Part shown: positions 1-64,000 of the stretch, piece after piece
Position numbering within the stretch: the first letter of the stretch is position 1
Layout of the letters: every line of letters begins with the position of its first letter
Source of the DNA: an uncultured Collinsella sp.
GTDB taxonomy: Bacteria > Actinomycetota > Coriobacteriia > Coriobacteriales > Coriobacteriaceae
DNA: 64,000 nucleotides
Assembly (NCBI GenBank): GCA_905208535.1
Contig: CAJLPI010000004.1
Coordinates: 65,159-129,158 of the forward strand
Direction of reading: 5' to 3'
Notes under the pieces: generated by a model
Databases searched by the model: none
What the model saw: only the letters and a program-made list of their open reading frames with translations
What the model was told of the DNA's origin: nothing
Program-made: the position numbers and the translations under genes

Positions 1-450
1 GGGCTCGATGGCATCTGCCACAAAGACCACCATATCGAGCGGCGTCATGTCGCAGGCACCCACGGTGTGACGGTCGACAGCCTGGAAAACGGCCGGTGAC
101 AGCTCGGGAAAAAGCTGCGGAAGCTCATAGGCGGCAACAGGGCCATGCAAAAGCGGCGTCGCGGCGGAAGGAGAGCCGGCAACCTTGATGCCATAGTGAA
201 GCGCGCGGGCCACGAGCTCGTCATCGGAAAGAACCTTGTCCCAGTCGTGAATTAAGCCGGCGGCAGCCGCATCAAAGCGGTCAACGCCGTAGACCTCGGC
301 CAGATGAAGTGCGGTCTCGGCAACACCCAGCGAATGCACATAGCGCTTGCGCTTATCTTTCATGCGAACATCGAGCAGCTCTTGAATGCGCTTGAGCAGC
401 GCGCGCTCATCGCCCTCAAACTGATCCTCTACCGACAACGTAGCCCCCAT
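1..450 (-). CDS. yqeK: HD-domain protein YqeK (bis(5'-nucleosyl)-tetraphosphatase-like), 3' part runs off the window
   Basis: My minus-strand translation from the ATG at 450: MGATLSVEDQFEGDERALLKRIQELLDVRMKDKRKRYVHSLGVAETALHLAEVYGVD...AGLIHDWDK (HD motif). The start overlaps the nadD stop (ATGA). Canonical nadD-yqeK order. Confidence 0.7.
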   Translation of the reverse strand, partial: MGATLSVEDQFEGDERALLKRIQELLDVRMKDKRKRYVHSLGVAETALHLAEVYGVDRFDAAAAGLIHDWDKVLSDDELVARALHYGIKVAGSPSAATPLLHGPVAAYELPQLFPELSPAVFQAVDRHTVGACDMTPLDMVVFVADAIEP

Positions 451-1127
451 CACTCAAAATCTTCTTGGCCCAAATCGGCATATAGCCTGCGCTTGCGAAT
501 GTAGCCGAGCACGGACTCGCTCGTAAGATAGCGCACGCTCATGCCGCGGGCAACTCGCTTACGAATGTTCGTCGAGCTGATCGCCAGCGCCGGAATCTGA
601 ATATAGCGCACGTCGAACGGCAGTCCCGACTCTTTGATTCGGGCACGCGCCGTATCGATATCAAAGCCCGGTCGCGTCGCCGCAATAAAGGTAGCAAGCT
701 CAGCGATTCGTTCGGCATCATGCCAGGTCACAATATCGATAATCGCATCGGCGCCCGTAATAAAGTAGAGCTTTACCTGCGGCGGGTAAAAATCGCGAAG
801 GGCATGAAGCGTATCGGCCGTATAGGTTACACCCGGACGGTCAATCTCGAACCGGCTCGCCAAAAAGGCCGGGTTCGCGGCGGTGGCGAGGACCGTCATG
901 GCATAACGGTCCTCGGCAGGCGTAACCGGCTTGTCAAGCTTAAAGGCGGGAGAGCCCGCCGGCATAAAGAGCACAGCGTCCAAGTCGAGCGACTCGCGCG
1001 CCTGCTCGGCAGTCACCAGGTGCCCGTAATGAATCGGGTCGAATGTGCCGCCCATAATGCCAAGCCGAAACTCCTTGCCCTCTTTTATGGGCAGCTCGGG
1101 CAAACCGATTCCACCGCGCAGCGACAT
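450..1127 (-). CDS. nadD: nicotinate-nucleotide adenylyltransferase
   Basis: ORF track 225 aa. GIMGGTFDPIHYGHL nucleotidyltransferase (H/T)xGH motif. Lies downstream of obg. Confidence 0.9.
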   Translation of the reverse strand: MSLRGGIGLPELPIKEGKEFRLGIMGGTFDPIHYGHLVTAEQARESLDLDAVLFMPAGSPAFKLDKPVTPAEDRYAMTVLATAANPAFLASRFEIDRPGVTYTADTLHALRDFYPPQVKLYFITGADAIIDIVTWHDAERIAELATFIAATRPGFDIDTARARIKESGLPFDVRYIQIPALAISSTNIRKRVARGMSVRYLTSESVLGYIRKRRLYADLGQEDFE

Positions 1128-1130
1128 GGC

Positions 1131-2609
<1,479 letters not shown>

Positions 2610-2681
2610 CTACAAAAAGAGGGAGACCCTTGAATCCTAAAACTCAAGTGCCTCCCACATATGTGCTCTATGAAGGGTGAA

Positions 2682-2939
2682 TTACGCGTTCGCGAGCGGG
2701 CGTACGCTGACCCTGTGCTTGATACCCTTGTGGAACTCAACGGTACCGTCGACCAGCGCGAACAGCGTGTCGTCCTTGCCACGGCCAACGTTCTCACCCG
2801 GGTGGATGTGCGTGCCGTGCTGACGGACGAGAATCGTGCCCGTGGTTACCGTCTGGCCGGCATAGCGCTTCGTGCCAAGGCGCTGACCGCGGGAGTCACG
2901 GCCATTACGGGAGGAACCGAGTCCTTTTTTGTGTGCCAT
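2682..2939 (-). CDS. rpmA: 50S ribosomal protein L27
   Basis: 85 aa, [29 protein letters not shown] is the canonical L27 N-terminus. Confidence 0.97.
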
Positions 2940-2972
2940 TGTGTATACCTACTCTTTCGTTACGAGTGTAAT

Positions 2973-3347
2973 CTACTCGGCGACGGGAGCCTCGGCAACA
3001 GCCTCGGCCTCTGCCTTGACAGCCTTCTTGGCGCGGGACGTAGCCTGGACCTTCACGATCTTCAGCTTGGTGAGCTGCTGACGGTGACCCTTCAGACGAC
3101 GATAGCGCTTACGCTTGTGGAACTTGAAGACCAGCTGCTTCTCGCCCTTGAACTGCTCAACGATCTGAGCGGTAACCTTGGCCTTGGCCAGCTTGTCGGG
3201 ATCGGTGACGATCTTCTTACCATCGTTGAGGAAGATGACCGGCAGGGTGACCTTGTCGCCCTCATTGCCCTCGATCTTCTCGACGGTGATGACATCGTCG
3301 GTGGCGACCTTGTACTGCTTGCCGCCCGTGTTAACGATTGCGTACAT
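2973..3347 (-). CDS. rplU: 50S ribosomal protein L21
   Basis: ORF 2973..3368. I place the start at MYAIVNTGGKQYKV (3347), the canonical L21 N-terminus. Immediately upstream of rpmA. Confidence 0.92.
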   Translation of the reverse strand: MYAIVNTGGKQYKVATDDVITVEKIEGNEGDKVTLPVIFLNDGKKIVTDPDKLAKAKVTAQIVEQFKGEKQLVFKFHKRKRYRRLKGHRQQLTKLKIVKVQATSRAKKAVKAEAEAVAEAPVAE

Positions 3348-3414
3348 GTTTACTTGCCCTTCATGCATCAGTTAGTGCAACAGCCGAATATAGTAGCAGG
3401 CGATAATACCCCCG

Positions 3415-4227
3415 TCAACGAGTATGTGGAGCAAATCCACAAGTTCGCACAGGTATGGGGCTGACGAGTCGGCCCTCGTCGTCCTCGCATGCTTGATTCT
3501 GACGCTCGACATCGTAGGAGCAGATGGTCACGAGGTCTTGCATACCGGTGGAAACAATAGGTGCATCCACGCCCGGGGTCAAGCCCTGCAACAAAACATC
3601 AGCAGCGGAAAGTAAAATTTCCGGACGCATGGAGCCCTCGTTGTCGGCATGGGTGTCGAGCATAAGCACCAAATGGTCCGGGCGATCCCCCGCCGTGAGC
3701 TCATAGCCCACGAGCGTGTGATCCAAATCCAAGCGCTTACTCTTTTTGCCGCGCGCGTAGTCGATGCCATGGTCCGCGCGCAGCGTGTCGATCGCACGAC
3801 GCACTTCGTCGGCGCTTACGGGCGCCTCGGGATCCAAGTGCAGGTCGATGCGATACGACAGACGCGTGAGTTGCGCCGTCAACGCCGGCGTGCGCACGTC
3901 GATATACGCCGCCTCGATGGGCGCCAGATCGGCCGGAGACGCCACGGCCAGGCGCCCAAACGCCTCGTCGAGCGCCACGAACTCGGTCATAAACAGGTCA
4001 TACCACTCGCAGATCGACGACGTACCCACCGGTAGCGCCGAAGAGAAGCCCACGCGCATGTGCGGAGAGAAGCCCTGCGTGACGGCATAGGGAAGTCCCG
4101 CACGGCGCACGATGCGCTCAATGGTATGGATTACTTCGAGATGGCCCAGGTACTTAAGGCGATCGCGCTTGCCATAGCGAACACGAAGCCTAAAGAGCGT
4201 GGGGTTGTCAGTCAGGCGCTCACTCAT
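3415..4227 (-). CDS. radical-SAM-associated protein (TIGR03936/DUF2344-like)
   Basis: 270 aa, FRLRVRYGKRDRLKYLGHLEVIHTIERIVRRAGLPYAVTQGFSPHMRV. Overlaps by 4 nt the upstream radical SAM gene with which this family is normally paired. Confidence 0.75.
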   Translation of the reverse strand: MSERLTDNPTLFRLRVRYGKRDRLKYLGHLEVIHTIERIVRRAGLPYAVTQGFSPHMRVGFSSALPVGTSSICEWYDLFMTEFVALDEAFGRLAVASPADLAPIEAAYIDVRTPALTAQLTRLSYRIDLHLDPEAPVSADEVRRAIDTLRADHGIDYARGKKSKRLDLDHTLVGYELTAGDRPDHLVLMLDTHADNEGSMRPEILLSAADVLLQGLTPGVDAPIVSTGMQDLVTICSYDVERQNQACEDDEGRLVSPIPVRTCGFAPHTR

Positions 4228-6101
4228 GCGCGATCACCCATCAATACATTCTTGGCGTGGAGCGTGGGGCAGATTCCGCAGCCGGTGCACGACGTGCGGG
4301 TGCAGTCGGGAGTCGTGACACCCTCGAGCGAGCGACGGTACTCGCGCTCGAGGAAGCCGCGCGTGCAGCCGGGGCTCACGTGCTCCCACGGCAGGCGCCA
4401 GTCCAACTCGTAGGGCAGGTGCACGAGCTCATTGAGGTCGATGCCGTTTTTGGCAGCAGCCTCCTTCCAGTTATCGAGCGAGAAATGCTCTACCCAGGCG
4501 TCAAAGCGAGAGCCAGCGCGCCAAGCATCGATGATGACGGGCGTCATGTCACGCCCGGCGCGGGACAGCGCGGCCTCGATGAGCGAGGTCTCGGCATCGT
4601 GGTAATGCACGCGGACGGCACGGTTGCGAACGCTCGTGATAAGCAGCTTCTGGCGACGCTTGACGTCGTCGTAGTCGAGCTGCGGGCACCACTGGAACGG
4701 CGTGGCAGCCTTGGGGATAAACACCGAAACCGAGATGGACACCGAGATCGAGCCGCGACGAGCCTTGGGCACCACGGAACGACCGAGCTCCAGCACGTGA
4801 TCGGCCAGATTGGCGATGGCCACGATGTCCTCGTCGCGCTCGCCGGGAAGGCCCATCATAAAGTAGAGCTTCATGCGGTTCCAGCCGGCCTCGAAGGCCG
4901 CCTTGGCCGCACGGTCCAGGTCCTCCTCGGTCACGTTCTTGTTAATGATGTCGCGCATGCGCTGGCTGCCGGCCTCGGGTGCGAACGTCAGGCCGCCCTT
5001 CTTTTCGCCGGCGACCGACTCGGCCATATCCACGCCAAACGAATCCAGGCGCTGCGACGGAATAGACACGCGAATACCCGTATCCTCCAGGCGACGGTTG
5101 AGCCTGCCGAGCACGTCGCGAATGCAGGAGTGGTCGGTCGTGGAGAGCGAGGTCAGCGACACCTCGTCATAGCCGGTCTTTTCCAGACCCTGAATCACCG
5201 ACGAGACGATCTGGTCGGCCGAGCGCTCGCGCACCGGGCGATACGTCATGCCGGCCTGGCAAAAACGACAGCCGCGGGCGCAGCCACGCAGGATCTCAAT
5301 AGACAGGCGGTCGTGGACCAGCTGCGCATAGGGTACACACGACTGCGACAGCGGATTCGTGGCGCCGAAATCCTCGACGACGCGCTTGTAGACCACGACC
5401 GGAGCATCCTTGCCCTCACGCGGCACGGTGTAGCCATGCGGCGAGCAGGGCTCATCGTGACGAACCTCATAGAGCGACGGCACGTAGTTGCCGGCAATGG
5501 ATGCAAGCTGCTCAACAATCTGCGCGCGCGGGACTCCTTCGTCACGCAGGCGGCGATGCAGCTGGCAGGTCTCGAGCAGCGATTCCTCGCCCTCGCCGAT
5601 GAGGATGGCATCGAAGAAGGCCGCGTACGGCTCAGGGTTGTACACCGAGGGGCCGCCGGCGATGATGATGGGGTCGTCTTCGCCTCGGTCGGCCGCTAAC
5701 AGCGGAATGCCAGCGAGGTCGAGCGCCTCGAGGAAGTTCGTCACCGCCATCTCGTGCGGCACATGCAGGCCGACGATATCAAACGAAGCGACCGGCGCTG
5801 CACCCTCGAGCGAGAGCAGCGGAATGCCTGCCTCGCGCATAGCGTCACCCATATCGGGCCACGGCACATAGCCACGCTCGCAGGAGATGCCCTCGGCCTG
5901 GTTAAGGATGTTGTAGAGGATGGCGATACCCTGGTTGGGCAGACCAACCTCGTACACATCCGGGTAGATCAGGCAGCAACGGTAGTCGGCATCGGCCTTT
6001 GAAAGCGTGCCCCACTCGTGATCGATATAGCGGCTCGGCTTTTCGACCTTGGCGAGCAGCGGCTCAATTAAATGAAAGCAGTCTTGATACGGAACGCGCA
6101 A
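4224..6101 (-). CDS. B12-binding-domain radical SAM protein (TIGR03960-like)
   Basis: 625 aa. CxxxCxxC cluster motif GCARGCRFCQAG. Large N-terminal domain before the SAM core. Confidence 0.8.
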   Translation of the reverse strand: MRVPYQDCFHLIEPLLAKVEKPSRYIDHEWGTLSKADADYRCCLIYPDVYEVGLPNQGIAILYNILNQAEGISCERGYVPWPDMGDAMREAGIPLLSLEGAAPVASFDIVGLHVPHEMAVTNFLEALDLAGIPLLAADRGEDDPIIIAGGPSVYNPEPYAAFFDAILIGEGEESLLETCQLHRRLRDEGVPRAQIVEQLASIAGNYVPSLYEVRHDEPCSPHGYTVPREGKDAPVVVYKRVVEDFGATNPLSQSCVPYAQLVHDRLSIEILRGCARGCRFCQAGMTYRPVRERSADQIVSSVIQGLEKTGYDEVSLTSLSTTDHSCIRDVLGRLNRRLEDTGIRVSIPSQRLDSFGVDMAESVAGEKKGGLTFAPEAGSQRMRDIINKNVTEEDLDRAAKAAFEAGWNRMKLYFMMGLPGERDEDIVAIANLADHVLELGRSVVPKARRGSISVSISVSVFIPKAATPFQWCPQLDYDDVKRRQKLLITSVRNRAVRVHYHDAETSLIEAALSRAGRDMTPVIIDAWRAGSRFDAWVEHFSLDNWKEAAAKNGIDLNELVHLPYELDWRLPWEHVSPGCTRGFLEREYRRSLEGVTTPDCTRTSCTGCGICPTLHAKNVLMGDRA

Positions 6102-6111
6102 CGGAAAACCC

Positions 6112-7041
6112 CTAAGCAGCGAGATCGGATGCGTCTTGGTAGGACGCCATAGGACGGGTAGCGCCCGCGACCGTGGTCACCAGATCGCGAACGCGGGAGA
6201 ACGTGGCAGTGACCACCTCGTTGGCACGGCTGTAGTCGACATCGCGCTCGTAGAGCGAAACGAGCGCACGGCCCATGCCATAGGTGCCCGCGGCAGCAGT
6301 GAGCGCCTTGACGGCAAACCCAATATGCGGCGTCTGCTTGACGAGCGCACGGGTGACCGCGCGGATCACAAGACCGCCGGCAAGCACGCCCGCGACCTCG
6401 TAGCCGCGCTCAGGCTTAATGCCGCGTCCAAAGACGGCAGCGAGCTCAAAGAGCATGCCCACCTGAGCCAGCGCCATAACGGGATAATCGGCGCCCGGCA
6501 AAAACACCAGCGCACCGGTCGCCATATTGGTGAGCGCGCACGAGGTAATGATACGATTGGCCGCCGCGATGCGCATAAAGGCAAAGTTCGCCGCAAAAGC
6601 CGTTTCCTTGTCGGTGCGATCGAGAATCCAGCGGGCAAGCGTCTCGAGCAGATACGTCTTATCGGTTGCCGCCACCACGCCGAGCATGGGCGTGGACTCC
6701 TCGATAAACGGCACCTCCACAGCAGACTCGGCAAGCACGCACACGGGCGCGCCGGCGATCACGAGCTCCTGCACGGCACTCTCCAGGCGGTCGGAACCAC
6801 ACGAGAGCACCAGTACCACATCGGTATCGGTCTTTGGAGCAATTCGCTCCTCCCCCAGACGCTCGACGCGCACAATGCCCGAGGTCGTCTGCGGCACAAA
6901 GGCGTCACGCACCGTCTCGGCCAGAAAGCGCGAGGCGGACGAATCCAGATAGACCGAGACGCGCACCGGCGTATCGGAATCCTTCTTAACGGACGCGCCC
7001 ATCTTAAAAGCGCGGGTCAGCTTATCTACGGGAATTTTCAT
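6112..7041 (-). CDS. hypothetical protein (soluble N-domain plus hydrophobic Gly/Ala-rich C-domain)
   Basis: 309-aa ORF tightly packed between rodA and the radical SAM gene on the same strand. I recognise no diagnostic motif. Confidence 0.5.
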   Translation of the reverse strand: MKIPVDKLTRAFKMGASVKKDSDTPVRVSVYLDSSASRFLAETVRDAFVPQTTSGIVRVERLGEERIAPKTDTDVVLVLSCGSDRLESAVQELVIAGAPVCVLAESAVEVPFIEESTPMLGVVAATDKTYLLETLARWILDRTDKETAFAANFAFMRIAAANRIITSCALTNMATGALVFLPGADYPVMALAQVGMLFELAAVFGRGIKPERGYEVAGVLAGGLVIRAVTRALVKQTPHIGFAVKALTAAAGTYGMGRALVSLYERDVDYSRANEVVTATFSRVRDLVTTVAGATRPMASYQDASDLAA

Positions 7042-7059
7042 AGCAAACCCCTCCAGCGG

Positions 7060-8286
7060 TTACGCGGCGCCCGAACGATGCCGCCATATGGATTGTACGA
7101 TACCCACCGTCAGCAGCTGAATCATCATCGAAGACGAACCGAAGCTAATAAACGGTAGCGGAATACCGGTAATCGGCATCATGCCAATGCACATGCCGAT
7201 GTTTTCGAAGGTCTGGAACGCCCACATGCCAACGATGCCCACACACGATAGGCGCAAGAACAGCGACTCACACTTAAAGGCGACGCGAATCGTCGAAAAG
7301 ATCAGCAGCACGTAGAGGCATAGGAGCAAAAAGGAACCGCAAAAGCCAAAGGTCTCGGACAGGAAGGCGAAGACGAAGTCGGTGTGGAACTCAGGCAGAA
7401 AGCCGCCGGCCGACTGCGTCGCATGGCCCAAACCCTTACCAAAGAAGCCACCCGAGCCAACGGCGATAAGCGACTGCTGCAGGTTGTAGGCATCGTCCGA
7501 ATCGGCATTATCGGGGTCGATAAAGACCGTCAGGCGGTTCATCTGGTACTGCTTGATGAGCACATCGTGGCCGAGCAACGAATCAAAGACCGAATCGAGC
7601 GCCAGGACGAGGGCCACCAGGCCCACGAGCAGGGCCAGGGTCGACAGCACCCATTCGCGGCGCGCACCGCTCATGCAGATGACGATGGCGCCCGAGACCA
7701 GCACGACCAGGCCCGAGCCCAGGTCGCCCATGGCAACGACGGCCAAAAACGGGATGGACAGCATGCCGCAGAGCTTGACGTAGTCGCGAACGGTATCGAT
7801 GCGGCCGTTATACTGCGAGCCAAGCGTGGCGATAAAGAAGATGGTGATGAGCTTGGCAAGCTCGACCGGCTGGAATGTCAAGCCGATACCGGGAATCTTG
7901 ATCCAGCCCGTCATGCCCAGACCGCCCGTATAGGACAGACCCGGAATCTTGGGCGAAAAGATCACGATCAGGTCGATGACGAGCAACGCCGTCGAGAAAT
8001 TGGAAATACCGCGCAGGTCGGTACGCCAGACCAGCACCGCCAGCAACGCCCCGATACCAATTCCCAGCAGATGGCGTGAGAACGAAGCATCGGCCTTAAA
8101 CTGCGAAGCCGACCAGATAATGATGGCACCGTAGGCGACGAGCGCCACTGTGGCCACGAGCACACCGATATGCACCTTTTGGCGAAACGTGCCGCGCGAG
8201 GCCGAAAGTTGCTTGTTGACGCGGTCCAGGCTGCTGCGAGAGCCGGTCTTGGTTGAACGGAACAGATCCGCCGGAGAAAAATCCAT
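7060..8286 (-). CDS. rodA: SEDS-family peptidoglycan glycosyltransferase RodA (FtsW/RodA/SpoVE)
   Basis: 408 aa, polytopic. Family motifs QQSLIAVGSGGFFGKGLG and LPEFHTDFVFA. Directly downstream of PBP2 and mreBCD. Confidence 0.85.
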   Translation of the reverse strand: MDFSPADLFRSTKTGSRSSLDRVNKQLSASRGTFRQKVHIGVLVATVALVAYGAIIIWSASQFKADASFSRHLLGIGIGALLAVLVWRTDLRGISNFSTALLVIDLIVIFSPKIPGLSYTGGLGMTGWIKIPGIGLTFQPVELAKLITIFFIATLGSQYNGRIDTVRDYVKLCGMLSIPFLAVVAMGDLGSGLVVLVSGAIVICMSGARREWVLSTLALLVGLVALVLALDSVFDSLLGHDVLIKQYQMNRLTVFIDPDNADSDDAYNLQQSLIAVGSGGFFGKGLGHATQSAGGFLPEFHTDFVFAFLSETFGFCGSFLLLCLYVLLIFSTIRVAFKCESLFLRLSCVGIVGMWAFQTFENIGMCIGMMPITGIPLPFISFGSSSMMIQLLTVGIVQSIWRHRSGAA

Positions 8287-8295
8287 CGCAACCTC

Positions 8296-10365
8296 CTATC
8301 GAACCGAAGAATCGCCCGAGGCCGAAGAGGTATCGGGCTCGTCATAAATCACGCCGAGCACATCGCGCACGACATGCATCGCGGTATCTGAGCCACCGCC
8401 GCCCTGCTCCAGGACAGTAGCGATGACATACTTGGGATCATCGGCCGGCGCATAGGCGCAAAACCACGCGTATTCGTCCTCGCCGCTTTTCTCGCCCGTG
8501 CCCGACTTGCCGTATACCTGCGGCGTCAGGGTGCCAAAGTGAGCCGCCAAGGACGTCGATGCCGTGTAAATCACGTCGTGCATGCCGTTGCGAACAAGAG
8601 CCAAATCCGAATCGCTGTTGATCTTGGCCTCCAGGCGCTTCTTCTTGCCCTTGCCGTTGTACTTATAGGCATCGCCGTCGCCATCGCGCGACACGGCAGA
8701 CAAAAACACGTGAGGCACGTACTGCTTACCGCCGTTGGCAAGGCCCATGTAGGCGCATGCCATCTGCAGAGGCGTCACCAAAATGTCGCCCTGGCCGATG
8801 GCGATGTTGGTCATATCGCCGGCATTCCACTTGCGGTCCTCGGCAGAGGCGTCGGTGAAGTACGACTCTTTCCACTCGGCATCGGGAATACGGCCCGCGC
8901 CCTCACTCGGCAGATCGATACCGCAGGTCTTGCCTAGGCCCCAGCGACGAAAGACCTCCTGCAGCCCCTCGGAATGTTGCTCGTCATAAAAGAACGCCTT
9001 GCCCATGTCGTAGAAGACGGGGTCGCACGAGTTGGCGATACCCGACTGCAGCGTCATGGTGCCGTGGCCAGACGTCAACCAGCAGCGCTTGCCCCAAGCC
9101 TTGCCCAAGCCCGTCCAATAGCCCGTGCAGTTGGTTGTCTGTGTTGAAGTGTAGGTTCCAAACTCAAGACCGGCCAGTGCCGAAAGCGGCTTGATGGTCG
9201 AGGCCGACATGTACTGTCCGCTAATGGCGCGGTTGAGCAGCGGGTGCGAACCCTTGTCATCATTGAGTTCGGTCCACACGTCATTTGAGACGCCGCCGAT
9301 AAAGACGGAAGGATCGAACTTGGGCTCGCTCGCCATGCCCAGGATCTCGCCATTGTTGGGATCGAGACACACCACAGCGCCGTTGCCGGCATTGCTGTAG
9401 CCAGTGGTCTTGGCAAGCTCGATGGCGCTCGCCAGCGCCGTCTCACAGGCCTGTTGGATCTTAAGGTCGAGCGTGAGCTTAATGTCGGAGCCGGCCTTGG
9501 CGGGCACGGCGCCGGCCTGACCGGTCACATTGCCCGAGGCATCGACCTTGACGGTCTGCTCGCCACGAATACCCTGCAGCAGGTTTTCGTAGTAGCTCTC
9601 AACACCCGCCTGGCCCACGATATCGCCCGACTGGTACGTAATCCGGCCAGCAGAAGCATCATCATCGCCAGAGGTTTTCTTGTTCTGGGCCTCGAGCTGC
9701 TCGGAGGTAATGGTGCCGGTATAGCCCAAGATATGGCATGCCGTCTCGCCATATGGATACTGGCGCTCGGTACGCTCAGCAATCTTGACGCCCGGGAACT
9801 CGCCGGCGTGCTCCTGAATATAGGCAACCGTGGAGCGACGGACGTCCGTCGCGATGGTATGCAGGCTCTGAGCGCCCTCGGAATTGTCCTGAATATTGCG
9901 CAGAACCGCCACGTAGGGCATACCGAGCACGTTGGCAAGATGGCGAACCAGAACCTCATCCTCGGCAAGGTCGCGGTAGGCCACGACAGCAAGTGAGGGA
10001 CGGTTCTGGACAAGTGCCACGCCATTGCGGTCGAGGATGCGGCCGCGCACAGCGGGTGTGGTAACGGTGCGCGTCTGATTGCTATTAGCCTGCTTTTCGT
10101 AATAGTCCGACGAGACCATCTGCATGCCCCACAGCTTGACGGCAAGCGCCGCGAACATCGCGCCCACACCCGTGGTGAGGATGGAGAAGCGGCCCTTAAA
10201 GGCGGTCGCCGCGGTATTGCCCTCGCCCTCGGTGGCGCGCGGGGCCGTCCCATGCTGCGTATCGTAGGTAAAACGAGAATCGCCGCGACGCATGATGACC
10301 AGTGCGACCACGATGGCCACAACCAGCACGATACCGGCGATAATAACCGTCATCTGGGAAGACAT
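8296..10365 (-). CDS. mrdA: penicillin-binding protein 2 (elongasome transpeptidase)
   Basis: 689 aa. N-terminal TM, PBP dimerisation domain, transpeptidase SxxK (STIKP), SxN-like and KSGTG motifs. Sits between mreD and rodA. Confidence 0.85.
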   Translation of the reverse strand: MSSQMTVIIAGIVLVVAIVVALVIMRRGDSRFTYDTQHGTAPRATEGEGNTAATAFKGRFSILTTGVGAMFAALAVKLWGMQMVSSDYYEKQANSNQTRTVTTPAVRGRILDRNGVALVQNRPSLAVVAYRDLAEDEVLVRHLANVLGMPYVAVLRNIQDNSEGAQSLHTIATDVRRSTVAYIQEHAGEFPGVKIAERTERQYPYGETACHILGYTGTITSEQLEAQNKKTSGDDDASAGRITYQSGDIVGQAGVESYYENLLQGIRGEQTVKVDASGNVTGQAGAVPAKAGSDIKLTLDLKIQQACETALASAIELAKTTGYSNAGNGAVVCLDPNNGEILGMASEPKFDPSVFIGGVSNDVWTELNDDKGSHPLLNRAISGQYMSASTIKPLSALAGLEFGTYTSTQTTNCTGYWTGLGKAWGKRCWLTSGHGTMTLQSGIANSCDPVFYDMGKAFFYDEQHSEGLQEVFRRWGLGKTCGIDLPSEGAGRIPDAEWKESYFTDASAEDRKWNAGDMTNIAIGQGDILVTPLQMACAYMGLANGGKQYVPHVFLSAVSRDGDGDAYKYNGKGKKKRLEAKINSDSDLALVRNGMHDVIYTASTSLAAHFGTLTPQVYGKSGTGEKSGEDEYAWFCAYAPADDPKYVIATVLEQGGGGSDTAMHVVRDVLGVIYDEPDTSSASGDSSVR

Positions 10366-10378
10366 CTACGAGCCTCCC

Positions 10379-10951
10379 CTATTTGAGCTTACGGGTCTTG
10401 GGCTTAAAGCGCATGCCCGTCTGGCGTCCGCCACGTGCGGAGAATCCATAACCGGACTGCGGCACGACGCCGGACATCAAAAACGGAATGGCAACCAGAC
10501 CCGTCAGGATCGAAGACGGCAGCGCATGGCCGAAGATCGCCACGACAAAGCTCGTCTCCAAACCCATAAACAGCAAGATGATGCTGTAGATCACATTAAT
10601 GACGAACGCGAAGGCGCCCACCGTGATGCCGCGCGCACTCGGGGCACCGCCCGTCTGACCGGCAGCGCTATGCACCAGGGCAAAAGAACCCACGGTCAGC
10701 AGGAGCGACATAACGCCCACCGGCACGGCAGCGGAAAGGTCATAGAACAAGCCGCTGCAAAAACCGCACACGACGGCACGGGTCGGGTCGCCCGAGAACA
10801 CGCTTAGGCACACCAGGATAATCATAAAGTTGACGCGACCGCCCGCAATGGAGATCTGCGGTGCCAGGCCTGCCTGCAGCAGCACGCACACAATGGCGGC
10901 GATTACAAACGTGCGGGAGCTCATCCCCTGCTCGTGTAGATCCATGGACAT
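10379..10951 (-). CDS. mreD: rod shape-determining protein MreD
   Basis: 190 aa, hydrophobic multi-TM, immediately after mreC. The call rests on position and topology. Confidence 0.7.
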   Translation of the reverse strand: MSMDLHEQGMSSRTFVIAAIVCVLLQAGLAPQISIAGGRVNFMIILVCLSVFSGDPTRAVVCGFCSGLFYDLSAAVPVGVMSLLLTVGSFALVHSAAGQTGGAPSARGITVGAFAFVINVIYSIILLFMGLETSFVVAIFGHALPSSILTGLVAIPFLMSGVVPQSGYGFSARGGRQTGMRFKPKTRKLK

Positions 10952-10956
10952 GCCCC

Positions 10957-11955
10957 CTATTCGCTCGAGCCGGAATCGGTCGTCTCGGACGTGTCGGAAC
11001 TGTCATCCGGGCTCTCGTCCTTCGTCTTGGTCGCAGCATCGCGCGACGTTCCCTGCGGCGTGCTGTTGGCCGTGTTCACGTCCTCATCCGAGGCCGACTG
11101 TTCGTCGGTCAGCGAGGTAATGACCAGCACTTCCTCGTTGTTCTCGGCCGTCGTCTGGGCGCGCACCACAATGGTGTAGTACACGTCGTTAGCCGATTTC
11201 TCAACAGACGAGACGGTGCCGAGCGGTAGACCCTTGGGGAACACACCGCCAATGCCCGAGGTCACGATGATGTCGCCAACCTTAACGTCGGAATCGACGC
11301 TCACGTACTCAAGACGCAGCGTGCCGTCAGCCTGACCCTGCAGCATGCCCTGGGCGCGCGTGTCCTGCACCATAGCGGACACGCCCGAGTTCTCATCGCC
11401 AATCAGGCGCACGGTGGACGTCTTGGCCGAGACCTCGATAATCTGGCCTATGACACCGGCGGAACTCGTCACAGGCATGTTGATGGTAAGACCGTCGGCA
11501 GAACCCTTATCGATGGTGACGGTCGAGGTCCAGGCATCGCCCGAAGCGCCGACGATACGAGCTGCGGTTGATTTGAGGTTGTAGGTCGACTGCAGGCCGA
11601 CCAGCCCCTCCAGTCGCTCGGCGGTCTTTTGAGCCTCGGAGAGCTCGGCAACCTTAGAGGTCAGTTCCTCGTTTTGCTTCTTAAGCTCGTCAAGCGTGTC
11701 CTGCGACGCCGTAAGGTTAGAGAACACGTTACCGATCGCATTGAAGGGAGCCGCCACAGCCGAGCCCACAAAGCGCACCGGCGAGGTAATCGTCGTCACG
11801 CCCGAGCGCACGGCATGAATCGGTCCTGCCTCGCCCTCGCGGATGTAAAACGTGAGCAGCAACACCGAAATCAGGCTGAAAACAATCAACGGGCGCATAC
11901 CCGTTGATTGTCGCTTGGTATTCAGATTTGTGGAGAAACCCGAAGATCGTGCCAA
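10957..11955 (-). CDS. mreC: rod shape-determining protein MreC
   Basis: 332 aa. N-terminal TM, coiled coil (LDELKKQNEELTSKVAELSEAQK), beta-rich domains, acidic/Ser-rich tail. Follows mreB. Confidence 0.85.
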   Translation of the reverse strand: MARSSGFSTNLNTKRQSTGMRPLIVFSLISVLLLTFYIREGEAGPIHAVRSGVTTITSPVRFVGSAVAAPFNAIGNVFSNLTASQDTLDELKKQNEELTSKVAELSEAQKTAERLEGLVGLQSTYNLKSTAARIVGASGDAWTSTVTIDKGSADGLTINMPVTSSAGVIGQIIEVSAKTSTVRLIGDENSGVSAMVQDTRAQGMLQGQADGTLRLEYVSVDSDVKVGDIIVTSGIGGVFPKGLPLGTVSSVEKSANDVYYTIVVRAQTTAENNEEVLVITSLTDEQSASDEDVNTANSTPQGTSRDAATKTKDESPDDSSDTSETTDSGSSE

Positions 11956-11976
11956 ATGGAATCCACCTTTTGGAAA

Positions 11977-13020
11977 TTAAGCATTGGTCTGGACGAAGCC
12001 GCCATCAAACGCATTGGCCTCGAGCACGCGGGCACAGCCGTTAACAACGTTATCGAGCGCCGTGGGGCTGACGTTGACCGAAACGCCGGTCTCATCGCGC
12101 AGGCGCACATCGAGACCGCGCAGCAGCGCGCCGCCACCGGTCAGCAAAATGCCATAGTACATAAGGTCCGAGGCAAGATCGGGAGGCGTAGCGTCGAGTG
12201 CGTCCTTGACGGCCTTGGCCATCTCGTCGAGCGGCTTGTTGAGTGCGCGACGAATCTCCTCGCTCTCGATGCGCACGGTCTTGGGCAGACCGGTGATCAC
12301 GTCGCGGCCGTTGACCTCGACGTCGAGCTCATCCTTGAGCGGCACGGCGGAGCCGACCTTGATCTTGATGTCCTCTGCCGTACGCTCGCCGATGGCCAGG
12401 TTGTAGGCATCACGAACGTGCGTGAGGATGGCCTGATCGAACTCGTCGCCGGCAATACGGATGGACTGCGAGACGACGATGCCGCCCATAGCGATAACGG
12501 CAACCTCGGTGGTACCGCCACCGATGTCGATGACCATGGAGCCGGTGGGTTCCTCGACGGGCAGGTCGGCGCCGATGGCAGCCGCCATGGGCTCTTCGAT
12601 CAGATAGGCCTGGCGGGCACCGGCCTGGATCGTGGCCTCAAAGACAGCGCGCTTCTCGACCGACGTGACACCGGAGGGAACGCAGACGACAACACGCGGA
12701 CGCGGAGTCCACGGATAGCGCTTCTCGGACGCCTTGTCGATAAAGTAGCGAAGCATGGCCTCGGTAACATCGAAGTCGGCGATGACGCCGTCCTTCAGGG
12801 GACGAACGGCCACGATGTTGCCGGGCGTACGGCCGAGCATGCGCTTTGCCTCGATACCGACCGCCAGGATGCGCTCGTCGTTCTTGTCGATGGCGACAAC
12901 GGAGGGCTCGCGAATGACGATGCCCTTGCCGCGCACGGAGACAAGCGTATTGGCGGTGCCGAGGTCGATGGCAAGATCGCCCGCATAGCTACCGAAGAAC
13001 ATATCCATCAAAGAAAACAA
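11977..13020 (-). CDS. mreB: rod shape-determining actin homologue MreB
   Basis: 347 aa. DLAIDLGTANTLV phosphate-1 motif and VIDIGGGTTEVAV phosphate-2 motif. Confidence 0.95.
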   Translation of the reverse strand: MFSLMDMFFGSYAGDLAIDLGTANTLVSVRGKGIVIREPSVVAIDKNDERILAVGIEAKRMLGRTPGNIVAVRPLKDGVIADFDVTEAMLRYFIDKASEKRYPWTPRPRVVVCVPSGVTSVEKRAVFEATIQAGARQAYLIEEPMAAAIGADLPVEEPTGSMVIDIGGGTTEVAVIAMGGIVVSQSIRIAGDEFDQAILTHVRDAYNLAIGERTAEDIKIKVGSAVPLKDELDVEVNGRDVITGLPKTVRIESEEIRRALNKPLDEMAKAVKDALDATPPDLASDLMYYGILLTGGGALLRGLDVRLRDETGVSVNVSPTALDNVVNGCARVLEANAFDGGFVQTNA

Positions 13021-13080
13021 CGCAACTCCTGATGTGTTGGATGATTGCTGGAAAACTACTAGCTCATCATACTAGCGCAA

Positions 13081-13113
13081 GCCCGGCGCCTCACTTGCGG
13101 TGAAGCGCCGGGC
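13081..13113 (-). terminator. GC-rich hairpin between the TPR gene and mreB (weak U-tract)
   Basis: gcccggcgc...gcgccgggc 9-bp perfect stem seen directly. Only a poor T-run follows on the minus strand. Confidence 0.35.
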
Positions 13114-13135
13114 AAAGCTAAATCCCATAAGGTCA

Positions 13136-14440
13136 CTACTGGTTGTCAGCAGCCGAGAAATCCATATCGAGCGAAGAAACGGCCCAGCCGATATGGTTGT
13201 CGGAGCGCACGAATTTGACGGTGTACTCCTGCTCGCCGCCCTTGGACAGCGATGCCTTCACCTTGGCGGTCGTCTCGGTCATGGACTGATCCATGCCCTC
13301 GACGGACACGGTGGCACCCTGCGGAATCGAGGAGATGATCATCGACTTAGCGTCCTCGGACAGGCTCGAGGCCAGGCAAGACTCGGCCTTTGCGGCGTCA
13401 CCGTCGCCGGCAGCCTGGAACAGATCGGTAACGACAGACTCCTGAGACGGGAAGCCAAAGCCGCGCGTGTAAGCAAAGCCCAGACCGCCCGCGGCGATCA
13501 AAATGAGCAGAAGCAGCACGATGAAGACTTTAAGACCCGTGTGGCGATGGCGACGACGGACCTTGGCCTGCTTACGATCCTGACGGTCCTGCTGGACCAT
13601 CTCGGACTCGGACAGCGTAAAGAAGCCGGTGTCCGAGGGATCGGGCATAAACTGACCGGTCGCGCCCGTAGGATCGAGCGGATCGACGGCAGGAGCGTCC
13701 ATCGCGGGCGCCGGAGCCGTGGCCATAGCCGTCTGGGCAGACAGCGCGGCAAGCGAATCGTGCACGCGGGCAAGCTCATCGGCCTGCTCGGAGGTGAGCT
13801 GGTAGATGCCATCGGCAGTAGCGGCGTTAAAGGCGTCGAGTGCGTCGGAGGGACGGCCGGCGGCAGAAAGCGCCTGACCCATGCCGGCGTTGAGCGCACG
13901 CGTGTCGTCGCGGGGGCCGGCAAAGTCGATAGCCGTGCGGTAGGTCTCCACGGCATCCGCCGGACGGCCGAGCTTAATGAAGCAACGACCGAGCTCGCCG
14001 AGTGCGGCGGCAGGAGCCGGATTGGCGCCGTCGATGGCAGCCTGACGGAAGGCGGTTCCCGCGTTGGCATAGTCGCCCGATTGGAACAGCGCATTGCCCA
14101 GACCCAGATAGGCCTTGAACGGCGTGGCATAGGAAGCATCCTGCGTAGCGGCAGAGAAAGCCTGAGCGGCCGTCGTGTAGTCGCCCACCGCGGCGAGCGC
14201 CTTGCCGCGGTTGGTGAGCAGCGCGCCGCGCTTGCCGTAGGTGCCGTCGTTGAGGGCGGCGGCATAGGCCTCGGCGGCCTCGGCATACATGCCCAGGTGC
14301 ATCAAGGCGTTGCCACGAAGGTGGTCGGCCTCGCCCATAATCTCATCGGGAGTCTTTGCCGCCCCAAGCATCTGGGCTGCAGCGGAAAAATCACCCGCGC
14401 GGTAAGCGGCGCGGCCCTGTTGGATCAGCTGGCTATTCAA
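13136..14440 (-). CDS. TPR-repeat membrane-anchored protein
   Basis: 434 aa. Repeated A-x-x-Y/F-x-x-A TPR-like units in the N-half, a basic stretch plus TM (VFIVLLLLILIAAGGLGFAY), and an extracytoplasmic C-domain. Confidence 0.7.
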   Translation of the reverse strand: MNSQLIQQGRAAYRAGDFSAAAQMLGAAKTPDEIMGEADHLRGNALMHLGMYAEAAEAYAAALNDGTYGKRGALLTNRGKALAAVGDYTTAAQAFSAATQDASYATPFKAYLGLGNALFQSGDYANAGTAFRQAAIDGANPAPAAALGELGRCFIKLGRPADAVETYRTAIDFAGPRDDTRALNAGMGQALSAAGRPSDALDAFNAATADGIYQLTSEQADELARVHDSLAALSAQTAMATAPAPAMDAPAVDPLDPTGATGQFMPDPSDTGFFTLSESEMVQQDRQDRKQAKVRRRHRHTGLKVFIVLLLLILIAAGGLGFAYTRGFGFPSQESVVTDLFQAAGDGDAAKAESCLASSLSEDAKSMIISSIPQGATVSVEGMDQSMTETTAKVKASLSKGGEQEYTVKFVRSDNHIGWAVSSLDMDFSAADNQ

Positions 14441-14451
14441 GGAAGTCCCCT

Positions 14452-14994
14452 TTACTCGTGAACGATCTCGACATGAACGATCTCGTCGCCGGCACGCAGC
14501 TGCGAAATCACATCGAGACCCTCGACCGTGGTACCAAAGACGGTGTAACCGGAATCGAGGTTATGCTGGGCACCCAGGCAGAAGTAGAACTGCGAACCCG
14601 CGGAATCGGGGTCCATGGAGCGCGCCATGGCAAGGGCGCCATCGACATGGCTGTTGCGCGGATTGGTGGCGAACTCGCCCTTGATGCAGTAGCCGGGGCC
14701 ACCGGTACCGGGCATGCCGTCGGGGCCCTCAAGACCGGCGGCGACGTCGGCGCCGGACATGTCGCGGGTATTGGGGTCCCCGCCCTGGATAACAAAACCG
14801 GGCACATAGCGATGGAACTTAAGGCCATCATAGAAGCCCATCGTGGAAAGCTCGCAGAAGTTCGCGACATGAATGGGAGCGCCCTCGCCGTCAAACTTGA
14901 CCTTGATGGTACCCTTCGACGTCTCGATTACGGCGCACTCGTCGCCGACAAGCTGATACCCGGGCGTGTAGAGCTCTTTCTTAAAACCAAACAT
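14452..14994 (-). CDS. peptidyl-prolyl cis-trans isomerase, cyclophilin type
   Basis: 180 aa. FHRYVPGFVIQGGDP and SQFYFCL cyclophilin signatures. Confidence 0.92.
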   Translation of the reverse strand: MFGFKKELYTPGYQLVGDECAVIETSKGTIKVKFDGEGAPIHVANFCELSTMGFYDGLKFHRYVPGFVIQGGDPNTRDMSGADVAAGLEGPDGMPGTGGPGYCIKGEFATNPRNSHVDGALAMARSMDPDSAGSQFYFCLGAQHNLDSGYTVFGTTVEGLDVISQLRAGDEIVHVEIVHE

Positions 14995-15101
14995 GTGGTT
15001 CCTTCCTCGTGCGTTTAAAGCATATTTGTACGAATTGTAGCAATAAGCACGGGCTTACATCAATTGCGCACGTAGGTTATGCCGACTATGGCGAACTATT
15101 T

Positions 15102-16265
15102 TTAGGAACGCTGCTGCGGCTTCCAGGAACCCACATTGGCGTCGTACTGGTTCAGCGCGCTGTTGCCACCCTGCGCGATGGGCGCCAGGATCTCGCTTTG
15201 GTGGGAACTCATCGACTCGCCATCGGGAATGGCCAGCGAGATATCCCAGCTCTGGCAGATCACGTCAACGCGCTCATACATCCACTCGGCAAGCTGCTTT
15301 AAGTGGGCGATGTCGTCCGCATAGACCGTATCGTCCTGATACTTAAGATTGTTGAGCTCATCTTGCGTCTTTTTAATCTGGTCACGCAGGGCGTAGGCAC
15401 TCTGCGACAGCCCCTGACGGGTGGACAGCGGCGTTCGGAGATAGCCGTTGTTAAAGGAATCGATGACCTCGCCAATCTGGTCCTCGTCAGCATAGGACAC
15501 GATGGTCTGATACAGACCGTCCAGCCTGGTATAGAGCTGATCATCGGTGAGCACGGTTTCTTCCTGGACCACCTCCGCAGAATCGTCCTGCTTGGCATCG
15601 TCCTCAGTGGCCTCGCCCTTTTGGCGCGTGGGGAAGGTGGTCTGTGCAGCTTGGCCAAACTGGTCGTAGAAGCCGGGCATAACACCCATGGGATCGGTCG
15701 TCACGAACCAATAAGCACCGCCGCAAACGACGGCAAGGACCGCGATGACGATAAGCGGCTTGGGAATATGACGCTTGTGCTTGTGATAGGCGTCCTCGTC
15801 GGGGTGCACCTTGCGCTTGGGTTTTTGAGCATCGTCATGCAGGGAAACGGGCATGGGAATATCGACCTTGGGAATACCGAAATCCTTATCGAAAGCCGGC
15901 AGCACGCAGGTCTCATTGGGGTCGGCGGCGTCCGAAAGCACCGCAGCGGCAGAGGCCGGCGCATGCGGCACCTCGGTGTCGATCTGCTCTTGCGTTAGGC
16001 GCGGAAAGCCCGCCGTGCGGCCCGCTGCCAGGTCGGATGCGGCCGCGTCCTCGGAGAGGATACCCGGAGCAGGGCGTCCGCATTTGGGGCACGTACGATC
16101 ATGCGGAGAAAGACGGGCACCGCAGCCCTCACAGAACACGAACTCGGTGTGCTCGGGACCATCGCCCGGACCCACATAGGCGTTGCAGTAGGGGCAGAAC
16201 GAGGCGCCGTCCTCGATAGTCTTAAGGCAATGCGGGCAGATCACGGCATCCTCTTTTCGAAGCAA
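15102..16265 (-). CDS. double zinc-ribbon membrane protein
   Basis: 387 aa. CPHCx(10)CPYC and CEGCx(10)CPKC ribbons, one TM (IVIAVLAVVCGGAYWF), then an extracellular domain. Confidence 0.65.
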   Translation of the reverse strand: MLRKEDAVICPHCLKTIEDGASFCPYCNAYVGPGDGPEHTEFVFCEGCGARLSPHDRTCPKCGRPAPGILSEDAAASDLAAGRTAGFPRLTQEQIDTEVPHAPASAAAVLSDAADPNETCVLPAFDKDFGIPKVDIPMPVSLHDDAQKPKRKVHPDEDAYHKHKRHIPKPLIVIAVLAVVCGGAYWFVTTDPMGVMPGFYDQFGQAAQTTFPTRQKGEATEDDAKQDDSAEVVQEETVLTDDQLYTRLDGLYQTIVSYADEDQIGEVIDSFNNGYLRTPLSTRQGLSQSAYALRDQIKKTQDELNNLKYQDDTVYADDIAHLKQLAEWMYERVDVICQSWDISLAIPDGESMSSHQSEILAPIAQGGNSALNQYDANVGSWKPQQRS

Positions 16266-16347
16266 TTCAAATAATCGAGGTTAGAGCATAACATCGCCAC
16301 GGCCCCACAGGAGCAAGGCACCAATTCAACATCGCCAGGGCGCGTAG

Positions 16348-19086
16348 TTACTTCTTCTTTTTGCTTGGCATCGAGACTTTGATGCCTTGGGCGGACTTGG
16401 TTACGCGAGAGCGCTTGGCTCCGGTACTCTTCTTTTTCTTGGGCTGGGCCTGGGCCACGCCCTCGAGTGCGCGGGCCTCGGCCTCACGAACGGTGCGAGA
16501 TTCGCGGCGCTGCGCCATGTCGGCGGCGACGCGCTTGGCAAAACGCTCCGCCGTCGAACCCGTCGAGCTCACCTTGCCGCCACCGCGACCCAGGCGGACG
16601 CGCACACCGCGACCAAAACCAGTTGCGGCATGACGACGACGCGGCTTAAGCGAATCCATCATCGTGGCGAGCTTAAAGAACACCGAGCAGGTAAAGGCCA
16701 CGATGACAGCCAAGATAACCATCTGGCCCATCGACAGGTTGGCAATAGACAGCAGCTCCGGGAATCCGATAACGCCCACCAAGATGCCAGCGACTACAAA
16801 CACAAAGAGCACCACGCGCAAGGGCGTGAGAGGCTGCGAGATGCGCCAGATCAGGCTGACGCTCGCCGCGCACGACGTAAGCAGGCACATCGTAGACAGC
16901 GTGAGCTGGTTAAAGCCAAACACGCACGCCACAAAGATATCGAGCGCCGCGGCCAAAATGACCGCAATCGACGCCGGCAGTGCCCGCTTGAGCACGTTCG
17001 TCAGGAACGACCCCTTCACGCGAGCATTGTTGGGCTCCAGGCCCAAGACAAAGCCCGGCGCGCCAATGCAGAAGAAGTTGATGAGCGTCATCTGAATCGG
17101 CTCGAAAGGGTACGGCGGCAGCGCGATACACAGCGCCGCCAGGCCCATCGAGAACAGCGTCTTGGTCAAGAACAGCGAAGCCGAACGCTGCAGGTTGTTG
17201 ATGGAGCGACGGCCCTCGGCCACCACGGCGGGCATCGAGGCAAAGTCGTTGTCGACGAGTACGATCTCGGCCACGTTGCGCGCGGCATCGGAGCCAGCCG
17301 CCATGGCGACGGAGCAGTCGGCCTCCTTGAGCGCCAGCACGTCGTTGACGCCGTCACCCGTCATGGCCACGGTGTGCTCGCGGCGCTTGAGCGCCTGCAC
17401 GAGCTCGCGCTTCTGCTGCGGGGTCACACGACCAAAGACATGGTAGCGGTCCACTGCGGCATCGAGCTTTGCCGGCGTATCGAGCGTCGTGGCGTCCACA
17501 TAAGCGTCCGCTCCCGGCACGCCCACCACGCGCGCGATCGACGACACCGTACGCGGGTCATCGCCACTGATCACGTTGAGGGTCACGCCCTGCTCGTTAA
17601 AGTAGCCGATGGTCTCGGCCGCCGAGGTACGAATCTCGTCGCGGATGGTCACAAAGCCCACGGGCTCGGCCTCGCCCACCATATCGCCATCGGGCGTAAA
17701 GCCGTCCACGCGCGCCACCACGAGCACGCGGCAGGTATTGGCAAGCTCGGCGACACGGTTCTCGACCTGCGAAAACACACGCTCCGAAAGCACAAACTGC
17801 GCGGCGCCCATCACATAGGAGCCCTGCGCAAAAGAAGCGCCACTCCATTTTTTAGACGACGAGAACGGAATGACCGACAGCGGCTCAGACACCTCGACCG
17901 GGCGATCGGCGTAATAGTTGAGCAGCGCCTGGCAGGTCTCGTTGGCATCGGCCGAAGTCGCACGCGCCACGTTAGCCAGCGCAAAATCGAGCACTGTGGT
18001 ATCGACGGGAACAGCCGCCTCCTCCGAGTCCACGCCAAAGCCAACACCCTCAACCGGCAGCGGATACGTGCCCTCGACCTCCATGCGGCCCGACGTGATG
18101 GTGCCCGTCTTGTCCAGGCACAGCACGTCGACGCGAGCGAGCGTCTCGATGCAGTAGAGCTGCTGCGCCAGCACCTTGCGGCGGGCCAGGCGCACCGTGG
18201 CGATGGCGAGCACCGACGAGGTCAGCAGCACCAGCCCTTGCGGGATCATGCCCAGCAGGGCGCCCACCGTGGACAGCAGCGCCGACGAAGGCACATGACC
18301 AGCCAACAGCTCGGAGAAGCACCAGGAAAGCGCGCTATCGCCTGGAGTTCCCGCGGCATCCCACAGCTCGCTCACACTCGAGGCAAACAACGCCAAACCG
18401 AGCGGGATCATGATTATGCTCGCAAAGCGCACGATGGCATTAAGCGCGTTCATGATCTCGGAATTGACCTTTTTGACGTACTTGGCCTCGTTATTTATTT
18501 TGGCCACGTAGCTGTCGGCGCCGACATGAATCACGCGGGCGCGCAGCAGGCCCGAGTCGATAAAGCTGCCGCTCATGAGCTCGGAACCGGGCTGTTTCTT
18601 AATAAGGTCGCTCTCGCCCGTCAGCAGGCTCTCGTTCACGAGTGCCTCGCCCGAAACCACCACGGCGTCAGCGGGAATCTGATCGCCACGCCCCAGGCGG
18701 ATGATGTCATCGAGCACGATCTGGTCCAAGTCGAGCTCCACCTCGGCACCGTCGCGCACCGCGATGGCCTTCTTGGAGGTCAGCAGCGTAAGCTTATCGA
18801 CCATCTTCTTGGAACGCATGGACTGAATGACGCCAATAGCGGTATTGAGGAACACCACGAACAGGAACGTCAGATTCTTAAACGAACCGGTCAAAATGAC
18901 CAGGAACGCCAAGATCACGTTGATCAAATTAAACAGCGTGCAGAGGTTCTCGATGATGAGCTCTTTGACCGACTTGGTCTTGAGCTCCATGTTGCGGTCG
19001 ATCTTACCGGCGGCGATGCGCTCCTCGACCTCGGCGGTCGAGAGTCCGCGCTCGATATCCGTTGCTGCCATACCACGTCCCATCAC
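16348..19086 (-). CDS. cation-translocating P-type ATPase with a long basic C-terminal tail
   Basis: 912 aa. TGES, CLDKTGTIT phosphorylation site and MTGDGVNDVLALKEAD hinge. GTG start at 19086 (an ATG follows one codon later). Confidence 0.9.
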   Translation of the reverse strand: MMGRGMAATDIERGLSTAEVEERIAAGKIDRNMELKTKSVKELIIENLCTLFNLINVILAFLVILTGSFKNLTFLFVVFLNTAIGVIQSMRSKKMVDKLTLLTSKKAIAVRDGAEVELDLDQIVLDDIIRLGRGDQIPADAVVVSGEALVNESLLTGESDLIKKQPGSELMSGSFIDSGLLRARVIHVGADSYVAKINNEAKYVKKVNSEIMNALNAIVRFASIIMIPLGLALFASSVSELWDAAGTPGDSALSWCFSELLAGHVPSSALLSTVGALLGMIPQGLVLLTSSVLAIATVRLARRKVLAQQLYCIETLARVDVLCLDKTGTITSGRMEVEGTYPLPVEGVGFGVDSEEAAVPVDTTVLDFALANVARATSADANETCQALLNYYADRPVEVSEPLSVIPFSSSKKWSGASFAQGSYVMGAAQFVLSERVFSQVENRVAELANTCRVLVVARVDGFTPDGDMVGEAEPVGFVTIRDEIRTSAAETIGYFNEQGVTLNVISGDDPRTVSSIARVVGVPGADAYVDATTLDTPAKLDAAVDRYHVFGRVTPQQKRELVQALKRREHTVAMTGDGVNDVLALKEADCSVAMAAGSDAARNVAEIVLVDNDFASMPAVVAEGRRSINNLQRSASLFLTKTLFSMGLAALCIALPPYPFEPIQMTLINFFCIGAPGFVLGLEPNNARVKGSFLTNVLKRALPASIAVILAAALDIFVACVFGFNQLTLSTMCLLTSCAASVSLIWRISQPLTPLRVVLFVFVVAGILVGVIGFPELLSIANLSMGQMVILAVIVAFTCSVFFKLATMMDSLKPRRRHAATGFGRGVRVRLGRGGGKVSSTGSTAERFAKRVAADMAQRRESRTVREAEARALEGVAQAQPKKKKSTGAKRSRVTKSAQGIKVSMPSKKKK

Positions 19087-19102
19087 GTCGCGTCGGTATA
19101 AG

Positions 19103-19136
19103 AAAAACCGCCCGGACCATGCGAGGTTCGGACGGT
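19103..19136 (-). terminator. intrinsic terminator downstream of tRNA-Arg(CCG)
   Basis: Imperfect 11-bp stem ccgcccggacc/ggttcggacgg followed by a U5 run on the minus strand (aaaaa on plus). Confidence 0.5.
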
Positions 19137-19147
19137 CTTACGTTCGA

Positions 19148-19224
19148 TGGTGCCCCATGTTGGATTCGAACCAACGGCCTTCTGCTCCGGAGGCAGACGC
19201 TCTAATCCCCTGAGCTAATAGGGC
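19148..19224 (-). tRNA. tRNA-Arg (anticodon CCG), CCA encoded
   Basis: Hand-folded cloverleaf: acceptor GCCCTAT/ATGGGGC, D-arm GCTC..GAGC, anticodon stem TCTGC/GCAGA with loop CTCCGGA, T-arm GTTGG-TTCGAAT-CCAAC. Confidence 0.85.
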
Positions 19225-19371
19225 CAACGTTTGGCATTATACCCAAGTGCACCACGGGCTATCAAAATAAAAGAAAAAGCTTTGCAATTCCGAGGAAGAC
19301 GCGGCGCAACGGCCCACTTTAGAAGGCAAAAGCAAGTCAGATAGTATAAACTCTCATGCACCATATGTACA

Positions 19372-19395
19372 CGGCTCGCGATGCGGGCCGTTTTT
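19372..19395 (+). promoter_or_regulatory. terminator-like hairpin plus T5 in the 5' leader of the aro operon (possible attenuator)
   Basis: cggctcg-cgatg-cgggccg, a 7-bp stem with one G-U pair, followed by ttttt. It sits 34 nt upstream of the DAHP synthase ATG and inside a 20-codon ORF (19356..19418). Confidence 0.35.
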
Positions 19396-19428
19396 GCAAG
19401 GGTTATCCATCGAGGTGAGAGGCACACC

Positions 19429-20451
19429 ATGATTGCAATTTTAAAAGAGAGCGCCAGCGACGAGGCCGTCAGCCATATCGTCAGCTGGATTGAGAAAAAG
19501 GGCCTGAAGACCGATGTCTCGCGCGGCGAGAATGAGACGATCATCGGCCTGGTGGGCGATACGACCAAGATCGACCCGTTCCTGCTCGAGTCCATGGATG
19601 TCGTCGAGCGCGTGCAGCGCGTCTCCGAGCCGTTCAAGCGCGCCAACCGCAAGTTCCACCCCGAGGACTCCGTCATCGACTGCGGCCACGGCGTCAAGAT
19701 CGGCGGCGATCAGTTCCAGGTCATCGCCGGCCCGTGCTCCGTCGAGGGCGAGAACCTCATCCGCATCGCCCGCCGCGTGAAGGCCGCCGGTGCCACGATG
19801 CTGCGCGGCGGCGCCTACAAGCCCCGCACATCCCCTTACGCCTACCAGGGCATGGGCCCCGCCGGTCTGGACCTGCTGTGCGAGGCGTCTGCCGAGCTCG
19901 ACATGCCGATCGTCACCGAGATCATGGACCCGCGCGACGTGCAGGTCTTCCTGGACAAGAAGATCGACGTCATGCAGATCGGCGCCCGCAACGCCCAGAA
20001 CTTCCCTCTGCTCAAAGAGGTCGGCAAGACCCAGACACCGATTCTGCTCAAGCGCGGCATGTCCGGCACGATCGATGAGCTGCTCATGGCCGCCGAGTAC
20101 ATCATGAGCGAGGGCAACGACAACGTCATCCTGTGCGAGCGCGGCATCCGCACCTTCGAGACCCGCACCCGCAACACCTTCGACCTCAATGCCGTGCCGG
20201 TGCTGCACCACCTGTCGCACCTGCCCGTCGTCGCCGACCCCAGCCACGCCACCGGCTACACCCGCTACGTTGAGCCCATGGCGCTCGCCGCGACCGCCTG
20301 CGGTGCCAACGGCCTGGAGATCGAGGTCCACGACGAGCCCAGCCGCGCATGGTCCGACGGCGCTCAGGCCCTCACCCCCGATCAGTTCGACGACACCATG
20401 CGCCGCATCCGAGCCATCCGCGAGGTTGTCTGCCAAGAGACCATGGAGTAG
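19429..20451 (+). CDS. aroF: 3-deoxy-7-phosphoheptulonate (DAHP) synthase, type I-beta with N-terminal ferredoxin-like regulatory domain
   Basis: I place the start at MIAILKE (RBS gaggtgagagg). It is collinear with the Thermotoga-type enzyme (MIVVLK...FHPEDTVID...IAGPCSVE...LRGGAYKPRTSPY...IGARNAQNF...LCERGIRTFE). Confidence 0.9.
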   Translation: MIAILKESASDEAVSHIVSWIEKKGLKTDVSRGENETIIGLVGDTTKIDPFLLESMDVVERVQRVSEPFKRANRKFHPEDSVIDCGHGVKIGGDQFQVIAGPCSVEGENLIRIARRVKAAGATMLRGGAYKPRTSPYAYQGMGPAGLDLLCEASAELDMPIVTEIMDPRDVQVFLDKKIDVMQIGARNAQNFPLLKEVGKTQTPILLKRGMSGTIDELLMAAEYIMSEGNDNVILCERGIRTFETRTRNTFDLNAVPVLHHLSHLPVVADPSHATGYTRYVEPMALAATACGANGLEIEVHDEPSRAWSDGAQALTPDQFDDTMRRIRAIREVVCQETME

Positions 20452-20454
20452 CCC

Positions 20455-21369
20455 ATGGGTACAGTGAGAAACGCGCGCGTTAACCAGGGCGGCCCCAAGT
20501 GCGCCGGCATCGTCGGCCTTGGCCTCATCGGCGGCAGCTTTGCCCGCGGCTATGCGCAGGCGGGCGTCCGCGTGCTGGCCTGGGATCCCGATGACGATGT
20601 CATGACGGCCGCCAGCATGGGCACCGTTGCCGGCGAGCTCAACGACGAGACGCTCGGCGAATGCGACATCATCGTCTTGGCTTGCTACCCCGAGGCCTGC
20701 ATCGAGTGGCTCGAGGCGCACGTCCAGGCGCTCGCCGACGCCACCGATACCGAGGCCATCATGGGCCCCGTGGTGATCGACACCGTAGGCGTCAAGGGCA
20801 TCGTGTGCGAGCGCGCCTTTGAGCTTGCCCGCGAGCACGGTTTTTACTTTGTGGGCGCGCACCCCATGGCGGGCACGCAGTTCTCGGGCTACGCGCATTC
20901 CCGCGCCGACCTGTTCCAGGACGCACCGCTCGTGCTTGTACCGCCCGCAGTGGACGACGCACTCAAGCTGGAGCTTTTGGGCCAGGTGCGCGAGATGGTA
21001 CGTCCCCTGGGCTTTGGCAAGTTCAGCGTAACGAGCGCCGCCGAGCACGACCGCGTCATCGCCTTTACGAGCCAGCTCGCGCACGTCGTCTCCAACGCCT
21101 ATGTTAAGAGCCCGACCGCTCAGGTCCACCACGGCTTTTCGGCCGGCAGCTACCGCGACCTCACCCGCGTGGCACACCTCAATCCTCAGATGTGGTCCGA
21201 GCTCATGATCGACGACGCCGATGCGCTCGCCTTCGAGATCGACCATCTGATCGAATCGCTTGGCGCCTACAGCCGTGCGCTCAAGGACCGCGACCAGCGC
21301 TATCTGGAGAATCTCCTTGCCGAGGGCGACCGCATTAAGCGCGCACTCGACGACGAGGCCTCCCACTAG
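20455..21369 (+). CDS. tyrA: prephenate dehydrogenase
   Basis: 304 aa. Rossmann GIVGLGLIGGSFA and the GAHPMAG motif. Confidence 0.85.
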   Translation: MGTVRNARVNQGGPKCAGIVGLGLIGGSFARGYAQAGVRVLAWDPDDDVMTAASMGTVAGELNDETLGECDIIVLACYPEACIEWLEAHVQALADATDTEAIMGPVVIDTVGVKGIVCERAFELAREHGFYFVGAHPMAGTQFSGYAHSRADLFQDAPLVLVPPAVDDALKLELLGQVREMVRPLGFGKFSVTSAAEHDRVIAFTSQLAHVVSNAYVKSPTAQVHHGFSAGSYRDLTRVAHLNPQMWSELMIDDADALAFEIDHLIESLGAYSRALKDRDQRYLENLLAEGDRIKRALDDEASH

Positions 21370-21405
21370 ACAACCCATCACGCCAGGTCGAAAGGACCGA
21401 AGCTT

Positions 21406-22512
21406 ATGGCGATTACCATCGATATCGACACTGCACGCCCCTACCAGGTGCATGTTGGCACGTTTTTGCTGGAGCAGGCGGGACCGCTCGTGCGTGCCAC
21501 TGCCGGCGGCACCAAGGCCGTCATCGTGACGGACACCAACGTGGGCCCGCTCTACCAGATGCCCGTTAAGCAGAGCCTGGAGGCGTCAGGCTACGAGGTG
21601 AGCATCTGCACCTTCGAGGCCGGCGAGGCCCATAAGCGCGCCGAAACCTATGTTGCCATTTTGGAGTTTGTGGCCGAGCACGAGCTTTCGCGCTCCGACG
21701 TGATCGTGGCACTCGGCGGCGGCGTCGTGGGCGACGTGGCGGGCTTTGTGGCCGCCACCTACATGCGCGGCTGCAAGTTTGTGCAGATCCCAACGAGCCT
21801 GCTCGCCATGGTGGATTCGTCGGTGGGAGGCAAGACCGCCATCGATCTGGCTGCCGGCAAGAACTTGGCCGGCGCCTTTTGGCAGCCGAGCGTGGTTATC
21901 GCCGACGTAGGGTGTCTGGCCACACTCACGCCCGAGCAGTTCGCCGACGGCTGCGGCGAGGTCGTCAAGCACGCCGTGATCGCCGACCCGGAGCTTTTCG
22001 CCGAGCTGGAGAAGACCCCGCTCACGCTGGAGCTGCTCAACCGCGATGTGGCCCGCGTAGCACTCATCATCGCCCGCAACATCGACATCAAGCGCGCCGT
22101 GGTCGTCGCCGACGAGCGCGAAACCAACCAGCGCAAGCTCCTCAATTTTGGACACAGCGCCGGGCACGCCGTCGAGGCCTGCGAGCACTTTGAGCTCGGA
22201 CACGGCAACTGCGTTTCAATCGGCATGGGCATCATCACGCGCGCCGCGGCCCTGCACGGCATTTGCGATGCTGCACTGCCCGATCGTATTGAGGAACTCT
22301 GCGCCCGCCATGGCCTCAAGACCCGCTGCGACCTAGATGCCGATACCGTCTTTGCCGAGGCGCTCCACGACAAGAAGCGCGCGGGTGACACCATCGATCT
22401 AGTGATTCCGCACGGCATTGGCCGCTGCAGCATCGACCGCACACCGCTTTCCACTTTCCACGAACTCATTGCCGAGGGCCTCGGCCAGAAGGGAGACGCA
22501 TCCGCATGCTAG
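21406..22512 (+). CDS. aroB: 3-dehydroquinate synthase
   Basis: 368 aa. ALGGGVVGDVAGFVAATYMRG, PTSLLAMVDSSVGGKT and FGHSAGHA motifs. Confidence 0.9.
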   Translation: MAITIDIDTARPYQVHVGTFLLEQAGPLVRATAGGTKAVIVTDTNVGPLYQMPVKQSLEASGYEVSICTFEAGEAHKRAETYVAILEFVAEHELSRSDVIVALGGGVVGDVAGFVAATYMRGCKFVQIPTSLLAMVDSSVGGKTAIDLAAGKNLAGAFWQPSVVIADVGCLATLTPEQFADGCGEVVKHAVIADPELFAELEKTPLTLELLNRDVARVALIIARNIDIKRAVVVADERETNQRKLLNFGHSAGHAVEACEHFELGHGNCVSIGMGIITRAAALHGICDAALPDRIEELCARHGLKTRCDLDADTVFAEALHDKKRAGDTIDLVIPHGIGRCSIDRTPLSTFHELIAEGLGQKGDASAC

Positions 22513-23825
22513 CCCGCATCACCCCGTCCCCGCTCAAGGGCACCGTTCCCGCCATCGCGTCCAAGTCGATGGCGCATCGCCTGATCATCTGCGCTGCGCT
22601 TGCCAACGGCGAGACACACGTCACCTGCAACACCACCTGCGCCGACATCGAGGCTACGGTGCGCTGCCTTACGGCCCTGGGGGCTCGCATCGAGACCGTC
22701 GAGGACGGCTTCCAGGTCCACCCCGCCATGAAGAGTGTTGAGTTTGGCCTGCTCAAGGCCCTTGCCGGCAGCACGCTTGACTGCGGTGAAAGTGGATCCA
22801 CGCTCCGCTTTATGTTGCCCGTCGCCTGCGCGCTGGGCGCAGAAGCAACTTTTGTGGGCCAGGGCCGCCTGGGCGCCCGCCCGCTCTCCCCGCTCTCGGA
22901 CGAGATCATCGCCGCCGGCTGCGACCTACAGGGTCTGGGCGGTTTTCCGCTCAAGACGAGCGGCCGCATGCGCCCGGGCACCTTTGTGCTTCCGGGCAAC
23001 GTGAGCTCGCAGTACATCTCGGGCCTGCTGCTGGCAGCCCCACTGCTGGCCCAGCCCTCCTGCGTGCAGGTAACCGGCCTCATTGAGAGCCGTCCCTACA
23101 TCAACCTGACGATCCAGGCCATGAAGGCCTTTGGCGTCGAGGTCAACGTCGAGCGTATTCCGGCCAAGGACGGCCAGCCCGAGGTCACGAACTTCCGCGT
23201 GAGCAGCGGCTCGTACCGCACGCCCGGCAGCGTTGCTGTCGAGGGCGACTGGTCCAACGCCGCCTTTTGGCTGTGCGCCGGTGCCATCGGCACCGACCCC
23301 ATCACCGTCGAGGGCGTGTCGCTAAGCTCCGCACAGGGCGACCGTAACGTGCTTGCCGCGCTTTCGCGCTTTGGCGCCCGCATCGTGCGCTCCACCAACG
23401 CCGCCACCGTGCAGTCCGACAAGCTCGCCGGCTTTGAGATGAGTGCCCACGACATTCCGGACCTGGTGCCCGTCATCTCGGCCGTGGCCTCGTTGGCACA
23501 GGGCCGCACCTTTATTCGCGATTGCGCCCGTCTGCGCATCAAGGAATCCGACCGTCTGGTCACCACCACCCGCGAGCTCACCGCGCTGGGCGCGCAGGTG
23601 CGCATTGCCGGCGATGACCTCATCATCAAGGGTGTCGATGCCTTCACCGGCGGCGAGGTCGATTCGCACAACGACCATCGCATCGCCATGATGGCCGCTA
23701 TCGCCGCGAGCCGCGCCACCGGCGAGGTCGTGATCCACGGCGCCGAGGCCGTCAACAAGTCCTATCCCGATTTCTTCGACCACTACCGCCTGCTGGGCGG
23801 CAAGGTCACACTCGAGGAGGAATAG
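22506..23825 (+). CDS. aroA: 3-phosphoshikimate 1-carboxyvinyltransferase (EPSP synthase)
   Basis: 439 aa. PSKSMAHR-type N-terminus (ASKSMAHRLI), LDCGESGSTLRF, KESDR and DHRIAMM motifs. Confidence 0.92.
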   Translation: MLARITPSPLKGTVPAIASKSMAHRLIICAALANGETHVTCNTTCADIEATVRCLTALGARIETVEDGFQVHPAMKSVEFGLLKALAGSTLDCGESGSTLRFMLPVACALGAEATFVGQGRLGARPLSPLSDEIIAAGCDLQGLGGFPLKTSGRMRPGTFVLPGNVSSQYISGLLLAAPLLAQPSCVQVTGLIESRPYINLTIQAMKAFGVEVNVERIPAKDGQPEVTNFRVSSGSYRTPGSVAVEGDWSNAAFWLCAGAIGTDPITVEGVSLSSAQGDRNVLAALSRFGARIVRSTNAATVQSDKLAGFEMSAHDIPDLVPVISAVASLAQGRTFIRDCARLRIKESDRLVTTTRELTALGAQVRIAGDDLIIKGVDAFTGGEVDSHNDHRIAMMAAIAASRATGEVVIHGAEAVNKSYPDFFDHYRLLGGKVTLEEE

Positions 23826-23826
23826 C

Positions 23827-24924
23827 ATGTCCTCGACCTTTGGCAACGTCTTGCACGTAAGCATCTTCGGCCAGTCGCACTCCCCCGCCATCGGCTGCTC
23901 CCTCGATGGCATTCCGGCGGGCATCGCTGTTGACCAGGAGCAGCTGCAGGCCTTCCTTGACCGTCGTGCCCCCGGTCGCGACGAGACCGCGACCAAACGC
24001 CGCGAGGCCGACGCCGCCCACATCATCGCCGGTGTGGTCGATGGACATACCACCGGCGCGCCCATCGCCGCGATTATCGAGAACACCAACACGCGCTCCA
24101 AGGATTACTCCGAACTGCGCCGCAAGCCCCGCCCCGGACATGCGGACTTCCCTGCGCGCGTGAAGTATCACAACATGCACGATGTCGCCGGCGGCGGACA
24201 CTTCTCCGGCCGCCTAACGGCACCCCTGTGCATCGCCGGCGGCATTGCGCTGCAGGCACTCGAGGCCCGCGGCATTAAAGTGATGGCGCATGTAGCGCAG
24301 ATCGGCGGCATCTCCGACCTGCCGATGGACGACATGGTCTATCGCGAGGCCGACCGCAAGGCGATCCTTACGAACGATCTGCCGTGCATTGACGCCGCCG
24401 CCGCCGGCCGCATGCACGAGGAAATCCTAGCCGCGCGCGACGAACTCGACAGCATCGGCGGCATCGTGGAGTGCGGCATTTACGGGCTTCCTGCGGGCAT
24501 CGGCGACCCCATGTTCGATGGCATCGAGAACCGCATCGCGCAAATCGCGTTTGGCATTCCCGCCGTAAAGGGCGTGGAGTTTGGCATGGGCTTTGCCGTG
24601 GCCGCCATGCGTGGCAGCGAGAACAACGATCCGTATCGCATCGATGCCGAGACCGGCGAGATCGAGGTCGAGTCCAACAACGCCGGCGGCATCCTGGGCG
24701 GTATTTCGACCGGCGCGCCCGTCATGTGGCGCATGGCCGTAAAGCCGACGCCCTCAATTGGCCGCGAGCAGCAGACGGTGGACATGGACGCTATGGAAAA
24801 TGCCGAGCTCTCGGTCCACGGCCGCCACGATCCCTGCATCGTCCCCCGAGCCGTCCCCGTAGCCGAGGCAGCCGCCGCCCTTGCCATCTGGGACGCCCTC
24901 CTCGAAGACGCCGCCCAGCGCTAA
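23827..24924 (+). CDS. aroC: chorismate synthase
   Basis: 365 aa. GQSHSPAIGCSLDG, RPGHADF and GGGHFSGR motifs. Confidence 0.93.
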   Translation: MSSTFGNVLHVSIFGQSHSPAIGCSLDGIPAGIAVDQEQLQAFLDRRAPGRDETATKRREADAAHIIAGVVDGHTTGAPIAAIIENTNTRSKDYSELRRKPRPGHADFPARVKYHNMHDVAGGGHFSGRLTAPLCIAGGIALQALEARGIKVMAHVAQIGGISDLPMDDMVYREADRKAILTNDLPCIDAAAAGRMHEEILAARDELDSIGGIVECGIYGLPAGIGDPMFDGIENRIAQIAFGIPAVKGVEFGMGFAVAAMRGSENNDPYRIDAETGEIEVESNNAGGILGGISTGAPVMWRMAVKPTPSIGREQQTVDMDAMENAELSVHGRHDPCIVPRAVPVAEAAAALAIWDALLEDAAQR

Positions 24925-24967
24925 CTACCCACCCCTCAACATCCCCCGACACGTGAAAGGGGTCTCC

Positions 24968-26113
24968 ATGGACCTTGCTGACATCCGCCAGGCCATCGAT
25001 GGCATCGACACCACGCTCCTCAACAGTTTTGTCGAGCGCATGGACATTGCCACCGAGGTCGCCAAGTCTAAAATCGAGATGGGCAAGGCCGTCTTCGACC
25101 CCGCCCGTGAGCGCTCCAAGCTCAACAACCTCGCCAGCCGCGCCCCCGAGCGCTACGAGGCGCAGACCATCACCCTGTTCCGCCTCCTCATGAGCATGAG
25201 CAAGGCCGAGCAACAGCGCTACATCAACGAGCTCAAGGGCATCACCGTCTCACAAAAGGCCCACGCCACGGCTGCAGCCTTTGACACGCCTTTCCCCCAG
25301 ACGGCTAGCGTCGCCTGCCAGGGCGTCGAGGGCGCCTATAGCCAAATTGCCGCGTGCAGGCTCTTCGACGTGCCCGACATTGCGTTCTTCGAGACCTTCG
25401 AGGGCGTTATGCGCGCCGTGCGCGACGGCTTCTGCGAGTTTGGCGTGCTGCCCATCGAGAACTCCACCGCCGGCTCAGTCAACGCCGTCTACGACCTGCT
25501 CGCCCAGTTCGACTTCCACATCGTGCGCTCGCTTCGCCTCAAAATCGACCACAACTTGCTCGTCAAGCCCGGCGCCAAGCTTGCGGACGTGCACGAGGTC
25601 TACAGCCACGGCCAGGCCATTGCCCAATGCGCCGGCTTTATCGAGGCGCACGACCTGCACGCCACCAAGTACCCCAACACGGCCATGTCGGCCGAGATGG
25701 TCGCCAGCTCCGAACGCACCGATGTTGCCGCGATCGCATCGCGCAGCTGCGCCGCACTCTACGGCTTGGAGGTACTGGAGCCCAACATCCAGGACTCGGA
25801 CAACAACTACACGCGCTTTGTCGTCATCACCCGCGAGCCACGCGTCTACCCCGGCGCCAACCGCACCTCGCTCATGATTACCACGGCCAACGAGCCGGGC
25901 GCACTCTATCGCGTACTCGAGCGCTTCTACGCGCTCAATATCAACCTCATCAAGCTCGAGAGCCGCCCCATCCCCGGGCACGACTTTGAGTTTATGTTCT
26001 ACTTTGACCTGGACTGCCCCTTTGGCAGCAAGGCCCTCGATGACCTGCTCGATTCCATCGACGACGTGTGCGAGAGCTTCACCTTCTTTGGCAGTTACAC
26101 GGAGGTGCTCTAG
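24968..26113 (+). CDS. pheA: bifunctional chorismate mutase / prephenate dehydratase (with ACT domain)
   Basis: I place the start at MDLADIRQAIDGID (CM_2 helix). PDT domain (VACQGVEGAYS...ENSTAGSV) and a C-terminal ACT (LESRPIPG...FYFD). The ORF-track extension from 24881 overlaps aroC. Confidence 0.88.
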   Translation: MDLADIRQAIDGIDTTLLNSFVERMDIATEVAKSKIEMGKAVFDPARERSKLNNLASRAPERYEAQTITLFRLLMSMSKAEQQRYINELKGITVSQKAHATAAAFDTPFPQTASVACQGVEGAYSQIAACRLFDVPDIAFFETFEGVMRAVRDGFCEFGVLPIENSTAGSVNAVYDLLAQFDFHIVRSLRLKIDHNLLVKPGAKLADVHEVYSHGQAIAQCAGFIEAHDLHATKYPNTAMSAEMVASSERTDVAAIASRSCAALYGLEVLEPNIQDSDNNYTRFVVITREPRVYPGANRTSLMITTANEPGALYRVLERFYALNINLIKLESRPIPGHDFEFMFYFDLDCPFGSKALDDLLDSIDDVCESFTFFGSYTEVL

Positions 26114-27352
26114 ATGACCGATGTCGCCGCAACCCGCCCCTACGGCGTGCTGGGCCGCGTGCTGGGCCACAGCTACACCCCGACCATCTACAAGGAGCTC
26201 GCGGGGCTCGAGTACGTACGATTTGAGCGCGAGCCCGAGGACCTCCAGGCTTTTATGACGGGTGACGAATGGGAGGGCACCAACGTGACCATCCCCTACA
26301 AGCGCGCCGTCATGGAATACCTGGACGAGTTGAGTCCGCTCGCCGAGCGCATGGGCAACGTCAACACCATCACGCGCCTGCCCGACGGCCGCCTGCGCGG
26401 CGACAACACCGACTACTTTGGCTTCCAATGCCTGGTCGAGGAGCTAGGCGTAGAGGTTGCCGGTAAGAAGGCCCTCGTGCTCGGCGCCACCGGCGGTGCC
26501 GGCACCACGGCCAGCATGGTGCTCGACGACCTGGGCGCCATCGTCGTACCCGTGGGTCGCACGAGCGAGGTCAATTACGACAACATCGCGCAGCAGTCCG
26601 ATGCCGCGCTGCTCGTCAACTGCACGCCCGCCGGCATGTTCCCCCACTGCCCCGGCGCTCCCTGCACACTCGAAGGACTCGATGCGCTCGAGGGCGTCAT
26701 CGACATCGTCTACAACCCCGCCCGTACGGGTCTGATGCTCGAGGCCGAGCGCCGCGGCATCCCCTGCATCGGCGGCCTGCTGATGCTCGTGGCCCAAGCG
26801 GCACAGGCCGTCGAGCGCTATACCGGCAAGGTCACCCCGCGCGAGCGCATCCTGGACGTAACGGAGCACCTGTCCCACCGCGAACAGAACATCGCGCTGA
26901 TCGGCATGCCGGGCTCGGGCAAGACCCGCGTGGGTGAGCAGATTGCCCTGCTCACGGGACGCGAGCATATCGACCTCGATCGCACCCTCGAGGAACGCCT
27001 TGGCATGCCCTGCGCCGACTTTATCGTCGAACGCGGCGAGGCAGCCTTCCGCGAGCAGGAGACGGCGGAGCTGGCCGACATCTCCAAGCGCAGCGGCCTG
27101 GTGCTTTCCACGGGCGGCGGCGTGGTCACACGCGACGAGAACTACCCGCTGCTGCACCAGAACAGCCAGATCGTGATGCTCAACCGCAAGCTCGACGAAC
27201 TCGCCCATAAGGGTCGCCCCATCACCGCCCGCGATGGCATCGATAAGCTCGCCGAGCAGCGCATGCCGCGCTACCGCGCCTGGGCCGACTACATCATCGA
27301 CTCACGCGACTGCGCCGCCAAAACCGCGGCCGCCATCGTCGAGACCCTCTAA
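26114..27352 (+). CDS. aroE-aroK: fused shikimate dehydrogenase (AroE) - shikimate kinase (AroK)
   Basis: 412 aa. N-half GVLGRVLGHSYTPTIY...NVTIPYK...NTD (AroE). C-half IALIGMPGSGKTRVGEQIA...STGGGVV (AroK Walker A and lid). Confidence 0.85.
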   Translation: MTDVAATRPYGVLGRVLGHSYTPTIYKELAGLEYVRFEREPEDLQAFMTGDEWEGTNVTIPYKRAVMEYLDELSPLAERMGNVNTITRLPDGRLRGDNTDYFGFQCLVEELGVEVAGKKALVLGATGGAGTTASMVLDDLGAIVVPVGRTSEVNYDNIAQQSDAALLVNCTPAGMFPHCPGAPCTLEGLDALEGVIDIVYNPARTGLMLEAERRGIPCIGGLLMLVAQAAQAVERYTGKVTPRERILDVTEHLSHREQNIALIGMPGSGKTRVGEQIALLTGREHIDLDRTLEERLGMPCADFIVERGEAAFREQETAELADISKRSGLVLSTGGGVVTRDENYPLLHQNSQIVMLNRKLDELAHKGRPITARDGIDKLAEQRMPRYRAWADYIIDSRDCAAKTAAAIVETL

Positions 27353-27390
27353 CCTGCCAAAAAGGGACAGGTTTATTTTGGCAGGTTTTA
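27353..27390 (+). terminator. terminator-like hairpin inside the operon, between aroE-aroK and aroQ
   Basis: Perfect 10-bp stem cctgccaaaa/ttttggcagg with a 13-nt loop, then tttt. It starts right after the aroE-aroK stop. Confidence 0.45.
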
Positions 27391-27451
27391 TCTGGGCAAA
27401 CGCCGAAGATCGCAAGACCAGCCACGCCAACCAACTGCAAAGGAAGCAACC

Positions 27452-27889
27452 ATGAAGGCACTCGTCATCAACGGCCCCAACCTCAACATGCTCGGCATTC
27501 GCGAGCCGGGCATCTACGGAAGCGATAACTACGACCGTTTGGTCCAGATCTGCCAGGAGACAGGCGCCACGCAGGGCTTTAACGAGGTCGAGGTCTTCCA
27601 ATCCAACCACGAGGGCAGCATCGTCGACAAGATCCAGGAGGCCTACGGCAAGGTCGACGGCATCGTCATCAACCCGGCGGCCTACACGCACACGAGCGTC
27701 GCGATCCTCGATGCCCTCAAGGCCGTCGCCATCCCTGCCGTCGAGGTCCACATCAGCGCCGTCGAGACCCGCGAGGACTTCCGCCAGGTAAGCTACGCCC
27801 GCCTGGCCTGCTTCGCCACCATCACCGGCGAAGGCCTGCAGGGGTATGCCCACGCGTTGGAGCTGCTGAAAGAGCGTCTCGAAAAGTAG
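27452..27889 (+). CDS. aroQ: type II 3-dehydroquinate dehydratase
   Basis: 145 aa. INGPNLNMLGIREPGIYG, QSNHEG and INPAAYTHTSVA motifs. Confidence 0.93.
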   Translation: MKALVINGPNLNMLGIREPGIYGSDNYDRLVQICQETGATQGFNEVEVFQSNHEGSIVDKIQEAYGKVDGIVINPAAYTHTSVAILDALKAVAIPAVEVHISAVETREDFRQVSYARLACFATITGEGLQGYAHALELLKERLEK

Positions 27890-27936
27890 CCTCGCGAGCA
27901 AATCCATCAACGCGATTCATACGCTAATAATGCCAG

Positions 27937-27975
27937 TGCCGCCAGCAGCAACCTCGCTACTGGCGGCATTTTATT
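27937..27975 (+). terminator. intrinsic terminator of the aro operon
   Basis: tgccgccag/ctggcggca 9-bp stem followed by attttatt. Confidence 0.6.
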
Positions 27976-28019
27976 ACTGGCATATAATCATTGCAGTCAC
28001 ACAACGTCTGGAGACGCAC

Positions 28020-28469
28020 ATGCTGAGCATTCACCTGGGGGATTACCCCGGTTCCATCTACGATACCGAAACCTATTTTAGGAACTCATACTTGGACTCA
28101 TGGTTCGAAGACCCTATGGCCGCACAGATTATTAAAAGCGTGGACGGATCAGAGCTCATCGGTCCCCACAACATCGTAAGCAAGCAGCTGGGCTCAATCA
28201 CCCCACTCGAACTGTCCGGCGGCGTTAAGACGCTGCTGCTGGTGCGCAATCTCCCAAACATGGTGTTCAATGCATCCACTTGCGGAGATAACTGCGCTCG
28301 CTGGCTGCTCAAAATTGGCAAAGAGCAGGATGTGCTGGTGACCCTTTACCACATCATGAAGTTCCCCTGGAAGAACTTTGAAATCCGCATTGAAAACGAT
28401 GACCGCATCGTCAGAAACATGCAGGAGTTTGTCGGCGCCACGAATGACTTTTTGGATGTTGATGAGTAA
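28020..28469 (+). CDS. module copy 1, small subunit: Walker-A-less ABC-half-like protein (DUF4869-like)
   Basis: I place the start at MLSIHLGDY; the ORF-track start 27930 lies in the aroQ terminator. LSGGVKTLLL (nt 28212..), VFNASTCGDNCA and VTLYH. Two paralogues lie in this window. The stop overlaps the next ATG. Confidence 0.8.
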   Translation: MLSIHLGDYPGSIYDTETYFRNSYLDSWFEDPMAAQIIKSVDGSELIGPHNIVSKQLGSITPLELSGGVKTLLLVRNLPNMVFNASTCGDNCARWLLKIGKEQDVLVTLYHIMKFPWKNFEIRIENDDRIVRNMQEFVGATNDFLDVDE

Positions 28470-29467
28470 TGAAGGGAACGCATACCGTTGTCGTAGAGCG
28501 TGCAAAGGTCAAATACACACTCACCTTTAAACGCAACATTTCCTTCATTCGCGGCAACAGCGGCACGGGCAAAACGACGCTTATCTCGATGATTCGCGAC
28601 TACAACGACCGAGGACCGGAAAGCGGCGTTACACTCAGCTGCGACGTGCCCTGCGAAACGCTTTCCGGCAGACGTTGGAAGCGCGAGCTTTCGATTATCG
28701 AGGACTCAATAATCTTTTTAGATGAGGGCAACGAATTTATCTACTCAAAAGACTTCGCAAAAGCCGTTAACGGGTCGTCCAACTATTTTGTTCTGATATC
28801 TCGTCGAGACGCCAGCGAGCTCCCCTACAGTGTCGACGAAATCCTAAAGCTGGTAAACACCACGAGTAAAACAATCAATGGTCGAAAGAGCGATAAACGC
28901 TTCTACTCGGTAACAAAACCGATATACAGCCACACAGCAAACATGCTTTACCAGGACCTAAATGTTGGATTCGAGGCACCCGACGCCGTAGTTGTTGAGG
29001 ATAGCAAATCTGGCTATCAATTCTACGACGCTCTTTGCAACCGACTCGGGATCCCCTGCTATACCGCCACCGGCGTTGCGAATCTAAAACGTACGATTCA
29101 CGAATGTCCCGAGCAAAACATCCTTGCTATTGGAGACGGAGCAGCATTTGGTCCCTACATCGAAAAGGTGCTCGGACAGCGCGTTTACAAGAACGTACGC
29201 TTGTTCCTCCCCGAATCATTCGAGTGGACACTCCTGCAATCTGGCCTCATTCCCAGTAACGATATCTTAAAAATCCTCGAGGATCCCTCAAGCTATATCG
29301 AAAGCCGCGACTACATGAGCTGGGAGCGGTTCTTCACCGACGTATTGATCAAGTACTCGGCAGACACTCGCTACGTCTACAGAAAGGCACGGCTCAACGA
29401 GCAGTACCTAAAGCCGCAGGCGATGGATGCAGTTGCAAGCGTCTTGCCCGAGTGTCTGAAGGCATAA
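28469..29467 (+). CDS. module copy 1, large subunit: minimal P-loop ATPase fused to Toprim/DUF4435-like domain
   Basis: 332 aa. Walker A GNSGTGKT (28553..28576), Walker B IIFLDEG (D85-E86 at 28721..28726), FVLISR. C-half VVVEDSKSGYQFY (E177), IGDGAAFG (D223), LPESFEW. Confidence 0.8.
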   Translation: MKGTHTVVVERAKVKYTLTFKRNISFIRGNSGTGKTTLISMIRDYNDRGPESGVTLSCDVPCETLSGRRWKRELSIIEDSIIFLDEGNEFIYSKDFAKAVNGSSNYFVLISRRDASELPYSVDEILKLVNTTSKTINGRKSDKRFYSVTKPIYSHTANMLYQDLNVGFEAPDAVVVEDSKSGYQFYDALCNRLGIPCYTATGVANLKRTIHECPEQNILAIGDGAAFGPYIEKVLGQRVYKNVRLFLPESFEWTLLQSGLIPSNDILKILEDPSSYIESRDYMSWERFFTDVLIKYSADTRYVYRKARLNEQYLKPQAMDAVASVLPECLKA

Positions 29468-29472
29468 TGGCA

Positions 29473-29509
29473 GTGGGGAGGACCAACTTGGTCCTCCCCA
29501 CTTTTAATT
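29473..29509. terminator. bidirectional terminator between convergent genes
   Basis: gtggggaggacc-aactt-ggtcctccccac perfect 12-bp stem followed by tttt. Confidence 0.6.
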
Positions 29510-30494
29510 ACGCCTTCCTGATCACGTATGCCAGGCTGATATCGCAGGCGCAACGCACGATTGATGCAAAGAGCCACGATGTTGGCAGCGTCATAAGTAG
29601 AGGCATGGTCTGCCAGGGGATAAACCAATCGACCGCGTGGATTGCAAAGATCGCCAGACTGGCTTGTCCGCAAAACACGAGTCCTCGCTCAAAGGACCCC
29701 AAAACCGGCACGTCTTTCAACTTCTCCAACGCCATCGAAACCCAACAGACGCAGTAGCTACCCGCAACAGCAGCAACCGTCGCAACAACAAATCCATCCA
29801 CGCGGCGGCTCGAAAGCTCAAGCCCACTCAGCGCGGCAAGGACGAGCCAAGCAACACCGGCTCCAATAAACAGCAGAGGCTTGCTCACGCTCGGCTCCAG
29901 CCCCCTTTGGCGCGCCGTATAACCAATCCACATCAGCAAGACGATATAGCAGCTCAAATCCAAATCGAGCGGCAGGTAAGCACCAAAATAGCGAGACACG
30001 CTCAAACCGCAAAAGGCAATCGCGGCACAGACAACGCCCTGCCAAACAACCCCAATCCTGCGGCGATCAAACAGCCGCACGAGCGCATTAAACAGCAGGC
30101 GCGACGTAAACAGCGCCGCCAAAAACCATGCCATGCCAACGGCGGTAACGCCAAACCCAGGCACATCAACGCCCGAGGCAAACACAAGCGTCTTAAGCCC
30201 CGCAACCAGCGTACCGCTTGTCAAAGGAGCGCCGCTCATTAAGAACGTCGGCACCTGCCACGCCAGTGCAAGAACCACATACGGCACCAGCAGGCGCGAC
30301 ACCGAACCACTCAGCAGCTCGCGCCACGGCTTCGGCCTAAACGTATACCCGGCAAGAATAAAGAACACCGGCATGTGAAACGAGAAGATCGTGTGCCGCA
30401 AGGGAGAGGGATTTGGAACGGTGTGCCCCACAATGACCAGAATAATTGCGATCCCCTTTGCAATATCAATCCAGTCGAGCCTTTTGCTTCCCAT
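29508..30494 (-). CDS. membrane acyltransferase (acyltransferase_3 family)
   Basis: Start taken at MGSKRLDWIDIAKGIAIILVIVGH (RBS gaaggg). Typical family N-terminus and about 10 TM segments. Confidence 0.8.
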   Translation of the reverse strand: MGSKRLDWIDIAKGIAIILVIVGHTVPNPSPLRHTIFSFHMPVFFILAGYTFRPKPWRELLSGSVSRLLVPYVVLALAWQVPTFLMSGAPLTSGTLVAGLKTLVFASGVDVPGFGVTAVGMAWFLAALFTSRLLFNALVRLFDRRRIGVVWQGVVCAAIAFCGLSVSRYFGAYLPLDLDLSCYIVLLMWIGYTARQRGLEPSVSKPLLFIGAGVAWLVLAALSGLELSSRRVDGFVVATVAAVAGSYCVCWVSMALEKLKDVPVLGSFERGLVFCGQASLAIFAIHAVDWFIPWQTMPLLMTLPTSWLFASIVRCACDISLAYVIRKA

Positions 30495-30525
30495 TGCGAA
30501 CCCTTCAAAACCGCAGCACACAAGA

Positions 30526-30560
30526 TGAAAAAAGCCCAGACCACCTAGCGGTCCGGGCTT
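30526..30560 (-). terminator. intrinsic terminator downstream of tRNA-Arg(UCU)
   Basis: aagcccagacc/ggtccgggctt stem (one mismatch) followed by U6 on the minus strand. Confidence 0.45.
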
Positions 30561-30569
30561 AATAAACGA

Positions 30570-30646
30570 TGGTGCTCCATGGCGGATTCGAACCGTCGAC
30601 CTTGGGATTAGAAGTCCCCTGCTCTATCCAACTGAGCTAATGGAGC
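30570..30646 (-). tRNA. tRNA-Arg (anticodon UCU), CCA encoded
   Basis: Hand-folded: GCTCCAT acceptor, GCTC-AGTTGGATA-GAGC D-arm, anticodon loop CTTCTAA, T-arm GACGG-TTCGAAT-CCGCC. Confidence 0.85.
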
Positions 30647-30700
30647 AAATAACCGCACGCCCAAGCAAGCGCAAGCCTGTCAGGCGCAAGTAATTATAAC

Positions 30701-31471
30701 CTAGTTGAACTGCTCGCGATACGCCTTGCAGACCTCATCGACCGGGCCGTCCATGCGAAGGTCACCCTTCTCGATCCAAACGGCACGCTGGCAGATGCGC
30801 TCAACCTGCTCCATGGAGTGCGAAACGAACAGAACCGTCACGTCACCGCTCTGGATAAAGTGCTGGATGCGGGCCTCGCACTTCTGCTGGAAGAACACAT
30901 CACCGACGGACAGCGTCTCGTCAACGATCAGAATATCGGGCTCGGTAATCGTCGCGATTGCAAAGGCGATACGCGCCACCATGCCCGAGGAGAAGTTCTT
31001 AAGCGGCATATCGACAAAGTTCTGCAGCTCAGCGAACTCGATAATGCCGTCAAAGTTGGCGTCGATGAACTCCTTGGTATAGCCGAGCAGGGCGCCGTTC
31101 AGATAGATGTTCTCGCGGGCCGTCAGCTCAGGATCAAAGCCGGCGCCGAGCTCAATCAGCGGTGCGATGTTGCCATGGACCTTAACGCTGCCCTCGCTAG
31201 GCTCAAGCACGCCAGCGATAATCTTGAGCATAGTAGACTTACCGGAACCATTGGTGCCGACCAGACCCACGACCTCGCCGCGATGAATATCGAACGAGAT
31301 GTGCTTAAGTGCCCTAAACTCCTCAAAGAACAGCTCGTGCTTGGCAAGCTTAATGAAGTACTCCTTGAGGTTGGTCAGCGACTCGGACGCCATGTTAAAG
31401 ATCATGGTGACGTCGTCGACCTCGACAGCCAGAGGCTGCTCGCTGTAATCAACAACAGATTCAGTCATCAC
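30701..31471 (-). CDS. polysaccharide/teichoic-acid ABC exporter, ATP-binding subunit (TagH/Wzt-like)
   Basis: 256 aa. Walker A GTNGSGKST, signature FSSGM, Walker B ILIVDE. Follows an ABC-2 permease. Confidence 0.9.
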   Translation of the reverse strand: MMTESVVDYSEQPLAVEVDDVTMIFNMASESLTNLKEYFIKLAKHELFFEEFRALKHISFDIHRGEVVGLVGTNGSGKSTMLKIIAGVLEPSEGSVKVHGNIAPLIELGAGFDPELTARENIYLNGALLGYTKEFIDANFDGIIEFAELQNFVDMPLKNFSSGMVARIAFAIATITEPDILIVDETLSVGDVFFQQKCEARIQHFIQSGDVTVLFVSHSMEQVERICQRAVWIEKGDLRMDGPVDEVCKAYREQFN

Positions 31472-31479
31472 AGCACTCC

Positions 31480-32325
31480 TTAGATGTAGAGGATGAACTT
31501 GCGCTCGGACTTATGGAACACGGTGTAGCCAATAACAAGCGCAAGGACCGCCCAAGCGACGCACATACCAAACGTCAAAAGCGAGGGCGTGGTCTGGAAC
31601 AGGAAGATATCACGCATAAACTGCAGGTAGTTATACATGGGGTTCGCATACATCAAGATACGCACGAGATGCGGCATTTGCGCAATATAGTCAGTCGTCC
31701 AGAAGATGGGCGTAATGTAAGTCCACGCCGTAATGACGACGCTCCATAGATGCATAACGTCGCGGAAAAAGACCGTAAGAGCAGAGAGCATCATGCCCAG
31801 GCCCATGCAGAAGCACATAAGCAGCAGCAGGCAAACCGGCAGCAGAATGAGGTGCCAAGAAGGCATAACACGGAACCACAGCATGACGATGGCGACGGCG
31901 ACCAGCGAGAAGGCAAAGTTGACCAGCGAGAAGAGCACCTTCTGCACCGGGAAGACCCAGCGGTGCACCTTAACCTTCTTGAGCAGAGGGGCAGCGCCCA
32001 CGATAGACGTCAGGGCCTGGTTCGTAGACTCGGACATGACGGCAAAGGTAATGTTACCCACGATCAAGTACAGCGGGTACATCTCGGGCGTCATTGAGCC
32101 ATTGCGGCCCTGGCCAAAAATCGTCGAGAACACGATGGCCATGACGATCATCATCAGCAACGGATTGAGCACCGACCATGCGACACCCAGAACGCTACGG
32201 CGATACTTGATCTTAAAATCCTTGGTAACCAGCTGACGAAGGATAAACGCATCCTTCTCAAATTCGTTCTTAGCAAACGTCGCAGGCAGACTGCGAGTTT
32301 CTTGTTGCTTTGTCTGATCCGACAC
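31480..32325 (-). CDS. ABC-2 type polysaccharide exporter permease (TagG/Wzm-like)
   Basis: I place the start at the GTG (VSDQTKQQ) 9 nt after aaaggag. Six TM segments and the family N-terminal motif FKIKYRRSVLGVAWSVLNP. Confidence 0.85.
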   Translation of the reverse strand: MSDQTKQQETRSLPATFAKNEFEKDAFILRQLVTKDFKIKYRRSVLGVAWSVLNPLLMMIVMAIVFSTIFGQGRNGSMTPEMYPLYLIVGNITFAVMSESTNQALTSIVGAAPLLKKVKVHRWVFPVQKVLFSLVNFAFSLVAVAIVMLWFRVMPSWHLILLPVCLLLLMCFCMGLGMMLSALTVFFRDVMHLWSVVITAWTYITPIFWTTDYIAQMPHLVRILMYANPMYNYLQFMRDIFLFQTTPSLLTFGMCVAWAVLALVIGYTVFHKSERKFILYI

Positions 32326-32485
32326 GGATGCAACTCCTTTACTCGTAATCGTTGACAAACGAACAGTATAGACCCGACGGCCATGCAAACGATTCGCGCA
32401 ACAAAACTGGAGAACTAACCCACATCTTAGGATGCCAAGCCCAAACGGCTATACTTTCAAGGATTGAAAGTATAAGGAGCATTGA

Positions 32486-33457
32486 GTGAATTCTGAATCC
32501 ATCGCCGTCATCATCCCTTGCTACAACGAAGCCCTCACGATCGGCAAAGTCATCGACGACTTTCACCGCGAGCTTCCGCAAGCGACGGTCTATGTCTATG
32601 ACAACAACTCGTCGGACGATACTTCACGCATCGCCACCGAGCACGGCGCCACGGTCCGCTTTGAGCCCCGTCAGGGAAAGGGCAACGTGTGCCGCCAGAT
32701 GTTTCGCGATATCGACGCCGATTGCTACCTGATGGTCGACGGCGACGACACCTATCCCGCCGAGGCTGCCAAAGCCCTCTGCGAGCCCATCCTTAACGGC
32801 ACGGCCGACATGACCGTAGGCGACCGCCTTTCCAACGGCACCTACGCCGAGGAGAACAAGCGTGCCTTCCACGGCTTTGGCAACAATCTGGTCCGCGCCA
32901 TGATCAAGTGGATCTATGGCTACAGCTTCGATGACGTCATGACCGGCTACCGCGCCATGAGCCGCCCGTTCGTCAAAACCTTCCCCGTGCTTTCCGAGGG
33001 CTTCCAGATCGAAACCGAGCTCTCGATCCACGCCGTCGACCACCGCTGGCGCATCAAAGATGTGCCCATCGAGTACCGCGACCGTCCGGAAGGCTCCGAG
33101 TCCAAGCTCAATACCGTGAGCGACGGCATTAAAGTCGTCGCGATGATCGGCACGCTGTTCAAGGACTACCGCCCGCTGAAGTTCTTCAGCCTCGTAGCGC
33201 TTCTGTTTGCGGTGATCGGCCTCGCCCTGAGCATGCCCATCGTTGTCGAGTATTTCCACACCGGCCTCGTTCCGCGCTTCCCCACCGCCATGCTCGCCGC
33301 GTCGTTTATGTTCCTGTGCGGTCTGAGCCTTGCAACCGGATTCGTCCTCGATTCCGTGGCAAAGGTCGAAAAAAAGCAGTGGGAGGTCAACGTGTACAGC
33401 AAATACGCCTACGACGACCAGCTCGGCCACCCCACTTCCAAGCCAAGCGAGAGGTAA
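32486..33457 (+). CDS. GT2 polyprenyl-phosphate glycosyltransferase (GtrB/DPM-synthase-like, C-terminal TMs)
   Basis: 323 aa. AVIIPCYNE and DGDDTYP (DxD), with two C-terminal TM helices. Confidence 0.85.
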   Translation: MNSESIAVIIPCYNEALTIGKVIDDFHRELPQATVYVYDNNSSDDTSRIATEHGATVRFEPRQGKGNVCRQMFRDIDADCYLMVDGDDTYPAEAAKALCEPILNGTADMTVGDRLSNGTYAEENKRAFHGFGNNLVRAMIKWIYGYSFDDVMTGYRAMSRPFVKTFPVLSEGFQIETELSIHAVDHRWRIKDVPIEYRDRPEGSESKLNTVSDGIKVVAMIGTLFKDYRPLKFFSLVALLFAVIGLALSMPIVVEYFHTGLVPRFPTAMLAASFMFLCGLSLATGFVLDSVAKVEKKQWEVNVYSKYAYDDQLGHPTSKPSER

Positions 33458-33463
33458 ACCACT

Positions 33464-34432
33464 ATGCCGCTCGTCTCCATCGTCGTGCCGTGCTACAACG
33501 AGCAGGAATCACTTCCGATCTTTCTCAAAGAGCTCGATGGCGTCGTTCGCATCATGACCCAGCAAGACCCCGGCATCTCCTTTGAGACAGTCCTCATCGA
33601 CGATGGCTCGGCAGACAAAACGCTCGCCGTCATGAAAGCAGAAGCCGCGGCGGCGCATCCATACGCCATCCGCTGGCACTCTTTCTCGCGCAACTTTGGC
33701 AAGGAGGCGGCACTACTCGCCGGACTCCAGCACGCAAAGGGCGACCATGTCGCCACCATGGATGCCGACATGCAGGACCCGCCCTCGCTCCTGCCGCAGA
33801 TGTACGAGATCTTACAAACCGAAGACTACGACAACGTCGCCACACGCAGGACCACCCGCAAAGGCGAGCCTCCCATCAGGTCGTTCTGTGCCCGTATGTT
33901 CTACAAGATCATTAACCGCATTTCCAAGGCCGACATCGTCGACGGAGCACGCGATTTTAGGCTCATGAAGCGACCTATGGTCAACGCCATCATCTCCATG
34001 GGCGAATATAACCGATTCTCCAAGGGCATTTACGGCTGGGTCGGCTTCAAGACCAAATGGCTCCCCTACGTAAACGTCAACCGCGTGGCCGGCGAGACCA
34101 AATGGAGCTTTTGGTCGCTGCTCCTCTATTCCATCGACGGCATCGTCGCGTTTTCCACGGCGCCGCTCTCCCTCGCCGCCCTCACGGGTATCGTTTTCTG
34201 TCTCATTGCCATCCTGGGATTCATCGTCATCCTGGTCAAGACGCTTGTTTGGGGTGACCCCGTCGGCGGATGGCCGTCCCTCGCCTGCCTCATAACGCTG
34301 TTTGGCGGCATGCAGCTTCTGTGCTTAGGAATCATCGGTGAATACTTGGCAAAAGCCTACTTGGAAACCAAACGACGTCCCATCTATATCATTCGAGAAT
34401 CCAACGAGGAATCTGATGACACGACCCAATAA
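33464..34432 (+). CDS. GT2 polyprenyl-phosphate glycosyltransferase (CsbB/GtrB-like)
   Basis: 322 aa. VSIVVPCYNE, DADMQDPP, RDFRLM, with two C-terminal TMs. Confidence 0.85.
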   Translation: MPLVSIVVPCYNEQESLPIFLKELDGVVRIMTQQDPGISFETVLIDDGSADKTLAVMKAEAAAAHPYAIRWHSFSRNFGKEAALLAGLQHAKGDHVATMDADMQDPPSLLPQMYEILQTEDYDNVATRRTTRKGEPPIRSFCARMFYKIINRISKADIVDGARDFRLMKRPMVNAIISMGEYNRFSKGIYGWVGFKTKWLPYVNVNRVAGETKWSFWSLLLYSIDGIVAFSTAPLSLAALTGIVFCLIAILGFIVILVKTLVWGDPVGGWPSLACLITLFGGMQLLCLGIIGEYLAKAYLETKRRPIYIIRESNEESDDTTQ

Positions 34433-36827
34433 CAGCACACTCAAGAATGTGGCGCTCTACGCCGCCTGCTTCGCGTTTTCCGTCGCACTTTTTATCGCAC
34501 TTGCAGCGGCGGGGCATGTCTACCCCTTTGGCGACAACTCGTTTCTCACCAACGATCTCAAATACCAATACATCGACTTCTTTGCGTGGTTTCGCCGCGT
34601 CCTTTTAGGCGAGACAAACCTTCGTTATTCCTTCTCGCAGGGACTCGGCATGAACACATGGGGGCTCTATAGCTACTACCTCGCCAGCCCCTTCAACCTG
34701 CTCTGTGTGCTGTTTCCCGCAGACAAGCTGACGCTCTTCGTATTTGCCATAACCGCGCTCAAACTGGGCTGCATCCACATCAGCAGCGCTTGGTATGTGC
34801 AAAAGCGCTTTAACCTGTCCAAGCCCGCAGCATTCCTGCTTTCCCTCTCATTTACGTTTTGCAGTTGGACCATAAGTAATTTGTGTAATCCGCTCTGGAT
34901 TGATTGCCTTATCCTGCTACCCATCTGCGCCTTCGGATGCTACGAGCTCATTCGCAAACAAAAAATGATACGCCTCGTTATTGCGATTGCTCTCAATGTC
35001 ATGTTCTGTTGGTATACGGCCTATATCAGCATCCTGTTCCTCAGCATCTTCGTACTGGTTGAGTTTGTCGATTACGTCGCTGCAGAAGGATATAGCTGGA
35101 TGCTCACGCTCGACCGAGTCCTACGATTTGCAGGGGCTATGCTGCTTGGGTTGCTCCTGTCCGCCTGGACCTTTTTGCCGACCATCCTTGCCATGGCAAA
35201 AGGCGGCCCCGTGCTGGCACTTGGACCTTTGCTTAAAACAGGCCTCAAATCGCTCATCAGGGGCTTCATCCCCGGCATGTGGGTGAATAACGGGAATACG
35301 CCGCAGTTCTATTGCGGCGTCATCATGATGTTACTTGCAATAAGCCTACTGTTTAACCGCAAGGTTTCGACCAGGATACGCATCGCAACGTTCGTCGTCA
35401 CAGCCGTCCTGATCGCTAGCTCCGTTTTGAGCCCGCTCGAGTACATCTGGTGCGGCATGCGCGTTCCCAACGGGTTCTATTCGCGCACAGCCTTTTTGCT
35501 GGGCTTCTTTACGATGTGGGCCGCAGGCTATTCGTTGCAGGTGTTCGAGGGCCAGCCCAAATTTCGTCATGCCTATCGACCCGCCGTCGTATTACCAATC
35601 CTGACAATCACCGCAATTGATTTGTTTATCAACGCCCATGTGATGTGGAACCAACTGTACGCAGGCTATTCCGAAGATGCCAACTGCACCTATGTGACTA
35701 CCGCAACCAACACGATCACAACCATTCAAGCCCAGGATCCTGCGTCATTCTACCGTATCGATCGAACGACCACGCGCGCCGATAGCGCTGCCCTCAACGA
35801 GGGCTTAGCGCTTGGGTACAACCAGCTGTCGTCCTACTCATCCGCAAATAACCCGCAGGCCATCGCACTGCTCAACTCCCTTGGATACAGCAGCATTGGC
35901 GAATTCTCAACCCGTTATGCGGAGCCCATTCTCGCCGTCGATGCCCTACTGGGAGTCAAGTATGCCATTCCCGAGAACGCGCCTGCGGGATACGTTTCGG
36001 CCAAGACGAATCAGGCCGACTCTACAAGCGCGGTGTACGAGAACCCCTATGCGCTCAGCATTGGCGTCGCAGCCTCAAGCGATATCCAAAACAGCACGCT
36101 GAAGAGCGAGAACCCCTTCGAAAAGCAGAACGACCTCTACAGCAAAATCCTAGGCCGCGAGGTCGAGCTCTATACCAAGATCGAGGCCACGAGCACGGAG
36201 AATAGCGATAGCTTAAAGCAATGGAGCGTTACTCTTCCGGCAAGCTCCATCGGGTATCTCTACATCAACAAAGATACGACTGCCGGCAGTTATTGGCCCG
36301 TCACCCTTACCATCGACCAGCGAACGATCGAAAACGAGGCCTGGAGATTCGACAATAATATCCGCCAGATTGCGGATGCATCGGACGCCCCGAGCCAGCA
36401 TACGGTGTCAATCGGAGTCGCAGAGGGCTATACAGACATGCCCCAAGACAATGAGCCGGTCTTTTACGCCCTCAATCTGGACGTTTTCGAGCAGATTATT
36501 AACTCGCTTAAGACGAGCGAATTTGTTCCGACGGTTTTTGAGGACGGAAGGATCGAAGGCGAGTATACCGCCAAGGATGACGGCAACCTGCTGCTGAGCG
36601 TTCCGTACGATGAGGGCTGGAACGTAACGGTAAACGGAACCGCCGCAGAACTAACGCCCGCCGCCGATAAGGGTTTGTCGTCCCTGAACATACAGAAAGG
36701 CGCGAATAGGGTCGTGATGACCTACAAGACTCCGGGTGCCCTTGCGGGACTTGCAGTGAGTCTGGCGACCGCAGCCGCCCTTATTGCAGCGGGACTATAC
36801 GCCAGGCATAAGAAAAGCCGCCGTTAA
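34416..36827 (+). CDS. YfhO-family GT-C membrane glycosyltransferase
   Basis: I place the start at MTRPNNSTLKN, overlapping the preceding stop. About 13 TM segments plus a large C-terminal extracytoplasmic domain and a final TM. The CsbB-YfhO pairing is classical. Confidence 0.8.
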   Translation: MTRPNNSTLKNVALYAACFAFSVALFIALAAAGHVYPFGDNSFLTNDLKYQYIDFFAWFRRVLLGETNLRYSFSQGLGMNTWGLYSYYLASPFNLLCVLFPADKLTLFVFAITALKLGCIHISSAWYVQKRFNLSKPAAFLLSLSFTFCSWTISNLCNPLWIDCLILLPICAFGCYELIRKQKMIRLVIAIALNVMFCWYTAYISILFLSIFVLVEFVDYVAAEGYSWMLTLDRVLRFAGAMLLGLLLSAWTFLPTILAMAKGGPVLALGPLLKTGLKSLIRGFIPGMWVNNGNTPQFYCGVIMMLLAISLLFNRKVSTRIRIATFVVTAVLIASSVLSPLEYIWCGMRVPNGFYSRTAFLLGFFTMWAAGYSLQVFEGQPKFRHAYRPAVVLPILTITAIDLFINAHVMWNQLYAGYSEDANCTYVTTATNTITTIQAQDPASFYRIDRTTTRADSAALNEGLALGYNQLSSYSSANNPQAIALLNSLGYSSIGEFSTRYAEPILAVDALLGVKYAIPENAPAGYVSAKTNQADSTSAVYENPYALSIGVAASSDIQNSTLKSENPFEKQNDLYSKILGREVELYTKIEATSTENSDSLKQWSVTLPASSIGYLYINKDTTAGSYWPVTLTIDQRTIENEAWRFDNNIRQIADASDAPSQHTVSIGVAEGYTDMPQDNEPVFYALNLDVFEQIINSLKTSEFVPTVFEDGRIEGEYTAKDDGNLLLSVPYDEGWNVTVNGTAAELTPAADKGLSSLNIQKGANRVVMTYKTPGALAGLAVSLATAAALIAAGLYARHKKSRR

Positions 36828-36843
36828 CAAGCGGCGGCTTTTT
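36813..36843. terminator. bidirectional terminator between yfhO-like and rfbCD
   Basis: aaaagccgccg / cggcggctttt stem. The yfhO-like stop codon lies in the loop, and T/A runs flank both sides. Confidence 0.6.
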
Positions 36844-36864
36844 CTCTCGAAAAGTTAATAGCGG

Positions 36865-38319
36865 CTAGAGCGTCTTGAGGTACTCCCCCAGTTCTTCCTC
36901 CCAGTCGGGCATGTTGAACCCGACCGACTCGAGCTTGGACAGGTCGAGCGCGGAGTGGACCGGGCGCGGGGCGACGGGGCCCGCGGCGTTCGCGTAGTAG
37001 TCCGCGGTCGACACCGGCGCGACCCTGTCGCCGTTGCCGTTGGCTGCCTCGAAGACGGCGCGGGCGATGTCGGCCCAGGACCTGACGGCGCCGGATCCGG
37101 TGCAGTCGTAGGTGCCGTAGGGGGCGTGCGAGCCCAGCACGTGGAAGATGGCCTCGGCCATGTCGCGCGTGAAGGTCAGGCGCCCCAGCTGGTCGTCGAC
37201 CACGGTGACCTGCTCGAGCCCGTCCTCGGGGTCGGCGACGCGGTCGGACAGCCCCTTCATGGTCTTCACGAAGTTGTGGCCCTCGCCGATGACCCAGCTG
37301 GAGCGCATGATGTAGTGGCGCGGGCACCCTGCCACGGCGATGTCGCCGGCGGCCTTGGTCTGGCCGTAGACGGACAGCGGGCTGAGGGGCTCCTCCTCCG
37401 TGTGGACCTCGGCCGTGCCGTCGAAGACGTAGTCGGACGACACGTGGACCAGGGTGATCCCGTGCCCGGCGCAGGTGCGGGCGAGCAGGGCCGGGCCGGT
37501 CGCGTTGGCCTTCCAGGCGGTCACGCGTCCCTCGGGGGTCTCGGCCCTGTCGACCGCCGTGTAGGCGCCGCAGTTGATCACGGTGCCGTAGAGCGACCAG
37601 TCGTACTGCGCGTAGGCCGCCGGGTCGGACATGTCGAAGGTGTCGATGTCGCAGAAGTCGAAGTCCTTGGCGACCCCGCGCTCCTCCGCCAGCGCGCGCA
37701 CCGCATGGCCCAGCTGGCCGTTGCATCCGGTGACGAGGGTGCGCTTCGGCGCCATGGGTACGACGTCCTTGAGCATCGGGTGGTTGAGGTCGGCCTCGGA
37801 GACGGTGGCCTGGTCCAGCGGGATCGGCCACTCGATGGCGAGCTCGGGGTCGGCGAGGTTCACGAAGGTGTAGGTCCTCTTGAGCTCCAGCGACCAGTGG
37901 GCGTCCACCAGGTAGGTGTAGGCGGTGCCGTCCTCCAGGGCCTGGAAGGAGTTGCCAACGCCGCGCGGGACGTAGATGGCCTTGGAGGGGTCCAGGACGG
38001 TCGTGAACACCTTGCCGAAGGTGGCGCTGCCCTCGCGCAGGTCCACCCAGGCGCCGAAGACCGAGCCGCGGGCCACGGAGATGAACTTGTCCCAGGGCTC
38101 CGCGTGGATGCCGCGGGTGACGCCGCGGCTGTCGTTGTAGGAGATGTTGTTCTGGACGACCCTGAGGTCGGGGATGCCCAGGGCGGTCATCTTGGCGCGC
38201 TGCCAGTTCTCCTTGAACCAGCCGCGCGAGTCGCCGTGGACGGCCAGGTCGACGACCTTGAGGCCCCCGATGCCGGTCTCGGCGACGGAGAGGTCCTTCT
38301 CGAATGCGATGTCTGCCAT
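36865..38319 (-). CDS. rfbCD: fused dTDP-4-dehydrorhamnose 3,5-epimerase (RfbC) / dTDP-4-dehydrorhamnose reductase (RfbD)
   Basis: I place the start at MADIAFEKD (RBS taggag). N-half cupin (GDSRGWFKENWQ...RGIHAEPWDKF). C-half Rossmann reductase (LVTGCNGQLG...SSDYVFDG...YGQTKAAG). Confidence 0.88.
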   Translation of the reverse strand: MADIAFEKDLSVAETGIGGLKVVDLAVHGDSRGWFKENWQRAKMTALGIPDLRVVQNNISYNDSRGVTRGIHAEPWDKFISVARGSVFGAWVDLREGSATFGKVFTTVLDPSKAIYVPRGVGNSFQALEDGTAYTYLVDAHWSLELKRTYTFVNLADPELAIEWPIPLDQATVSEADLNHPMLKDVVPMAPKRTLVTGCNGQLGHAVRALAEERGVAKDFDFCDIDTFDMSDPAAYAQYDWSLYGTVINCGAYTAVDRAETPEGRVTAWKANATGPALLARTCAGHGITLVHVSSDYVFDGTAEVHTEEEPLSPLSVYGQTKAAGDIAVAGCPRHYIMRSSWVIGEGHNFVKTMKGLSDRVADPEDGLEQVTVVDDQLGRLTFTRDMAEAIFHVLGSHAPYGTYDCTGSGAVRSWADIARAVFEAANGNGDRVAPVSTADYYANAAGPVAPRPVHSALDLSKLESVGFNMPDWEEELGEYLKTL

Positions 38320-38439
38320 ATGGGAAAAGCTCCTATCGAAGAGGTTCAGGTTGCGGGCGCCCGCGCGGGGACGCAGGATCATCCCCATGCCCTGCGGCCC
38401 CGCGCGGGCGCCCCGCGGTGCGGTTCGCCGGGGTTCTGC

Positions 38440-39525
<1,086 letters not shown>

Positions 39526-39534
39526 TCAACAAAA

Positions 39535-40518
39535 CTATCGGACATTTCGGCATGCGATAAGAGCCATAACCTTCGCAGAATTACTTCCCCCACAAAAAGC
39601 TTCCGGAATGCTGTCTTTGTCATACCGGAAGACCGAATTCCCAGTTTTATCGCGTAAGTACTTATAGAAGAAGTCCTCCCAGCTTTTAAACTTCTCACTG
39701 TCTGCAAACGCTTCCGGCTCTTGCAAAACCGCTTTGGCATCTAACCCTGAAATTACGCCGGAGCTCAGCAGAAGCCACTCAAACGACTCGGGAAGACAAA
39801 CCGTAACAGCATCGCGGTGAATGTCTTGCAGCTTAAGGACACGGTCCGCATAGCACCCAAATGCCGCTCCGTCCACAACAACAAACACGCGATCGTCGAG
39901 ATGCTGATCCAACCAGCCCAAAATCGCGCTGTTCGTCATGGCAGAAGCACAGGAAAGCTCACTGTCAGCGAAATGCCGTTCAAAGAACTGGAAACCAGAC
40001 TTACTGTCCTCGCATAGAAGGATAGAAAAGTCCTGTTTTGGCGCCGACCGGGAAATAGCATAACGATGATTCCCACGATCTTGATAAACAGGGACGAAAG
40101 AATGGTATTTTCCGCTCGTCTTAATCTTGTAAATCTCATCCACGCTATACGGAAGATTAGGGAAATCAGCCCTTGAGATCAGCACGAAATAATTCGAGGA
40201 ATACAGCACATGATGGGCAAACTCATCAGAATGAATCTCTTTTAAGCCCTCATCGACAAATACAATCGAGTCATGAACGGACGAAAGCTGGTTTCGCCAA
40301 TCATAATCGGTCAGGGCGACACAGGGACAATCGCATTGCAAGGAAACACCCGACTGCTCGCCCGTTCGTATGTAGTCTGCGACCATGTCAAACAGTGTCG
40401 TCTTACCCGTGCCGCTATCGCCACGCACAATAGTGATGTTCCGCTTGATGGTAAATGTGTACTTGGTTCCCCTGCGGCGGGAAATCTTAACGAAATGCGA
40501 ACCGTTCATAAGCAGCAC
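39535..40518 (-). CDS. module copy 2, large subunit: minimal P-loop ATPase + Toprim/DUF4435-like domain
   Basis: 327 aa. GDSGTGKTTL, IVFVDEG, SNYFVLISR, LPYSVDEI, LLCEDSKSGFQFF, VVDGAAFG, LPESFEW. Collinear with 28469..29467. Confidence 0.8.
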   Translation of the reverse strand: MLLMNGSHFVKISRRRGTKYTFTIKRNITIVRGDSGTGKTTLFDMVADYIRTGEQSGVSLQCDCPCVALTDYDWRNQLSSVHDSIVFVDEGLKEIHSDEFAHHVLYSSNYFVLISRADFPNLPYSVDEIYKIKTSGKYHSFVPVYQDRGNHRYAISRSAPKQDFSILLCEDSKSGFQFFERHFADSELSCASAMTNSAILGWLDQHLDDRVFVVVDGAAFGCYADRVLKLQDIHRDAVTVCLPESFEWLLLSSGVISGLDAKAVLQEPEAFADSEKFKSWEDFFYKYLRDKTGNSVFRYDKDSIPEAFCGGSNSAKVMALIACRNVR

Positions 40519-40962
40519 CTACAGATACGGAATCGACTCGTGAATCAATTCGGCCATGTTGTGAACGATTCGGCCGCTATTCACGACTTTAATTTTAAAA
40601 TCCTCGCGGCCAAAGTCCATCACATGATAGAGATTCACAACGAGCTTGCGGTCTTTCGCCATATCGAGAATCCACTTGGCACAGTTATCACCACAGGTAG
40701 AAGCGTTAAAAATATGCTTACGATCAAATCTCATAAGCAGCAGCGTTTTCACGCCACCAGAAAGCTGGAGCGGGGAAATGGACCCAAGCACAGGGCTTTC
40801 GATGAGGTTTTCGGAGACAACATCCGATCGATCGACATCTTTAATTATCGAGACTGCATAGGGATCCGTAATCCAAGAAGACCGGTAAGAGTTTTTGAAA
40901 TATGTCGCTGTGTTGTAAATCGCTTCTGGCATATCGCCAAAGTAGACGCTTAACACATCCAC
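40519..40962 (-). CDS. module copy 2, small subunit: Walker-A-less ABC-half-like protein
   Basis: 147 aa. YFGDMPEAIYNTATYFKNSY, LSGGVKTLLL, IFNASTCGDNCAKW, VNLYHVM. Abuts the large gene. Confidence 0.8.
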   Translation of the reverse strand: MDVLSVYFGDMPEAIYNTATYFKNSYRSSWITDPYAVSIIKDVDRSDVVSENLIESPVLGSISPLQLSGGVKTLLLMRFDRKHIFNASTCGDNCAKWILDMAKDRKLVVNLYHVMDFGREDFKIKVVNSGRIVHNMAELIHESIPYL

Positions 40963-41001
40963 TCCTAATCATATTGTCTTTATGGTCAACGTAATCATAA
41001 C

Positions 41002-41031
41002 GAAAAGGGCCACCAGATAAACGGTGGCCCC
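41002..41031 (-). terminator. intrinsic terminator directly after rfbA
   Basis: gggccacc/ggtggccc stem with an 8-nt loop, followed by UUUU on the minus strand. It lies between rfbA and module copy 2. Confidence 0.55.
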
Positions 41032-41051
41032 TAAAAGAAAACAAGCCGGCG

Positions 41052-41951
41052 CTAATACTCGCGCGGGCTGTTGACGATCTCGCCGGCGGCGACCTTCTTC
41101 AGGTGCCGGCCGTAGACCGACTTGCCGTAGGCCTTGGCTGCCTCCTCCAGCTCGGCGGTCGTGATCCAGCCGTTCTCCCAGGCGATCTCCTCGGGCACGG
41201 ACACGGGCAGGTCCTGGGAGTGCTCCACGGCGCGGACGAACTCAGCGGCCTCGTGCAGGCTCTCCATGGTGCCGGTGTCCAGCCACGCGTACCCGCGGCC
41301 GAGGGTCACGACGGATAGCGTCCCCTCCTCCAGGTACATCTGGTTGAGCGTGGTGATCTCCAGCTCGCCGCGCGCGGAGGGCTCCACCCTATGCGCCTTG
41401 GCGGCCACGTCGCCCGGGTAGAAGTAGAGTCCGGTGACGGCGTAGGAGCTCTTGGGGTCGGCGGGCTTCTCCTCGATGGAGACGGCCCTCCCCTCGCGGT
41501 CGAACTCCACGACGCCGAAGCGCTCCGGGTCGTCCACGTGGTAGCCGAAGACCGTGGCCCTGCCCGACTCTGCGTTCTGGACGGCTCGCGTCAGGTGGCG
41601 CGACAGGCCGTTGCCGTAGAAGATGTTGTCGCCCAGCACCAGGGCGCACGGCTCGCCGTTAATGAACTCCTCGCCGATGGTGAAGGCCTGCGCCAGGCCG
41701 TCGGGGCTCGGCTGCTCGGCGTAGGAGAGGTTCACGCCGTAGCGCGAGCCGTCCCCGAGCAGGCGCTCGAAGTTGGGGAGGTCCGTCGGCGTGGAGATGA
41801 CCAGGATGTCCCGGATGCCCGCCAGCATGAGGGTGGACAGCGGGTAGTAGATCATGGGCTTGTCGTAGACCGGCAGCAGCTGCTTGGAGGTCACGAGCGT
41901 GAGCGGGTACAGGCGCGTGCCGGACCCGCCGGCGAGGATGATGCCTTTCAT
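41052..41951 (-). CDS. rfbA: glucose-1-phosphate thymidylyltransferase
   Basis: 299 aa, [18 protein letters not shown]...[18 protein letters not shown]. Confidence 0.93.
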
Positions 41952-42053
41952 ATATTCCGTCCTCTACAATCGAAAATAGTTATAAATCGAGCGGTTAGTA
42001 AGAGTTTGATATTCTATTAAGTTAATCCTTCTCAATATTAACGAAAGAAGCAA

Positions 42054-43097
42054 TTGATGAACAACCGCAAGGACACAACCCGTAGAGACGACATAACGAA
42101 CGTGAGGGCCCTTGCAATATTCCTTGTAGTCCTAGGCCACAGCATTATTCTGTATTCAAGTGCGTGGGGATATTATCCAACTGAACAAAAATCAATTCTG
42201 TTGGATAATCTCAAATTCTTAATAAACGGAATCCAGATGCCCTTGTTCTTTTCGTTATCTGGCTTTTGTTTTTTATGGAGCTGGAATCGATCAAGCGATT
42301 TTATAAGTCAGATCATTAAAAAAGCTCAACGCTTAATTATCCCCTATATCATGATTGGAATATGTTGGCTCTTCCCCATCAGGATGCTCGTTAAGTATCC
42401 CTATTACAATGGCCAAACTATATCGCACATCATCTTTAAATCAATTCTGTTGGGCGAAGACAACGGTCACCTTTGGTTTCTCCCGACTCTTTTTTTCATT
42501 ACAGCAACCACGTCGTGCATCTTTCAAATACTCGAAAAGAGCCCTCTAACAAGTTTTAAGGTTCCGATAGTTTTCGGCGCTTCAATTTATCTTTACCATT
42601 TTGGAATACCATCAGCGAACAGGTATATCAATTTGGCAGAAGCAAATGCGATATGGTTTGCGCTTGGCCTAACAATCCACTACTTGGAAGCAAACAAATG
42701 GTTCGAGAGTTATAAAAGGCGTAAAAGCCTATCAATAGTCCTAATACTATTATTCCTTGTAAACTTACTAAAACAAGTTGTGCCCCCCATTGCTTCCACC
42801 GCCCTTACATGCATGGCGGTTGCATCAATTAATTGCGTCATCCCCCAAAAGGCAAACCTACTAACCGAAAAGATTAGCAAAAAAAGTATGGGAATATATC
42901 TTTTTCATTCTCCACTGGTTTACATTTCTTTTACCTACTGGCCCAACATAGCCCCAATGGCGATGGCAGCAATTAACCTGATTGGATTTGGATCAGTCGC
43001 CTATATGTTGACGAATCTAATTCGAGTCACAAATATGGGTTGGATAATCGGGGAAACGCCAAAGGCATCACACGATAAGAAACAGGGAAAGCAATAG
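42054..43097 (+). CDS. membrane acyltransferase (acyltransferase_3 family), low GC
   Basis: 347 aa. Family N-terminal motif RDDITNVRALAIFLVVLGHS and about 10 TMs. Confidence 0.8.
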   Translation: MMNNRKDTTRRDDITNVRALAIFLVVLGHSIILYSSAWGYYPTEQKSILLDNLKFLINGIQMPLFFSLSGFCFLWSWNRSSDFISQIIKKAQRLIIPYIMIGICWLFPIRMLVKYPYYNGQTISHIIFKSILLGEDNGHLWFLPTLFFITATTSCIFQILEKSPLTSFKVPIVFGASIYLYHFGIPSANRYINLAEANAIWFALGLTIHYLEANKWFESYKRRKSLSIVLILLFLVNLLKQVVPPIASTALTCMAVASINCVIPQKANLLTEKISKKSMGIYLFHSPLVYISFTYWPNIAPMAMAAINLIGFGSVAYMLTNLIRVTNMGWIIGETPKASHDKKQGKQ

Positions 43098-43110
43098 CCA
43101 AGGAATACAG

Positions 43111-44142
43111 CTAATTAAACTGTTTCTTCCATTTATCGATGCTCGTCCAGGGAAGATTAATCTCAGTTTTAACGGGATGGTTTATCCAATCAGCTATTTT
43201 AAGGAGATAGCCGTCCTCGCGTTCAAGAACGGGAAGCCCCGTATCCTCACCGATCTGACGGGCTCGATTATCAATTGCAATGATTAGGGAGCGATGTCCT
43301 CCATTTAAACAGCGAATGCCCGCATGGAGACGCGTCCCCACATAATCAAATTCCTCGGTTTCAATTACACGATTAAGGTCTTCGATATTGGGGCCAATAA
43401 CATTAAATTGCGTCAGATCGGCTATTTGATCAAGACATCAATCAACATCATGGCTTCCTTGAACCCAGATCGTTACCTTTTCGTATTCCGACGACAGCAA
43501 TTCCAGCATCTTACGGTCACGTTCCGCATCGAAACAATAATCGGTAATTGACGTAACAACGTTTTTAGAACGCTTAGAGGAAATCTCAAGTTGCTTAGAT
43601 GGGGTTAACGACCACATGGTCGGACATGCGGTATTAAGAACATTCTCTATGCCAATAGAGTTAAGCCTCTTCTTAGTCATTTCATCTCGAACACTATGAA
43701 GATATTCATCGGATAGCAAGGTTTTATAAAACTTCTTTGTATAGGCGTCGATCGCATCGTCCACCCCAATGTCAGACATGCCCACGCCGAACAAAACAAC
43801 GTTTCTATTATTGCCCAACCGCTTGGCAAGCGCCCATTGCTGCTGATCAGCCATATGCGTATACAGAATATTTGTGCCGCACAACAGCTTTACGTGTTCA
43901 GGATACATTTCAAGCTCTTTGGAATAATAGTGCGTTGCCACATGGGGCAACGCAGCACCAAAGATTTGATCCGCGATACAGCCACAGGCATCCATGATCA
44001 CATGGTCACCAGAGTTCTCGCTTCCCATAGCCGTATCCAAAAGGAGATAGCGTTCCTGCTTAACACCATCGGATTTTTCATCGTGCCTGCGTGATGTCGC
44101 AGAGGCTTTAAGTAGCTGAGTCCATTGGTTAAAGCGCGCCAT
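43111..44142 (-). pseudogene. polysaccharide pyruvyl transferase interrupted by one in-frame TGA (43438..43440)
   Basis: ORFs 43438..44217 and 43111..43341 are in the same frame (876 nt apart). My translation across the gap reads GSHDVD*CLDQIADLTQFNVIGPNIEDLNRVIETEEFDYVGTRLHAGI with no other stop. I infer the start ATG at 44142 (TAATG overlap with the upstream gene). Confidence 0.7.
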
Positions 44143-45707
44143 TAGTTTCTCCGAAATAAACGTTTGAGTAGAGCAACGTGACCGCCAACGACACCCGTCG
44201 ATGCAGAAGGCTGACACGGTTCACAATATTCATCAGATAGGTTAAAAACGGCAGACACGCTGCATGCGCCACTTTCAACCGAACGAACAACAGGATGAGC
44301 GTTGCGAGAAGGCGAAAGACAGACAAGTTGGCTTAGCTCGGCGACGCAAAGCGGATTTTTGCCGTCTTCCGCAAAAGAGTATATATGAATGCGAAGATAG
44401 GCCTCTTCATCATCATTTAAAAACAGCGGAACATGCCCCGCAAAATGGCCGTCCCTAGATTCAAGACTAATCCAGCGAATATCAGACTGATCAAGGGCGC
44501 GCCAAACAACTGCGCGAACATCCGCAGGCATCAAAGACGACTCAAAACGCACAGTCAAATCAACAGAAGAAGCTTGGATAAGCGTTTGAGACATGGCAGA
44601 CGATAGCAATCGAGCATCAGCAAGACGATCGCTGAGCAAGAAGACCTTACTTTGTTCTTCAGTTTTTGGCACATTCCCGAAGGCGGACTTCCCGCTAGCC
44701 AAGGATGGCTCTTCATTCAGATAACGCGTAAAGGCCTCGAAGAACATTTCATTTTCACGCTTAATCGACGTACAGCTAAATCTATTAGGCGAATCGCATT
44801 TTGAGCCTGAAAGAGCCTCAAGAATAGAAGAAGCAATGCCACAAGCAGAGGGCTCAGCGAGGTGGATGGTGCCCTCCGGAAAGTCGAGTAGGTTATTCTC
44901 ACGGTTTATTTCAATTACCGAGAGCTTCGATGCAAGCATTTCGAAAGGCAGGCGAGAGGGATTAGTCACGCTCAACGATACGCCGGCAACACACTTGGCA
45001 TAAAGCGAGGCGCATTCATCAGCAGTCAAGATGCCGAGGCCGCGTACGCGTGGATCATGAATGGGAGGCATTGCGTCTTCGCCGTATAAATAAACGACAA
45101 CTGCATCGTCGAGCTTGAGAAGCAATTTAATTGCATCAAGCAACATGCCAGACAAACGTCGATCCTTATTGGATTGATAGATAGCACAGACGGCATACTC
45201 TCTGCTTAGATTTTGTTCCTGCGCAGTATATATATCGCTAACGCCAAAATCACAATATGGGACTTCATGCGAATAATAGGGTTCAACTTTTTTAGAAAGC
45301 CATCTGCCTATCGTTATGGGGTTTAGTTCATAACGATAACTTGCTTCGGCATTTAGATACATCTCCCCCATCGGATAGAACCAAGGTTCAAAATCCTGAA
45401 TGAAGTAGAACTTATGGGCGCACTTCTGCATAGATGCAAAGTGCGCCGTATTCCAAGCGGTGGCGATTACTGCAAAAAAATCCTCGGGCACACTCGGTGC
45501 CACAAGAACTTCTTTAGGCGAATAATCAAACCAATCCTTTATTTCGGCCTGAACTCTATGAGCACTTTTGTATGCTTCACAGCCCGGCATAATGTAAAAG
45601 TAGTTCTCATATCCACGAGAATCTAGAAAGGAAGCCTTGCTGCAGATGGTTCGAAAGCCGCCAGAACCCTTTGCCGGCGGAGATATTATCCAGGCAATTT
45701 GTTTCAT
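44142..45707 (-). CDS. glycosyltransferase, WsaF-like (candidate rhamnosyltransferase) with extra C-terminal domain
   Basis: 521 aa. The N-terminus IISPPAKGSGGFRTI and YFIQDFEPWFYP resemble the WsaF family. The last ~170 aa are unassigned. Confidence 0.6.
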   Translation of the reverse strand: MKQIAWIISPPAKGSGGFRTICSKASFLDSRGYENYFYIMPGCEAYKSAHRVQAEIKDWFDYSPKEVLVAPSVPEDFFAVIATAWNTAHFASMQKCAHKFYFIQDFEPWFYPMGEMYLNAEASYRYELNPITIGRWLSKKVEPYYSHEVPYCDFGVSDIYTAQEQNLSREYAVCAIYQSNKDRRLSGMLLDAIKLLLKLDDAVVVYLYGEDAMPPIHDPRVRGLGILTADECASLYAKCVAGVSLSVTNPSRLPFEMLASKLSVIEINRENNLLDFPEGTIHLAEPSACGIASSILEALSGSKCDSPNRFSCTSIKRENEMFFEAFTRYLNEEPSLASGKSAFGNVPKTEEQSKVFLLSDRLADARLLSSAMSQTLIQASSVDLTVRFESSLMPADVRAVVWRALDQSDIRWISLESRDGHFAGHVPLFLNDDEEAYLRIHIYSFAEDGKNPLCVAELSQLVCLSPSRNAHPVVRSVESGACSVSAVFNLSDEYCEPCQPSASTGVVGGHVALLKRLFRRN

Positions 45708-45716
45708 TTAAAGCAC

Positions 45717-48119
45717 TCAAATCGCTTCGTAGTCAAAAGGATCGAACTTATATAACGCTGCGCGCTTGGGATCTCGAGAAAAGTTAACGGAGAACCATGG
45801 ATCCCCCTCAGAGAATCGTTCGGACCAGTTATGCAGCAATCGTGCCTTATCCTCAAAATGCTTATGAGAGCGAGATCTACTATCAAGGGATTTGTCAACA
45901 CATGCCAAATGGTAGAGACATGCCTCTGGTGTATAGATCACCTTTAACCCAGCCTGAGAAGACTTGAAGCAAATATCAACATCCGAATAGTCAAGAAGAT
46001 ACGACTCGTCAAAACCACCCAGACGATTAAAATGTTCGCGTGAAATAGCTAAGCAGACTCCACTCACCGCCGATACATCCCTCACGGTCAATGGCATATA
46101 GATATAGCCAGGAGAAGAGCGATGAATGCCTTGCGATAGGTTGACGATTGATTCTCCAACATAAGACAGGCCTGCCTGTTGCACAATGCCGTCAAGATCG
46201 CACGTCATTGTTCCAACAACGCCAACATCCTCTCGTTGGGAAAAACCAACGAGAGTCTTTAACCACAAGGAGTCTAGTGCCTGAATATCGTCATGAACAA
46301 AGACGAGTTGCTCGCCATGCGCGGCAAGAGCACCGGCATTTCTCCATGTAGATATATTAAACGGGTCATCAAGCGCGTGAACGATATAGCGACAACGAAG
46401 TCCAGAGATCGATTGCTGAACAGCAGCTTCCGCATCCTGCGAGCACACGAAAACAACTTCAAGATCATCAAAATCGGTGTAATTGATTGAAGATACAAGA
46501 GTCGAAAGAACCGAAGAATTGCCGCGGGTGGTAACGATTAATGAACAGGACTCAGATGAAGAAACATCATAAATAGGGCTATATCTAAAAGCACGATTAT
46601 GAGAGTTGACCACAGTCGCCTTGATACCGCATCTATCAAGGTGCTCCTGAACCGCTTTTATTCCAGCAAGGGTTGCATAGGGCTTACTATCGGAATTACC
46701 CGCAGTCGAATTCTCGCTTATTCTCCAGTGATACAAGATTTTAGGAACGTGATGGATCGTCCCACCAAGTTCGGCAATCTTCAGCACCATGGCATGGTCT
46801 TGGGCGCCATCCAACTCGCTGTTAGAAAGGTCAATTCTGTCTAAACATGCCCTTTTAACAGTAAGAAGGTGGCAAATATAATTGTTGTCACGAGCCATAT
46901 CAAGACTAAAATCCGGCTTAAAAGTAGGATGAGCCAAGGACCCGTCAGGCAATAGCTTATCTTCATCACAATAAAGAAGATTGATTTCAGCATTTTGATT
47001 TAAAGCACAGGCGTACTCAAACAAGATATTCGGTTCGAGAACATCATCATGATCGAAAAAGCAGAGGTAGTCTCCCTTGGCCATCTTGATTCCGACATTG
47101 GTGTTCTCAGTGATACCTAGATTGCCCTCAAGATTAGTCACTATAATTCTAGAGTCTGCAGTCACATACTCGGAGACCAAGTCGCTAAGGCCCTCGTAAT
47201 CTGGCGTAGAGTTAACCAGGATGAGTTCCCAATTCGAATACGTCTGAGCAATGACAGAATCAGCCATATCCCTGAAGAAATTCAAGGGAGTCTTATATAG
47301 AGGAACGATGATTGAAAACAAGGGCTGGTATGCAAATTTTATTTGCGCTTGTACCCGCGAATCGGATCCAGTCAATCTGCGCCCAGAAAACCAGGACAAA
47401 TAACGGGGTTGATCGAATGCGGACACATGGTTCCGATCGACCTCATCCAAAAGCTCCTTGAGCATATCTTTCTTTAGATTGATAAACGTATCCAGATGAC
47501 CAGAAGCCCTGTGCATGCAAATGCACAGGCTATCCCCGACCTCAGGAATATGAAGCGAGAAATTTGTTAAACAAGGATTCGCATCGGCTATTAAGTTATT
47601 AAATAACAAAGATTCCCCAACAACGCAGGCTTCTTCATTAAAAGCGATAATACGATCACCCTCAAGGCAATCAGTACCCGAAAGAACACCTCTAACGATT
47701 ACGCCATCAACGCAGGGAATAAAGCTCTCAATTTGGATAGAAGCGAGCGCATGCACGCCAGAACGGTCAATATTGCGAAATCGTCCACAATGCTCCGCGT
47801 GCAGCAAGCCGTTAACTTTCGACTCAATCGAAAACTTGCCAGGATTGATGCGACGCTGATAAATTATTTTATCTCCGCTAAAGAAAGAAAGAGATTGGTC
47901 GACACCAAAATCGGCAAGGACAACAATAAATTCAGTCTCTGAAAAAGGGATGATTCTTGCGGGCAGAATTTGCCCATTGGGTGATTGCGACTCCACGGCA
48001 TCCGGGAAAACGGATGCGGCTTCATACAGTATATATAGTTTGCCGTCGCCACGGCAATTTAGCTTATTGTTAAATTCGGTATTAAAAACTATGCCCATAT
48101 CAGCAACACTTTCCAACAA
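45717..48119 (-). CDS. multidomain glycosyltransferase: unknown N-domain + two GT2 domains
   Basis: 800 aa. GT2-1 FSIIVPLYKTP...FFDHDDVL. GT2-2 CSLIVTTRGN...FVHDDI. The first ~270 aa carry no recognisable motif. Confidence 0.8.
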   Translation of the reverse strand: MLESVADMGIVFNTEFNNKLNCRGDGKLYILYEAASVFPDAVESQSPNGQILPARIIPFSETEFIVVLADFGVDQSLSFFSGDKIIYQRRINPGKFSIESKVNGLLHAEHCGRFRNIDRSGVHALASIQIESFIPCVDGVIVRGVLSGTDCLEGDRIIAFNEEACVVGESLLFNNLIADANPCLTNFSLHIPEVGDSLCICMHRASGHLDTFINLKKDMLKELLDEVDRNHVSAFDQPRYLSWFSGRRLTGSDSRVQAQIKFAYQPLFSIIVPLYKTPLNFFRDMADSVIAQTYSNWELILVNSTPDYEGLSDLVSEYVTADSRIIVTNLEGNLGITENTNVGIKMAKGDYLCFFDHDDVLEPNILFEYACALNQNAEINLLYCDEDKLLPDGSLAHPTFKPDFSLDMARDNNYICHLLTVKRACLDRIDLSNSELDGAQDHAMVLKIAELGGTIHHVPKILYHWRISENSTAGNSDSKPYATLAGIKAVQEHLDRCGIKATVVNSHNRAFRYSPIYDVSSSESCSLIVTTRGNSSVLSTLVSSINYTDFDDLEVVFVCSQDAEAAVQQSISGLRCRYIVHALDDPFNISTWRNAGALAAHGEQLVFVHDDIQALDSLWLKTLVGFSQREDVGVVGTMTCDLDGIVQQAGLSYVGESIVNLSQGIHRSSPGYIYMPLTVRDVSAVSGVCLAISREHFNRLGGFDESYLLDYSDVDICFKSSQAGLKVIYTPEACLYHLACVDKSLDSRSRSHKHFEDKARLLHNWSERFSEGDPWFSVNFSRDPKRAALYKFDPFDYEAI

Positions 48120-50133
48120 CTAAAACAAACTCGCAAATCGTAGCCAAAGCAAAAGGGAATACGAGGCATATCAATATGAATCGTTTACTGTCCCCAAAGA
48201 CCAAGCGGCTCTGGTTAAGAATAAACGATAGGCACGGAACCAGAAGTGGCAAAAGGTAGCGACTCTGGCAACCATTAACTGTCCCCAATCCAACGGGAGT
48301 AAAAGACACATAAAGTGCAGTTGCCACCAAAATCACCGTAAACAAAAACACAAATGAGGCCCAAAGAAATTGTGCGAGACCAATATGCTTAACGCTAATC
48401 GAATCTGCCGAAAAAAGCCCAAACAATAATAGGCAAACAGCTGGAAGTACCTGAACCAACCCACGGATTGCATTTACAGAAATCTGAGCAGCAAGCGATC
48501 CAAGGTATGCAAAGTTCAATGCATATCCAGAAGAGGTTATCGGATTTAAATAATAAGTTGAAAAATAATTGGCGAGTATTTCAGCGTAGCGCAATGGATC
48601 GGCGAGAATGAAAGCGATTTGCTGACCAGAGTTGACATCGGAGCCGCCTCGCATATCGCCAACGTTGGATCCGCTAGCCGTTGAAAACAAGAACGGAAGC
48701 GCAAAGGAGGTAAAAGCAATCAAGCCCAAAACAAACACGGCAGCATAGTAATGAACTCGTTGTTTCGAGCTAACAAAACGATTTCGCGGAACCATAAAGA
48801 AAAGACCGATTATCGGAAAATACACAGCTTTGACTGCGAGTCCTAAAAAGGTAAATAAAAATGCGAGTGATATATTGCGAACTGTAAATTCATTTAAATC
48901 ACCCCATGCATACCTCAAAAAATAAGCAAAACCGAGAATGGTAAACGAAATGAGCCATGCATCATATGAGAAACACGACGCAAGAAAGATCGAGGTTGGC
49001 AGCATTCCCACAAAAGCAAATAGTCCCTTTTTCGAGGGCGTAACCTTGATTGCAATGGCAATTGCAAGACAGTAACTAAATAAATTGCAAATCCGAGCGA
49101 ATTGAATCATAGAAGAAAAATCGAAATGCAGAAGGCGAGCGAGCCAAAGACCAATTGCCGAGGGAATATACCCAATGCTGCTAAGCGTATAAACGAATTC
49201 TTCATGCTTGTTAACTTGCACATGACCAGAAGCGATATCAGATCTATAGGAGCTATTCAGCTCCCTAGCATGCTCAAGAATTTCCGCTCGATCAAAATGG
49301 GAAAGAGAGGGCTCTTCATAGCCCTGCGCACGACGGACCGCTTCGTCAGTAAAGTAAATATCCGTATCAGTTTTTTGAGTTTCAAATAAATAAGATGTCG
49401 AAAGGGCATTGGAATAGTGAATTTGATCATCCCATGAAATACCCGTCGTTATCGGAGTGCTCACCACAAGGAACACACCAATTGAGAATGCAGCGATAAA
49501 GAAAGTGACGGGAAGGGCAGAGTTTCCCTTTCGAATGCCCGAGCAAGCCGTGAAAACCGAAGTTATGATTACCAGCAGGAAATAAACAACAGCATTAATG
49601 AACCCATTCACGAATGCAATCGTAGAGCAGCCAAAAACAATAAAGAATGCGATAATCAGCAGGGAAACGTAGTCGGTAGCCTTGACCCTCGCCGAAACAG
49701 AATGGAACAACGCTTTCAGAGAAAAGCCGCTTTGGAATAAATAGAGTATTGCGCAATAGAAAATTAGAAAAAAGAAAATGAGCCGCTTTTTATTCCAGTC
49801 AGCAATATTCGAGAAATGAGAAGCCGGCGAGCCAAGAACGGTGCAGCCCTCCCAGATGACCGCCACAGCAAATGCCGCAAGCAACAGGACTAATAATTGA
49901 GCGCAGCGACCAGGACAGTTGCCACGCTTTTTTTCATCATCTGAGGAAAGGAAGACACAATATGATTGCCAAATGGCAACATCTACAACGACGCAATAGA
50001 GCACTAAAACAAACAGCTGTGAGACAGAGTGGTTCACATAAAAGTGCTTCATGCACAGAAGCTCGACAATAAAGAGAAGAGCAACGAAGACGGCTTTCAT
50101 TATTTGCTTTTGGTTTACGCATCGAGACAACAC
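48100..50133 (-). CDS. large polytopic membrane protein (GT-C/DUF2142-like; candidate polymerase or glycosyltransferase)
   Basis: 677 aa with more than 12 predicted TM segments. Overlaps its neighbour by 20 nt. Follows a GT2 and a small membrane protein, as in actinobacterial rhamnan-type loci. The start may be an internal Met. Confidence 0.65.
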   Translation of the reverse strand: MLSRCVNQKQIMKAVFVALLFIVELLCMKHFYVNHSVSQLFVLVLYCVVVDVAIWQSYCVFLSSDDEKKRGNCPGRCAQLLVLLLAAFAVAVIWEGCTVLGSPASHFSNIADWNKKRLIFFFLIFYCAILYLFQSGFSLKALFHSVSARVKATDYVSLLIIAFFIVFGCSTIAFVNGFINAVVYFLLVIITSVFTACSGIRKGNSALPVTFFIAAFSIGVFLVVSTPITTGISWDDQIHYSNALSTSYLFETQKTDTDIYFTDEAVRRAQGYEEPSLSHFDRAEILEHARELNSSYRSDIASGHVQVNKHEEFVYTLSSIGYIPSAIGLWLARLLHFDFSSMIQFARICNLFSYCLAIAIAIKVTPSKKGLFAFVGMLPTSIFLASCFSYDAWLISFTILGFAYFLRYAWGDLNEFTVRNISLAFLFTFLGLAVKAVYFPIIGLFFMVPRNRFVSSKQRVHYYAAVFVLGLIAFTSFALPFLFSTASGSNVGDMRGGSDVNSGQQIAFILADPLRYAEILANYFSTYYLNPITSSGYALNFAYLGSLAAQISVNAIRGLVQVLPAVCLLLFGLFSADSISVKHIGLAQFLWASFVFLFTVILVATALYVSFTPVGLGTVNGCQSRYLLPLLVPCLSFILNQSRLVFGDSKRFILICLVFPFALATICEFVLVVGKCC

Positions 50134-50302
50134 GGAGCTAATTCACCTTTATCCAAATCAAGCTGCAAGGGCCCTCGAAGAATCGTTCCCAGTCATCTGG
50201 ATGACAAGTATGGGCACCAAGCACTGTTCACAACTGTTGAAAGTAATATAAGTAGGGAAATTCACATCCAGATGATTTATACGCCAAAGCGAAACGCATA
50301 GC

Positions 50303-50647
50303 CTACTTTTCCTTCTCCCTACTTAACGCAACAGCCTGAACAAGCGAGTTTAAACGCTCTTCCTGTCGAGAGAGACGAAGAGAATTGCAGAAATCACGGA
50401 CCACAAGAACGGCAATAACGTAAAGGAACACGAAGTTAGAAGCCGACATGAAACCAAATAGACTCGAAAGCCACATTGCAACTTGTGGAAAAACGCCCAA
50501 AATTACAAAACTGACGCTGAATAGCAGCCAAAACAGAGAATCCAAAACTTGCATTTGGGATTTTTTTAATTTGCGCAATACAAACACGAATACCAAAACA
50601 GCGCAAACAAGAAGCAAAATACGAAGAGAGACCGGCAAATGGATCAC
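50303..50647 (-). CDS. small 3-4 TM membrane protein (DUF2304-like)
   Basis: 114 aa. Overlaps the upstream GT2 by 4 nt. The call rests on topology and context. Confidence 0.55.
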   Translation of the reverse strand: MIHLPVSLRILLLVCAVLVFVFVLRKLKKSQMQVLDSLFWLLFSVSFVILGVFPQVAMWLSSLFGFMSASNFVFLYVIAVLVVRDFCNSLRLSRQEERLNSLVQAVALSREKEK

Positions 50648-51336
50648 CTAAACCACTGAACGACAAGGAGCGTAACGAAAACACGAACCATATACTGCAT
50701 AGACCTAACAGGGTTAAGATAGCTCTCGCCACCTTGACGCTCGCGCATCTTAACCTGTACCTCTGAAATGGAATACCCTTGCTTCAAAAAGAGAGCGAGA
50801 GATTCTGGTTCCGGATTTAAGGTATTGTCGTAATAGTATTTCTTAAGAATATCCCGCCCAAATAGCCTAAATCCAGACGTGGGGTCACTGATTCTCTTGC
50901 CTGTCAGAATCTTTATTAGCACCGTAATCATACGCGAGCCGATCATGCGAAGCGTCTTGTCTTTGCGCACGCTTACAAACCTAGAGCCAATGACAATATC
51001 TGATCCATCAGATTGAGCCCTATCAACAAGGACCTTTATATATTCTGGACAATGCTGGCCGTCAGCATCAAACTGAACCATATAGTCATATCCATGATCA
51101 ACCGCATAACGCGTAGCCGTCTGAAACCCAACGGTCAAACCACAGTTAATGGGCATATCAATGATGTCACAACCAAGATTCTTGCAGATAGCTAGCGTTC
51201 GATCTCGAGACCCATCATTGATAACAACAAAATCAAACTCAGGTGCAATTTGCCTGAGCTCGCATATCGTCTTTTCTATGCATTCCTCCTCATTATAAGC
51301 AGGAATAGCGATAAGAGTTTTGGGAGTCATATACAC
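50644..51336 (-). CDS. GT2 glycosyltransferase (polyprenyl-phosphate sugar synthase-like, soluble)
   Basis: 230 aa. IAIPAYNEEECI, INDGSRDRT and FDADGQH. Confidence 0.85.
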   Translation of the reverse strand: MYMTPKTLIAIPAYNEEECIEKTICELRQIAPEFDFVVINDGSRDRTLAICKNLGCDIIDMPINCGLTVGFQTATRYAVDHGYDYMVQFDADGQHCPEYIKVLVDRAQSDGSDIVIGSRFVSVRKDKTLRMIGSRMITVLIKILTGKRISDPTSGFRLFGRDILKKYYYDNTLNPEPESLALFLKQGYSISEVQVKMRERQGGESYLNPVRSMQYMVRVFVTLLVVQWFR

Positions 51337-51401
51337 ATAAACCGATCTCTAGTTTTTCTCATTATTATAGCGAGAGATATACAAATGGTTAAATAGACAC
51401 A

Positions 51402-52026
51402 ACGAATGGTGCACCCTTGATTATCAACTTAATCCGAACACTTCCCACATTCATCCGTACATGTACGGATGAATGTGGGAACCCGTTACCCTGAGAGCCG
51501 AACCGGTTGGCCCCGGGAGCTCGAAGGACGGCATGTCCGGAAAGAAGAAAAAGGGTTCCGAGAAGGCTACCCCGAGTGTCTACGGCAGGCTCACCAGACA
51601 CGAAAGGGACACGGTCCAGAAGAAGCAGGAGCTGGACGCCCGCGCGCCTCCAGGGTGATGCTCGGCGGCGATGCGGAGGCGGCGCTAGACGCCTACAGCC
51701 TGGAGGACGTGCCCATCGGAAGACTCGAACTGACGCCGAGCCTCATCGAGAGGGCGCGCGCAGAGAGGCGCGACGCCTCGCTGGCCTAGCCTAAAGGCAA
51801 AACGGAATAGGCGGACCGACCGTCCGGCTGAGTCTGGAAAGAGATGCCAAACTGAGGGCGGAGAATGGTCACCGGACCTATCGAACACATATCCACCGTT
51901 CCTTCAACTGGGGAAACGGAATCCCCGGGGTCCATGGGGGCCGCGGGGGCGTTCGGCTAGCCGCGGGTACGGACTATCTGCGCAGCGTGTTCAGCTTAGA
52001 TCGGGAATCAACCACGAATGGTACAC
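51402..52026. other. GC-rich non-coding insert bounded by imperfect 13-nt direct repeats
   Basis: acgaatggtgcac (51402..51414) and acgaatggtacac (52014..52026) flank about 600 bp that is visibly GC-richer than both neighbouring genes. All three forward frames are open only for short, overlapping, low-complexity ORFs. Confidence 0.3.
51442..51481. repeat. 40-bp perfect palindrome
   Basis: ttcccacattcatccgtaca|tgtacggatgaatgtgggaa, read directly. The two arms are exact reverse complements with no spacer. Confidence 0.95.
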
Positions 52027-52135
52027 ACGGCATCGAGAGCCCCCGCAACAAACCTCGTCCTAGATTTCAAAGCTAGCAATCTTCCGAGTGTGAACTGCAT
52101 GGTTACGCCATGTCTCTCTAAGCGTAGGTGCACAA

Positions 52136-53080
52136 CTACGAGGTTTTCTCAAAAGTTTTAATTGTAACCACACGCGCCATATTAATGACATTCATTAAAT
52201 ACGACTTAGAGCAAAATGGGATTTGAAGCAATTGGGAAATACCTTTTGCTCGATTACCAGAATGAATACTTCTCAACCCATTATTAAATAATGTATTTGC
52301 CTTTAGATAGTTCTCAGCTCGGCGCCGATCGAACCGCTCGGCGACGATTGTATCAATCTTATCGACATCCAGTGATCGACCCTCTTTGAAAGCTGAACGT
52401 AAACACTGAGAAACAACGAACTGTTTATACAAATTGCTACGCGAAATGCTATTAACAGTCATTCTGTATCGAATGAGCGGCTCTGGAACATTTCCAATAG
52501 TGAACCCTTCCAGCTCGGCACGCAACAGCAAGTCATAATCTTCTGCTAGCGGAACAGACCGATACCCCATTTCAAATACAGACCTTCTTCCAAACCAACT
52601 CGGATGAGGTACGCAATTTCTAATCATAAGAGAACGCCTAACGCCTTCACCCGAACTTGGAATTGAATCAACGAGATATAATTGACTACCGTCTTCGTCA
52701 ATGGCGTTCAAATAAGAACCCACTAGGTCAAGCTCATGTTCTTCAAGATACGACAACTGCCGTTCAATGCGCTGCGCCTCAGAAATGTCATCTGAGTCCA
52801 TTCGGCAGATATACTGACCGCGTGAGACCTTGAACGCCTTTTCCAAAGATGCAGCAAGACCAAGATTGCGTTCATTTCTCACGAGGCAAATCCTGCTGTC
52901 ATGAGAGCTATAGTTTTGAGCAATATCGTAAAGTGTGTTGTCATCTGGATTATCAAAAACAACAACCACCTCGATTCGATGGTAGGTCTGCTTTAAAATA
53001 GACACTAGTGCCTCAGTAAAATCTTTGGCGCTCTCCCTATAACAAGGCATGAGCACTGAAACCAACTGTGAATCTGTCAA
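52136..53080 (-). CDS. GT2 glycosyltransferase
   Basis: 314 aa. VSVLMPCYRE, VVFDNPDD and RMDSDDIS. Confidence 0.85.
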   Translation of the reverse strand: MTDSQLVSVLMPCYRESAKDFTEALVSILKQTYHRIEVVVVFDNPDDNTLYDIAQNYSSHDSRICLVRNERNLGLAASLEKAFKVSRGQYICRMDSDDISEAQRIERQLSYLEEHELDLVGSYLNAIDEDGSQLYLVDSIPSSGEGVRRSLMIRNCVPHPSWFGRRSVFEMGYRSVPLAEDYDLLLRAELEGFTIGNVPEPLIRYRMTVNSISRSNLYKQFVVSQCLRSAFKEGRSLDVDKIDTIVAERFDRRRAENYLKANTLFNNGLRSIHSGNRAKGISQLLQIPFCSKSYLMNVINMARVVTIKTFEKTS

Positions 53081-53116
53081 CTAAAACCTCCAACACCGCT
53101 GCGGGAGCAAACGCTA

Positions 53117-54214
53117 ATGAAAACTACCGATAGTTTAATAGTCCTTCATGTGGCATATATTACAAGTGATTTCGCTTCTGGCGTGTCTACAGTGGTGCCT
53201 CAATACCTAAATGAGCAGTCAGAAATAAAGGACATGAATATAGCTCTATTAAATCTTACAAACTACAGGCCTAAAGATGCGAAATATCCCGTCTTCCATC
53301 AGTCATGCATAGAAAAACTTCCTGAACCGTTTTGCAATCCGTCACTCGTAATATTTCATGAGATATATAGGCCGGATCACATTAAACTAAGCCATTGGCT
53401 CAGAAGACGTGCGATCCCATACATCATCACGCCACATGGGTCTCTAACATATGTGGCGCAAGAACAGCATCATTTAGCTAAACAATTGCTTAATGTTTTC
53501 TTCTATAACGCCTTTATCCGCAATGCTGATTGTATCCATTTTCTATCGGAAAAAGAGGCGATGAGTTCAAACGGCTTTAAACATAGGAAAGCAAGCATTA
53601 TTCCAAATGGTGTTAGCATCCCAAAAGCCAAAGCCTCAAACTTAGACAGCCGCATCGCGCTTTTTATTGGCCGCCTAGATATAGAGGTCAAAGGTCTTGA
53701 TCTACTGATCAAAAGTTTGCCGCTAATTGCTGATGAGCTAAGAGGGCTCGGAGCTAAAATCTACATCTACGGTCCAGACGAAGATGGGTCTATGGCCAAA
53801 CTGGAACTACTTATTGCCGACAATCAAGTATCCGATATTGTTTTATTAAATGGTCCAGTTAATGGTCAATCTAAAGCGGACGCTTTTCTCCAATCGCAGT
53901 TTTATATCCAACTTTCACGCACTGAAGGTTTCGCGACGTCTGTTTTGGAAGCACTAGCATATGGCCTCCCAATTATTGTTACCGAGGGAACCACATGGAA
54001 AGAAACAGCGAACAATAAAGGAATTGGAATCGGTGTAGAATCTGATCTCGAAGCCATTTCTAACGCAATTCTCACCCTGTTCAATGACGATGAACTTCGT
54101 TGTAAACTTGCAAATGCAGCTAGAAAGTATGCAATTGAACACTTTCAATGGAAGGCCATTGCCAAGCGTCAATTTATTTTATACAGGGACATTGTAAACG
54201 GGCTTTCTAACTAA
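53117..54214 (+). CDS. GT4 (GT-B) glycosyltransferase
   Basis: 365 aa. RTEGFATSVLEALAYGLPIIVTEG (E-x7-E motif). Confidence 0.85.
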   Translation: MKTTDSLIVLHVAYITSDFASGVSTVVPQYLNEQSEIKDMNIALLNLTNYRPKDAKYPVFHQSCIEKLPEPFCNPSLVIFHEIYRPDHIKLSHWLRRRAIPYIITPHGSLTYVAQEQHHLAKQLLNVFFYNAFIRNADCIHFLSEKEAMSSNGFKHRKASIIPNGVSIPKAKASNLDSRIALFIGRLDIEVKGLDLLIKSLPLIADELRGLGAKIYIYGPDEDGSMAKLELLIADNQVSDIVLLNGPVNGQSKADAFLQSQFYIQLSRTEGFATSVLEALAYGLPIIVTEGTTWKETANNKGIGIGVESDLEAISNAILTLFNDDELRCKLANAARKYAIEHFQWKAIAKRQFILYRDIVNGLSN

Positions 54215-54247
54215 CCATCTTGTTCTTCCAATACGGAAAGGGACTAA

Positions 54248-55264
54248 ATGCTGTTTTCAATTATTATCCCTGCATATAATGCGGCATCCAGTTTGCCGGA
54301 AACGCTATCATCCATCTACCAACAAACATATGATGGCTATGAAATTATTCTCATCAATGATGGATCAGCAGACGCTACTGAAAGTGTCTGCAAAGTGTTT
54401 TGTGAATCTCACAACAATACTCATTACGTTAGACAAAATAATATGGGCGTATATGAGGCCAGGCGAAAAGGCGCGGAGATAAGCGCCGGAGATTACCTGG
54501 TCTTTGTTGATGCGGATGATTCTTTGCGCTTCGATACCCTATCTATTCTTGCTCGCGAAATCGATAAGTGCAATCCAGACATAATCTGTTTCAGCTATAC
54601 AAGAAACCCAGACTATTCAAACGATCCGTTTATCAATCCCGCCCTTCCGTCTGGCATCTATGAAGGTGACGATCTCGCCGAAGTCAGAAAATGTTTGGCA
54701 CGAGGGAAGCTCAATTCAATTTGGGGAAAGGCAATCAAAAGAAACTGTCTGATTGACGATTTAAGCAATACCGATACAAAGAGAATCGATTTTGCAGAAG
54801 ATTTTCTGCAAATGATACCCATAGTCGATTCAGCCAGATCGGTTTTACAAATAAGTGATGCGCTGTATTATTACAATTGTCAAAACGGACAAAGTGCAAC
54901 ACACAGCTATAAGGAAAAACAGCTTTCAGATTTAACCTTCGTCACCTCAAGCCTAGTGAAAATCGCTGCTCGTTGGGGAGAAGAAACAGAAAGGCTGGCA
55001 TGGAAAACAAGAACGGAACAGTATCTTTATCTCCTATCGATCAACGAGCTCAGTGACAATAATGAGACCAAAAAACGTAACTTTGTTTCAATTTCAGAGG
55101 CCTTATTTAATCCCTCAATTAAAGCTGGTGTCCCTTGCAGCACCTACAGACCTGACAGCTATTTACTGTTCCTTGCGGCAAAGAATAAGCACTATTTGTT
55201 ATCTCGAGTAGTAATACGCTGTTGTGAACAGCTAAAACTATTGATACTGAAAATCTTGAGCTAA
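54248..55264 (+). CDS. GT2 glycosyltransferase
   Basis: 338 aa. FSIIIPAYNAASSL, INDGSADAT and FVDADD. Confidence 0.85.
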   Translation: MLFSIIIPAYNAASSLPETLSSIYQQTYDGYEIILINDGSADATESVCKVFCESHNNTHYVRQNNMGVYEARRKGAEISAGDYLVFVDADDSLRFDTLSILAREIDKCNPDIICFSYTRNPDYSNDPFINPALPSGIYEGDDLAEVRKCLARGKLNSIWGKAIKRNCLIDDLSNTDTKRIDFAEDFLQMIPIVDSARSVLQISDALYYYNCQNGQSATHSYKEKQLSDLTFVTSSLVKIAARWGEETERLAWKTRTEQYLYLLSINELSDNNETKKRNFVSISEALFNPSIKAGVPCSTYRPDSYLLFLAAKNKHYLLSRVVIRCCEQLKLLILKILS

Positions 55265-55410
55265 TCGCCCTGTTGTCATCGCTCATTTTTCCTGGCACCG
55301 AGTAGTAAAACCAACCGACTTAGCCTTCGATAATCAAATGTCAGGCAAGCCGGTTGGTCATAAAAGTAATGAAAGTACATTAGGCTATTCTGCTTAATAA
55401 GCGTCGCAGA

Positions 55411-56961
55411 TTATCGCTTGATAAATGCAGATATGCTCGTCTTTTCGGATTCGTTTAGCCCAAACATCAAAACCAAGAAGAAATAGATAAAGAAATAAAT
55501 TATTGCTGACACCAAAACCACCACAAGGCCAGATAAAAGGCTTTTAATTAGGTTATAGAGCAGCAGCAAAGCCCCCGTACCGACAATAACCAAGACGGAA
55601 AGTTTGGCAATTTCAAGCCAAAATTTCTTTATGTTCAACCCAAGCTTTTCAGAGTAATACCAATTCATACAGAAACCGTTACCTATAACCATAGCGATGG
55701 CTGTTGAAACTGCTGCGCCCACTATGCCCATAAGCTTGAGCAATATAATCGTCACGACCACGTTGACAAGCGCAATCGCAAGATACATATACCCCCTATA
55801 CAGGTAAACATTCGCAACCTGCATTATGGTAAGTCCCAGGTTCTGAATTAAGTCAATGGTAAATGGAACCATTACGATCAAGGCGATATAGAAAGCGTCT
55901 ATATAGTCCTTACCAGCCCAAATAATGATGAAATCTTTCCCCAGAACAATAAATAAACTAAGAACAAATCCGCAGACGATAAAGGAAATGCGACCGACTT
56001 TAATGAAGAGATCCGAAATTTCAGACATATCCTTATTCTGGCAATACAGTTCTGAAACTCGAGGAAGAAAAACTGAAGAGGCTGCCGTACCGATTGTCAT
56101 ATAAATCGTGTAGATTTGAGATCCAACAGAATATACCGCAACGGCGGCAGCACCAAAATAATAGCCGACAATTAATTGATCGGTTTTCCAGAAAATCTGG
56201 TCAGCAATCGTCACCAATACAATCGCGCCGCTAAAAAATAGCAATCCTTTAGCCAGTTTCATGTCCCAGCCATGATATCTGAAACTAATATGCAGATTAT
56301 ATTTAGCAAACAAACGCTGGCTCACCGCGCACAACACATTTGTAACAAGCACAACTAAACATACGGCTAATGCATTCTTAAAAATTGTCGTAAGTCCATA
56401 CACAATGAAAGGCTGAGCTATTAGGGCGGCCAATTGCGAGCCCTTCAAAAAAACGAACCTTTCATTAGCAGTTATCGCCGCAACGCTAATAGTGTTGTTC
56501 ATGATAACAATTGTGTTGATCCCTAATACAACAAGCATTGCGGAACACTCATCAAGCTGTGAGTTTGTAAAACTGGCTGAATATACAAACCGAACAACCA
56601 CGGCGAGAACGCAACTTATTAGCATCACGAACACAGATAGGACCCAGTACAGACGCCTAGCTATTGCGAGAGTATTCTCCATTAAGTCATTTTTGCCCTC
56701 TGCCATATACTTGCAATAAAAACGCCCAACACCGGCAGACAAAATCCCATTAATGGAAACTATATAAGACATGATAGAACCTATCAATTGATAGAGTCCG
56801 TATTCGTCTTGTCCAATGTTTTGCAACAACATCGGAACATATACAAAGCCGACTAAAGCCTGAGCCAGTATATAACCATATGTAATTATTATGCCAGTAA
56901 GTCTTCTGCTTGCGCTACTTATCAGAATCACCGTTTCACAATTAGTTGCTTCAAATACCAT
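55411..56961 (-). CDS. Wzx-like oligosaccharide flippase (MOP superfamily)
   Basis: 516 aa, about 14 TMs, typical polysaccharide-biosynthesis-protein profile. The start could be an internal Met. Confidence 0.8.
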   Translation of the reverse strand: MVFEATNCETVILISSASRRLTGIIITYGYILAQALVGFVYVPMLLQNIGQDEYGLYQLIGSIMSYIVSINGILSAGVGRFYCKYMAEGKNDLMENTLAIARRLYWVLSVFVMLISCVLAVVVRFVYSASFTNSQLDECSAMLVVLGINTIVIMNNTISVAAITANERFVFLKGSQLAALIAQPFIVYGLTTIFKNALAVCLVVLVTNVLCAVSQRLFAKYNLHISFRYHGWDMKLAKGLLFFSGAIVLVTIADQIFWKTDQLIVGYYFGAAAVAVYSVGSQIYTIYMTIGTAASSVFLPRVSELYCQNKDMSEISDLFIKVGRISFIVCGFVLSLFIVLGKDFIIIWAGKDYIDAFYIALIVMVPFTIDLIQNLGLTIMQVANVYLYRGYMYLAIALVNVVVTIILLKLMGIVGAAVSTAIAMVIGNGFCMNWYYSEKLGLNIKKFWLEIAKLSVLVIVGTGALLLLYNLIKSLLSGLVVVLVSAIIYFFIYFFLVLMFGLNESEKTSISAFIKR

Positions 56962-56976
56962 TCAGAAATTAAAGCA

Positions 56977-59406
56977 CTATTTAATCAGAACAACCGATTG
57001 CCGAACCTCTCCTTTGTTCGCATTGTTAAAGCAGGGTCCGATTAAATTCCCAGGCAGAATTTGATGCCACATTTCATTGTCATGCGGATTATCTCCCCAG
57101 AAGAACCCAATATGACAGTCGATTGATCCGTCAGTCTTAAAGAAGATAATATCTCCCTTTTGAGCATAACCACTATTTAGCATATCTTGGACAGTACGGA
57201 ACTCATACATTTTGCATCCCAAATCTCGAGCATAGCCATACCATCTCCAAGCGTTAATATAGCCGCCACCGCCTGGCCCCCCAGCCCAAGGAGAGTGATT
57301 ATTATTCTGCGCAATACGATTGACATCGCCACCAACCGCAGCATAAGCATGAGCCACGAAGCCAGTGCAATTCATGCCAGTATAGCCATCCCATCTCGGG
57401 GCACCTTTTGGGTAAAGGCAACTATCATAGGAGAAGCCACCGGAATATCTCGTTCCTAAATAATAGCCATCAAATTGATGCGACGTAAGCCAAGTGACGA
57501 GTCCAATACGACTAACCCCCAAAACCGTTGAGCTGCCAAATGGACTGTAGTAAATCTGAGTCGACTTCGACTGGAGAGTGCCATCAGGAAGCAAGACATC
57601 GCAGTAAAGATCGTAATAACCATCTTGCAATCCAAGTGCAGAGGGATTGAAATAAGCGTCATTCACACTGGAAAATTCTTTTAGAACACCCCATTTACTC
57701 CAGTCGGACTTGGCCCAAACAAATTTAAACTGAAATTGCCCAGATTTTTCAGCTGCAAGCGTTCCCAAATCAGCTCGAACTCCCCAAGAATTATTGCCAT
57801 CAGTCGAAATTGCAGTAATCCTCGAGAAATCCCAACAGCTAATGATTGTTCTTTTTGTTTGGACAACTCCATCTGACCCCGAAACGTCACAGATCAATTC
57901 ATAGTCTCCGGCGTCTTTTGGATCCCATTGCAAGTGTGAACTTGTGCCCTGTTGAGCAACGCCCCAGTCAGCCCAATTATTCTTATTCCAGACGAACTTA
58001 TACTGTAAGTAATTAGTATCACCCGAGCATCTGGCATCGATCTCAGTGCTTTCATTAGGCCTGACAAGCGTTGCAGAAGAACTCAAGGACTCGTAATTCC
58101 ACTTCTCGGAGCCAATCGAGCATTCAGTCTTCGAGGTCATCGTCTGATCGTTGGCCTCATCAATAACATCAACAAAAACGGTGACAGCGCCAGATTTATC
58201 GACTCTCCAGTCAATTGAGGATTTACCTCTGCCGGAGTCAATCACACCCCATTCAGCCCAGTTGTTCCGCATCCAAACATATTTGTATGAAATCTGATTA
58301 TTCTTTCGGATGGTAATCCGAGGTGTAATTGAAAGCGTATCCCCTACGCACAAATTGGATGAATCAGATTTCAAATCTATTGAAGTGAAGTTAGATAGAT
58401 TTCTCTCCACCCTGACGGGGAACCTCCAGGTCCTCACGTTGCCGGCCGAATCGACGGCGTCGACCAAGATGTTGACGTCGCCGGCGACCTCCGGCACCCA
58501 ATCGCAGGAGGCCTCGGGCCCGAGCTGGCGGATGGTGCCCCACCTGGACCAGCCGCCCTGCTCCCAGACGAACTTATAGCGGACCGAGCCCGAGTTGCCG
58601 GACGCGGTCAGGCCGAGCGAGCAGCGGTCGCCCAGGAGAGGAGACCCTCCATCGGACGCCTTTGCCGAGAGGCCGTCGACAGAGTAGTCCTCTGAGATGC
58701 GAACGGGGAGTCTTGACGTCGACGTGAGCCCGCCGACCGTGACGTCGGCATAGAGAGTATAGGAGCCGGAAGACGGGGGCGTCCAGGTACAGGCGGCGGA
58801 CTCAGATGCTGCCTGGATGACGCCCCACTTGGACCATGAGCCCCGTTCCCAAAGGAATTTAATCTTTGCGCCGGGAGCCGCCGCGGCGGAGATATTGACC
58901 TTCATTCCGCCGCTCCACTCGAGCGTATCCCCGCCGCTCACGGAAAGGCGACAGGCATCCACCCTGACGGGGAACCTCCAGGTCCTCACGTTGCCGGCCG
59001 AATCGACGGCGTCGACCAAGATGTTGACGTCGCCGGCGACCTCCGGCACCCAATCGCAGGAGGCCTCGGGCCCGAGCTGGCGGATGGTGCCCCACCTGGA
59101 CCAGCCGCCCTGCTCCCAGACGAACTTATAGCGGACCGAGCCCGAGTTGCCGGACGCGGTCAGGCCGAGCGAGCAGCGGTCGCCCAGGAGAGGAGACCCT
59201 CCATCGGACGCCTTTGCCGAGAGGCCGTCGACAGAGTAGTCCTCTGAAACCGGCGAAGTTGCACTTAAATCATCGGCCCGTGTTGAATCTTCAATCTGTG
59301 ATGGAGACAGGCCCGCTTCACTCAAACCAAAGCAAGGAGTTACGGCCAAACAGAAATAAAAGAAGAAAAAAGCGACACGGACAGCCTTACTTCTAAAGAA
59401 ATGCAT
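56977..59406 (-). CDS. secreted cell-wall hydrolase: six Ig-like (Y-K-F-V-W...W-G) repeats + C-terminal NlpC/P60- or CHAP-like cysteine peptidase
   Basis: I place the start at MHFFRSKAV (RBS ggggagg) with a signal peptide. Repeats show the pattern (Y/F)K(F/Y)(V/L)W-x(3-4)-W-x-x-WG. The C-terminus has NCTGFVAHAY (Cys) and DCHIGFFWG (His). Confidence 0.75.
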   Translation of the reverse strand: MHFFRSKAVRVAFFFFYFCLAVTPCFGLSEAGLSPSQIEDSTRADDLSATSPVSEDYSVDGLSAKASDGGSPLLGDRCSLGLTASGNSGSVRYKFVWEQGGWSRWGTIRQLGPEASCDWVPEVAGDVNILVDAVDSAGNVRTWRFPVRVDACRLSVSGGDTLEWSGGMKVNISAAAAPGAKIKFLWERGSWSKWGVIQAASESAACTWTPPSSGSYTLYADVTVGGLTSTSRLPVRISEDYSVDGLSAKASDGGSPLLGDRCSLGLTASGNSGSVRYKFVWEQGGWSRWGTIRQLGPEASCDWVPEVAGDVNILVDAVDSAGNVRTWRFPVRVERNLSNFTSIDLKSDSSNLCVGDTLSITPRITIRKNNQISYKYVWMRNNWAEWGVIDSGRGKSSIDWRVDKSGAVTVFVDVIDEANDQTMTSKTECSIGSEKWNYESLSSSATLVRPNESTEIDARCSGDTNYLQYKFVWNKNNWADWGVAQQGTSSHLQWDPKDAGDYELICDVSGSDGVVQTKRTIISCWDFSRITAISTDGNNSWGVRADLGTLAAEKSGQFQFKFVWAKSDWSKWGVLKEFSSVNDAYFNPSALGLQDGYYDLYCDVLLPDGTLQSKSTQIYYSPFGSSTVLGVSRIGLVTWLTSHQFDGYYLGTRYSGGFSYDSCLYPKGAPRWDGYTGMNCTGFVAHAYAAVGGDVNRIAQNNNHSPWAGGPGGGGYINAWRWYGYARDLGCKMYEFRTVQDMLNSGYAQKGDIIFFKTDGSIDCHIGFFWGDNPHDNEMWHQILPGNLIGPCFNNANKGEVRQSVVLIK
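58406..58695. repeat. 290-bp intragenic repeat, copy A (identical to 58958..59247)
   Basis: The ORF track gives the same alternate-frame peptide STLTGNLQVLTLPAES...PPCSQTNL at both places (ends 58579 and 59131, offset 552). DNA identity checked by eye. Confidence 0.9.
58958..59247. repeat. 290-bp intragenic repeat, copy B
   Basis: As above. It encodes a second identical SEDYSVDGLSAKASDGG...TWRFPVRV domain. Confidence 0.9.
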
Positions 59407-59533
59407 ATAGAACCTCCCCGATAGTTCACTCCAACATAATATTGCTAGCAAGTAACAATTTAAGGCCAAGATTTACCATACAAGTAAGGTCGACTACAAC
59501 CAGCGCAGTCGACCTAGAGAATTCATATTGATA

Positions 59534-62194
59534 TTAGCCAATTAAAGAAATAATGCGCGCAATATTCTGACCATACGTGTCACCCGGAACAGCCCAGCGG
59601 CCATTTAAATCTTCCAAATATGGCGCAACTCCGAGAAAACCCTTAGACTGAAGGACTTCATATCGAGGATCCACACAAGTGTTATTCAACGCCGCACCAG
59701 TAGCATATCCTTTAAGATGCTGGACTTGGGCAAGCAAGCCCTGATATACATCGTCAAATCTAGCGCCTCCCGATTGTTGATTGACGGCGCCCAGTCCGGC
59801 GAAATTGCACTGATTCGGCTTTACGGAACCTCCAAATTGCAACCATCCAGTCTCAAGCATAGCCTGAGCAAAAACAACTTCCGGACGAACCCCTTCAGAA
59901 ACAGCGGCTTCGACAATTAATGAACAAAAATCACGAATAGTAGGTGCTCCCTTTGAAACAAATTCGTCTGAGGGATATGTATGTCCTGTTGATTCATATA
60001 AGTTCACCATAGCATCAACTGAAGTCTGCAGACTTCCCATAATTGGAGTACCCTCCACCGTGACCTTGCGGGTCAGGTGCCTCTCGGCGGAGCCGTCGAT
60101 CACGTCGAGGTAGACGGTGTACTCGCCCGGCTCGGTCGGGGTCCACTCGCAGGAGGAGGAAGCGGAGGGCTGCTGGGCGACGCCCCACTTGGCCCAGCCG
60201 CCCTTCTCCCAGACGAACTTGTACTTGAGGCCGGAGGCGTCGCCGGACACCTTGGCCTGCAGCTTGACCGGCTTGCCGCAGCGGGCGTCGCCCGAGACTT
60301 CGAGCGACTCGACGGAGTAGCGCTCGCCGACCGTGACCTTGCGGGTCAGGTGCCTCTCGGCGGAGCCGTCGATCACGTCGAGGTAGACGGTGTACTCGCC
60401 CGGCTCGGTCGGGGTCCACTCGCAGGAGGAGGAAGCGGAGGGCTGCTGGGCGACGCCCCACTTGGCCCAGCCGCCCTTCTCCCAGACGAACTTGTACTTG
60501 AGGCCGGAGGCGTCGCCGGACACCTTGGCCTGCAGCTTGACCGGCTTGCCGCAGCGGGCGTCGCCCGAGACTTCGAGCGACTCAAGAGACCAATTAACAA
60601 CTTTGTATTTAGAAGTGCTAGTCACATACCCATTGGAGTCAATGACATCAGCATAGATCTCATATTCACCAGCCTGGGGCAGGGTCCAAGAAATCGACGG
60701 CGAAGTTAAGTCTTGACCGATTACACCCCAATTGGAATCACTCCAATCAGACCCAGCCCTATGCCAAACAAACTTATATCTAAGGCCATCAGTCTTGCCG
60801 CTAACATTTACACCGATTTTTACCGTTGACCCCGCATGCCCCAGTTCTTCCGAGAAGGAAATTCCATTGACGGAGTAGGGATGCGGGAACTGCGCGATGA
60901 TTGCGGCAGCGTCAGCCTCGCCAAGACGGCGGCAACCATCGTCCGAGAAATAGTTGACCACATCACCGTAATTCGAGATAAAGCCATGTTCGATAAGAAT
61001 ACCTGGAATTCCCTGCTCGCGAGCGCAGCGGATAACGGCGAACTCGTCGCCTACCTCCATTTGAAATACGCCGCGGCATGTTAGTCCCATAGCAGCAAGG
61101 TTGTTCATGACCTTGTTGGCAAGCTCAACAGAGACCTGCGTGTAGTCGGTGCCATTTGCGGTAGGAGCATAAACTTCTGCGCCGTGAGCTCCAGAAGACC
61201 CAGAGTTGATATGAAAGCTAACAAAGGCCTGCGCGCCCTGATCAATGCAGCGCTGTACGCGATAAAGATAATCATTGCTGGGATAGTAGCCAGACTGCTC
61301 GCGCGCAAGAACGATCTTAAAGCCGTAAGCTTCAAGTTTATTTTTGCAGGCTGTCATGATCTTCCAGGTAAGGTCGGCTTCACTCTTGCCATTTCCCTGC
61401 GCGCCGGAATCAACTCCGCCATGACCGGCATCAAGTGCAATCACCCCAACATTGCGCGCGGAGCGCTCAGCGTAGGTAGATATGCCATCAGGCGAATCAG
61501 CGCATTCCAATGCCTGTTGAATCGACTGGGCCTCAACGGCATTACCATCGCCGTCCGCATAGTAAACAGAAGTGCCCTCGGAGCTCACGGAGCTATCAAC
61601 AACCGTAAACGAATAATTCCTGTCAGAGAGATCCACTACATGTTCAGTGCCATCACCCTGCAAAACGTAGGTTATCGAAGTCAAAAAATAAGTATTGGAT
61701 TTCAACGTCGAGCCAAATACAAAAGCAGCCGAATTACCAGCTAATTCAGATGCAACCGTGGTTCCCTGTACTCCATTGGCACTTACATAGTTAAGCATTG
61801 CGGAAGCAAGGGTGTCGCCGTCATCGGGAGTAGCAAAGGCGACAACTTGATCAGTCCCGCCGGGAAGACTCGGGTAGGCAAGATATACATATTGGAAAGA
61901 GGAATCGACCGGTTCAGCCTGCTGATGGTTCTCAGATACATCAACGCCAAAATCCTCATCAGCCAATTCGTCAACGTTCGTTGCCGGCGATGAATCCTCA
62001 GCAGCGTCGACATCGACAGAACCCGCATCACGCGAGGCCACGCCATCATCGTCTGCAGTCGCAACGTCCACGGCAGCGTCCGCAGACGGGACGTTGCTCA
62101 CAGCGTAGACAGCAGTCACAGGACCTATCAAGGGTGAAATGGCCAAAAGACCAGCAAGAGAAAAAGCTGTTGAGGCACGCAATGCCTTTTTCAT
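59534..62194 (-). CDS. secreted bifunctional autolysin: N-acetylmuramoyl-L-alanine amidase + three Ig-like repeats + C-terminal N-acetylglucosaminidase
   Basis: 886 aa with a signal peptide. Amidase_3 (ALDAGHGGVDSGAQGNG...FVSFHINSG...GAEVY). Repeats YKFVW..W..WGV. C-terminal glucosaminidase (FAQAMLETGWLQFGG...NFAGLGA). Confidence 0.85.
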   Translation of the reverse strand: MKKALRASTAFSLAGLLAISPLIGPVTAVYAVSNVPSADAAVDVATADDDGVASRDAGSVDVDAAEDSSPATNVDELADEDFGVDVSENHQQAEPVDSSFQYVYLAYPSLPGGTDQVVAFATPDDGDTLASAMLNYVSANGVQGTTVASELAGNSAAFVFGSTLKSNTYFLTSITYVLQGDGTEHVVDLSDRNYSFTVVDSSVSSEGTSVYYADGDGNAVEAQSIQQALECADSPDGISTYAERSARNVGVIALDAGHGGVDSGAQGNGKSEADLTWKIMTACKNKLEAYGFKIVLAREQSGYYPSNDYLYRVQRCIDQGAQAFVSFHINSGSSGAHGAEVYAPTANGTDYTQVSVELANKVMNNLAAMGLTCRGVFQMEVGDEFAVIRCAREQGIPGILIEHGFISNYGDVVNYFSDDGCRRLGEADAAAIIAQFPHPYSVNGISFSEELGHAGSTVKIGVNVSGKTDGLRYKFVWHRAGSDWSDSNWGVIGQDLTSPSISWTLPQAGEYEIYADVIDSNGYVTSTSKYKVVNWSLESLEVSGDARCGKPVKLQAKVSGDASGLKYKFVWEKGGWAKWGVAQQPSASSSCEWTPTEPGEYTVYLDVIDGSAERHLTRKVTVGERYSVESLEVSGDARCGKPVKLQAKVSGDASGLKYKFVWEKGGWAKWGVAQQPSASSSCEWTPTEPGEYTVYLDVIDGSAERHLTRKVTVEGTPIMGSLQTSVDAMVNLYESTGHTYPSDEFVSKGAPTIRDFCSLIVEAAVSEGVRPEVVFAQAMLETGWLQFGGSVKPNQCNFAGLGAVNQQSGGARFDDVYQGLLAQVQHLKGYATGAALNNTCVDPRYEVLQSKGFLGVAPYLEDLNGRWAVPGDTYGQNIARIISLIG
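60057..60583. repeat. tandem duplication, period 273 bp (two identical ~254-bp cores)
   Basis: The ORF track shows the identical alternate-frame peptide MYSPGSVGVHSQEEEAEG... at 60117 and 60390. The encoded domain ESLEVSGDARCGKPV...HLTRKVTV occurs twice verbatim. Confidence 0.9.
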
Positions 62195-63292
62195 ATCGAA
62201 TCCCCCGTCACAAATAATGTTACTAAGAGAAGATTATCTTACAATCCCCTCTGCATCGGAAGTCCAGTTATTCGAAGCGCGGGAATTGTTATAAAGGCAG
62301 ACAGAAACCTGCTCTTATAAAAAGCAGGTTACATTCTCAGCAAACTTTTGTTTTTTCGTCCTTCCATGGACACAGTGTTAGCTCTAGTTTTTGAAGCAAT
62401 TGGCAGCGCCCCAAACAGCGCAAGTGCAAGTGACACGAAAATCCACTGAAACACGCAATTCGTTTAAGCACGTGGCGGACGACGAAAGCATGTACACAGC
62501 CGCGAAATACAGCAAAATGCCCCAATGTTTCGCTTGCATCAGAGGCGTCTGGGGCTTCATCGACAGTGAAACCTGGCTAACGCATTCAAGAAAAGCAGAG
62601 CGTGATCTTCATGAATCAAACACCAGTAAGCAACGCTCGCACGCGTCTTTGAATCTTCTAATGAGCAGAAGAGAGGGATCTAGGAGAGACCTAATAGTTC
62701 TTGGAATCTGGGAATCATCGAACTCACCATCTTTAAACAAGAGAGAATCATATAGCTTCTTATCGTACCGTCTCGAAAAGATATGAGTGACCAGATGCAC
62801 ATCGTGGGCCTTTGAAAAACAATCTTCGTCCCTTAAAGATTCAGCAATATAACAACCGTCCCAATCAAAAAAGCCGAGATAACCCCGGCTGATAATCAAA
62901 GAGGCGGTTTTCTGCTGGCTGTCAGCCGCGGCATCCTCACGGAAACCTAGTTGTCGCCGGAATTATAGTCCCCGGCGCGGACTCACCTTATCTCCCCGGT
63001 GCGGGCTCGATATCCTCTCGGATATCTAATCGTCTTGGACTTTTTACCTGCCCAAGCACACTACAGCTTTTACGTGCCGCCACACGAAGCTTAGCTCGTG
63101 GACTATTTTCTAAAATATAGGCCTTCAAAGCAACTTGGGTTCAAGCACGGACAAACAAAACAGGCACTGAATACAAGACTTGTTTATCAATAGTTATCAA
63201 TCACATGCGTTACCAGCAAATATCGTAAGTCTCATACGCTGCGATACAATCAATCTTACCAAATGCTAAACCAGTAAGTCGAAGGGGCCAGC

Positions 63293-63742
63293 GTGCCAAC
63301 AATTCACTATGGTGATATGGAAAACGTTATCTATAATACGTCGGTTTACTTCGATAACGTCTATTCGCCCGAATGGTTTCAAGATGCTTTTGCGCAGAGA
63401 ATTATTAAATCCATTAATAAGGGCGGCGTGGTTGGACCCGGCGCAATAAACACCAAGATCTTAGGCATCATCCCTCCTGAAAGGCTGTCGGGAGGCACCA
63501 AGACGCTGCTGCTCATGCACTTCATGCCTCAGAACATATACAACGCCACAACCTGTGGCGACAATTGCGCTTACTGGATTCTGAGAATCGCCGCACAGCA
63601 TGATCTGACAATCAACCTCTACCATCTGATGGATTCTGGAAACGGCAAGTTCACGGCAACCGTTGCAAACACGGGTGATGTCGTTCACACGATGTTCGAC
63701 CTTGTCCCTATAGCCGCAAAATGCCTAAGGGAGAACTCCTGA
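63293..63742 (+). CDS. module copy 3, small subunit (orphan): Walker-A-less ABC-half-like protein
   Basis: 149 aa, GTG start after gaagggg. IHYGDMENVIYNTSVYFDNVY, LSGGTKTLLL, IYNATTCGDNCAYW and INLYHLM. Confidence 0.75.
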   Translation: MPTIHYGDMENVIYNTSVYFDNVYSPEWFQDAFAQRIIKSINKGGVVGPGAINTKILGIIPPERLSGGTKTLLLMHFMPQNIYNATTCGDNCAYWILRIAAQHDLTINLYHLMDSGNGKFTATVANTGDVVHTMFDLVPIAAKCLRENS

Positions 63743-63743
63743 C

Positions 63744-63851
63744 GCACGTTTTCGATATGATAAGAGCCGCTTGAACGAGGAGTACTTGAACCCCACCGCT
63801 CTTGCAGCTCTTGAGGATACTTTGCCGGAACTTGGCATTACTTCGCACTAA
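63744..63851 (+). pseudogene. remnant (last ~35 codons) of the module large subunit
   Basis: My translation ARFRYDKSRLNEEYLNPTALAALEDTLPELGITSH* aligns with the C-termini of copy 1 (YVYRKARLNEQYLKPQAMDAVASVLPECL) and copy 2 (FRYDK). It begins 1 nt after the small-gene stop. Confidence 0.7.
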
Positions 63852-64000
63852 AGCGAGAAGTACTCGCTCTCGGCAGATAGGTTCGGCCCCAACCGATCGC
63901 GTCGAAAATGTTGGTGTAAGGGTGGCTCCCCAGCGTCCGTTTAACGAAGAGCGGCCTTCGTCCTAGAATCTGAAATCACCACAACAACAGGTTCTGGGAA

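What the first reader, a model, noticed from the sequence alone, without database searches (positions are those of the whole stretch)
28020..28810. Complementary motif degeneracy suggests a split, asymmetric ABC-type ATP site shared between the two subunits
**Small protein (all three paralogues)**
- It conserves LSGG(V/T)KTLLL.
- About 18 residues later comes (V/I)(F/Y)NA(S/T)TCGDNCA. This has the spacing and shape of hhhhDEPtsgLD, but with Asp-Glu replaced by Asn-Ala.
- About 27 residues after that comes (V/I)(T/N)LYH(I/V/L)M, which is H-loop-like.
- It has no Walker A.

**Large protein**
- It has a canonical Walker A and an intact Walker B (DEG).
- Its signature-position segment is poorly conserved (TLSGRRWKREL in copy 1, ALTDYDWRNQL in copy 2).
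- Its H-loop position is FVLISR, with Arg instead of His.

**Inference**
- In ABC dimers ATP is sandwiched between the Walker A of one subunit and the LSGG of the partner.
- Each protein keeps exactly what the other lacks, so the pair could form one composite active site and one dead site.
Basis: inference. Interest (0 to 1): 0.7.

Follow-up and report, generated by a model that had tools for sequence, protein, structure and literature searches.

The report
Dead ABC-like partner of mini-OLD ATPase
A small uncharacterised protein (DUF4869) folds like an ABC ATPase that lost its own ATP-binding parts but kept the "signature" loop, and it is almost always encoded next to a compact ATPase–nuclease-like protein, so the two probably share one ATP site, though that contact was not tested here.

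Summary
**Observation: confirmed.** The motifs are also conserved family-wide.

**Small protein (149 aa).**
- It is Pfam DUF4869, with no literature found.
- Its AlphaFold2 model (pLDDT 93.8) matches only ABC-type ATPases among its top 50 PDB hits. The scores are weak.
- It has no Walker A lysine and no catalytic Glu.
- Its LSGG.K signature and the following CGDNC segment are nearly invariant.

**Large protein (332 aa).**
- It has an invariant Walker A, a Walker B Asp-Glu, and an invariant Arg at the switch position.
- Its signature position is degenerate.
- Its C-terminal domain looks Toprim-like. Fold hits are MutS/MutS2, OLD nuclease, GajA and retron-Eco8.

**Link between the two.**
- The genes overlap by one base and are adjacent across diverse gut bacteria.
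- They occur fused on 9 contigs.
- Small proteins with a decayed signature mostly lack the partner.

**Caveats.**
- Published work reports that a degenerate signature is normal in OLD-family ATPases. This weakens the "complementarity" argument from the large protein's side.
- No complex model could be run, so the LSGG-to-P-loop contact is untested.

**Verdict:** a plausible asymmetric ABC head. It is a new variant of OLD-like conflict systems.

The parts
27954..27975 (+). Terminator-like hairpin with a T-run after aroQ. It sets the upstream boundary of cassette copy 1.
   Evidence: scan; sequence read. A TATAAT and a GGAG ribosome-binding site precede the ATG at 28020.
28020..28469 (+). Small subunit, copy 1 (149 aa). 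It is DUF4869, an ABC-ATPase-like pseudo-enzyme.
   Evidence: Pfam PF16163 at E 1.7e-47. AlphaFold2 pLDDT 93.8. Foldseek top 50 hits are all ABC-type ATPases.
28035..28067 (+). Degenerate P-loop position (LGDYPGSIYDT), between strand 1 and the first helix. It has no Lys.
   Evidence: Secondary structure; conservation (G7 76/96, no GK[ST]).
28212..28232 (+). LSGGVKT, an ABC-signature-like motif at the N-terminal cap of helix 67-77.
   Evidence: hhalign aligns it to the NBD (ABC nucleotide-binding domain) signature at P=0.003.
28263..28298 (+). VFNASTCGDNCA. This is the Walker-B-position strand with Asn-Ala in place of Asp-Glu, followed by a D-loop-position CGDNC.
   Evidence: Asp occupies position 84 in 5 of 96 representatives.
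28332..28358 (+). VLVTLYHIM, a strand followed by His111 at the H-loop (switch) position.
   Evidence: His 67/96, Tyr 16/96.
28469..29467 (+). Large subunit, copy 1 (332 aa). It has a compact P-loop ATPase (about residues 1-165) and a Toprim-like domain (about 170-260), followed by a helical tail. Its start overlaps the small gene's stop by one base (TAATG).
28553..28576 (+). Walker A motif, GNSGTGKT.
   Evidence: G29, S31, G34 and K35 are invariant in 66 homologues.
28658..28690 (+). Signature-position segment TLSGRRWKREL, at the start of helix 70-76 before the Walker B strand. It is degenerate, with an invariant Trp70.
28706..28729 (+). Walker B motif SIIFLDEG (Asp85, Glu86).
   Evidence: Invariant.
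28784..28804 (+). YFVLISR, a strand followed by invariant Arg112 at the switch (H-loop) position.
28982..29227 (+). Toprim-like core. Glu177/Asp178 follow strand 1, Asp223-Gly224 follow strand 3, and Glu249/Glu252 follow strand 4.
   Evidence: Secondary structure. Invariance. Weak whole-length fold matches to OLD 6p74, GajA 8sm3 and retron-Eco8 9lp9. No Toprim HMM hit.
29472..29502 (+). Strong intrinsic terminator (14-bp stem) ending cassette copy 1.
40519..40956 (-). Small subunit, copy 2 (145 aa, GTG start).
   Evidence: (PF16163 at E 1.6e-57).
39535..40509 (-). Large subunit, copy 2 (324 aa). It sits between rmlA and rmlB.
63293..63742 (+). Small subunit, copy 3 (149 aa, GTG start), with an intact signature.
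63735..63851 (+). 3' remnant of a deleted large gene, matching residues about 297-331.

Best explanation
The finding is a self-contained two-gene cassette.

**Large protein.** It is a miniature OLD-like enzyme. It has a compact ABC-class (MutS/OLD-like) ATPase with an intact Walker A, a Walker B Asp-Glu and an Arg switch. This is fused to a Toprim-like, probably nuclease, domain. It lacks both a functional signature motif and the helical dimerisation insert that holds classical OLD nucleases together.

**Small protein (DUF4869).** It is a stand-alone ABC-fold pseudo-ATPase. It has lost the parts that act on its own nucleotide (the P-loop lysine and the catalytic Asp-Glu). It keeps the parts that act across the dimer interface in ABC ATPases, namely the LSGG.K signature and the D-loop-position segment CGDNC, plus a switch His.

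**Proposed mechanism (inferred, not shown).** The two proteins are made in roughly equal amounts from overlapping genes. They form a head-to-tail ABC-type heterodimer with one composite ATP site, built from the large protein's P-loop and Walker B and the small protein's signature and D-loop. The opposite site is dead. ATP binding and hydrolysis at the single site then gates the Toprim-like effector.

**Likely role.** The cassette probably serves as a defence or addiction-type module. It is low in GC, sits on conjugative elements and in variable islands, and the large gene is often lost while the small gene survives.
For: **Shown.**
- The small protein belongs to DUF4869. Its confident model matches only ABC-type ATPases in the top 50 PDB hits: CydDC, MsbA, the T. 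maritima SMC head at probability 0.84, cohesin, PtuA, AriA, RecN and ABCE1.
- The order of secondary-structure elements matches the ABC order. It runs strand, degenerate P-loop, helix, LSGG capping a helix, a short strand ending in Asn-Ala, a helix, and a strand ending in His.
- The elements that act in trans are the most conserved, whereas the cis catalytic residues are absent. Asp survives at the Walker B position in a minority, consistent with descent from a Walker B.
- A profile of the small protein's family aligns its LSGG to the NBD (ABC nucleotide-binding domain) signature of three real NBDs (P=0.003, probability 10%).
- The large protein has invariant Walker A, Walker B and Arg112, and a degenerate signature.
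- Its best fold hits are MutS2/MutS ATPase domains (probability 0.9-1.0). OLD, GajA and retron-Eco8 match over about 300 or more columns.
- It has an N-terminal hairpin before the P-loop and partial HMM hits to AAA_23, AAA_29, ABC_tran and SMC_N.

**Physical link between the two genes.**
- The stop and start codons overlap by one base.
- The pair is intact in 68 of 80 Collinsella loci and in 58 of 81 small-gene copies found in the 80 diverse metagenome loci.
- It is also found in a conjugative element of Eubacteriales, in viral contigs and on an Agathobacter plasmid.
- A natural fusion of the small protein with the ATPase domain occurs on 9 contigs.

**Functional coupling.**
- Five of 5 sampled small proteins with a decayed signature lack a canonical partner. 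Four of 4 with an intact signature have one (Fisher p=0.008).
- My approximate hand tally over all clusters was 27/3 (intact signature, partner present/absent) against 2/6 (decayed signature), p=7e-4.

**Foreign origin and own transcription unit.**
- GC content is 47.5-50%, against 61-68% in the flanks.
- The cassette has its own terminators.
Against: - No complex was modelled or measured, so the LSGG-to-P-loop contact is inference only.
- All Foldseek scores for the small protein are weak (E 4e-3 to 0.15, TM 0.34-0.42). No HMM or profile search links it to ABC ATPases.
- The two families show no detectable similarity to each other.
- A degenerate or absent signature is reported as normal in OLD-family ATPases that still hydrolyse ATP (PMC7049728). 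The large protein may therefore not need a donated signature.
- The large protein's ATPase class is ambiguous at sequence level: AAA_22 and nSTAND3 score as well as ABC families. In the viral structure library the hits are generic P-loop NTPases.
- One small protein with LAGG has an intact partner (L160), and a few small proteins with an intact signature stand alone (L185, L089, copy 3).
- The Toprim assignment has no HMM support, and DxD is replaced by D-G.
- The association test uses few, partly hand-tallied clusters.
Confidence: 0.5

Rival explanations
1. Antitoxin or inhibitor model. The small protein binds the large protein and keeps its nuclease or ATPase silent. It might do this by occupying the dimerisation face so that no productive ATP sandwich forms. 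The conserved LSGG/CGDNC surface would then serve binding or sensing, not catalysis. Release or degradation of the small protein would activate the large one.
For: - The small gene lies upstream and overlaps the large gene, as in type II toxin-antitoxin operons.
- The small gene is more conserved than the large one in Collinsella, at 97-100% against 92-95% identity.
- The large gene is repeatedly frameshifted, internally deleted or reduced to a 3' remnant while the small gene stays intact. Examples are window copy 3, L035, L063, L071, L075, L132 and L138.
- Small genes standing alone exist (L022, L083, L087, L089, L185).
- In the related PARIS system, an ABC ATPase sequesters a Toprim nuclease (PMC11464382).
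Against: - It does not explain why precisely the signature Ser-Gly-Gly-x-Lys is kept while the rest of the ATP site decays.
- It does not explain why the signature decays once the partner is gone.
- It is not mutually exclusive with a composite ATP site.
- No toxicity data exist.
Confidence: 0.25
2. Accessory or adaptor model. The large protein works as an OLD-like homo-oligomer that needs no signature. The small protein is a separate sensor or adaptor, for example one that binds a nucleotide, a metal or nucleic acid through LSGG, Cys88/Cys92 and His111. It would dock somewhere other than the ATP site.
For: - OLD ATPases hydrolyse ATP with a degenerate signature.
- The nearly invariant CxxxC plus His is unusual for a D-loop and could form a metal site.
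- Small proteins that stand alone, occur in tandem or carry N-terminal extensions suggest some partner-independent role. Examples are P0308, L107, L102, P0249, P0259 and P0261.
Against: - The large protein lacks the helical dimerisation insert that holds OLD dimers together (one search compared).
- The fusion joins the small protein directly to the ATPase domain and omits the Toprim domain.
- Signature integrity tracks presence of the partner.
Confidence: 0.17
3. The motif resemblance has no functional meaning. DUF4869 would be a decayed relic domain whose LSGG is kept for folding only, and the pairing of the genes would be incidental.
For: - All sequence-based searches fail to connect DUF4869 to ABC ATPases.
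- Fold scores are weak.
Against: - The motif is conserved across more than 2000 clusters.
- All 50 top fold hits belong to one superfamily.
- Adjacency is conserved in many lineages, and a fusion exists.
Confidence: 0.05

Closest known systems
OLD-family nucleases (Class 1 P2 Old / Thermus scotoductus OLD, Class 2 GajA of Gabija, Class 3 retron-Eco8 effector)
   Same: - Both have an N-terminal ABC-class ATPase followed by a C-terminal Toprim-type domain in one polypeptide.
- Both have a degenerate signature motif (PMC7049728).
- There are fold matches to 6p74, 8sm3 and 9lp9 over about 300 or more columns.
- Both are associated with mobile elements and conflict systems.
   Different: - The large protein is about 330 aa, against 500-600 aa for OLD nucleases.
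- It has no helical dimerisation domain inserted in the ATPase.
- The switch residue is Arg, not His.
- The Toprim DxD is D-G.
- It has no hit to Pfam, PADLOC or NCBIfam OLD, Toprim or DUF4435 models.
- It has an obligatory small ABC-like partner that OLD systems lack.
PARIS (AriA ABC ATPase + AriB Toprim nuclease; 'Class 4 OLD')
   Same: - Both are two-gene systems built from ABC-fold and Toprim parts.
- AriA appears among the small protein's fold hits (8v47_H).
- In PARIS the ATPase partner controls a Toprim effector.
   Different: - In PARIS the ATPase and Toprim are on separate proteins, and AriA is an active homodimer with two nucleotide sites.
- Here the ATPase and the Toprim-like domain are on one protein, and the separate protein is a catalytically dead ABC fold.
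- PADLOC AriA hits cover the P-loop only (E 0.05 and 0.008).
Asymmetric ABC dimers with one consensus and one degenerate ATP site (e.g. TM287/288, TAP1/TAP2, CFTR; from general knowledge of ABC transporters)
   Same: - One partner carries a good signature with degenerate catalytic residues.
- The other partner carries good Walker A and B motifs with a degenerate signature.
- The result is one active composite site.
   Different: - In those proteins the degenerate partner still binds ATP through an intact Walker A, and both partners are full-size NBDs (ABC nucleotide-binding domains).
- Here the degenerate partner is a 150-aa stand-alone protein with no P-loop lysine at all.
- Formation of the complex has not been shown.
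MutS / MutS2 ATPase domain
   Same: - These are the best fold matches of the large protein's ATPase (9kce, 7ai6 and 1wbb, probability 0.9-1.0).
- Both are compact ABC-class domains without the transporter-type helical lobe.
- In MutS the composite sites are completed in trans.
   Different: - There is no sequence similarity beyond the P-loop.
- The large protein has no mismatch-binding or clamp domains.
Pfam DUF4869 (PF16163)
   Same: The small protein is a full-length member (E 1.7e-47 and 1.6e-57).
   Different: - Pfam lists the family as of unknown function.
- No paper in the library mentions it.
- I found no mention in that library of the ABC-fold assignment or the partner made here.

Membership tests
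Pfam DUF4869 (PF16163), small protein | Full-length match to the family HMM above the gathering score | tested here: met
   160.9 and 193.3 bits against a cut-off of 28.9.
ABC-type ATPase superfamily, small protein | ABC-type alpha/beta core fold | tested here: met
   The top 50 Foldseek PDB hits are all ABC-type ATPases. Scores are weak (E 4e-3 to 0.15, TM 0.34-0.42). The order of secondary-structure elements is consistent.
ABC-type ATPase superfamily, small protein | Walker A GxxxxGK[ST] | tested here: not met
   The P-loop position reads GDYPGSIYDT. The family has no conserved Lys there.
ABC-type ATPase superfamily, small protein | Walker B hhhhD followed by a catalytic Glu | tested here: not met
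   The position reads Asn84-Ala85. Asp occupies position 84 in 5 of 96 representatives, and the Glu is never present.
ABC-type ATPase superfamily, small protein | Signature motif LSGGQ-like at the N-terminus of a helix, preceding the Walker B strand | tested here: met
   LSGGVK caps helix 67-77. Counts are S66 95/96, G68 90/96 and K70 92/96. It aligns to the NBD (ABC nucleotide-binding domain) signature at P=0.003.
ABC-type ATPase superfamily, small + large | ATP-dependent head-to-tail dimer with the signature of one subunit over the P-loop of the other | not testable with these tools
   No multimer prediction was available. Only indirect support exists: operon structure, a natural fusion and the association test.
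ABC-type ATPase superfamily, large protein | ABC-class (rather than AAA+/STAND/RecA) P-loop domain | tested here: inconclusive
   Supporting evidence is MutS/MutS2 at probability 0.9-1.0, OLD and GajA hits and a beta-hairpin before the P-loop. Against it, HMM hits cover the P-loop only and are mixed (AAA_22, nSTAND3, AAA_23, AAA_29, ABC_tran), and the viral-library hits are generic.
OLD-family nucleases, large protein | N-terminal ATPase with intact Walker A and B motifs | tested here: met
   K35, D85 and E86 are invariant.
OLD-family nucleases, large protein | Helical dimerisation domain inserted in the ATPase (PMC7049728) | tested here: not met
   The model shows only a beta-hairpin (residues 125-151) between the ATPase and the C-terminal domain, with no helical insert (one search compared).
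OLD-family nucleases, large protein | C-terminal Toprim with metal-binding acids (E...DxD, plus second-metal acids) | tested here: inconclusive
   The model has a four-strand beta-alpha pattern. Invariant E177/D178, D223-G224 and E249/E252 sit at the strand ends. There is no DxD and no Toprim or DUF4435 HMM hit. Fold hits are weak.
OLD-family nucleases, large protein | Match to OLD, GajA or AriA/AriB family models | tested here: not met
   PADLOC, Pfam and NCBIfam give only P-loop-limited hits, all below their cut-offs.
PARIS (AriA/AriB) | Separate active ABC ATPase and separate DUF4435 Toprim protein | tested here: not met
   Here the ATPase and the Toprim-like domain are fused, and the separate protein is catalytically dead.

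The most novel reading that the evidence does not exclude
DUF4869 may be a new kind of ABC component: a stand-alone, nucleotide-blind 'signature donor' subunit. It would complete the single ATP site of a miniature ATPase-Toprim enzyme, replacing the dimerisation insert and homodimer of classical OLD nucleases. The pair would then define a new, widespread class of OLD-like conflict systems in gut Firmicutes and Coriobacteriia, with over 2000 sequence clusters. In Collinsella it is fixed in three copies inside the cell-wall polysaccharide locus.
Probability: 0.4. Interest if true: 0.72.

Novelty: new variant of a known kind. Interest (0 to 1): 0.6.

Why it matters
- It would give a function and a fold to a large domain of unknown function (DUF4869) and to its unannotated partner. 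The partner is sometimes mislabelled 'translation initiation factor 2'.
- It would add a minimal, genetically split and extremely asymmetric version of the ABC ATP sandwich, in which one subunit contributes only the trans-acting elements. That would be a clean system for separating the roles of the signature and D-loop from those of the Walker motifs.
- It would also extend the OLD, Gabija and PARIS group of ATPase-Toprim conflict systems to abundant human-gut bacteria.

Tried and rejected
**Searches that gave nothing.**
- Sequence and profile searches of the small protein against PDB sequences, using a single sequence and alignments of 47 and 69 sequences, found no ABC hit.
- hhalign of the small protein's family against the large protein's family showed no similarity, so a recent-duplication origin is not supported.
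- hhalign of the small protein's family against the window's own TagH NBD (ABC nucleotide-binding domain) gave a spurious short match.
- An HMM of the small protein's family against all ORFs of the window and selected loci found no NBD.
- Only 18 unique NBD sequences could be harvested locally, too few for a good ABC profile.
- Pfam, NCBIfam, PADLOC and PHROGs gave only P-loop hits for the large protein and no Toprim or DUF4435 hit.
- The viral structure library gave non-specific P-loop hits for the large protein.
- Literature searches for DUF4869 and PF16163 returned zero papers. The ABC-ATPase classification paper (PMC7544218) is not held.

**Ideas considered and dropped.**
- I first guessed the window was from Bifidobacterium. 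Record titles show it is Collinsella.
- P0270 (427 aa) looked like a fusion of the small and large proteins. Its C-terminal part is unrelated.
- The 333-aa gene after P0301 is not a copy of the large protein. It carries another divergent DUF4869-like domain.
- I considered that the small protein plus the large protein's N-terminus form two halves of a single ABC domain, as in Rad50. Both model as complete compact domains, each with its own Walker-B-position strand, so I rejected this.
- Both structure-prediction jobs went to the single proteins, so no linked-chain or fusion model was attempted.
Full report
**What is there**

The finding's coordinates (28020-28810) cover a 149-aa gene (28020-28469) and the first third of a 332-aa gene (28469-29467). 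The second gene's ATG overlaps the first gene's TAA by one base. tblastn finds two more copies in the window:
- a complete pair on the minus strand (small 40519-40956, large 39535-40509);
- a third small gene (63293-63742), followed only by a 3' remnant of a large gene.

The window is from a Collinsella chromosome, as the record titles of near-identical loci show (NCBI names).

**The small protein**

- It is a full-length member of Pfam DUF4869 (E 1.7e-47). It has no NCBIfam, PADLOC or PHROGs assignment, and no paper mentions it.
- The family is large: 2093 clusters at 50% identity.
- Across 96 diverse representatives the most conserved positions are the signature-like L-S-G-G-x-K-T (S 95/96, second G 90/96, K 92/96) and the segment N-A-S-x-C-G-D-N-C (C88 89/96, N91 90/96, C92 94/96). 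His111 is kept in 67/96 and is Tyr in 16.
- No Walker A lysine is present. The Walker-B position is Asn-Ala, with Asp surviving in a few members, and the catalytic Glu is never present.
- A confident AlphaFold2 model (pLDDT 93.8) places LSGG at the N-cap of a helix. This is followed by a short strand ending in Asn-Ala, a helix, and a strand ending in His111, which is the ABC order of signature, Walker B, D-loop and H-loop. At the N-terminus a strand, loop and helix sit where the P-loop would be.
- Foldseek against the PDB returns only ABC-type ATPases among the best 50: CydDC, MsbA, P-glycoprotein, SMC and cohesin heads, PtuA, AriA, RecN, ABCE1 and ABCF1. Scores are weak (E 4e-3 to 0.15, TM 0.34-0.42).
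- Sequence methods do not see the relationship. The only hint is an hhalign match of LSGG to the signature of three real NBDs (ABC nucleotide-binding domains), at P=0.003 and probability 10%.

I conclude that DUF4869 is an ABC-fold pseudo-ATPase. It kept the elements that act across the dimer interface and lost those that act on its own nucleotide.

**The large protein**

- It has no Pfam family. HMM hits are limited to the P-loop and mix ABC/SMC-type and AAA/STAND-type models.
- In 66 homologues, Walker A (G29, S31, G34, K35), Walker B (D85, E86) and Arg112 at the switch position are invariant.
- The signature position reads h-h-x-G-x-x-W. The Ser is kept in only 24/66, the second Gly is not kept, and Trp70 is invariant.
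- The model (pLDDT 92.3) shows a beta-hairpin before the P-loop strand, a compact ATPase of about 120 residues, a long beta-hairpin, and then a four-strand beta-alpha domain. Invariant Glu177/Asp178, Asp223-Gly and Glu249/Glu252 sit at the ends of strands 1, 3 and 4 of that domain, which is the Toprim pattern. A helical tail follows.
- The best fold matches are MutS2/MutS ATPase domains (probability 0.9-1.0). OLD nuclease 6p74, GajA 8sm3 and the retron-Eco8 effector match over about 300 or more columns with weak scores.
- The viral library gives only generic P-loop hits.

The protein is therefore best described as a miniature OLD-like ATPase-Toprim enzyme. It fails membership of the OLD family proper on three counts: it has no helical dimerisation insert, no DxD and no model hit.

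**Are the two linked?**

- The small gene is immediately followed by the large gene in several independent data sets:
  - 68 of 80 Collinsella loci;
  - a conjugative element of Eubacteriales, between sortase and MobC/relaxase genes;
  - the viral contigs that have room for it;
  - an Agathobacter plasmid;
  - 58 of 81 small-gene copies found in the 80 diverse metagenome loci, where Walker A and the Asp-Glu are intact.
- In Ruminococcus albus the pair is split by an IS21 insertion. In one lineage the gene order is reversed.
- A 271-aa protein that fuses DUF4869 to the ATPase domain, without Toprim, is found on 9 contigs.
- I tested whether the small protein's signature depends on the partner. 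Five sampled representatives with a decayed signature (LSVNVK, FSNEIK, LSRSTK, LSRSSK, LSAAVQ) all lack a canonical large gene next to them. Four with intact LSGG all have one (Fisher p=0.008).
- Adding all other non-redundant clusters gives roughly 27/3 (intact signature, partner present/absent) against 2/6 (decayed signature), p=7e-4. The tally is approximate and partly made by hand. Exceptions are L160 (LAGG with a partner) and L185 (intact signature, standing alone).

**Mechanism**

The pair would form a head-to-tail ABC-type heterodimer with one composite ATP site, built from the large protein's P-loop, Walker B and Arg switch and the small protein's signature and D-loop segment. The opposite site would be dead. 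The small subunit would functionally replace the homodimer partner and dimerisation insert of classical OLD nucleases.
- Shown: the folds, the motif conservation, the gene linkage, the fusion and the association.
- Inferred: the complex geometry, the ATP dependence and the nuclease activity.

Two facts temper the reading.
[quoted passage not shown] The large protein's degenerate signature is therefore a family trait, not proof that it needs a donor.
- The pattern of decay also fits an antitoxin-like inhibitor. The large gene is repeatedly frameshifted, deleted or reduced to a 3' remnant while the small gene persists, and the small gene is more conserved. The two ideas are compatible: a partner that clamps the ATP site could hold the enzyme off.

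**Context**

- Copy 1 is its own transcription unit. It lies between a terminator-like hairpin after aroQ and a strong terminator at 29472-29502.
- All copies have 47.5-50% GC, against 61-68% in the neighbouring genes.
- The window is a rhamnose-type cell-wall polysaccharide locus.
- Copy 2 sits inside the rml operon in the same orientation (rmlA, small, large, rmlB, rmlCD). This block recurs in at least 9 of 10 other Collinsella places examined, with varying flanks; in the tenth (L123) the flanks differ.

Occurrence on conjugative elements, plasmids and viral contigs, and next to a SIR2-like gene, points to a defence or addiction-type role. This is inference.

**Novelty and score**

No description of DUF4869 or of this pair was found, and PADLOC has no model for it. 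It is a new variant of a known kind, namely OLD/PARIS-like ATPase-Toprim systems and asymmetric ABC dimers. It is not categorically new. The interest score is 0.6. The fold assignment and the partner dependence are solid and useful. The striking claim, a signature-only subunit completing a split ATP site, remains at about even odds until a complex is modelled or measured.

Noticed in passing
window 36865-41951 (-): Cassette copy 2 is embedded, in the same orientation, inside the dTDP-rhamnose operon (rmlA, small, large, rmlB, rmlCD). The same block recurs in at least 9 of 10 other Collinsella places examined, while the flanking glycan genes vary; in the tenth (L123) the flanks differ. The cassette's GC content is 47.5%, against 65-68% for the rml genes.
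   Followed up: partly
window 63293-63851; also L132, L138: Copy 3 keeps an intact small gene, but only the last 32-35 codons or so of the large gene. The same pattern of small gene plus C-terminal remnant occurs independently in metagenome loci. This suggests recurrent deletion of the large gene.
   Followed up: partly
window 28281-28295 and 28350-28352 (small protein C88, C92, H111): The CxxxC pair in CGDNC is more conserved than the signature itself (C88 89/96, C92 94/96). It lies next to the conserved His111. It could be a metal or redox site at the position of the dead ATP site.
   Followed up: no
L098 2586-3401 (P0250/P0389): This is a natural fusion of DUF4869 with the ATPase domain only (271 aa, no Toprim). 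It has LAGG in place of LSGG and Asp-Asn in place of Asp-Glu. A second, very divergent DUF4869 gene lies at 3893-4330.
   Followed up: partly
L104 1080-1517 and L105 244-681 (P0308): A DUF4869 gene standing alone, with a decayed signature (LSRSTK), heads an operon of IspD/TarI-like, alcohol dehydrogenase and glycosyltransferase genes. In L104 an IS200-type transposase gene lies just upstream. This is a second link between this family and cell-surface glycan loci.
   Followed up: no
L107 857-1792; L102 2968-3969; P0249, P0259, P0261: Several other DUF4869 arrangements exist. These are tandem DUF4869 genes, a 333-aa protein with a C-terminal divergent DUF4869-like domain, and DUF4869 proteins with N-terminal extensions of about 130 aa.
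   Followed up: no
window 30573-30646 (-): A tRNA gene lies just beyond cassette copy 1 and the adjacent acyltransferase gene (29508-30521). Together with the GC drop after aroQ, this suggests an insertion hotspot at the edge of the polysaccharide locus.
   Followed up: no
window 42054-59469: This is a long low-GC (45%) block of glycosyltransferase, flippase, DUF2142, pyruvyl-transferase and WsaF-like genes. It is probably a horizontally exchanged glycan module flanked by the cassette copies.
   Followed up: no
window 28469-29467 (public annotation): Close homologues of the large protein (the same 90%-identity cluster, plus the Ruminococcus albus homologue) are named 'translation initiation factor 2' in some NCBI/UniRef records. 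This name has no support in any search done here.
   Followed up: yes
L185, downstream of 3460: A small gene standing alone, with an intact signature, is followed by an ORF. From reading its sequence (PFLFLGSGITRRY), I take it to have a SIR2-like N-terminus, which hints at a defence-island setting. No search was run on it.
   Followed up: no
window 62195-63292: About 1.1 kb upstream of copy 3 has no long ORF in the three plus-strand frames read. It was not examined further.
   Followed up: no

Follow-up and report, generated by a model that had tools for sequence, protein, structure and literature searches.

Three diverged copies of a two-gene DUF4869 and ATPase cassette at an envelope-glycan locus of Collinsella

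The modules in the window

The window, by which we mean the whole 64,000-nucleotide stretch of DNA analysed here, contains three homologous copies of a two-gene module, whose features are collected in Table 1. The small gene of each copy encodes a protein of 145-149 aa that matches Pfam family DUF4869 (PF16163) at E-values of 1e-47 to 1e-57 (161-193 bits against a cut-off of 28.9), and the large gene encodes a protein of about 324 aa that joins an ABC-type P-loop lobe to a C-terminal domain with invariant acidic residues. In copy 1, the start of the large gene overlaps the stop of the small gene by 1 nt; this small gene probably does not begin at the upstream ATG at 27930, the family alignment starting with MLxxxxGD. 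The exact large protein of copy 2 is on record in gut metagenomes; its features include a Walker A motif (G30-T38), D86-E87 and, in the C-terminal domain, E167-D168, D213-G214 and P240-E-S-F-E-W245. The original prediction of three modules holds in that all three were located, but copy 3 is incomplete: its large gene has been deleted save for the last ~35 codons, whose product was compared by blastp-short with the C-termini of large proteins and matches those of the copy 1 type (E ~5e-6). The same orphan layout was found in five metagenome contigs.

The small proteins are 43-51% identical (51%, 43% and 48% for the three pairs), which bears out an estimate, made by eye, of under half of positions; the large proteins of copies 1 and 2 share 39%. 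At the nucleotide level, similarity among the copies is limited to motif stretches of 54-100 nt at 70-76%, and therefore they do not stem from a recent duplication. For each copy, homologues from elsewhere are closer than the paralogues of this genome, with identities of 74-79% to other taxa for the small protein of copy 2, 72-78% for the large protein of copy 1 and 56-58% for the small protein of copy 3. These results support the view that the copies are old and were acquired independently rather than duplicated; the original prediction had named old paralogues or independent acquisitions. Neither inverted terminal repeats, whose absence had also been anticipated, nor target-site duplications were found at the module flanks. 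No transposase gene lies inside the window, as had been stated, but one of the IS256/Mutator family begins ~270 nt past copy 3, just outside the window end.

Table 1. Coordinates of the modules and associated features in the window.
Feature	Position	Strand	Evidence or remarks
Copy 1, whole cassette; precise presence/absence segment from aroQ stop codon to terminator hairpin	27890..29470	+	Empty sites L038, L070; breakpoints in 35 Collinsella loci
Copy 1 small gene, DUF4869 protein, 149 aa	28020..28469	+	PF16163, E 1.7e-47
Copy 1 large gene, 332 aa, P-loop lobe and acidic-pocket C-terminal domain	28469..29467	+	Comparison with copy 2 large protein
Perfect 15+15 nt hairpin, bidirectional terminator, bounding the copy 1 insertion	29472..29502		Kept in empty sites
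tRNA-Arg(TCT) with terminator, other edge of the variable aroQ-tRNA hot spot	30570..30646	-	Hot spot 27889-30512
Copy 2 large gene, 324 aa	39535..40509	-	Intact in 69/80 loci; dN/dS 0.12
Copy 2 small gene, DUF4869 protein, 145-147 aa	40519..40962	-	PF16163, E 1.7e-57; intact in 80/80 Collinsella loci; dN/dS 0.06
Terminator-like hairpin between rmlA and module 2	41005..41032	-	Consensus scan only
Breakpoint from Collinsella conservation to hypervariable low-GC glycan island	41952..42053		rmlA 5' end, about 1 kb from module 2
Copy 3 small gene (intact), DUF4869 protein of 149 aa	63293..63742	+	PF16163, E 4.1e-48
Copy 3 large-gene remnant, last ~35 codons (ARFRYDKSRLNEEYLNPTALAALEDTLPELGITSH*)	63744..63851	+	blastp-short: 48-52% identity, E 4e-6

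Conservation and variability of the locus

Copy 1 is an exact 1.58 kb indel: of the informative Collinsella genomes, about 10 carry it and about 14 lack it. It is dispensable, as is copy 3. Together with an acyltransferase gene, it occupies a variable hot spot (27889-30512) beside the tRNA-Arg gene, where an att-like repeat was sought and not found; this general hot spot also receives IS3 and an HTH gene. Across the Collinsella loci, the presence of copy 1 is independent of the acyltransferase, the YfhO/GT2 block and the glycan island.

Copy 2 behaves like a core gene. It lies at the same site between rmlA and rmlB in all 80 matching Collinsella loci, and a module of its type is also found directly upstream of rmlB in Enorma. 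Its nucleotide conservation (95.8-97.4%) is above that of rmlA or rmlB, and purifying selection on it is as strong as or stronger than that on the rml genes; a 367-nt frameshifting deletion interrupts its large gene in 10 of the 80 loci. In a scan that relied on consensus only, no terminator was found between module 2 and rmlB, so that a shared transcript with rmlB-rmlCD is probable. Copy 2 had been placed between blocks of different composition; instead, it forms an AT-rich islet (GC 0.46-0.49; GC3 0.54 vs 0.96-0.98 in the rml genes) inside a uniformly GC-rich rml block (rmlA 0.66, rmlB/rmlCD 0.64-0.70). Vertical inheritance with matching composition applies in part, in that copy 2 has been passed on at a fixed site yet differs from its flanks in composition. 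It is important to note that GC is below that of the flanks in 41 of the 44 module contexts examined, so that low GC, being typical of the whole family, is no evidence of recent arrival here.

The boundary in composition and variability lies not at copy 2 but at 41952-42050. Homology among 35 full-length loci ends at 41952-41993, except in three that share the glycan island and in L037, where it ends at 42053. When the identities of segments were compared over 43 genomes, correlation was poor throughout and reached its minimum (r = -0.56) for rmlCD and rmlB, a pair not separated by any module; the module is not a focus of recombination. The proposal that modules travel with glycan cassettes is contradicted by a copy 2 fixed in 80/80 loci while the island beside it is common to only 3/35, and by the independent variation of copy 1. 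A direct role in cassette exchange is likewise at odds with a breakpoint at the rmlA 5' end, with recombination not focused at the module and with module proteins in which no recombinase features were found. That the modules lie in or beside variable DNA is, on the other hand, supported.

An association with glycan loci recurs within the Coriobacteriia, as in the rml operon of Collinsella and Enorma, beside GT2/DUF2304 and autolysin genes in other copies, and in a high-GC gut bacterium whose module marks the exact point at which a glycan/choline/autolysin locus changes from conserved to variable. Family-wide it is absent, contrary to what the original prediction required: among 25 distinct unbiased metagenome contexts, glycan-type neighbours occur only for Collinsella copy 1 or copy 2, and 22 have no glycan genes. 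The cassette family has no special tie to sugar genes across bacteria. In a Firmicute clade, the module lies within the housekeeping rapZ-whiA operon, near murB; a further insertion is found inside the conserved azlCD|glxK operon, and in many contexts one flank is conserved and the other variable.

The gene pair and its predicted folds

The cassette belongs to a large, uncharacterised, two-gene family of gut Firmicutes and Coriobacteriia that comprises about 2,000 clusters at 50% identity (1203 homologues were retrieved for the large protein of copy 1), has no name and is not mentioned in the literature searched. Between the small stop and the large start, the gap is -1 to +16 nt, and small and large protein identities are correlated at r = 0.98 over 139 unique pairs; the two proteins form a cognate pair encoded by tightly coupled genes. 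In metagenomes, the large gene is lost or broken beside an intact small gene in 12 cases, against none of the reverse, an asymmetry that is biased because it was sampled through a small-gene motif. The same state is seen in copy 3, in L015 and in the 10 copy 2 loci with the deletion, and decay in the opposite direction in one case, a small gene split by IS21 on a Ruminococcus albus plasmid. A double-small arrangement (L154) and orphan small genes also occur.

The large protein has a confident AF2 model (pLDDT 92, pTM 0.90). Its N-terminal domain was matched by hhalign with an ABC nucleotide-binding domain (residues 36-147, the P-loop lobe; probability 96%, E 2.6e-9), with supporting Foldseek matches to the MutS ABC domain (probability 0.96) and a viral ABC protein (0.99). 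The C-terminal domain, an alpha/beta unit with four parallel strands, carries invariant E167, D213-G-A-A-F-G and P-E-S-x-E-W, and nearly invariant D168, at its strand ends. By shape only, it appears Toprim-like; its best structural matches are receiver domains, over ~80 residues only, and it matched none of the Pfam Toprim, OLD and DUF4435 models, PDB sequence profiles or P2 Old. The DUF4869 model (pLDDT 94) seems to resemble the signature/H-loop half of an ABC ATPase without the P-loop: nearly all of its top 50 PDB fold matches are ABC, SMC, PtuA or AriA heads, and local hhalign aligns LSGG with the signature motif, FNAS with the Walker B strand and NLYH with the H-loop, a match that is statistically weak (Foldseek E 0.02-0.2, TM 0.36-0.40, hhalign probability ~10%). 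No library searched recognises either protein as a defence component; PADLOC gave matches at the P-loop level only, and NCBIfam and PHROGs none.

Among the closest known parallels are the class 1 OLD nucleases (P2 Old, Thermus scotoductus OLD) and HEC-04 (an ABC ATPase fused to Toprim), in which an N-terminal ABC-type P-loop ATPase also precedes a small alpha/beta acidic domain in one polypeptide, the strand-strand-P-loop layout aligns with P2 Old and ABC nucleotide-binding domains, and the genes are accessory and found in defence islands. They differ in length (~525-590 aa vs ~324 aa): the ATPase part of the module, only ~140 aa, lacks the inserted dimerisation domain and the signature motif, the signature/H-loop lobe apparently residing on the separate upstream DUF4869 protein, and D-G-A replaces DxD in the C-terminal domain. 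PARIS (AriA ABC ATPase and AriB DUF4435 Toprim nuclease; class 4 OLD) likewise combines an ATPase and an effector encoded by two genes, its regulatory ABC-type component forming a complex with a Toprim-type effector, and the AriA chain 8v46_B is among the DUF4869 fold matches; however, the module fuses the P-loop to the putative effector and has a small partner without one, PADLOC models for AriA match at P-loop level only (E 0.009-0.05), and AriB and DUF4435 do not match. AbiL/RloA-RloB (AAA_21 ATPase and Toprim-like RloB) also pairs an ATPase with a small alpha/beta acidic protein, but it is a separate family with a different gene order and domain distribution, and the window proteins match neither the AbiLi nor the RloB model.

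Neighbours and possible functions

Defence-type genes are recurrent neighbours of the module. In L120 and L123, the module comes directly after an AbiLi (AAA_21) and RloB pair and is followed by a WYL regulator, and AbiLi-type ATPases occur near the module in three further metagenome loci (L130, L157, L237). Other neighbours are HEC-02A/B, PDC-S05, a type IV restriction enzyme, RtcR-CARF, QatC, PDC-S23, DarT1-NADAR, a reverse transcriptase and, 2.5 kb from one module, a type I-E CRISPR-Cas locus. The module is almost missing from viral contigs (5 in IMG/VR). An ABC ATPase paired with Toprim, NERD or PIN is a validated defence theme (PMC10568477; bioRxiv 10.1101/2024.01.29.577857).

The cassette is most likely a defence or toxin-antitoxin-like module of variable hot spots. 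More specifically, we give about an even chance to three independently acquired cassettes of the ATPase-plus-effector defence/abortive-infection type, clustered here because the locus is a hot spot for accessory DNA. In an ABC-type ATPase head, DUF4869 would supply the half with the signature motif and H-loop, and the large protein a P-loop lobe fused to a small alpha/beta domain whose acidic pocket, of Toprim or receiver type, probably binds Mg2+. The two may assemble, with DUF4869 governing how the large subunit binds or hydrolyses ATP; when triggered, for instance by phage infection, the acidic-pocket domain could then act as a nuclease or phosphoesterase effector. So built, the cassette would join the OLD, PARIS and HEC-04 type of ABC-ATPase-plus-effector systems, and its toxin-antitoxin-like genetics would make the small gene an indispensable partner. 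We propose that the clustering reflects no functional link to glycan synthesis or cassette exchange, the Collinsella glycan locus and the adjacent aroQ-tRNA gap serving as a local accessory-DNA hot spot. The defence or addiction character suggested earlier is plausible, but hitch-hiking with glycan cassettes is unsupported.

Somewhat unlikely, in our judgement, is a toxin-antitoxin addiction module in which the large protein is the toxin and DUF4869 the antitoxin, stabilising the glycan locus or other islands around it against deletion, whether or not this effect is selected, with orphan DUF4869 genes conferring anti-addiction immunity. Like type II systems, the module has a small first gene translationally coupled to a larger downstream one, a patchy, multi-copy distribution, repeated loss of the large gene with the small always kept, and orphan small genes; double-small arrangements, the frequent position at conserved/variable junctions and the several diverged, non-cross-reacting-looking paralogues per genome fit as well. 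However, neither protein is similar to any toxin or antitoxin family known, a DNA-binding fold is missing from DUF4869, and stabilisation is not evident where the island beside copy 2 is freely replaced and copy 1 cleanly lost. The addiction and defence readings overlap heavily, because numerous abortive-infection systems resemble toxin-antitoxin systems.

If the module served envelope glycan synthesis in Coriobacteriia in a housekeeping or regulatory way, such as a checkpoint or ATP-dependent step expressed together with rmlB-rmlCD, its rml position would be functional. This reading would agree with the kept site upstream of rmlB, the lack of a terminator before it, the strong purifying selection, the neighbouring GT2/DUF2304 and autolysin genes and the Firmicute site near murB. 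We consider it improbable, given the 22 contexts without glycan genes, the frameshifted large genes, the deviant GC3, the dispensability of copies 1 and 3 and a fold that gives no hint of sugar chemistry.

A selfish homing-type nuclease element, driving its own intergenic insertion or the exchange of neighbouring cassettes through breaks at locus edges, would suit the precise, repeat-free and transposase-free insertion of copy 1, the sites within conserved operons (rmlA|rmlB, rapZ|whiA, azlCD|glxK), the conserved and variable flanks and a module whose divergence within the genus is a little below that of its flanks, but is improbable given proteins with no recombinase or known homing-endonuclease fold, an island breakpoint away from the module, equal linkage decay between genes with no module between them, a copy 1 site open to other insertions and copies with no DNA homology to mediate exchange. 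Tandem and decayed copies of the module also exist.

Three copies of a two-gene module in the window

The DNA of the window belongs to Collinsella (aerofaciens group), and its gene order runs from an aro operon ending in aroQ, through copy 1 of the module, an acyltransferase gene, tRNA-Arg(TCT) and an ABC exporter, to two GT2 genes with YfhO, rmlCD, rmlB, copy 2 and rmlA, and finally to a low-GC island (glycosyltransferases, flippase, autolysins) that is followed by copy 3. The original prediction of three copies of a two-gene module was largely correct: all three copies are real, and copy 3 is incomplete. Our analysis assigned the small proteins of copies 1, 2 and 3 to the DUF4869 family (PF16163) with scores of 160.9, 193.3 and 162.9 bits (E 1e-47 to 1e-57), membership being defined by a whole-protein score above the curated gathering cut-off of 28.9 bits. 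The small proteins share pairwise identities of 51%, 43% and 48%, and the large proteins of copies 1 and 2 are 39% identical. No DNA similarity was found among the three copies past short motif stretches, and each copy is nearer to homologues of other organisms than to its own paralogues in this genome; we therefore consider the copies to be independent acquisitions and not duplications.

Coordinates of the three modules and of features around them
Feature	Position	Strand	Remarks
Copy 1, small protein	28020-28469	+	149 aa
Copy 1, large protein	28469-29467	+	332 aa; overlaps the small gene by 1 nt
Copy 2, small protein	40519-40962	-	145-147 aa
Copy 2, large protein	39535-40509	-	324 aa; 9 nt past the small gene
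Copy 3, small protein	63293-63742	+	149 aa
Copy 3, large-gene remnant	63744-63851	+	last ~35 codons; matches C-termini of copy-1-type large proteins
aroQ-tRNA gap	27889-30512		beside tRNA-Arg(TCT)
Copy 1 segment	27890-29470		1.58 kb
tRNA-Arg(TCT)	30570-30646
GT2 and YfhO block	33457-36809		breakpoints 33456 and 36810
Region with fused rmlCD	36865-41951		507 aa protein
Hypervariable glycan island	41952-58500		GC 0.40-0.47
GC-rich patch	51000-52500		GC 0.53
GC-rich patch	58000-59500		GC 0.57-0.60
Amidase/glucosaminidase autolysin	59534-62194	-	886 aa
Stretch between autolysin gene and copy 3	62200-63290		~1.1 kb

Copy 2 was present at 97-99% amino-acid identity in at least 80 species-representative genomes, and its exact large protein was also found on 161 kb human-gut contigs. 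The genome scan, whose best 80 matches were all from Collinsella, served the within-genus comparison and not the estimation of taxonomic breadth. An IS256/Mutator-family transposase gene lies ~270 nt after copy 3, past the window end (~64016 onward; L100:10724-11296 in a compared contig); it is a separate element. Several metagenome contigs stop at the same point, so the window edge probably marks a repeat at which assembly broke.

Pairing and predicted folds of the module proteins

Small and large genes were always adjacent, with a gap of -1 to +16 nt that resembles the coupling of a small gene to its partner in type II toxin-antitoxin systems, and their divergences are correlated (r = 0.98 over 139 unique pairs). 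Fused DUF4869-ATPase proteins were not found among the best 150 of 2,025 representatives. Of the metagenome modules lying off contig edges, 67 were intact, 12 kept an intact small gene beside a broken or missing large gene, and 8 had both genes broken; modules with only the small gene broken numbered zero in this set, whose members had been selected by a small-gene motif. Overall, loss of the large gene exceeded loss of the small gene by 15:1, a ratio subject to the same kind of sampling bias; that the small gene survives preferentially suggests genetics of the toxin-antitoxin type. Tandem modules occur in loci L146 and L151, and L154 carries two successive small genes followed by one large gene.

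The large-protein family is of constant length and comprises 3,367 matches in a 90%-identity collection, which form 2,025 clusters at 50% identity; it has neither a name nor a Pfam domain. Searches of PHROGs and NCBIfam returned nothing useful for the module proteins, and no literature on DUF4869 or PF16163 was found. The module is a genuinely uncharacterised family.

The AlphaFold model of the large protein is confident (pLDDT 92, pTM 0.90). In this model, residues 1-140 fold into three antiparallel strands, the P-loop GxSxTGKTT (30-38) and a strand carrying D86-E87, and a parallel alpha/beta unit of four strands spans residues ~160-250. The P-loop lobe aligned with an ABC nucleotide-binding domain (hhalign probability 96%, E 2.6e-9), and Foldseek matched MutS and ABC proteins at probabilities of 0.96-0.99. 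Like the OLD family, the large protein has at its N-terminus an ABC-type ATPase, Walker A lysine included; however, OLD-family nucleases carry an inserted ABC dimerisation domain (PMC10568477), whereas the modelled large protein has no such insert, its ATPase region spanning ~140 aa with only ~45 residues from the P-loop to the D86-E87 strand.

The C-terminal domain of the large protein carries, at its strand ends, the invariant elements E167, D213-G-A-A-F-G and P-E-S-x-E-W (E241/E244), and a nearly invariant D168. In geometry, this predicted pocket corresponds to the Mg-binding pockets of Toprim and receiver domains, with D-G-A in place of the E ... DxD acidic motif of OLD/Toprim proteins. 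Structural matches of the domain were to receiver domains, over ~80 residues only, and, weakly (probability 0.23-0.44), to OLD-type viral proteins of the 'ATP-dependent endonuclease' kind. No Toprim, OLD-like_TOPRIM or DUF4435 match emerged when this domain was scanned against Pfam in the window copies and in ten distant members; PDB sequence searches with single proteins, a full-length profile and a C-domain profile returned P-loop matches only; and hhalign of the large protein or its C-terminal domain against P2 Old aligned the P-loop alone. Because no sequence or profile method links it to Toprim, OLD or DUF4435, the domain is termed Toprim-like by inference only. With respect to PARIS, the PADLOC model of AriA matched at E 0.0086-0.052 over ~33 residues only, and the AriB and DUF4435 models did not match the module proteins.

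The DUF4869 model (pLDDT 94) matched almost exclusively ABC, SMC, PtuA or AriA heads, all of them weakly (E 0.02-0.2). Its invariant elements are, in order, LSGG (67-70) with a helix, an IFN(84-86)AS strand at the place of Walker B, GDN, and finally H113 at the end of a strand; DUF4869 has neither a Walker A nor a P-loop, and N86-A87 take the place of the acidic residues of Walker B. In an ABC domain, this is the order in which the elements of the second half would be expected. By the tool version of hhalign, DUF4869 aligned significantly with neither an ABC protein nor P2 Old nor the large protein, and a local low-mact alignment gave the expected ABC register at a probability of only ~10%. 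The unusual trait of the module is that its P-loop lobe and its signature/H-loop lobe are apparently carried by separate polypeptides.

Genomic contexts and a reading of the module

In the window genome, copy 1 is a precise segment with the aroQ stop codon on one side and a terminator hairpin on the other, and comparison with empty sites revealed a clean replacement of a 26-nt spacer. The aroQ-tRNA gap holds at least six alleles among the Collinsella genomes: empty (9 genomes); the acyltransferase or its remnant alone (2 genomes); the acyltransferase with an IS3 element (2 genomes, L066 and L083); the module beside an acyltransferase that is either intact or partly deleted (about 10 genomes, among them L061, which has an extra HTH_3/HTH_31 gene); and the small gene alone (1 genome, L015). 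Inverted repeats or duplications were not found at the module ends. Two kinds of mobile carrier were considered and rejected. First, an integrase-type island at the tRNA: no att-like repeat of tRNA-Arg(TCT) was found. Second, the module as an IS, transposon or integrative island in its own right: it has no transposase or integrase of its own, no terminal repeats and no target-site duplications.

Contexts were also collected without bias by searching for the invariant motif FNASTCGDNCA, which yielded 120 metagenome loci in 25 distinct contexts and only 5 viral contigs in IMG/VR. Carriage by phages was rejected, as the GenBank records labelled 'Bacteriophage sp.' are unverified virome scaffolds, one of which is plainly a chromosomal rapZ-whiA locus. 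Among Firmicutes, the sites of the module are unrelated to one another: it was located between rapZ and whiA and, in Agathobacter rectalis, between azlCD and glycerate kinase. In several Firmicute contexts of the motif search, one flank is conserved and the other differs among loci. On the Ruminococcus albus plasmid pRUMAL02 (353 kb) it lies in a part rich in recombinases and IS21, its small gene split by IS21. The GC content of the module was below that of its flanks in 41 of 44 contexts, and it tracks host GC (r = 0.81).

Defence-type genes were repeatedly found in the neighbourhood. In L120 (6747-12013) and L123, the module is directly preceded by a pair of an AbiLi-like AAA_21 ATPase and RloB and followed by a WYL-domain protein, an arrangement that is a small defence-island-like array; the AbiLi-type ATPase family is also near the module in L130, L157 and L237. 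Further neighbours of this type are HEC-02A/B, PDC-S05, a type IV restriction enzyme, RtcR-CARF, QatC, PDC-S23, DarT1-NADAR and a reverse transcriptase, and a virome scaffold has a type I-E CRISPR-Cas locus near the module. The CRISPR-Cas locus of L117 seemed to be bracketed by two modules, and L118 to hold a second one; these proved to be ORF pairs of the same size that are not homologues, and in L117 a single module, itself degraded, lies 2.5 kb away from the cas operon.

The original prediction had related the three copies to the glycan genes around them, and this glycan-specific interpretation is mostly unsupported. In a high-GC gut Coriobacteriia-like bacterium (flank GC 0.64-0.66), the module does lie exactly at the junction of a conserved flank and a variable region with GT2/DUF2304, choline and autolysin genes. 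However, homologues elsewhere are not enriched beside glycan genes: such neighbours were present in only 2-3 of the 25 metagenome contexts, all of them Collinsella copy 1 or copy 2, and the association is confined to Coriobacteriia. Stabilisation of glycan cassettes by the modules is a possible reading, of whose effect we saw no sign. The genus-wide comparison contradicts hitch-hiking with the cassettes; there, copy 1 is present or absent irrespective of the acyltransferase, the YfhO block and the island. A direct role in cassette exchange has no support. We attribute the clustering of the three copies to the fact that the glycan locus and the neighbouring tRNA gap take up accessory DNA in this genome. 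It is important to note, as a caution, that clustered paralogues may hint at a functional link to glycans where the genus comparison and the unbiased contexts reveal a mere hot spot for accessory DNA.

At the module of the high-GC species (L003-L012), a 138 aa ORF directly downstream (for example L003:9116-9649) corresponds to the C-terminal domain of a second large gene and is the remnant of a tandem module. Directly upstream, L003:6312-7400 encodes a 362 aa AAA_16/AAA_22 and MarR_2 protein that some strains of this species carry and others (L110-L113) lack.

Read most economically, the two genes form an accessory system that spreads horizontally and belongs to the ABC-ATPase-plus-effector kind. 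This kind dominates recently described defence systems: OLD, Gabija, PARIS, Septu, Lamassu and HEC-01 to -04 (PMC10568477; bioRxiv 10.1101/2024.01.29.577857). A bolder reading of the mechanism is a split ABC ATPase, in which the P-loop lobe would be fused to a putative novel acidic-pocket nuclease domain and the separate small DUF4869 lobe would complete or block the single ATP site, acting as a 'two-key' switch. Orphan DUF4869 genes might persist as immunity to incoming cognate modules, and in Coriobacteriaceae one copy would have been locked into the rhamnose operon. The full proposal, that DUF4869 and its partner constitute an unrecognised, widespread gut immune or addiction system with all of these properties, is speculative, and we judge it rather unlikely. 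If the inferred function of the module holds, a family of ~2,000 clusters, which is abundant in human gut Collinsella, Lachnospiraceae and Ruminococcaceae and has no name or literature, has gone unnoticed; its members would be ABC-ATPase-based defence or toxin-antitoxin systems of a new type, unusual in their split nucleotide-binding domain, and DUF4869 would gain its first functional hypothesis.

Copy 2 and the rml locus in Collinsella

Copy 2 occupies the site between rmlA and rmlB in all 80 matching Collinsella loci (the best 80 matches), and in Enorma a module is likewise directly upstream of rmlB. The small gene is intact in all 80 loci and the large gene in 69; a frameshifting deletion of 367 nt in the large gene, common to 10 genomes, removes the acidic-pocket domain. 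In copy 2, dN/dS is lower in the small gene (0.06) and in the large gene (0.12) than in rmlA and rmlB (0.13-0.16). This fixed position in two genera, together with the strong constraint, is the main misfit to a purely selfish or defence picture of the module; a domesticated role for copy 2 has, in our assessment, a low probability.

The GC3 of copy 2 is 0.54, versus 0.96-0.98 in the rml genes, and its nucleotide identity to the window (95.8-97.4%) is higher than that of the rml genes (92.6-94.8%). Throughout, the identities of adjacent segments correlate poorly with each other, including rmlCD versus rmlB (r = -0.56); the rml region is a mosaic and has no special breakpoint at copy 2. These data also map the conserved and hypervariable parts of the cell-wall polysaccharide locus in Collinsella. 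The hypervariable island begins at the 5' end of rmlA, and the gene content found in the window is common to only 3 of 35 Collinsella genomes, the others having unrelated gene sets there, while the GT2 and YfhO block has a clean presence/absence pattern (16 of 35 genomes) with fixed breakpoints.

Several minor features of this locus were also recorded. The rmlC and rmlD genes are fused into a single protein, and two GC-rich patches lie within the low-GC island. In the stretch that separates the autolysin gene from copy 3, no ORF exceeds ~130 aa; this DNA may be gene debris. The autolysin itself contains a module of ~87 aa in exact tandem (SLEVSGDARCGK...RKVTV, twice), an exact duplication which suggests that its internal repeat expansion was very recent.
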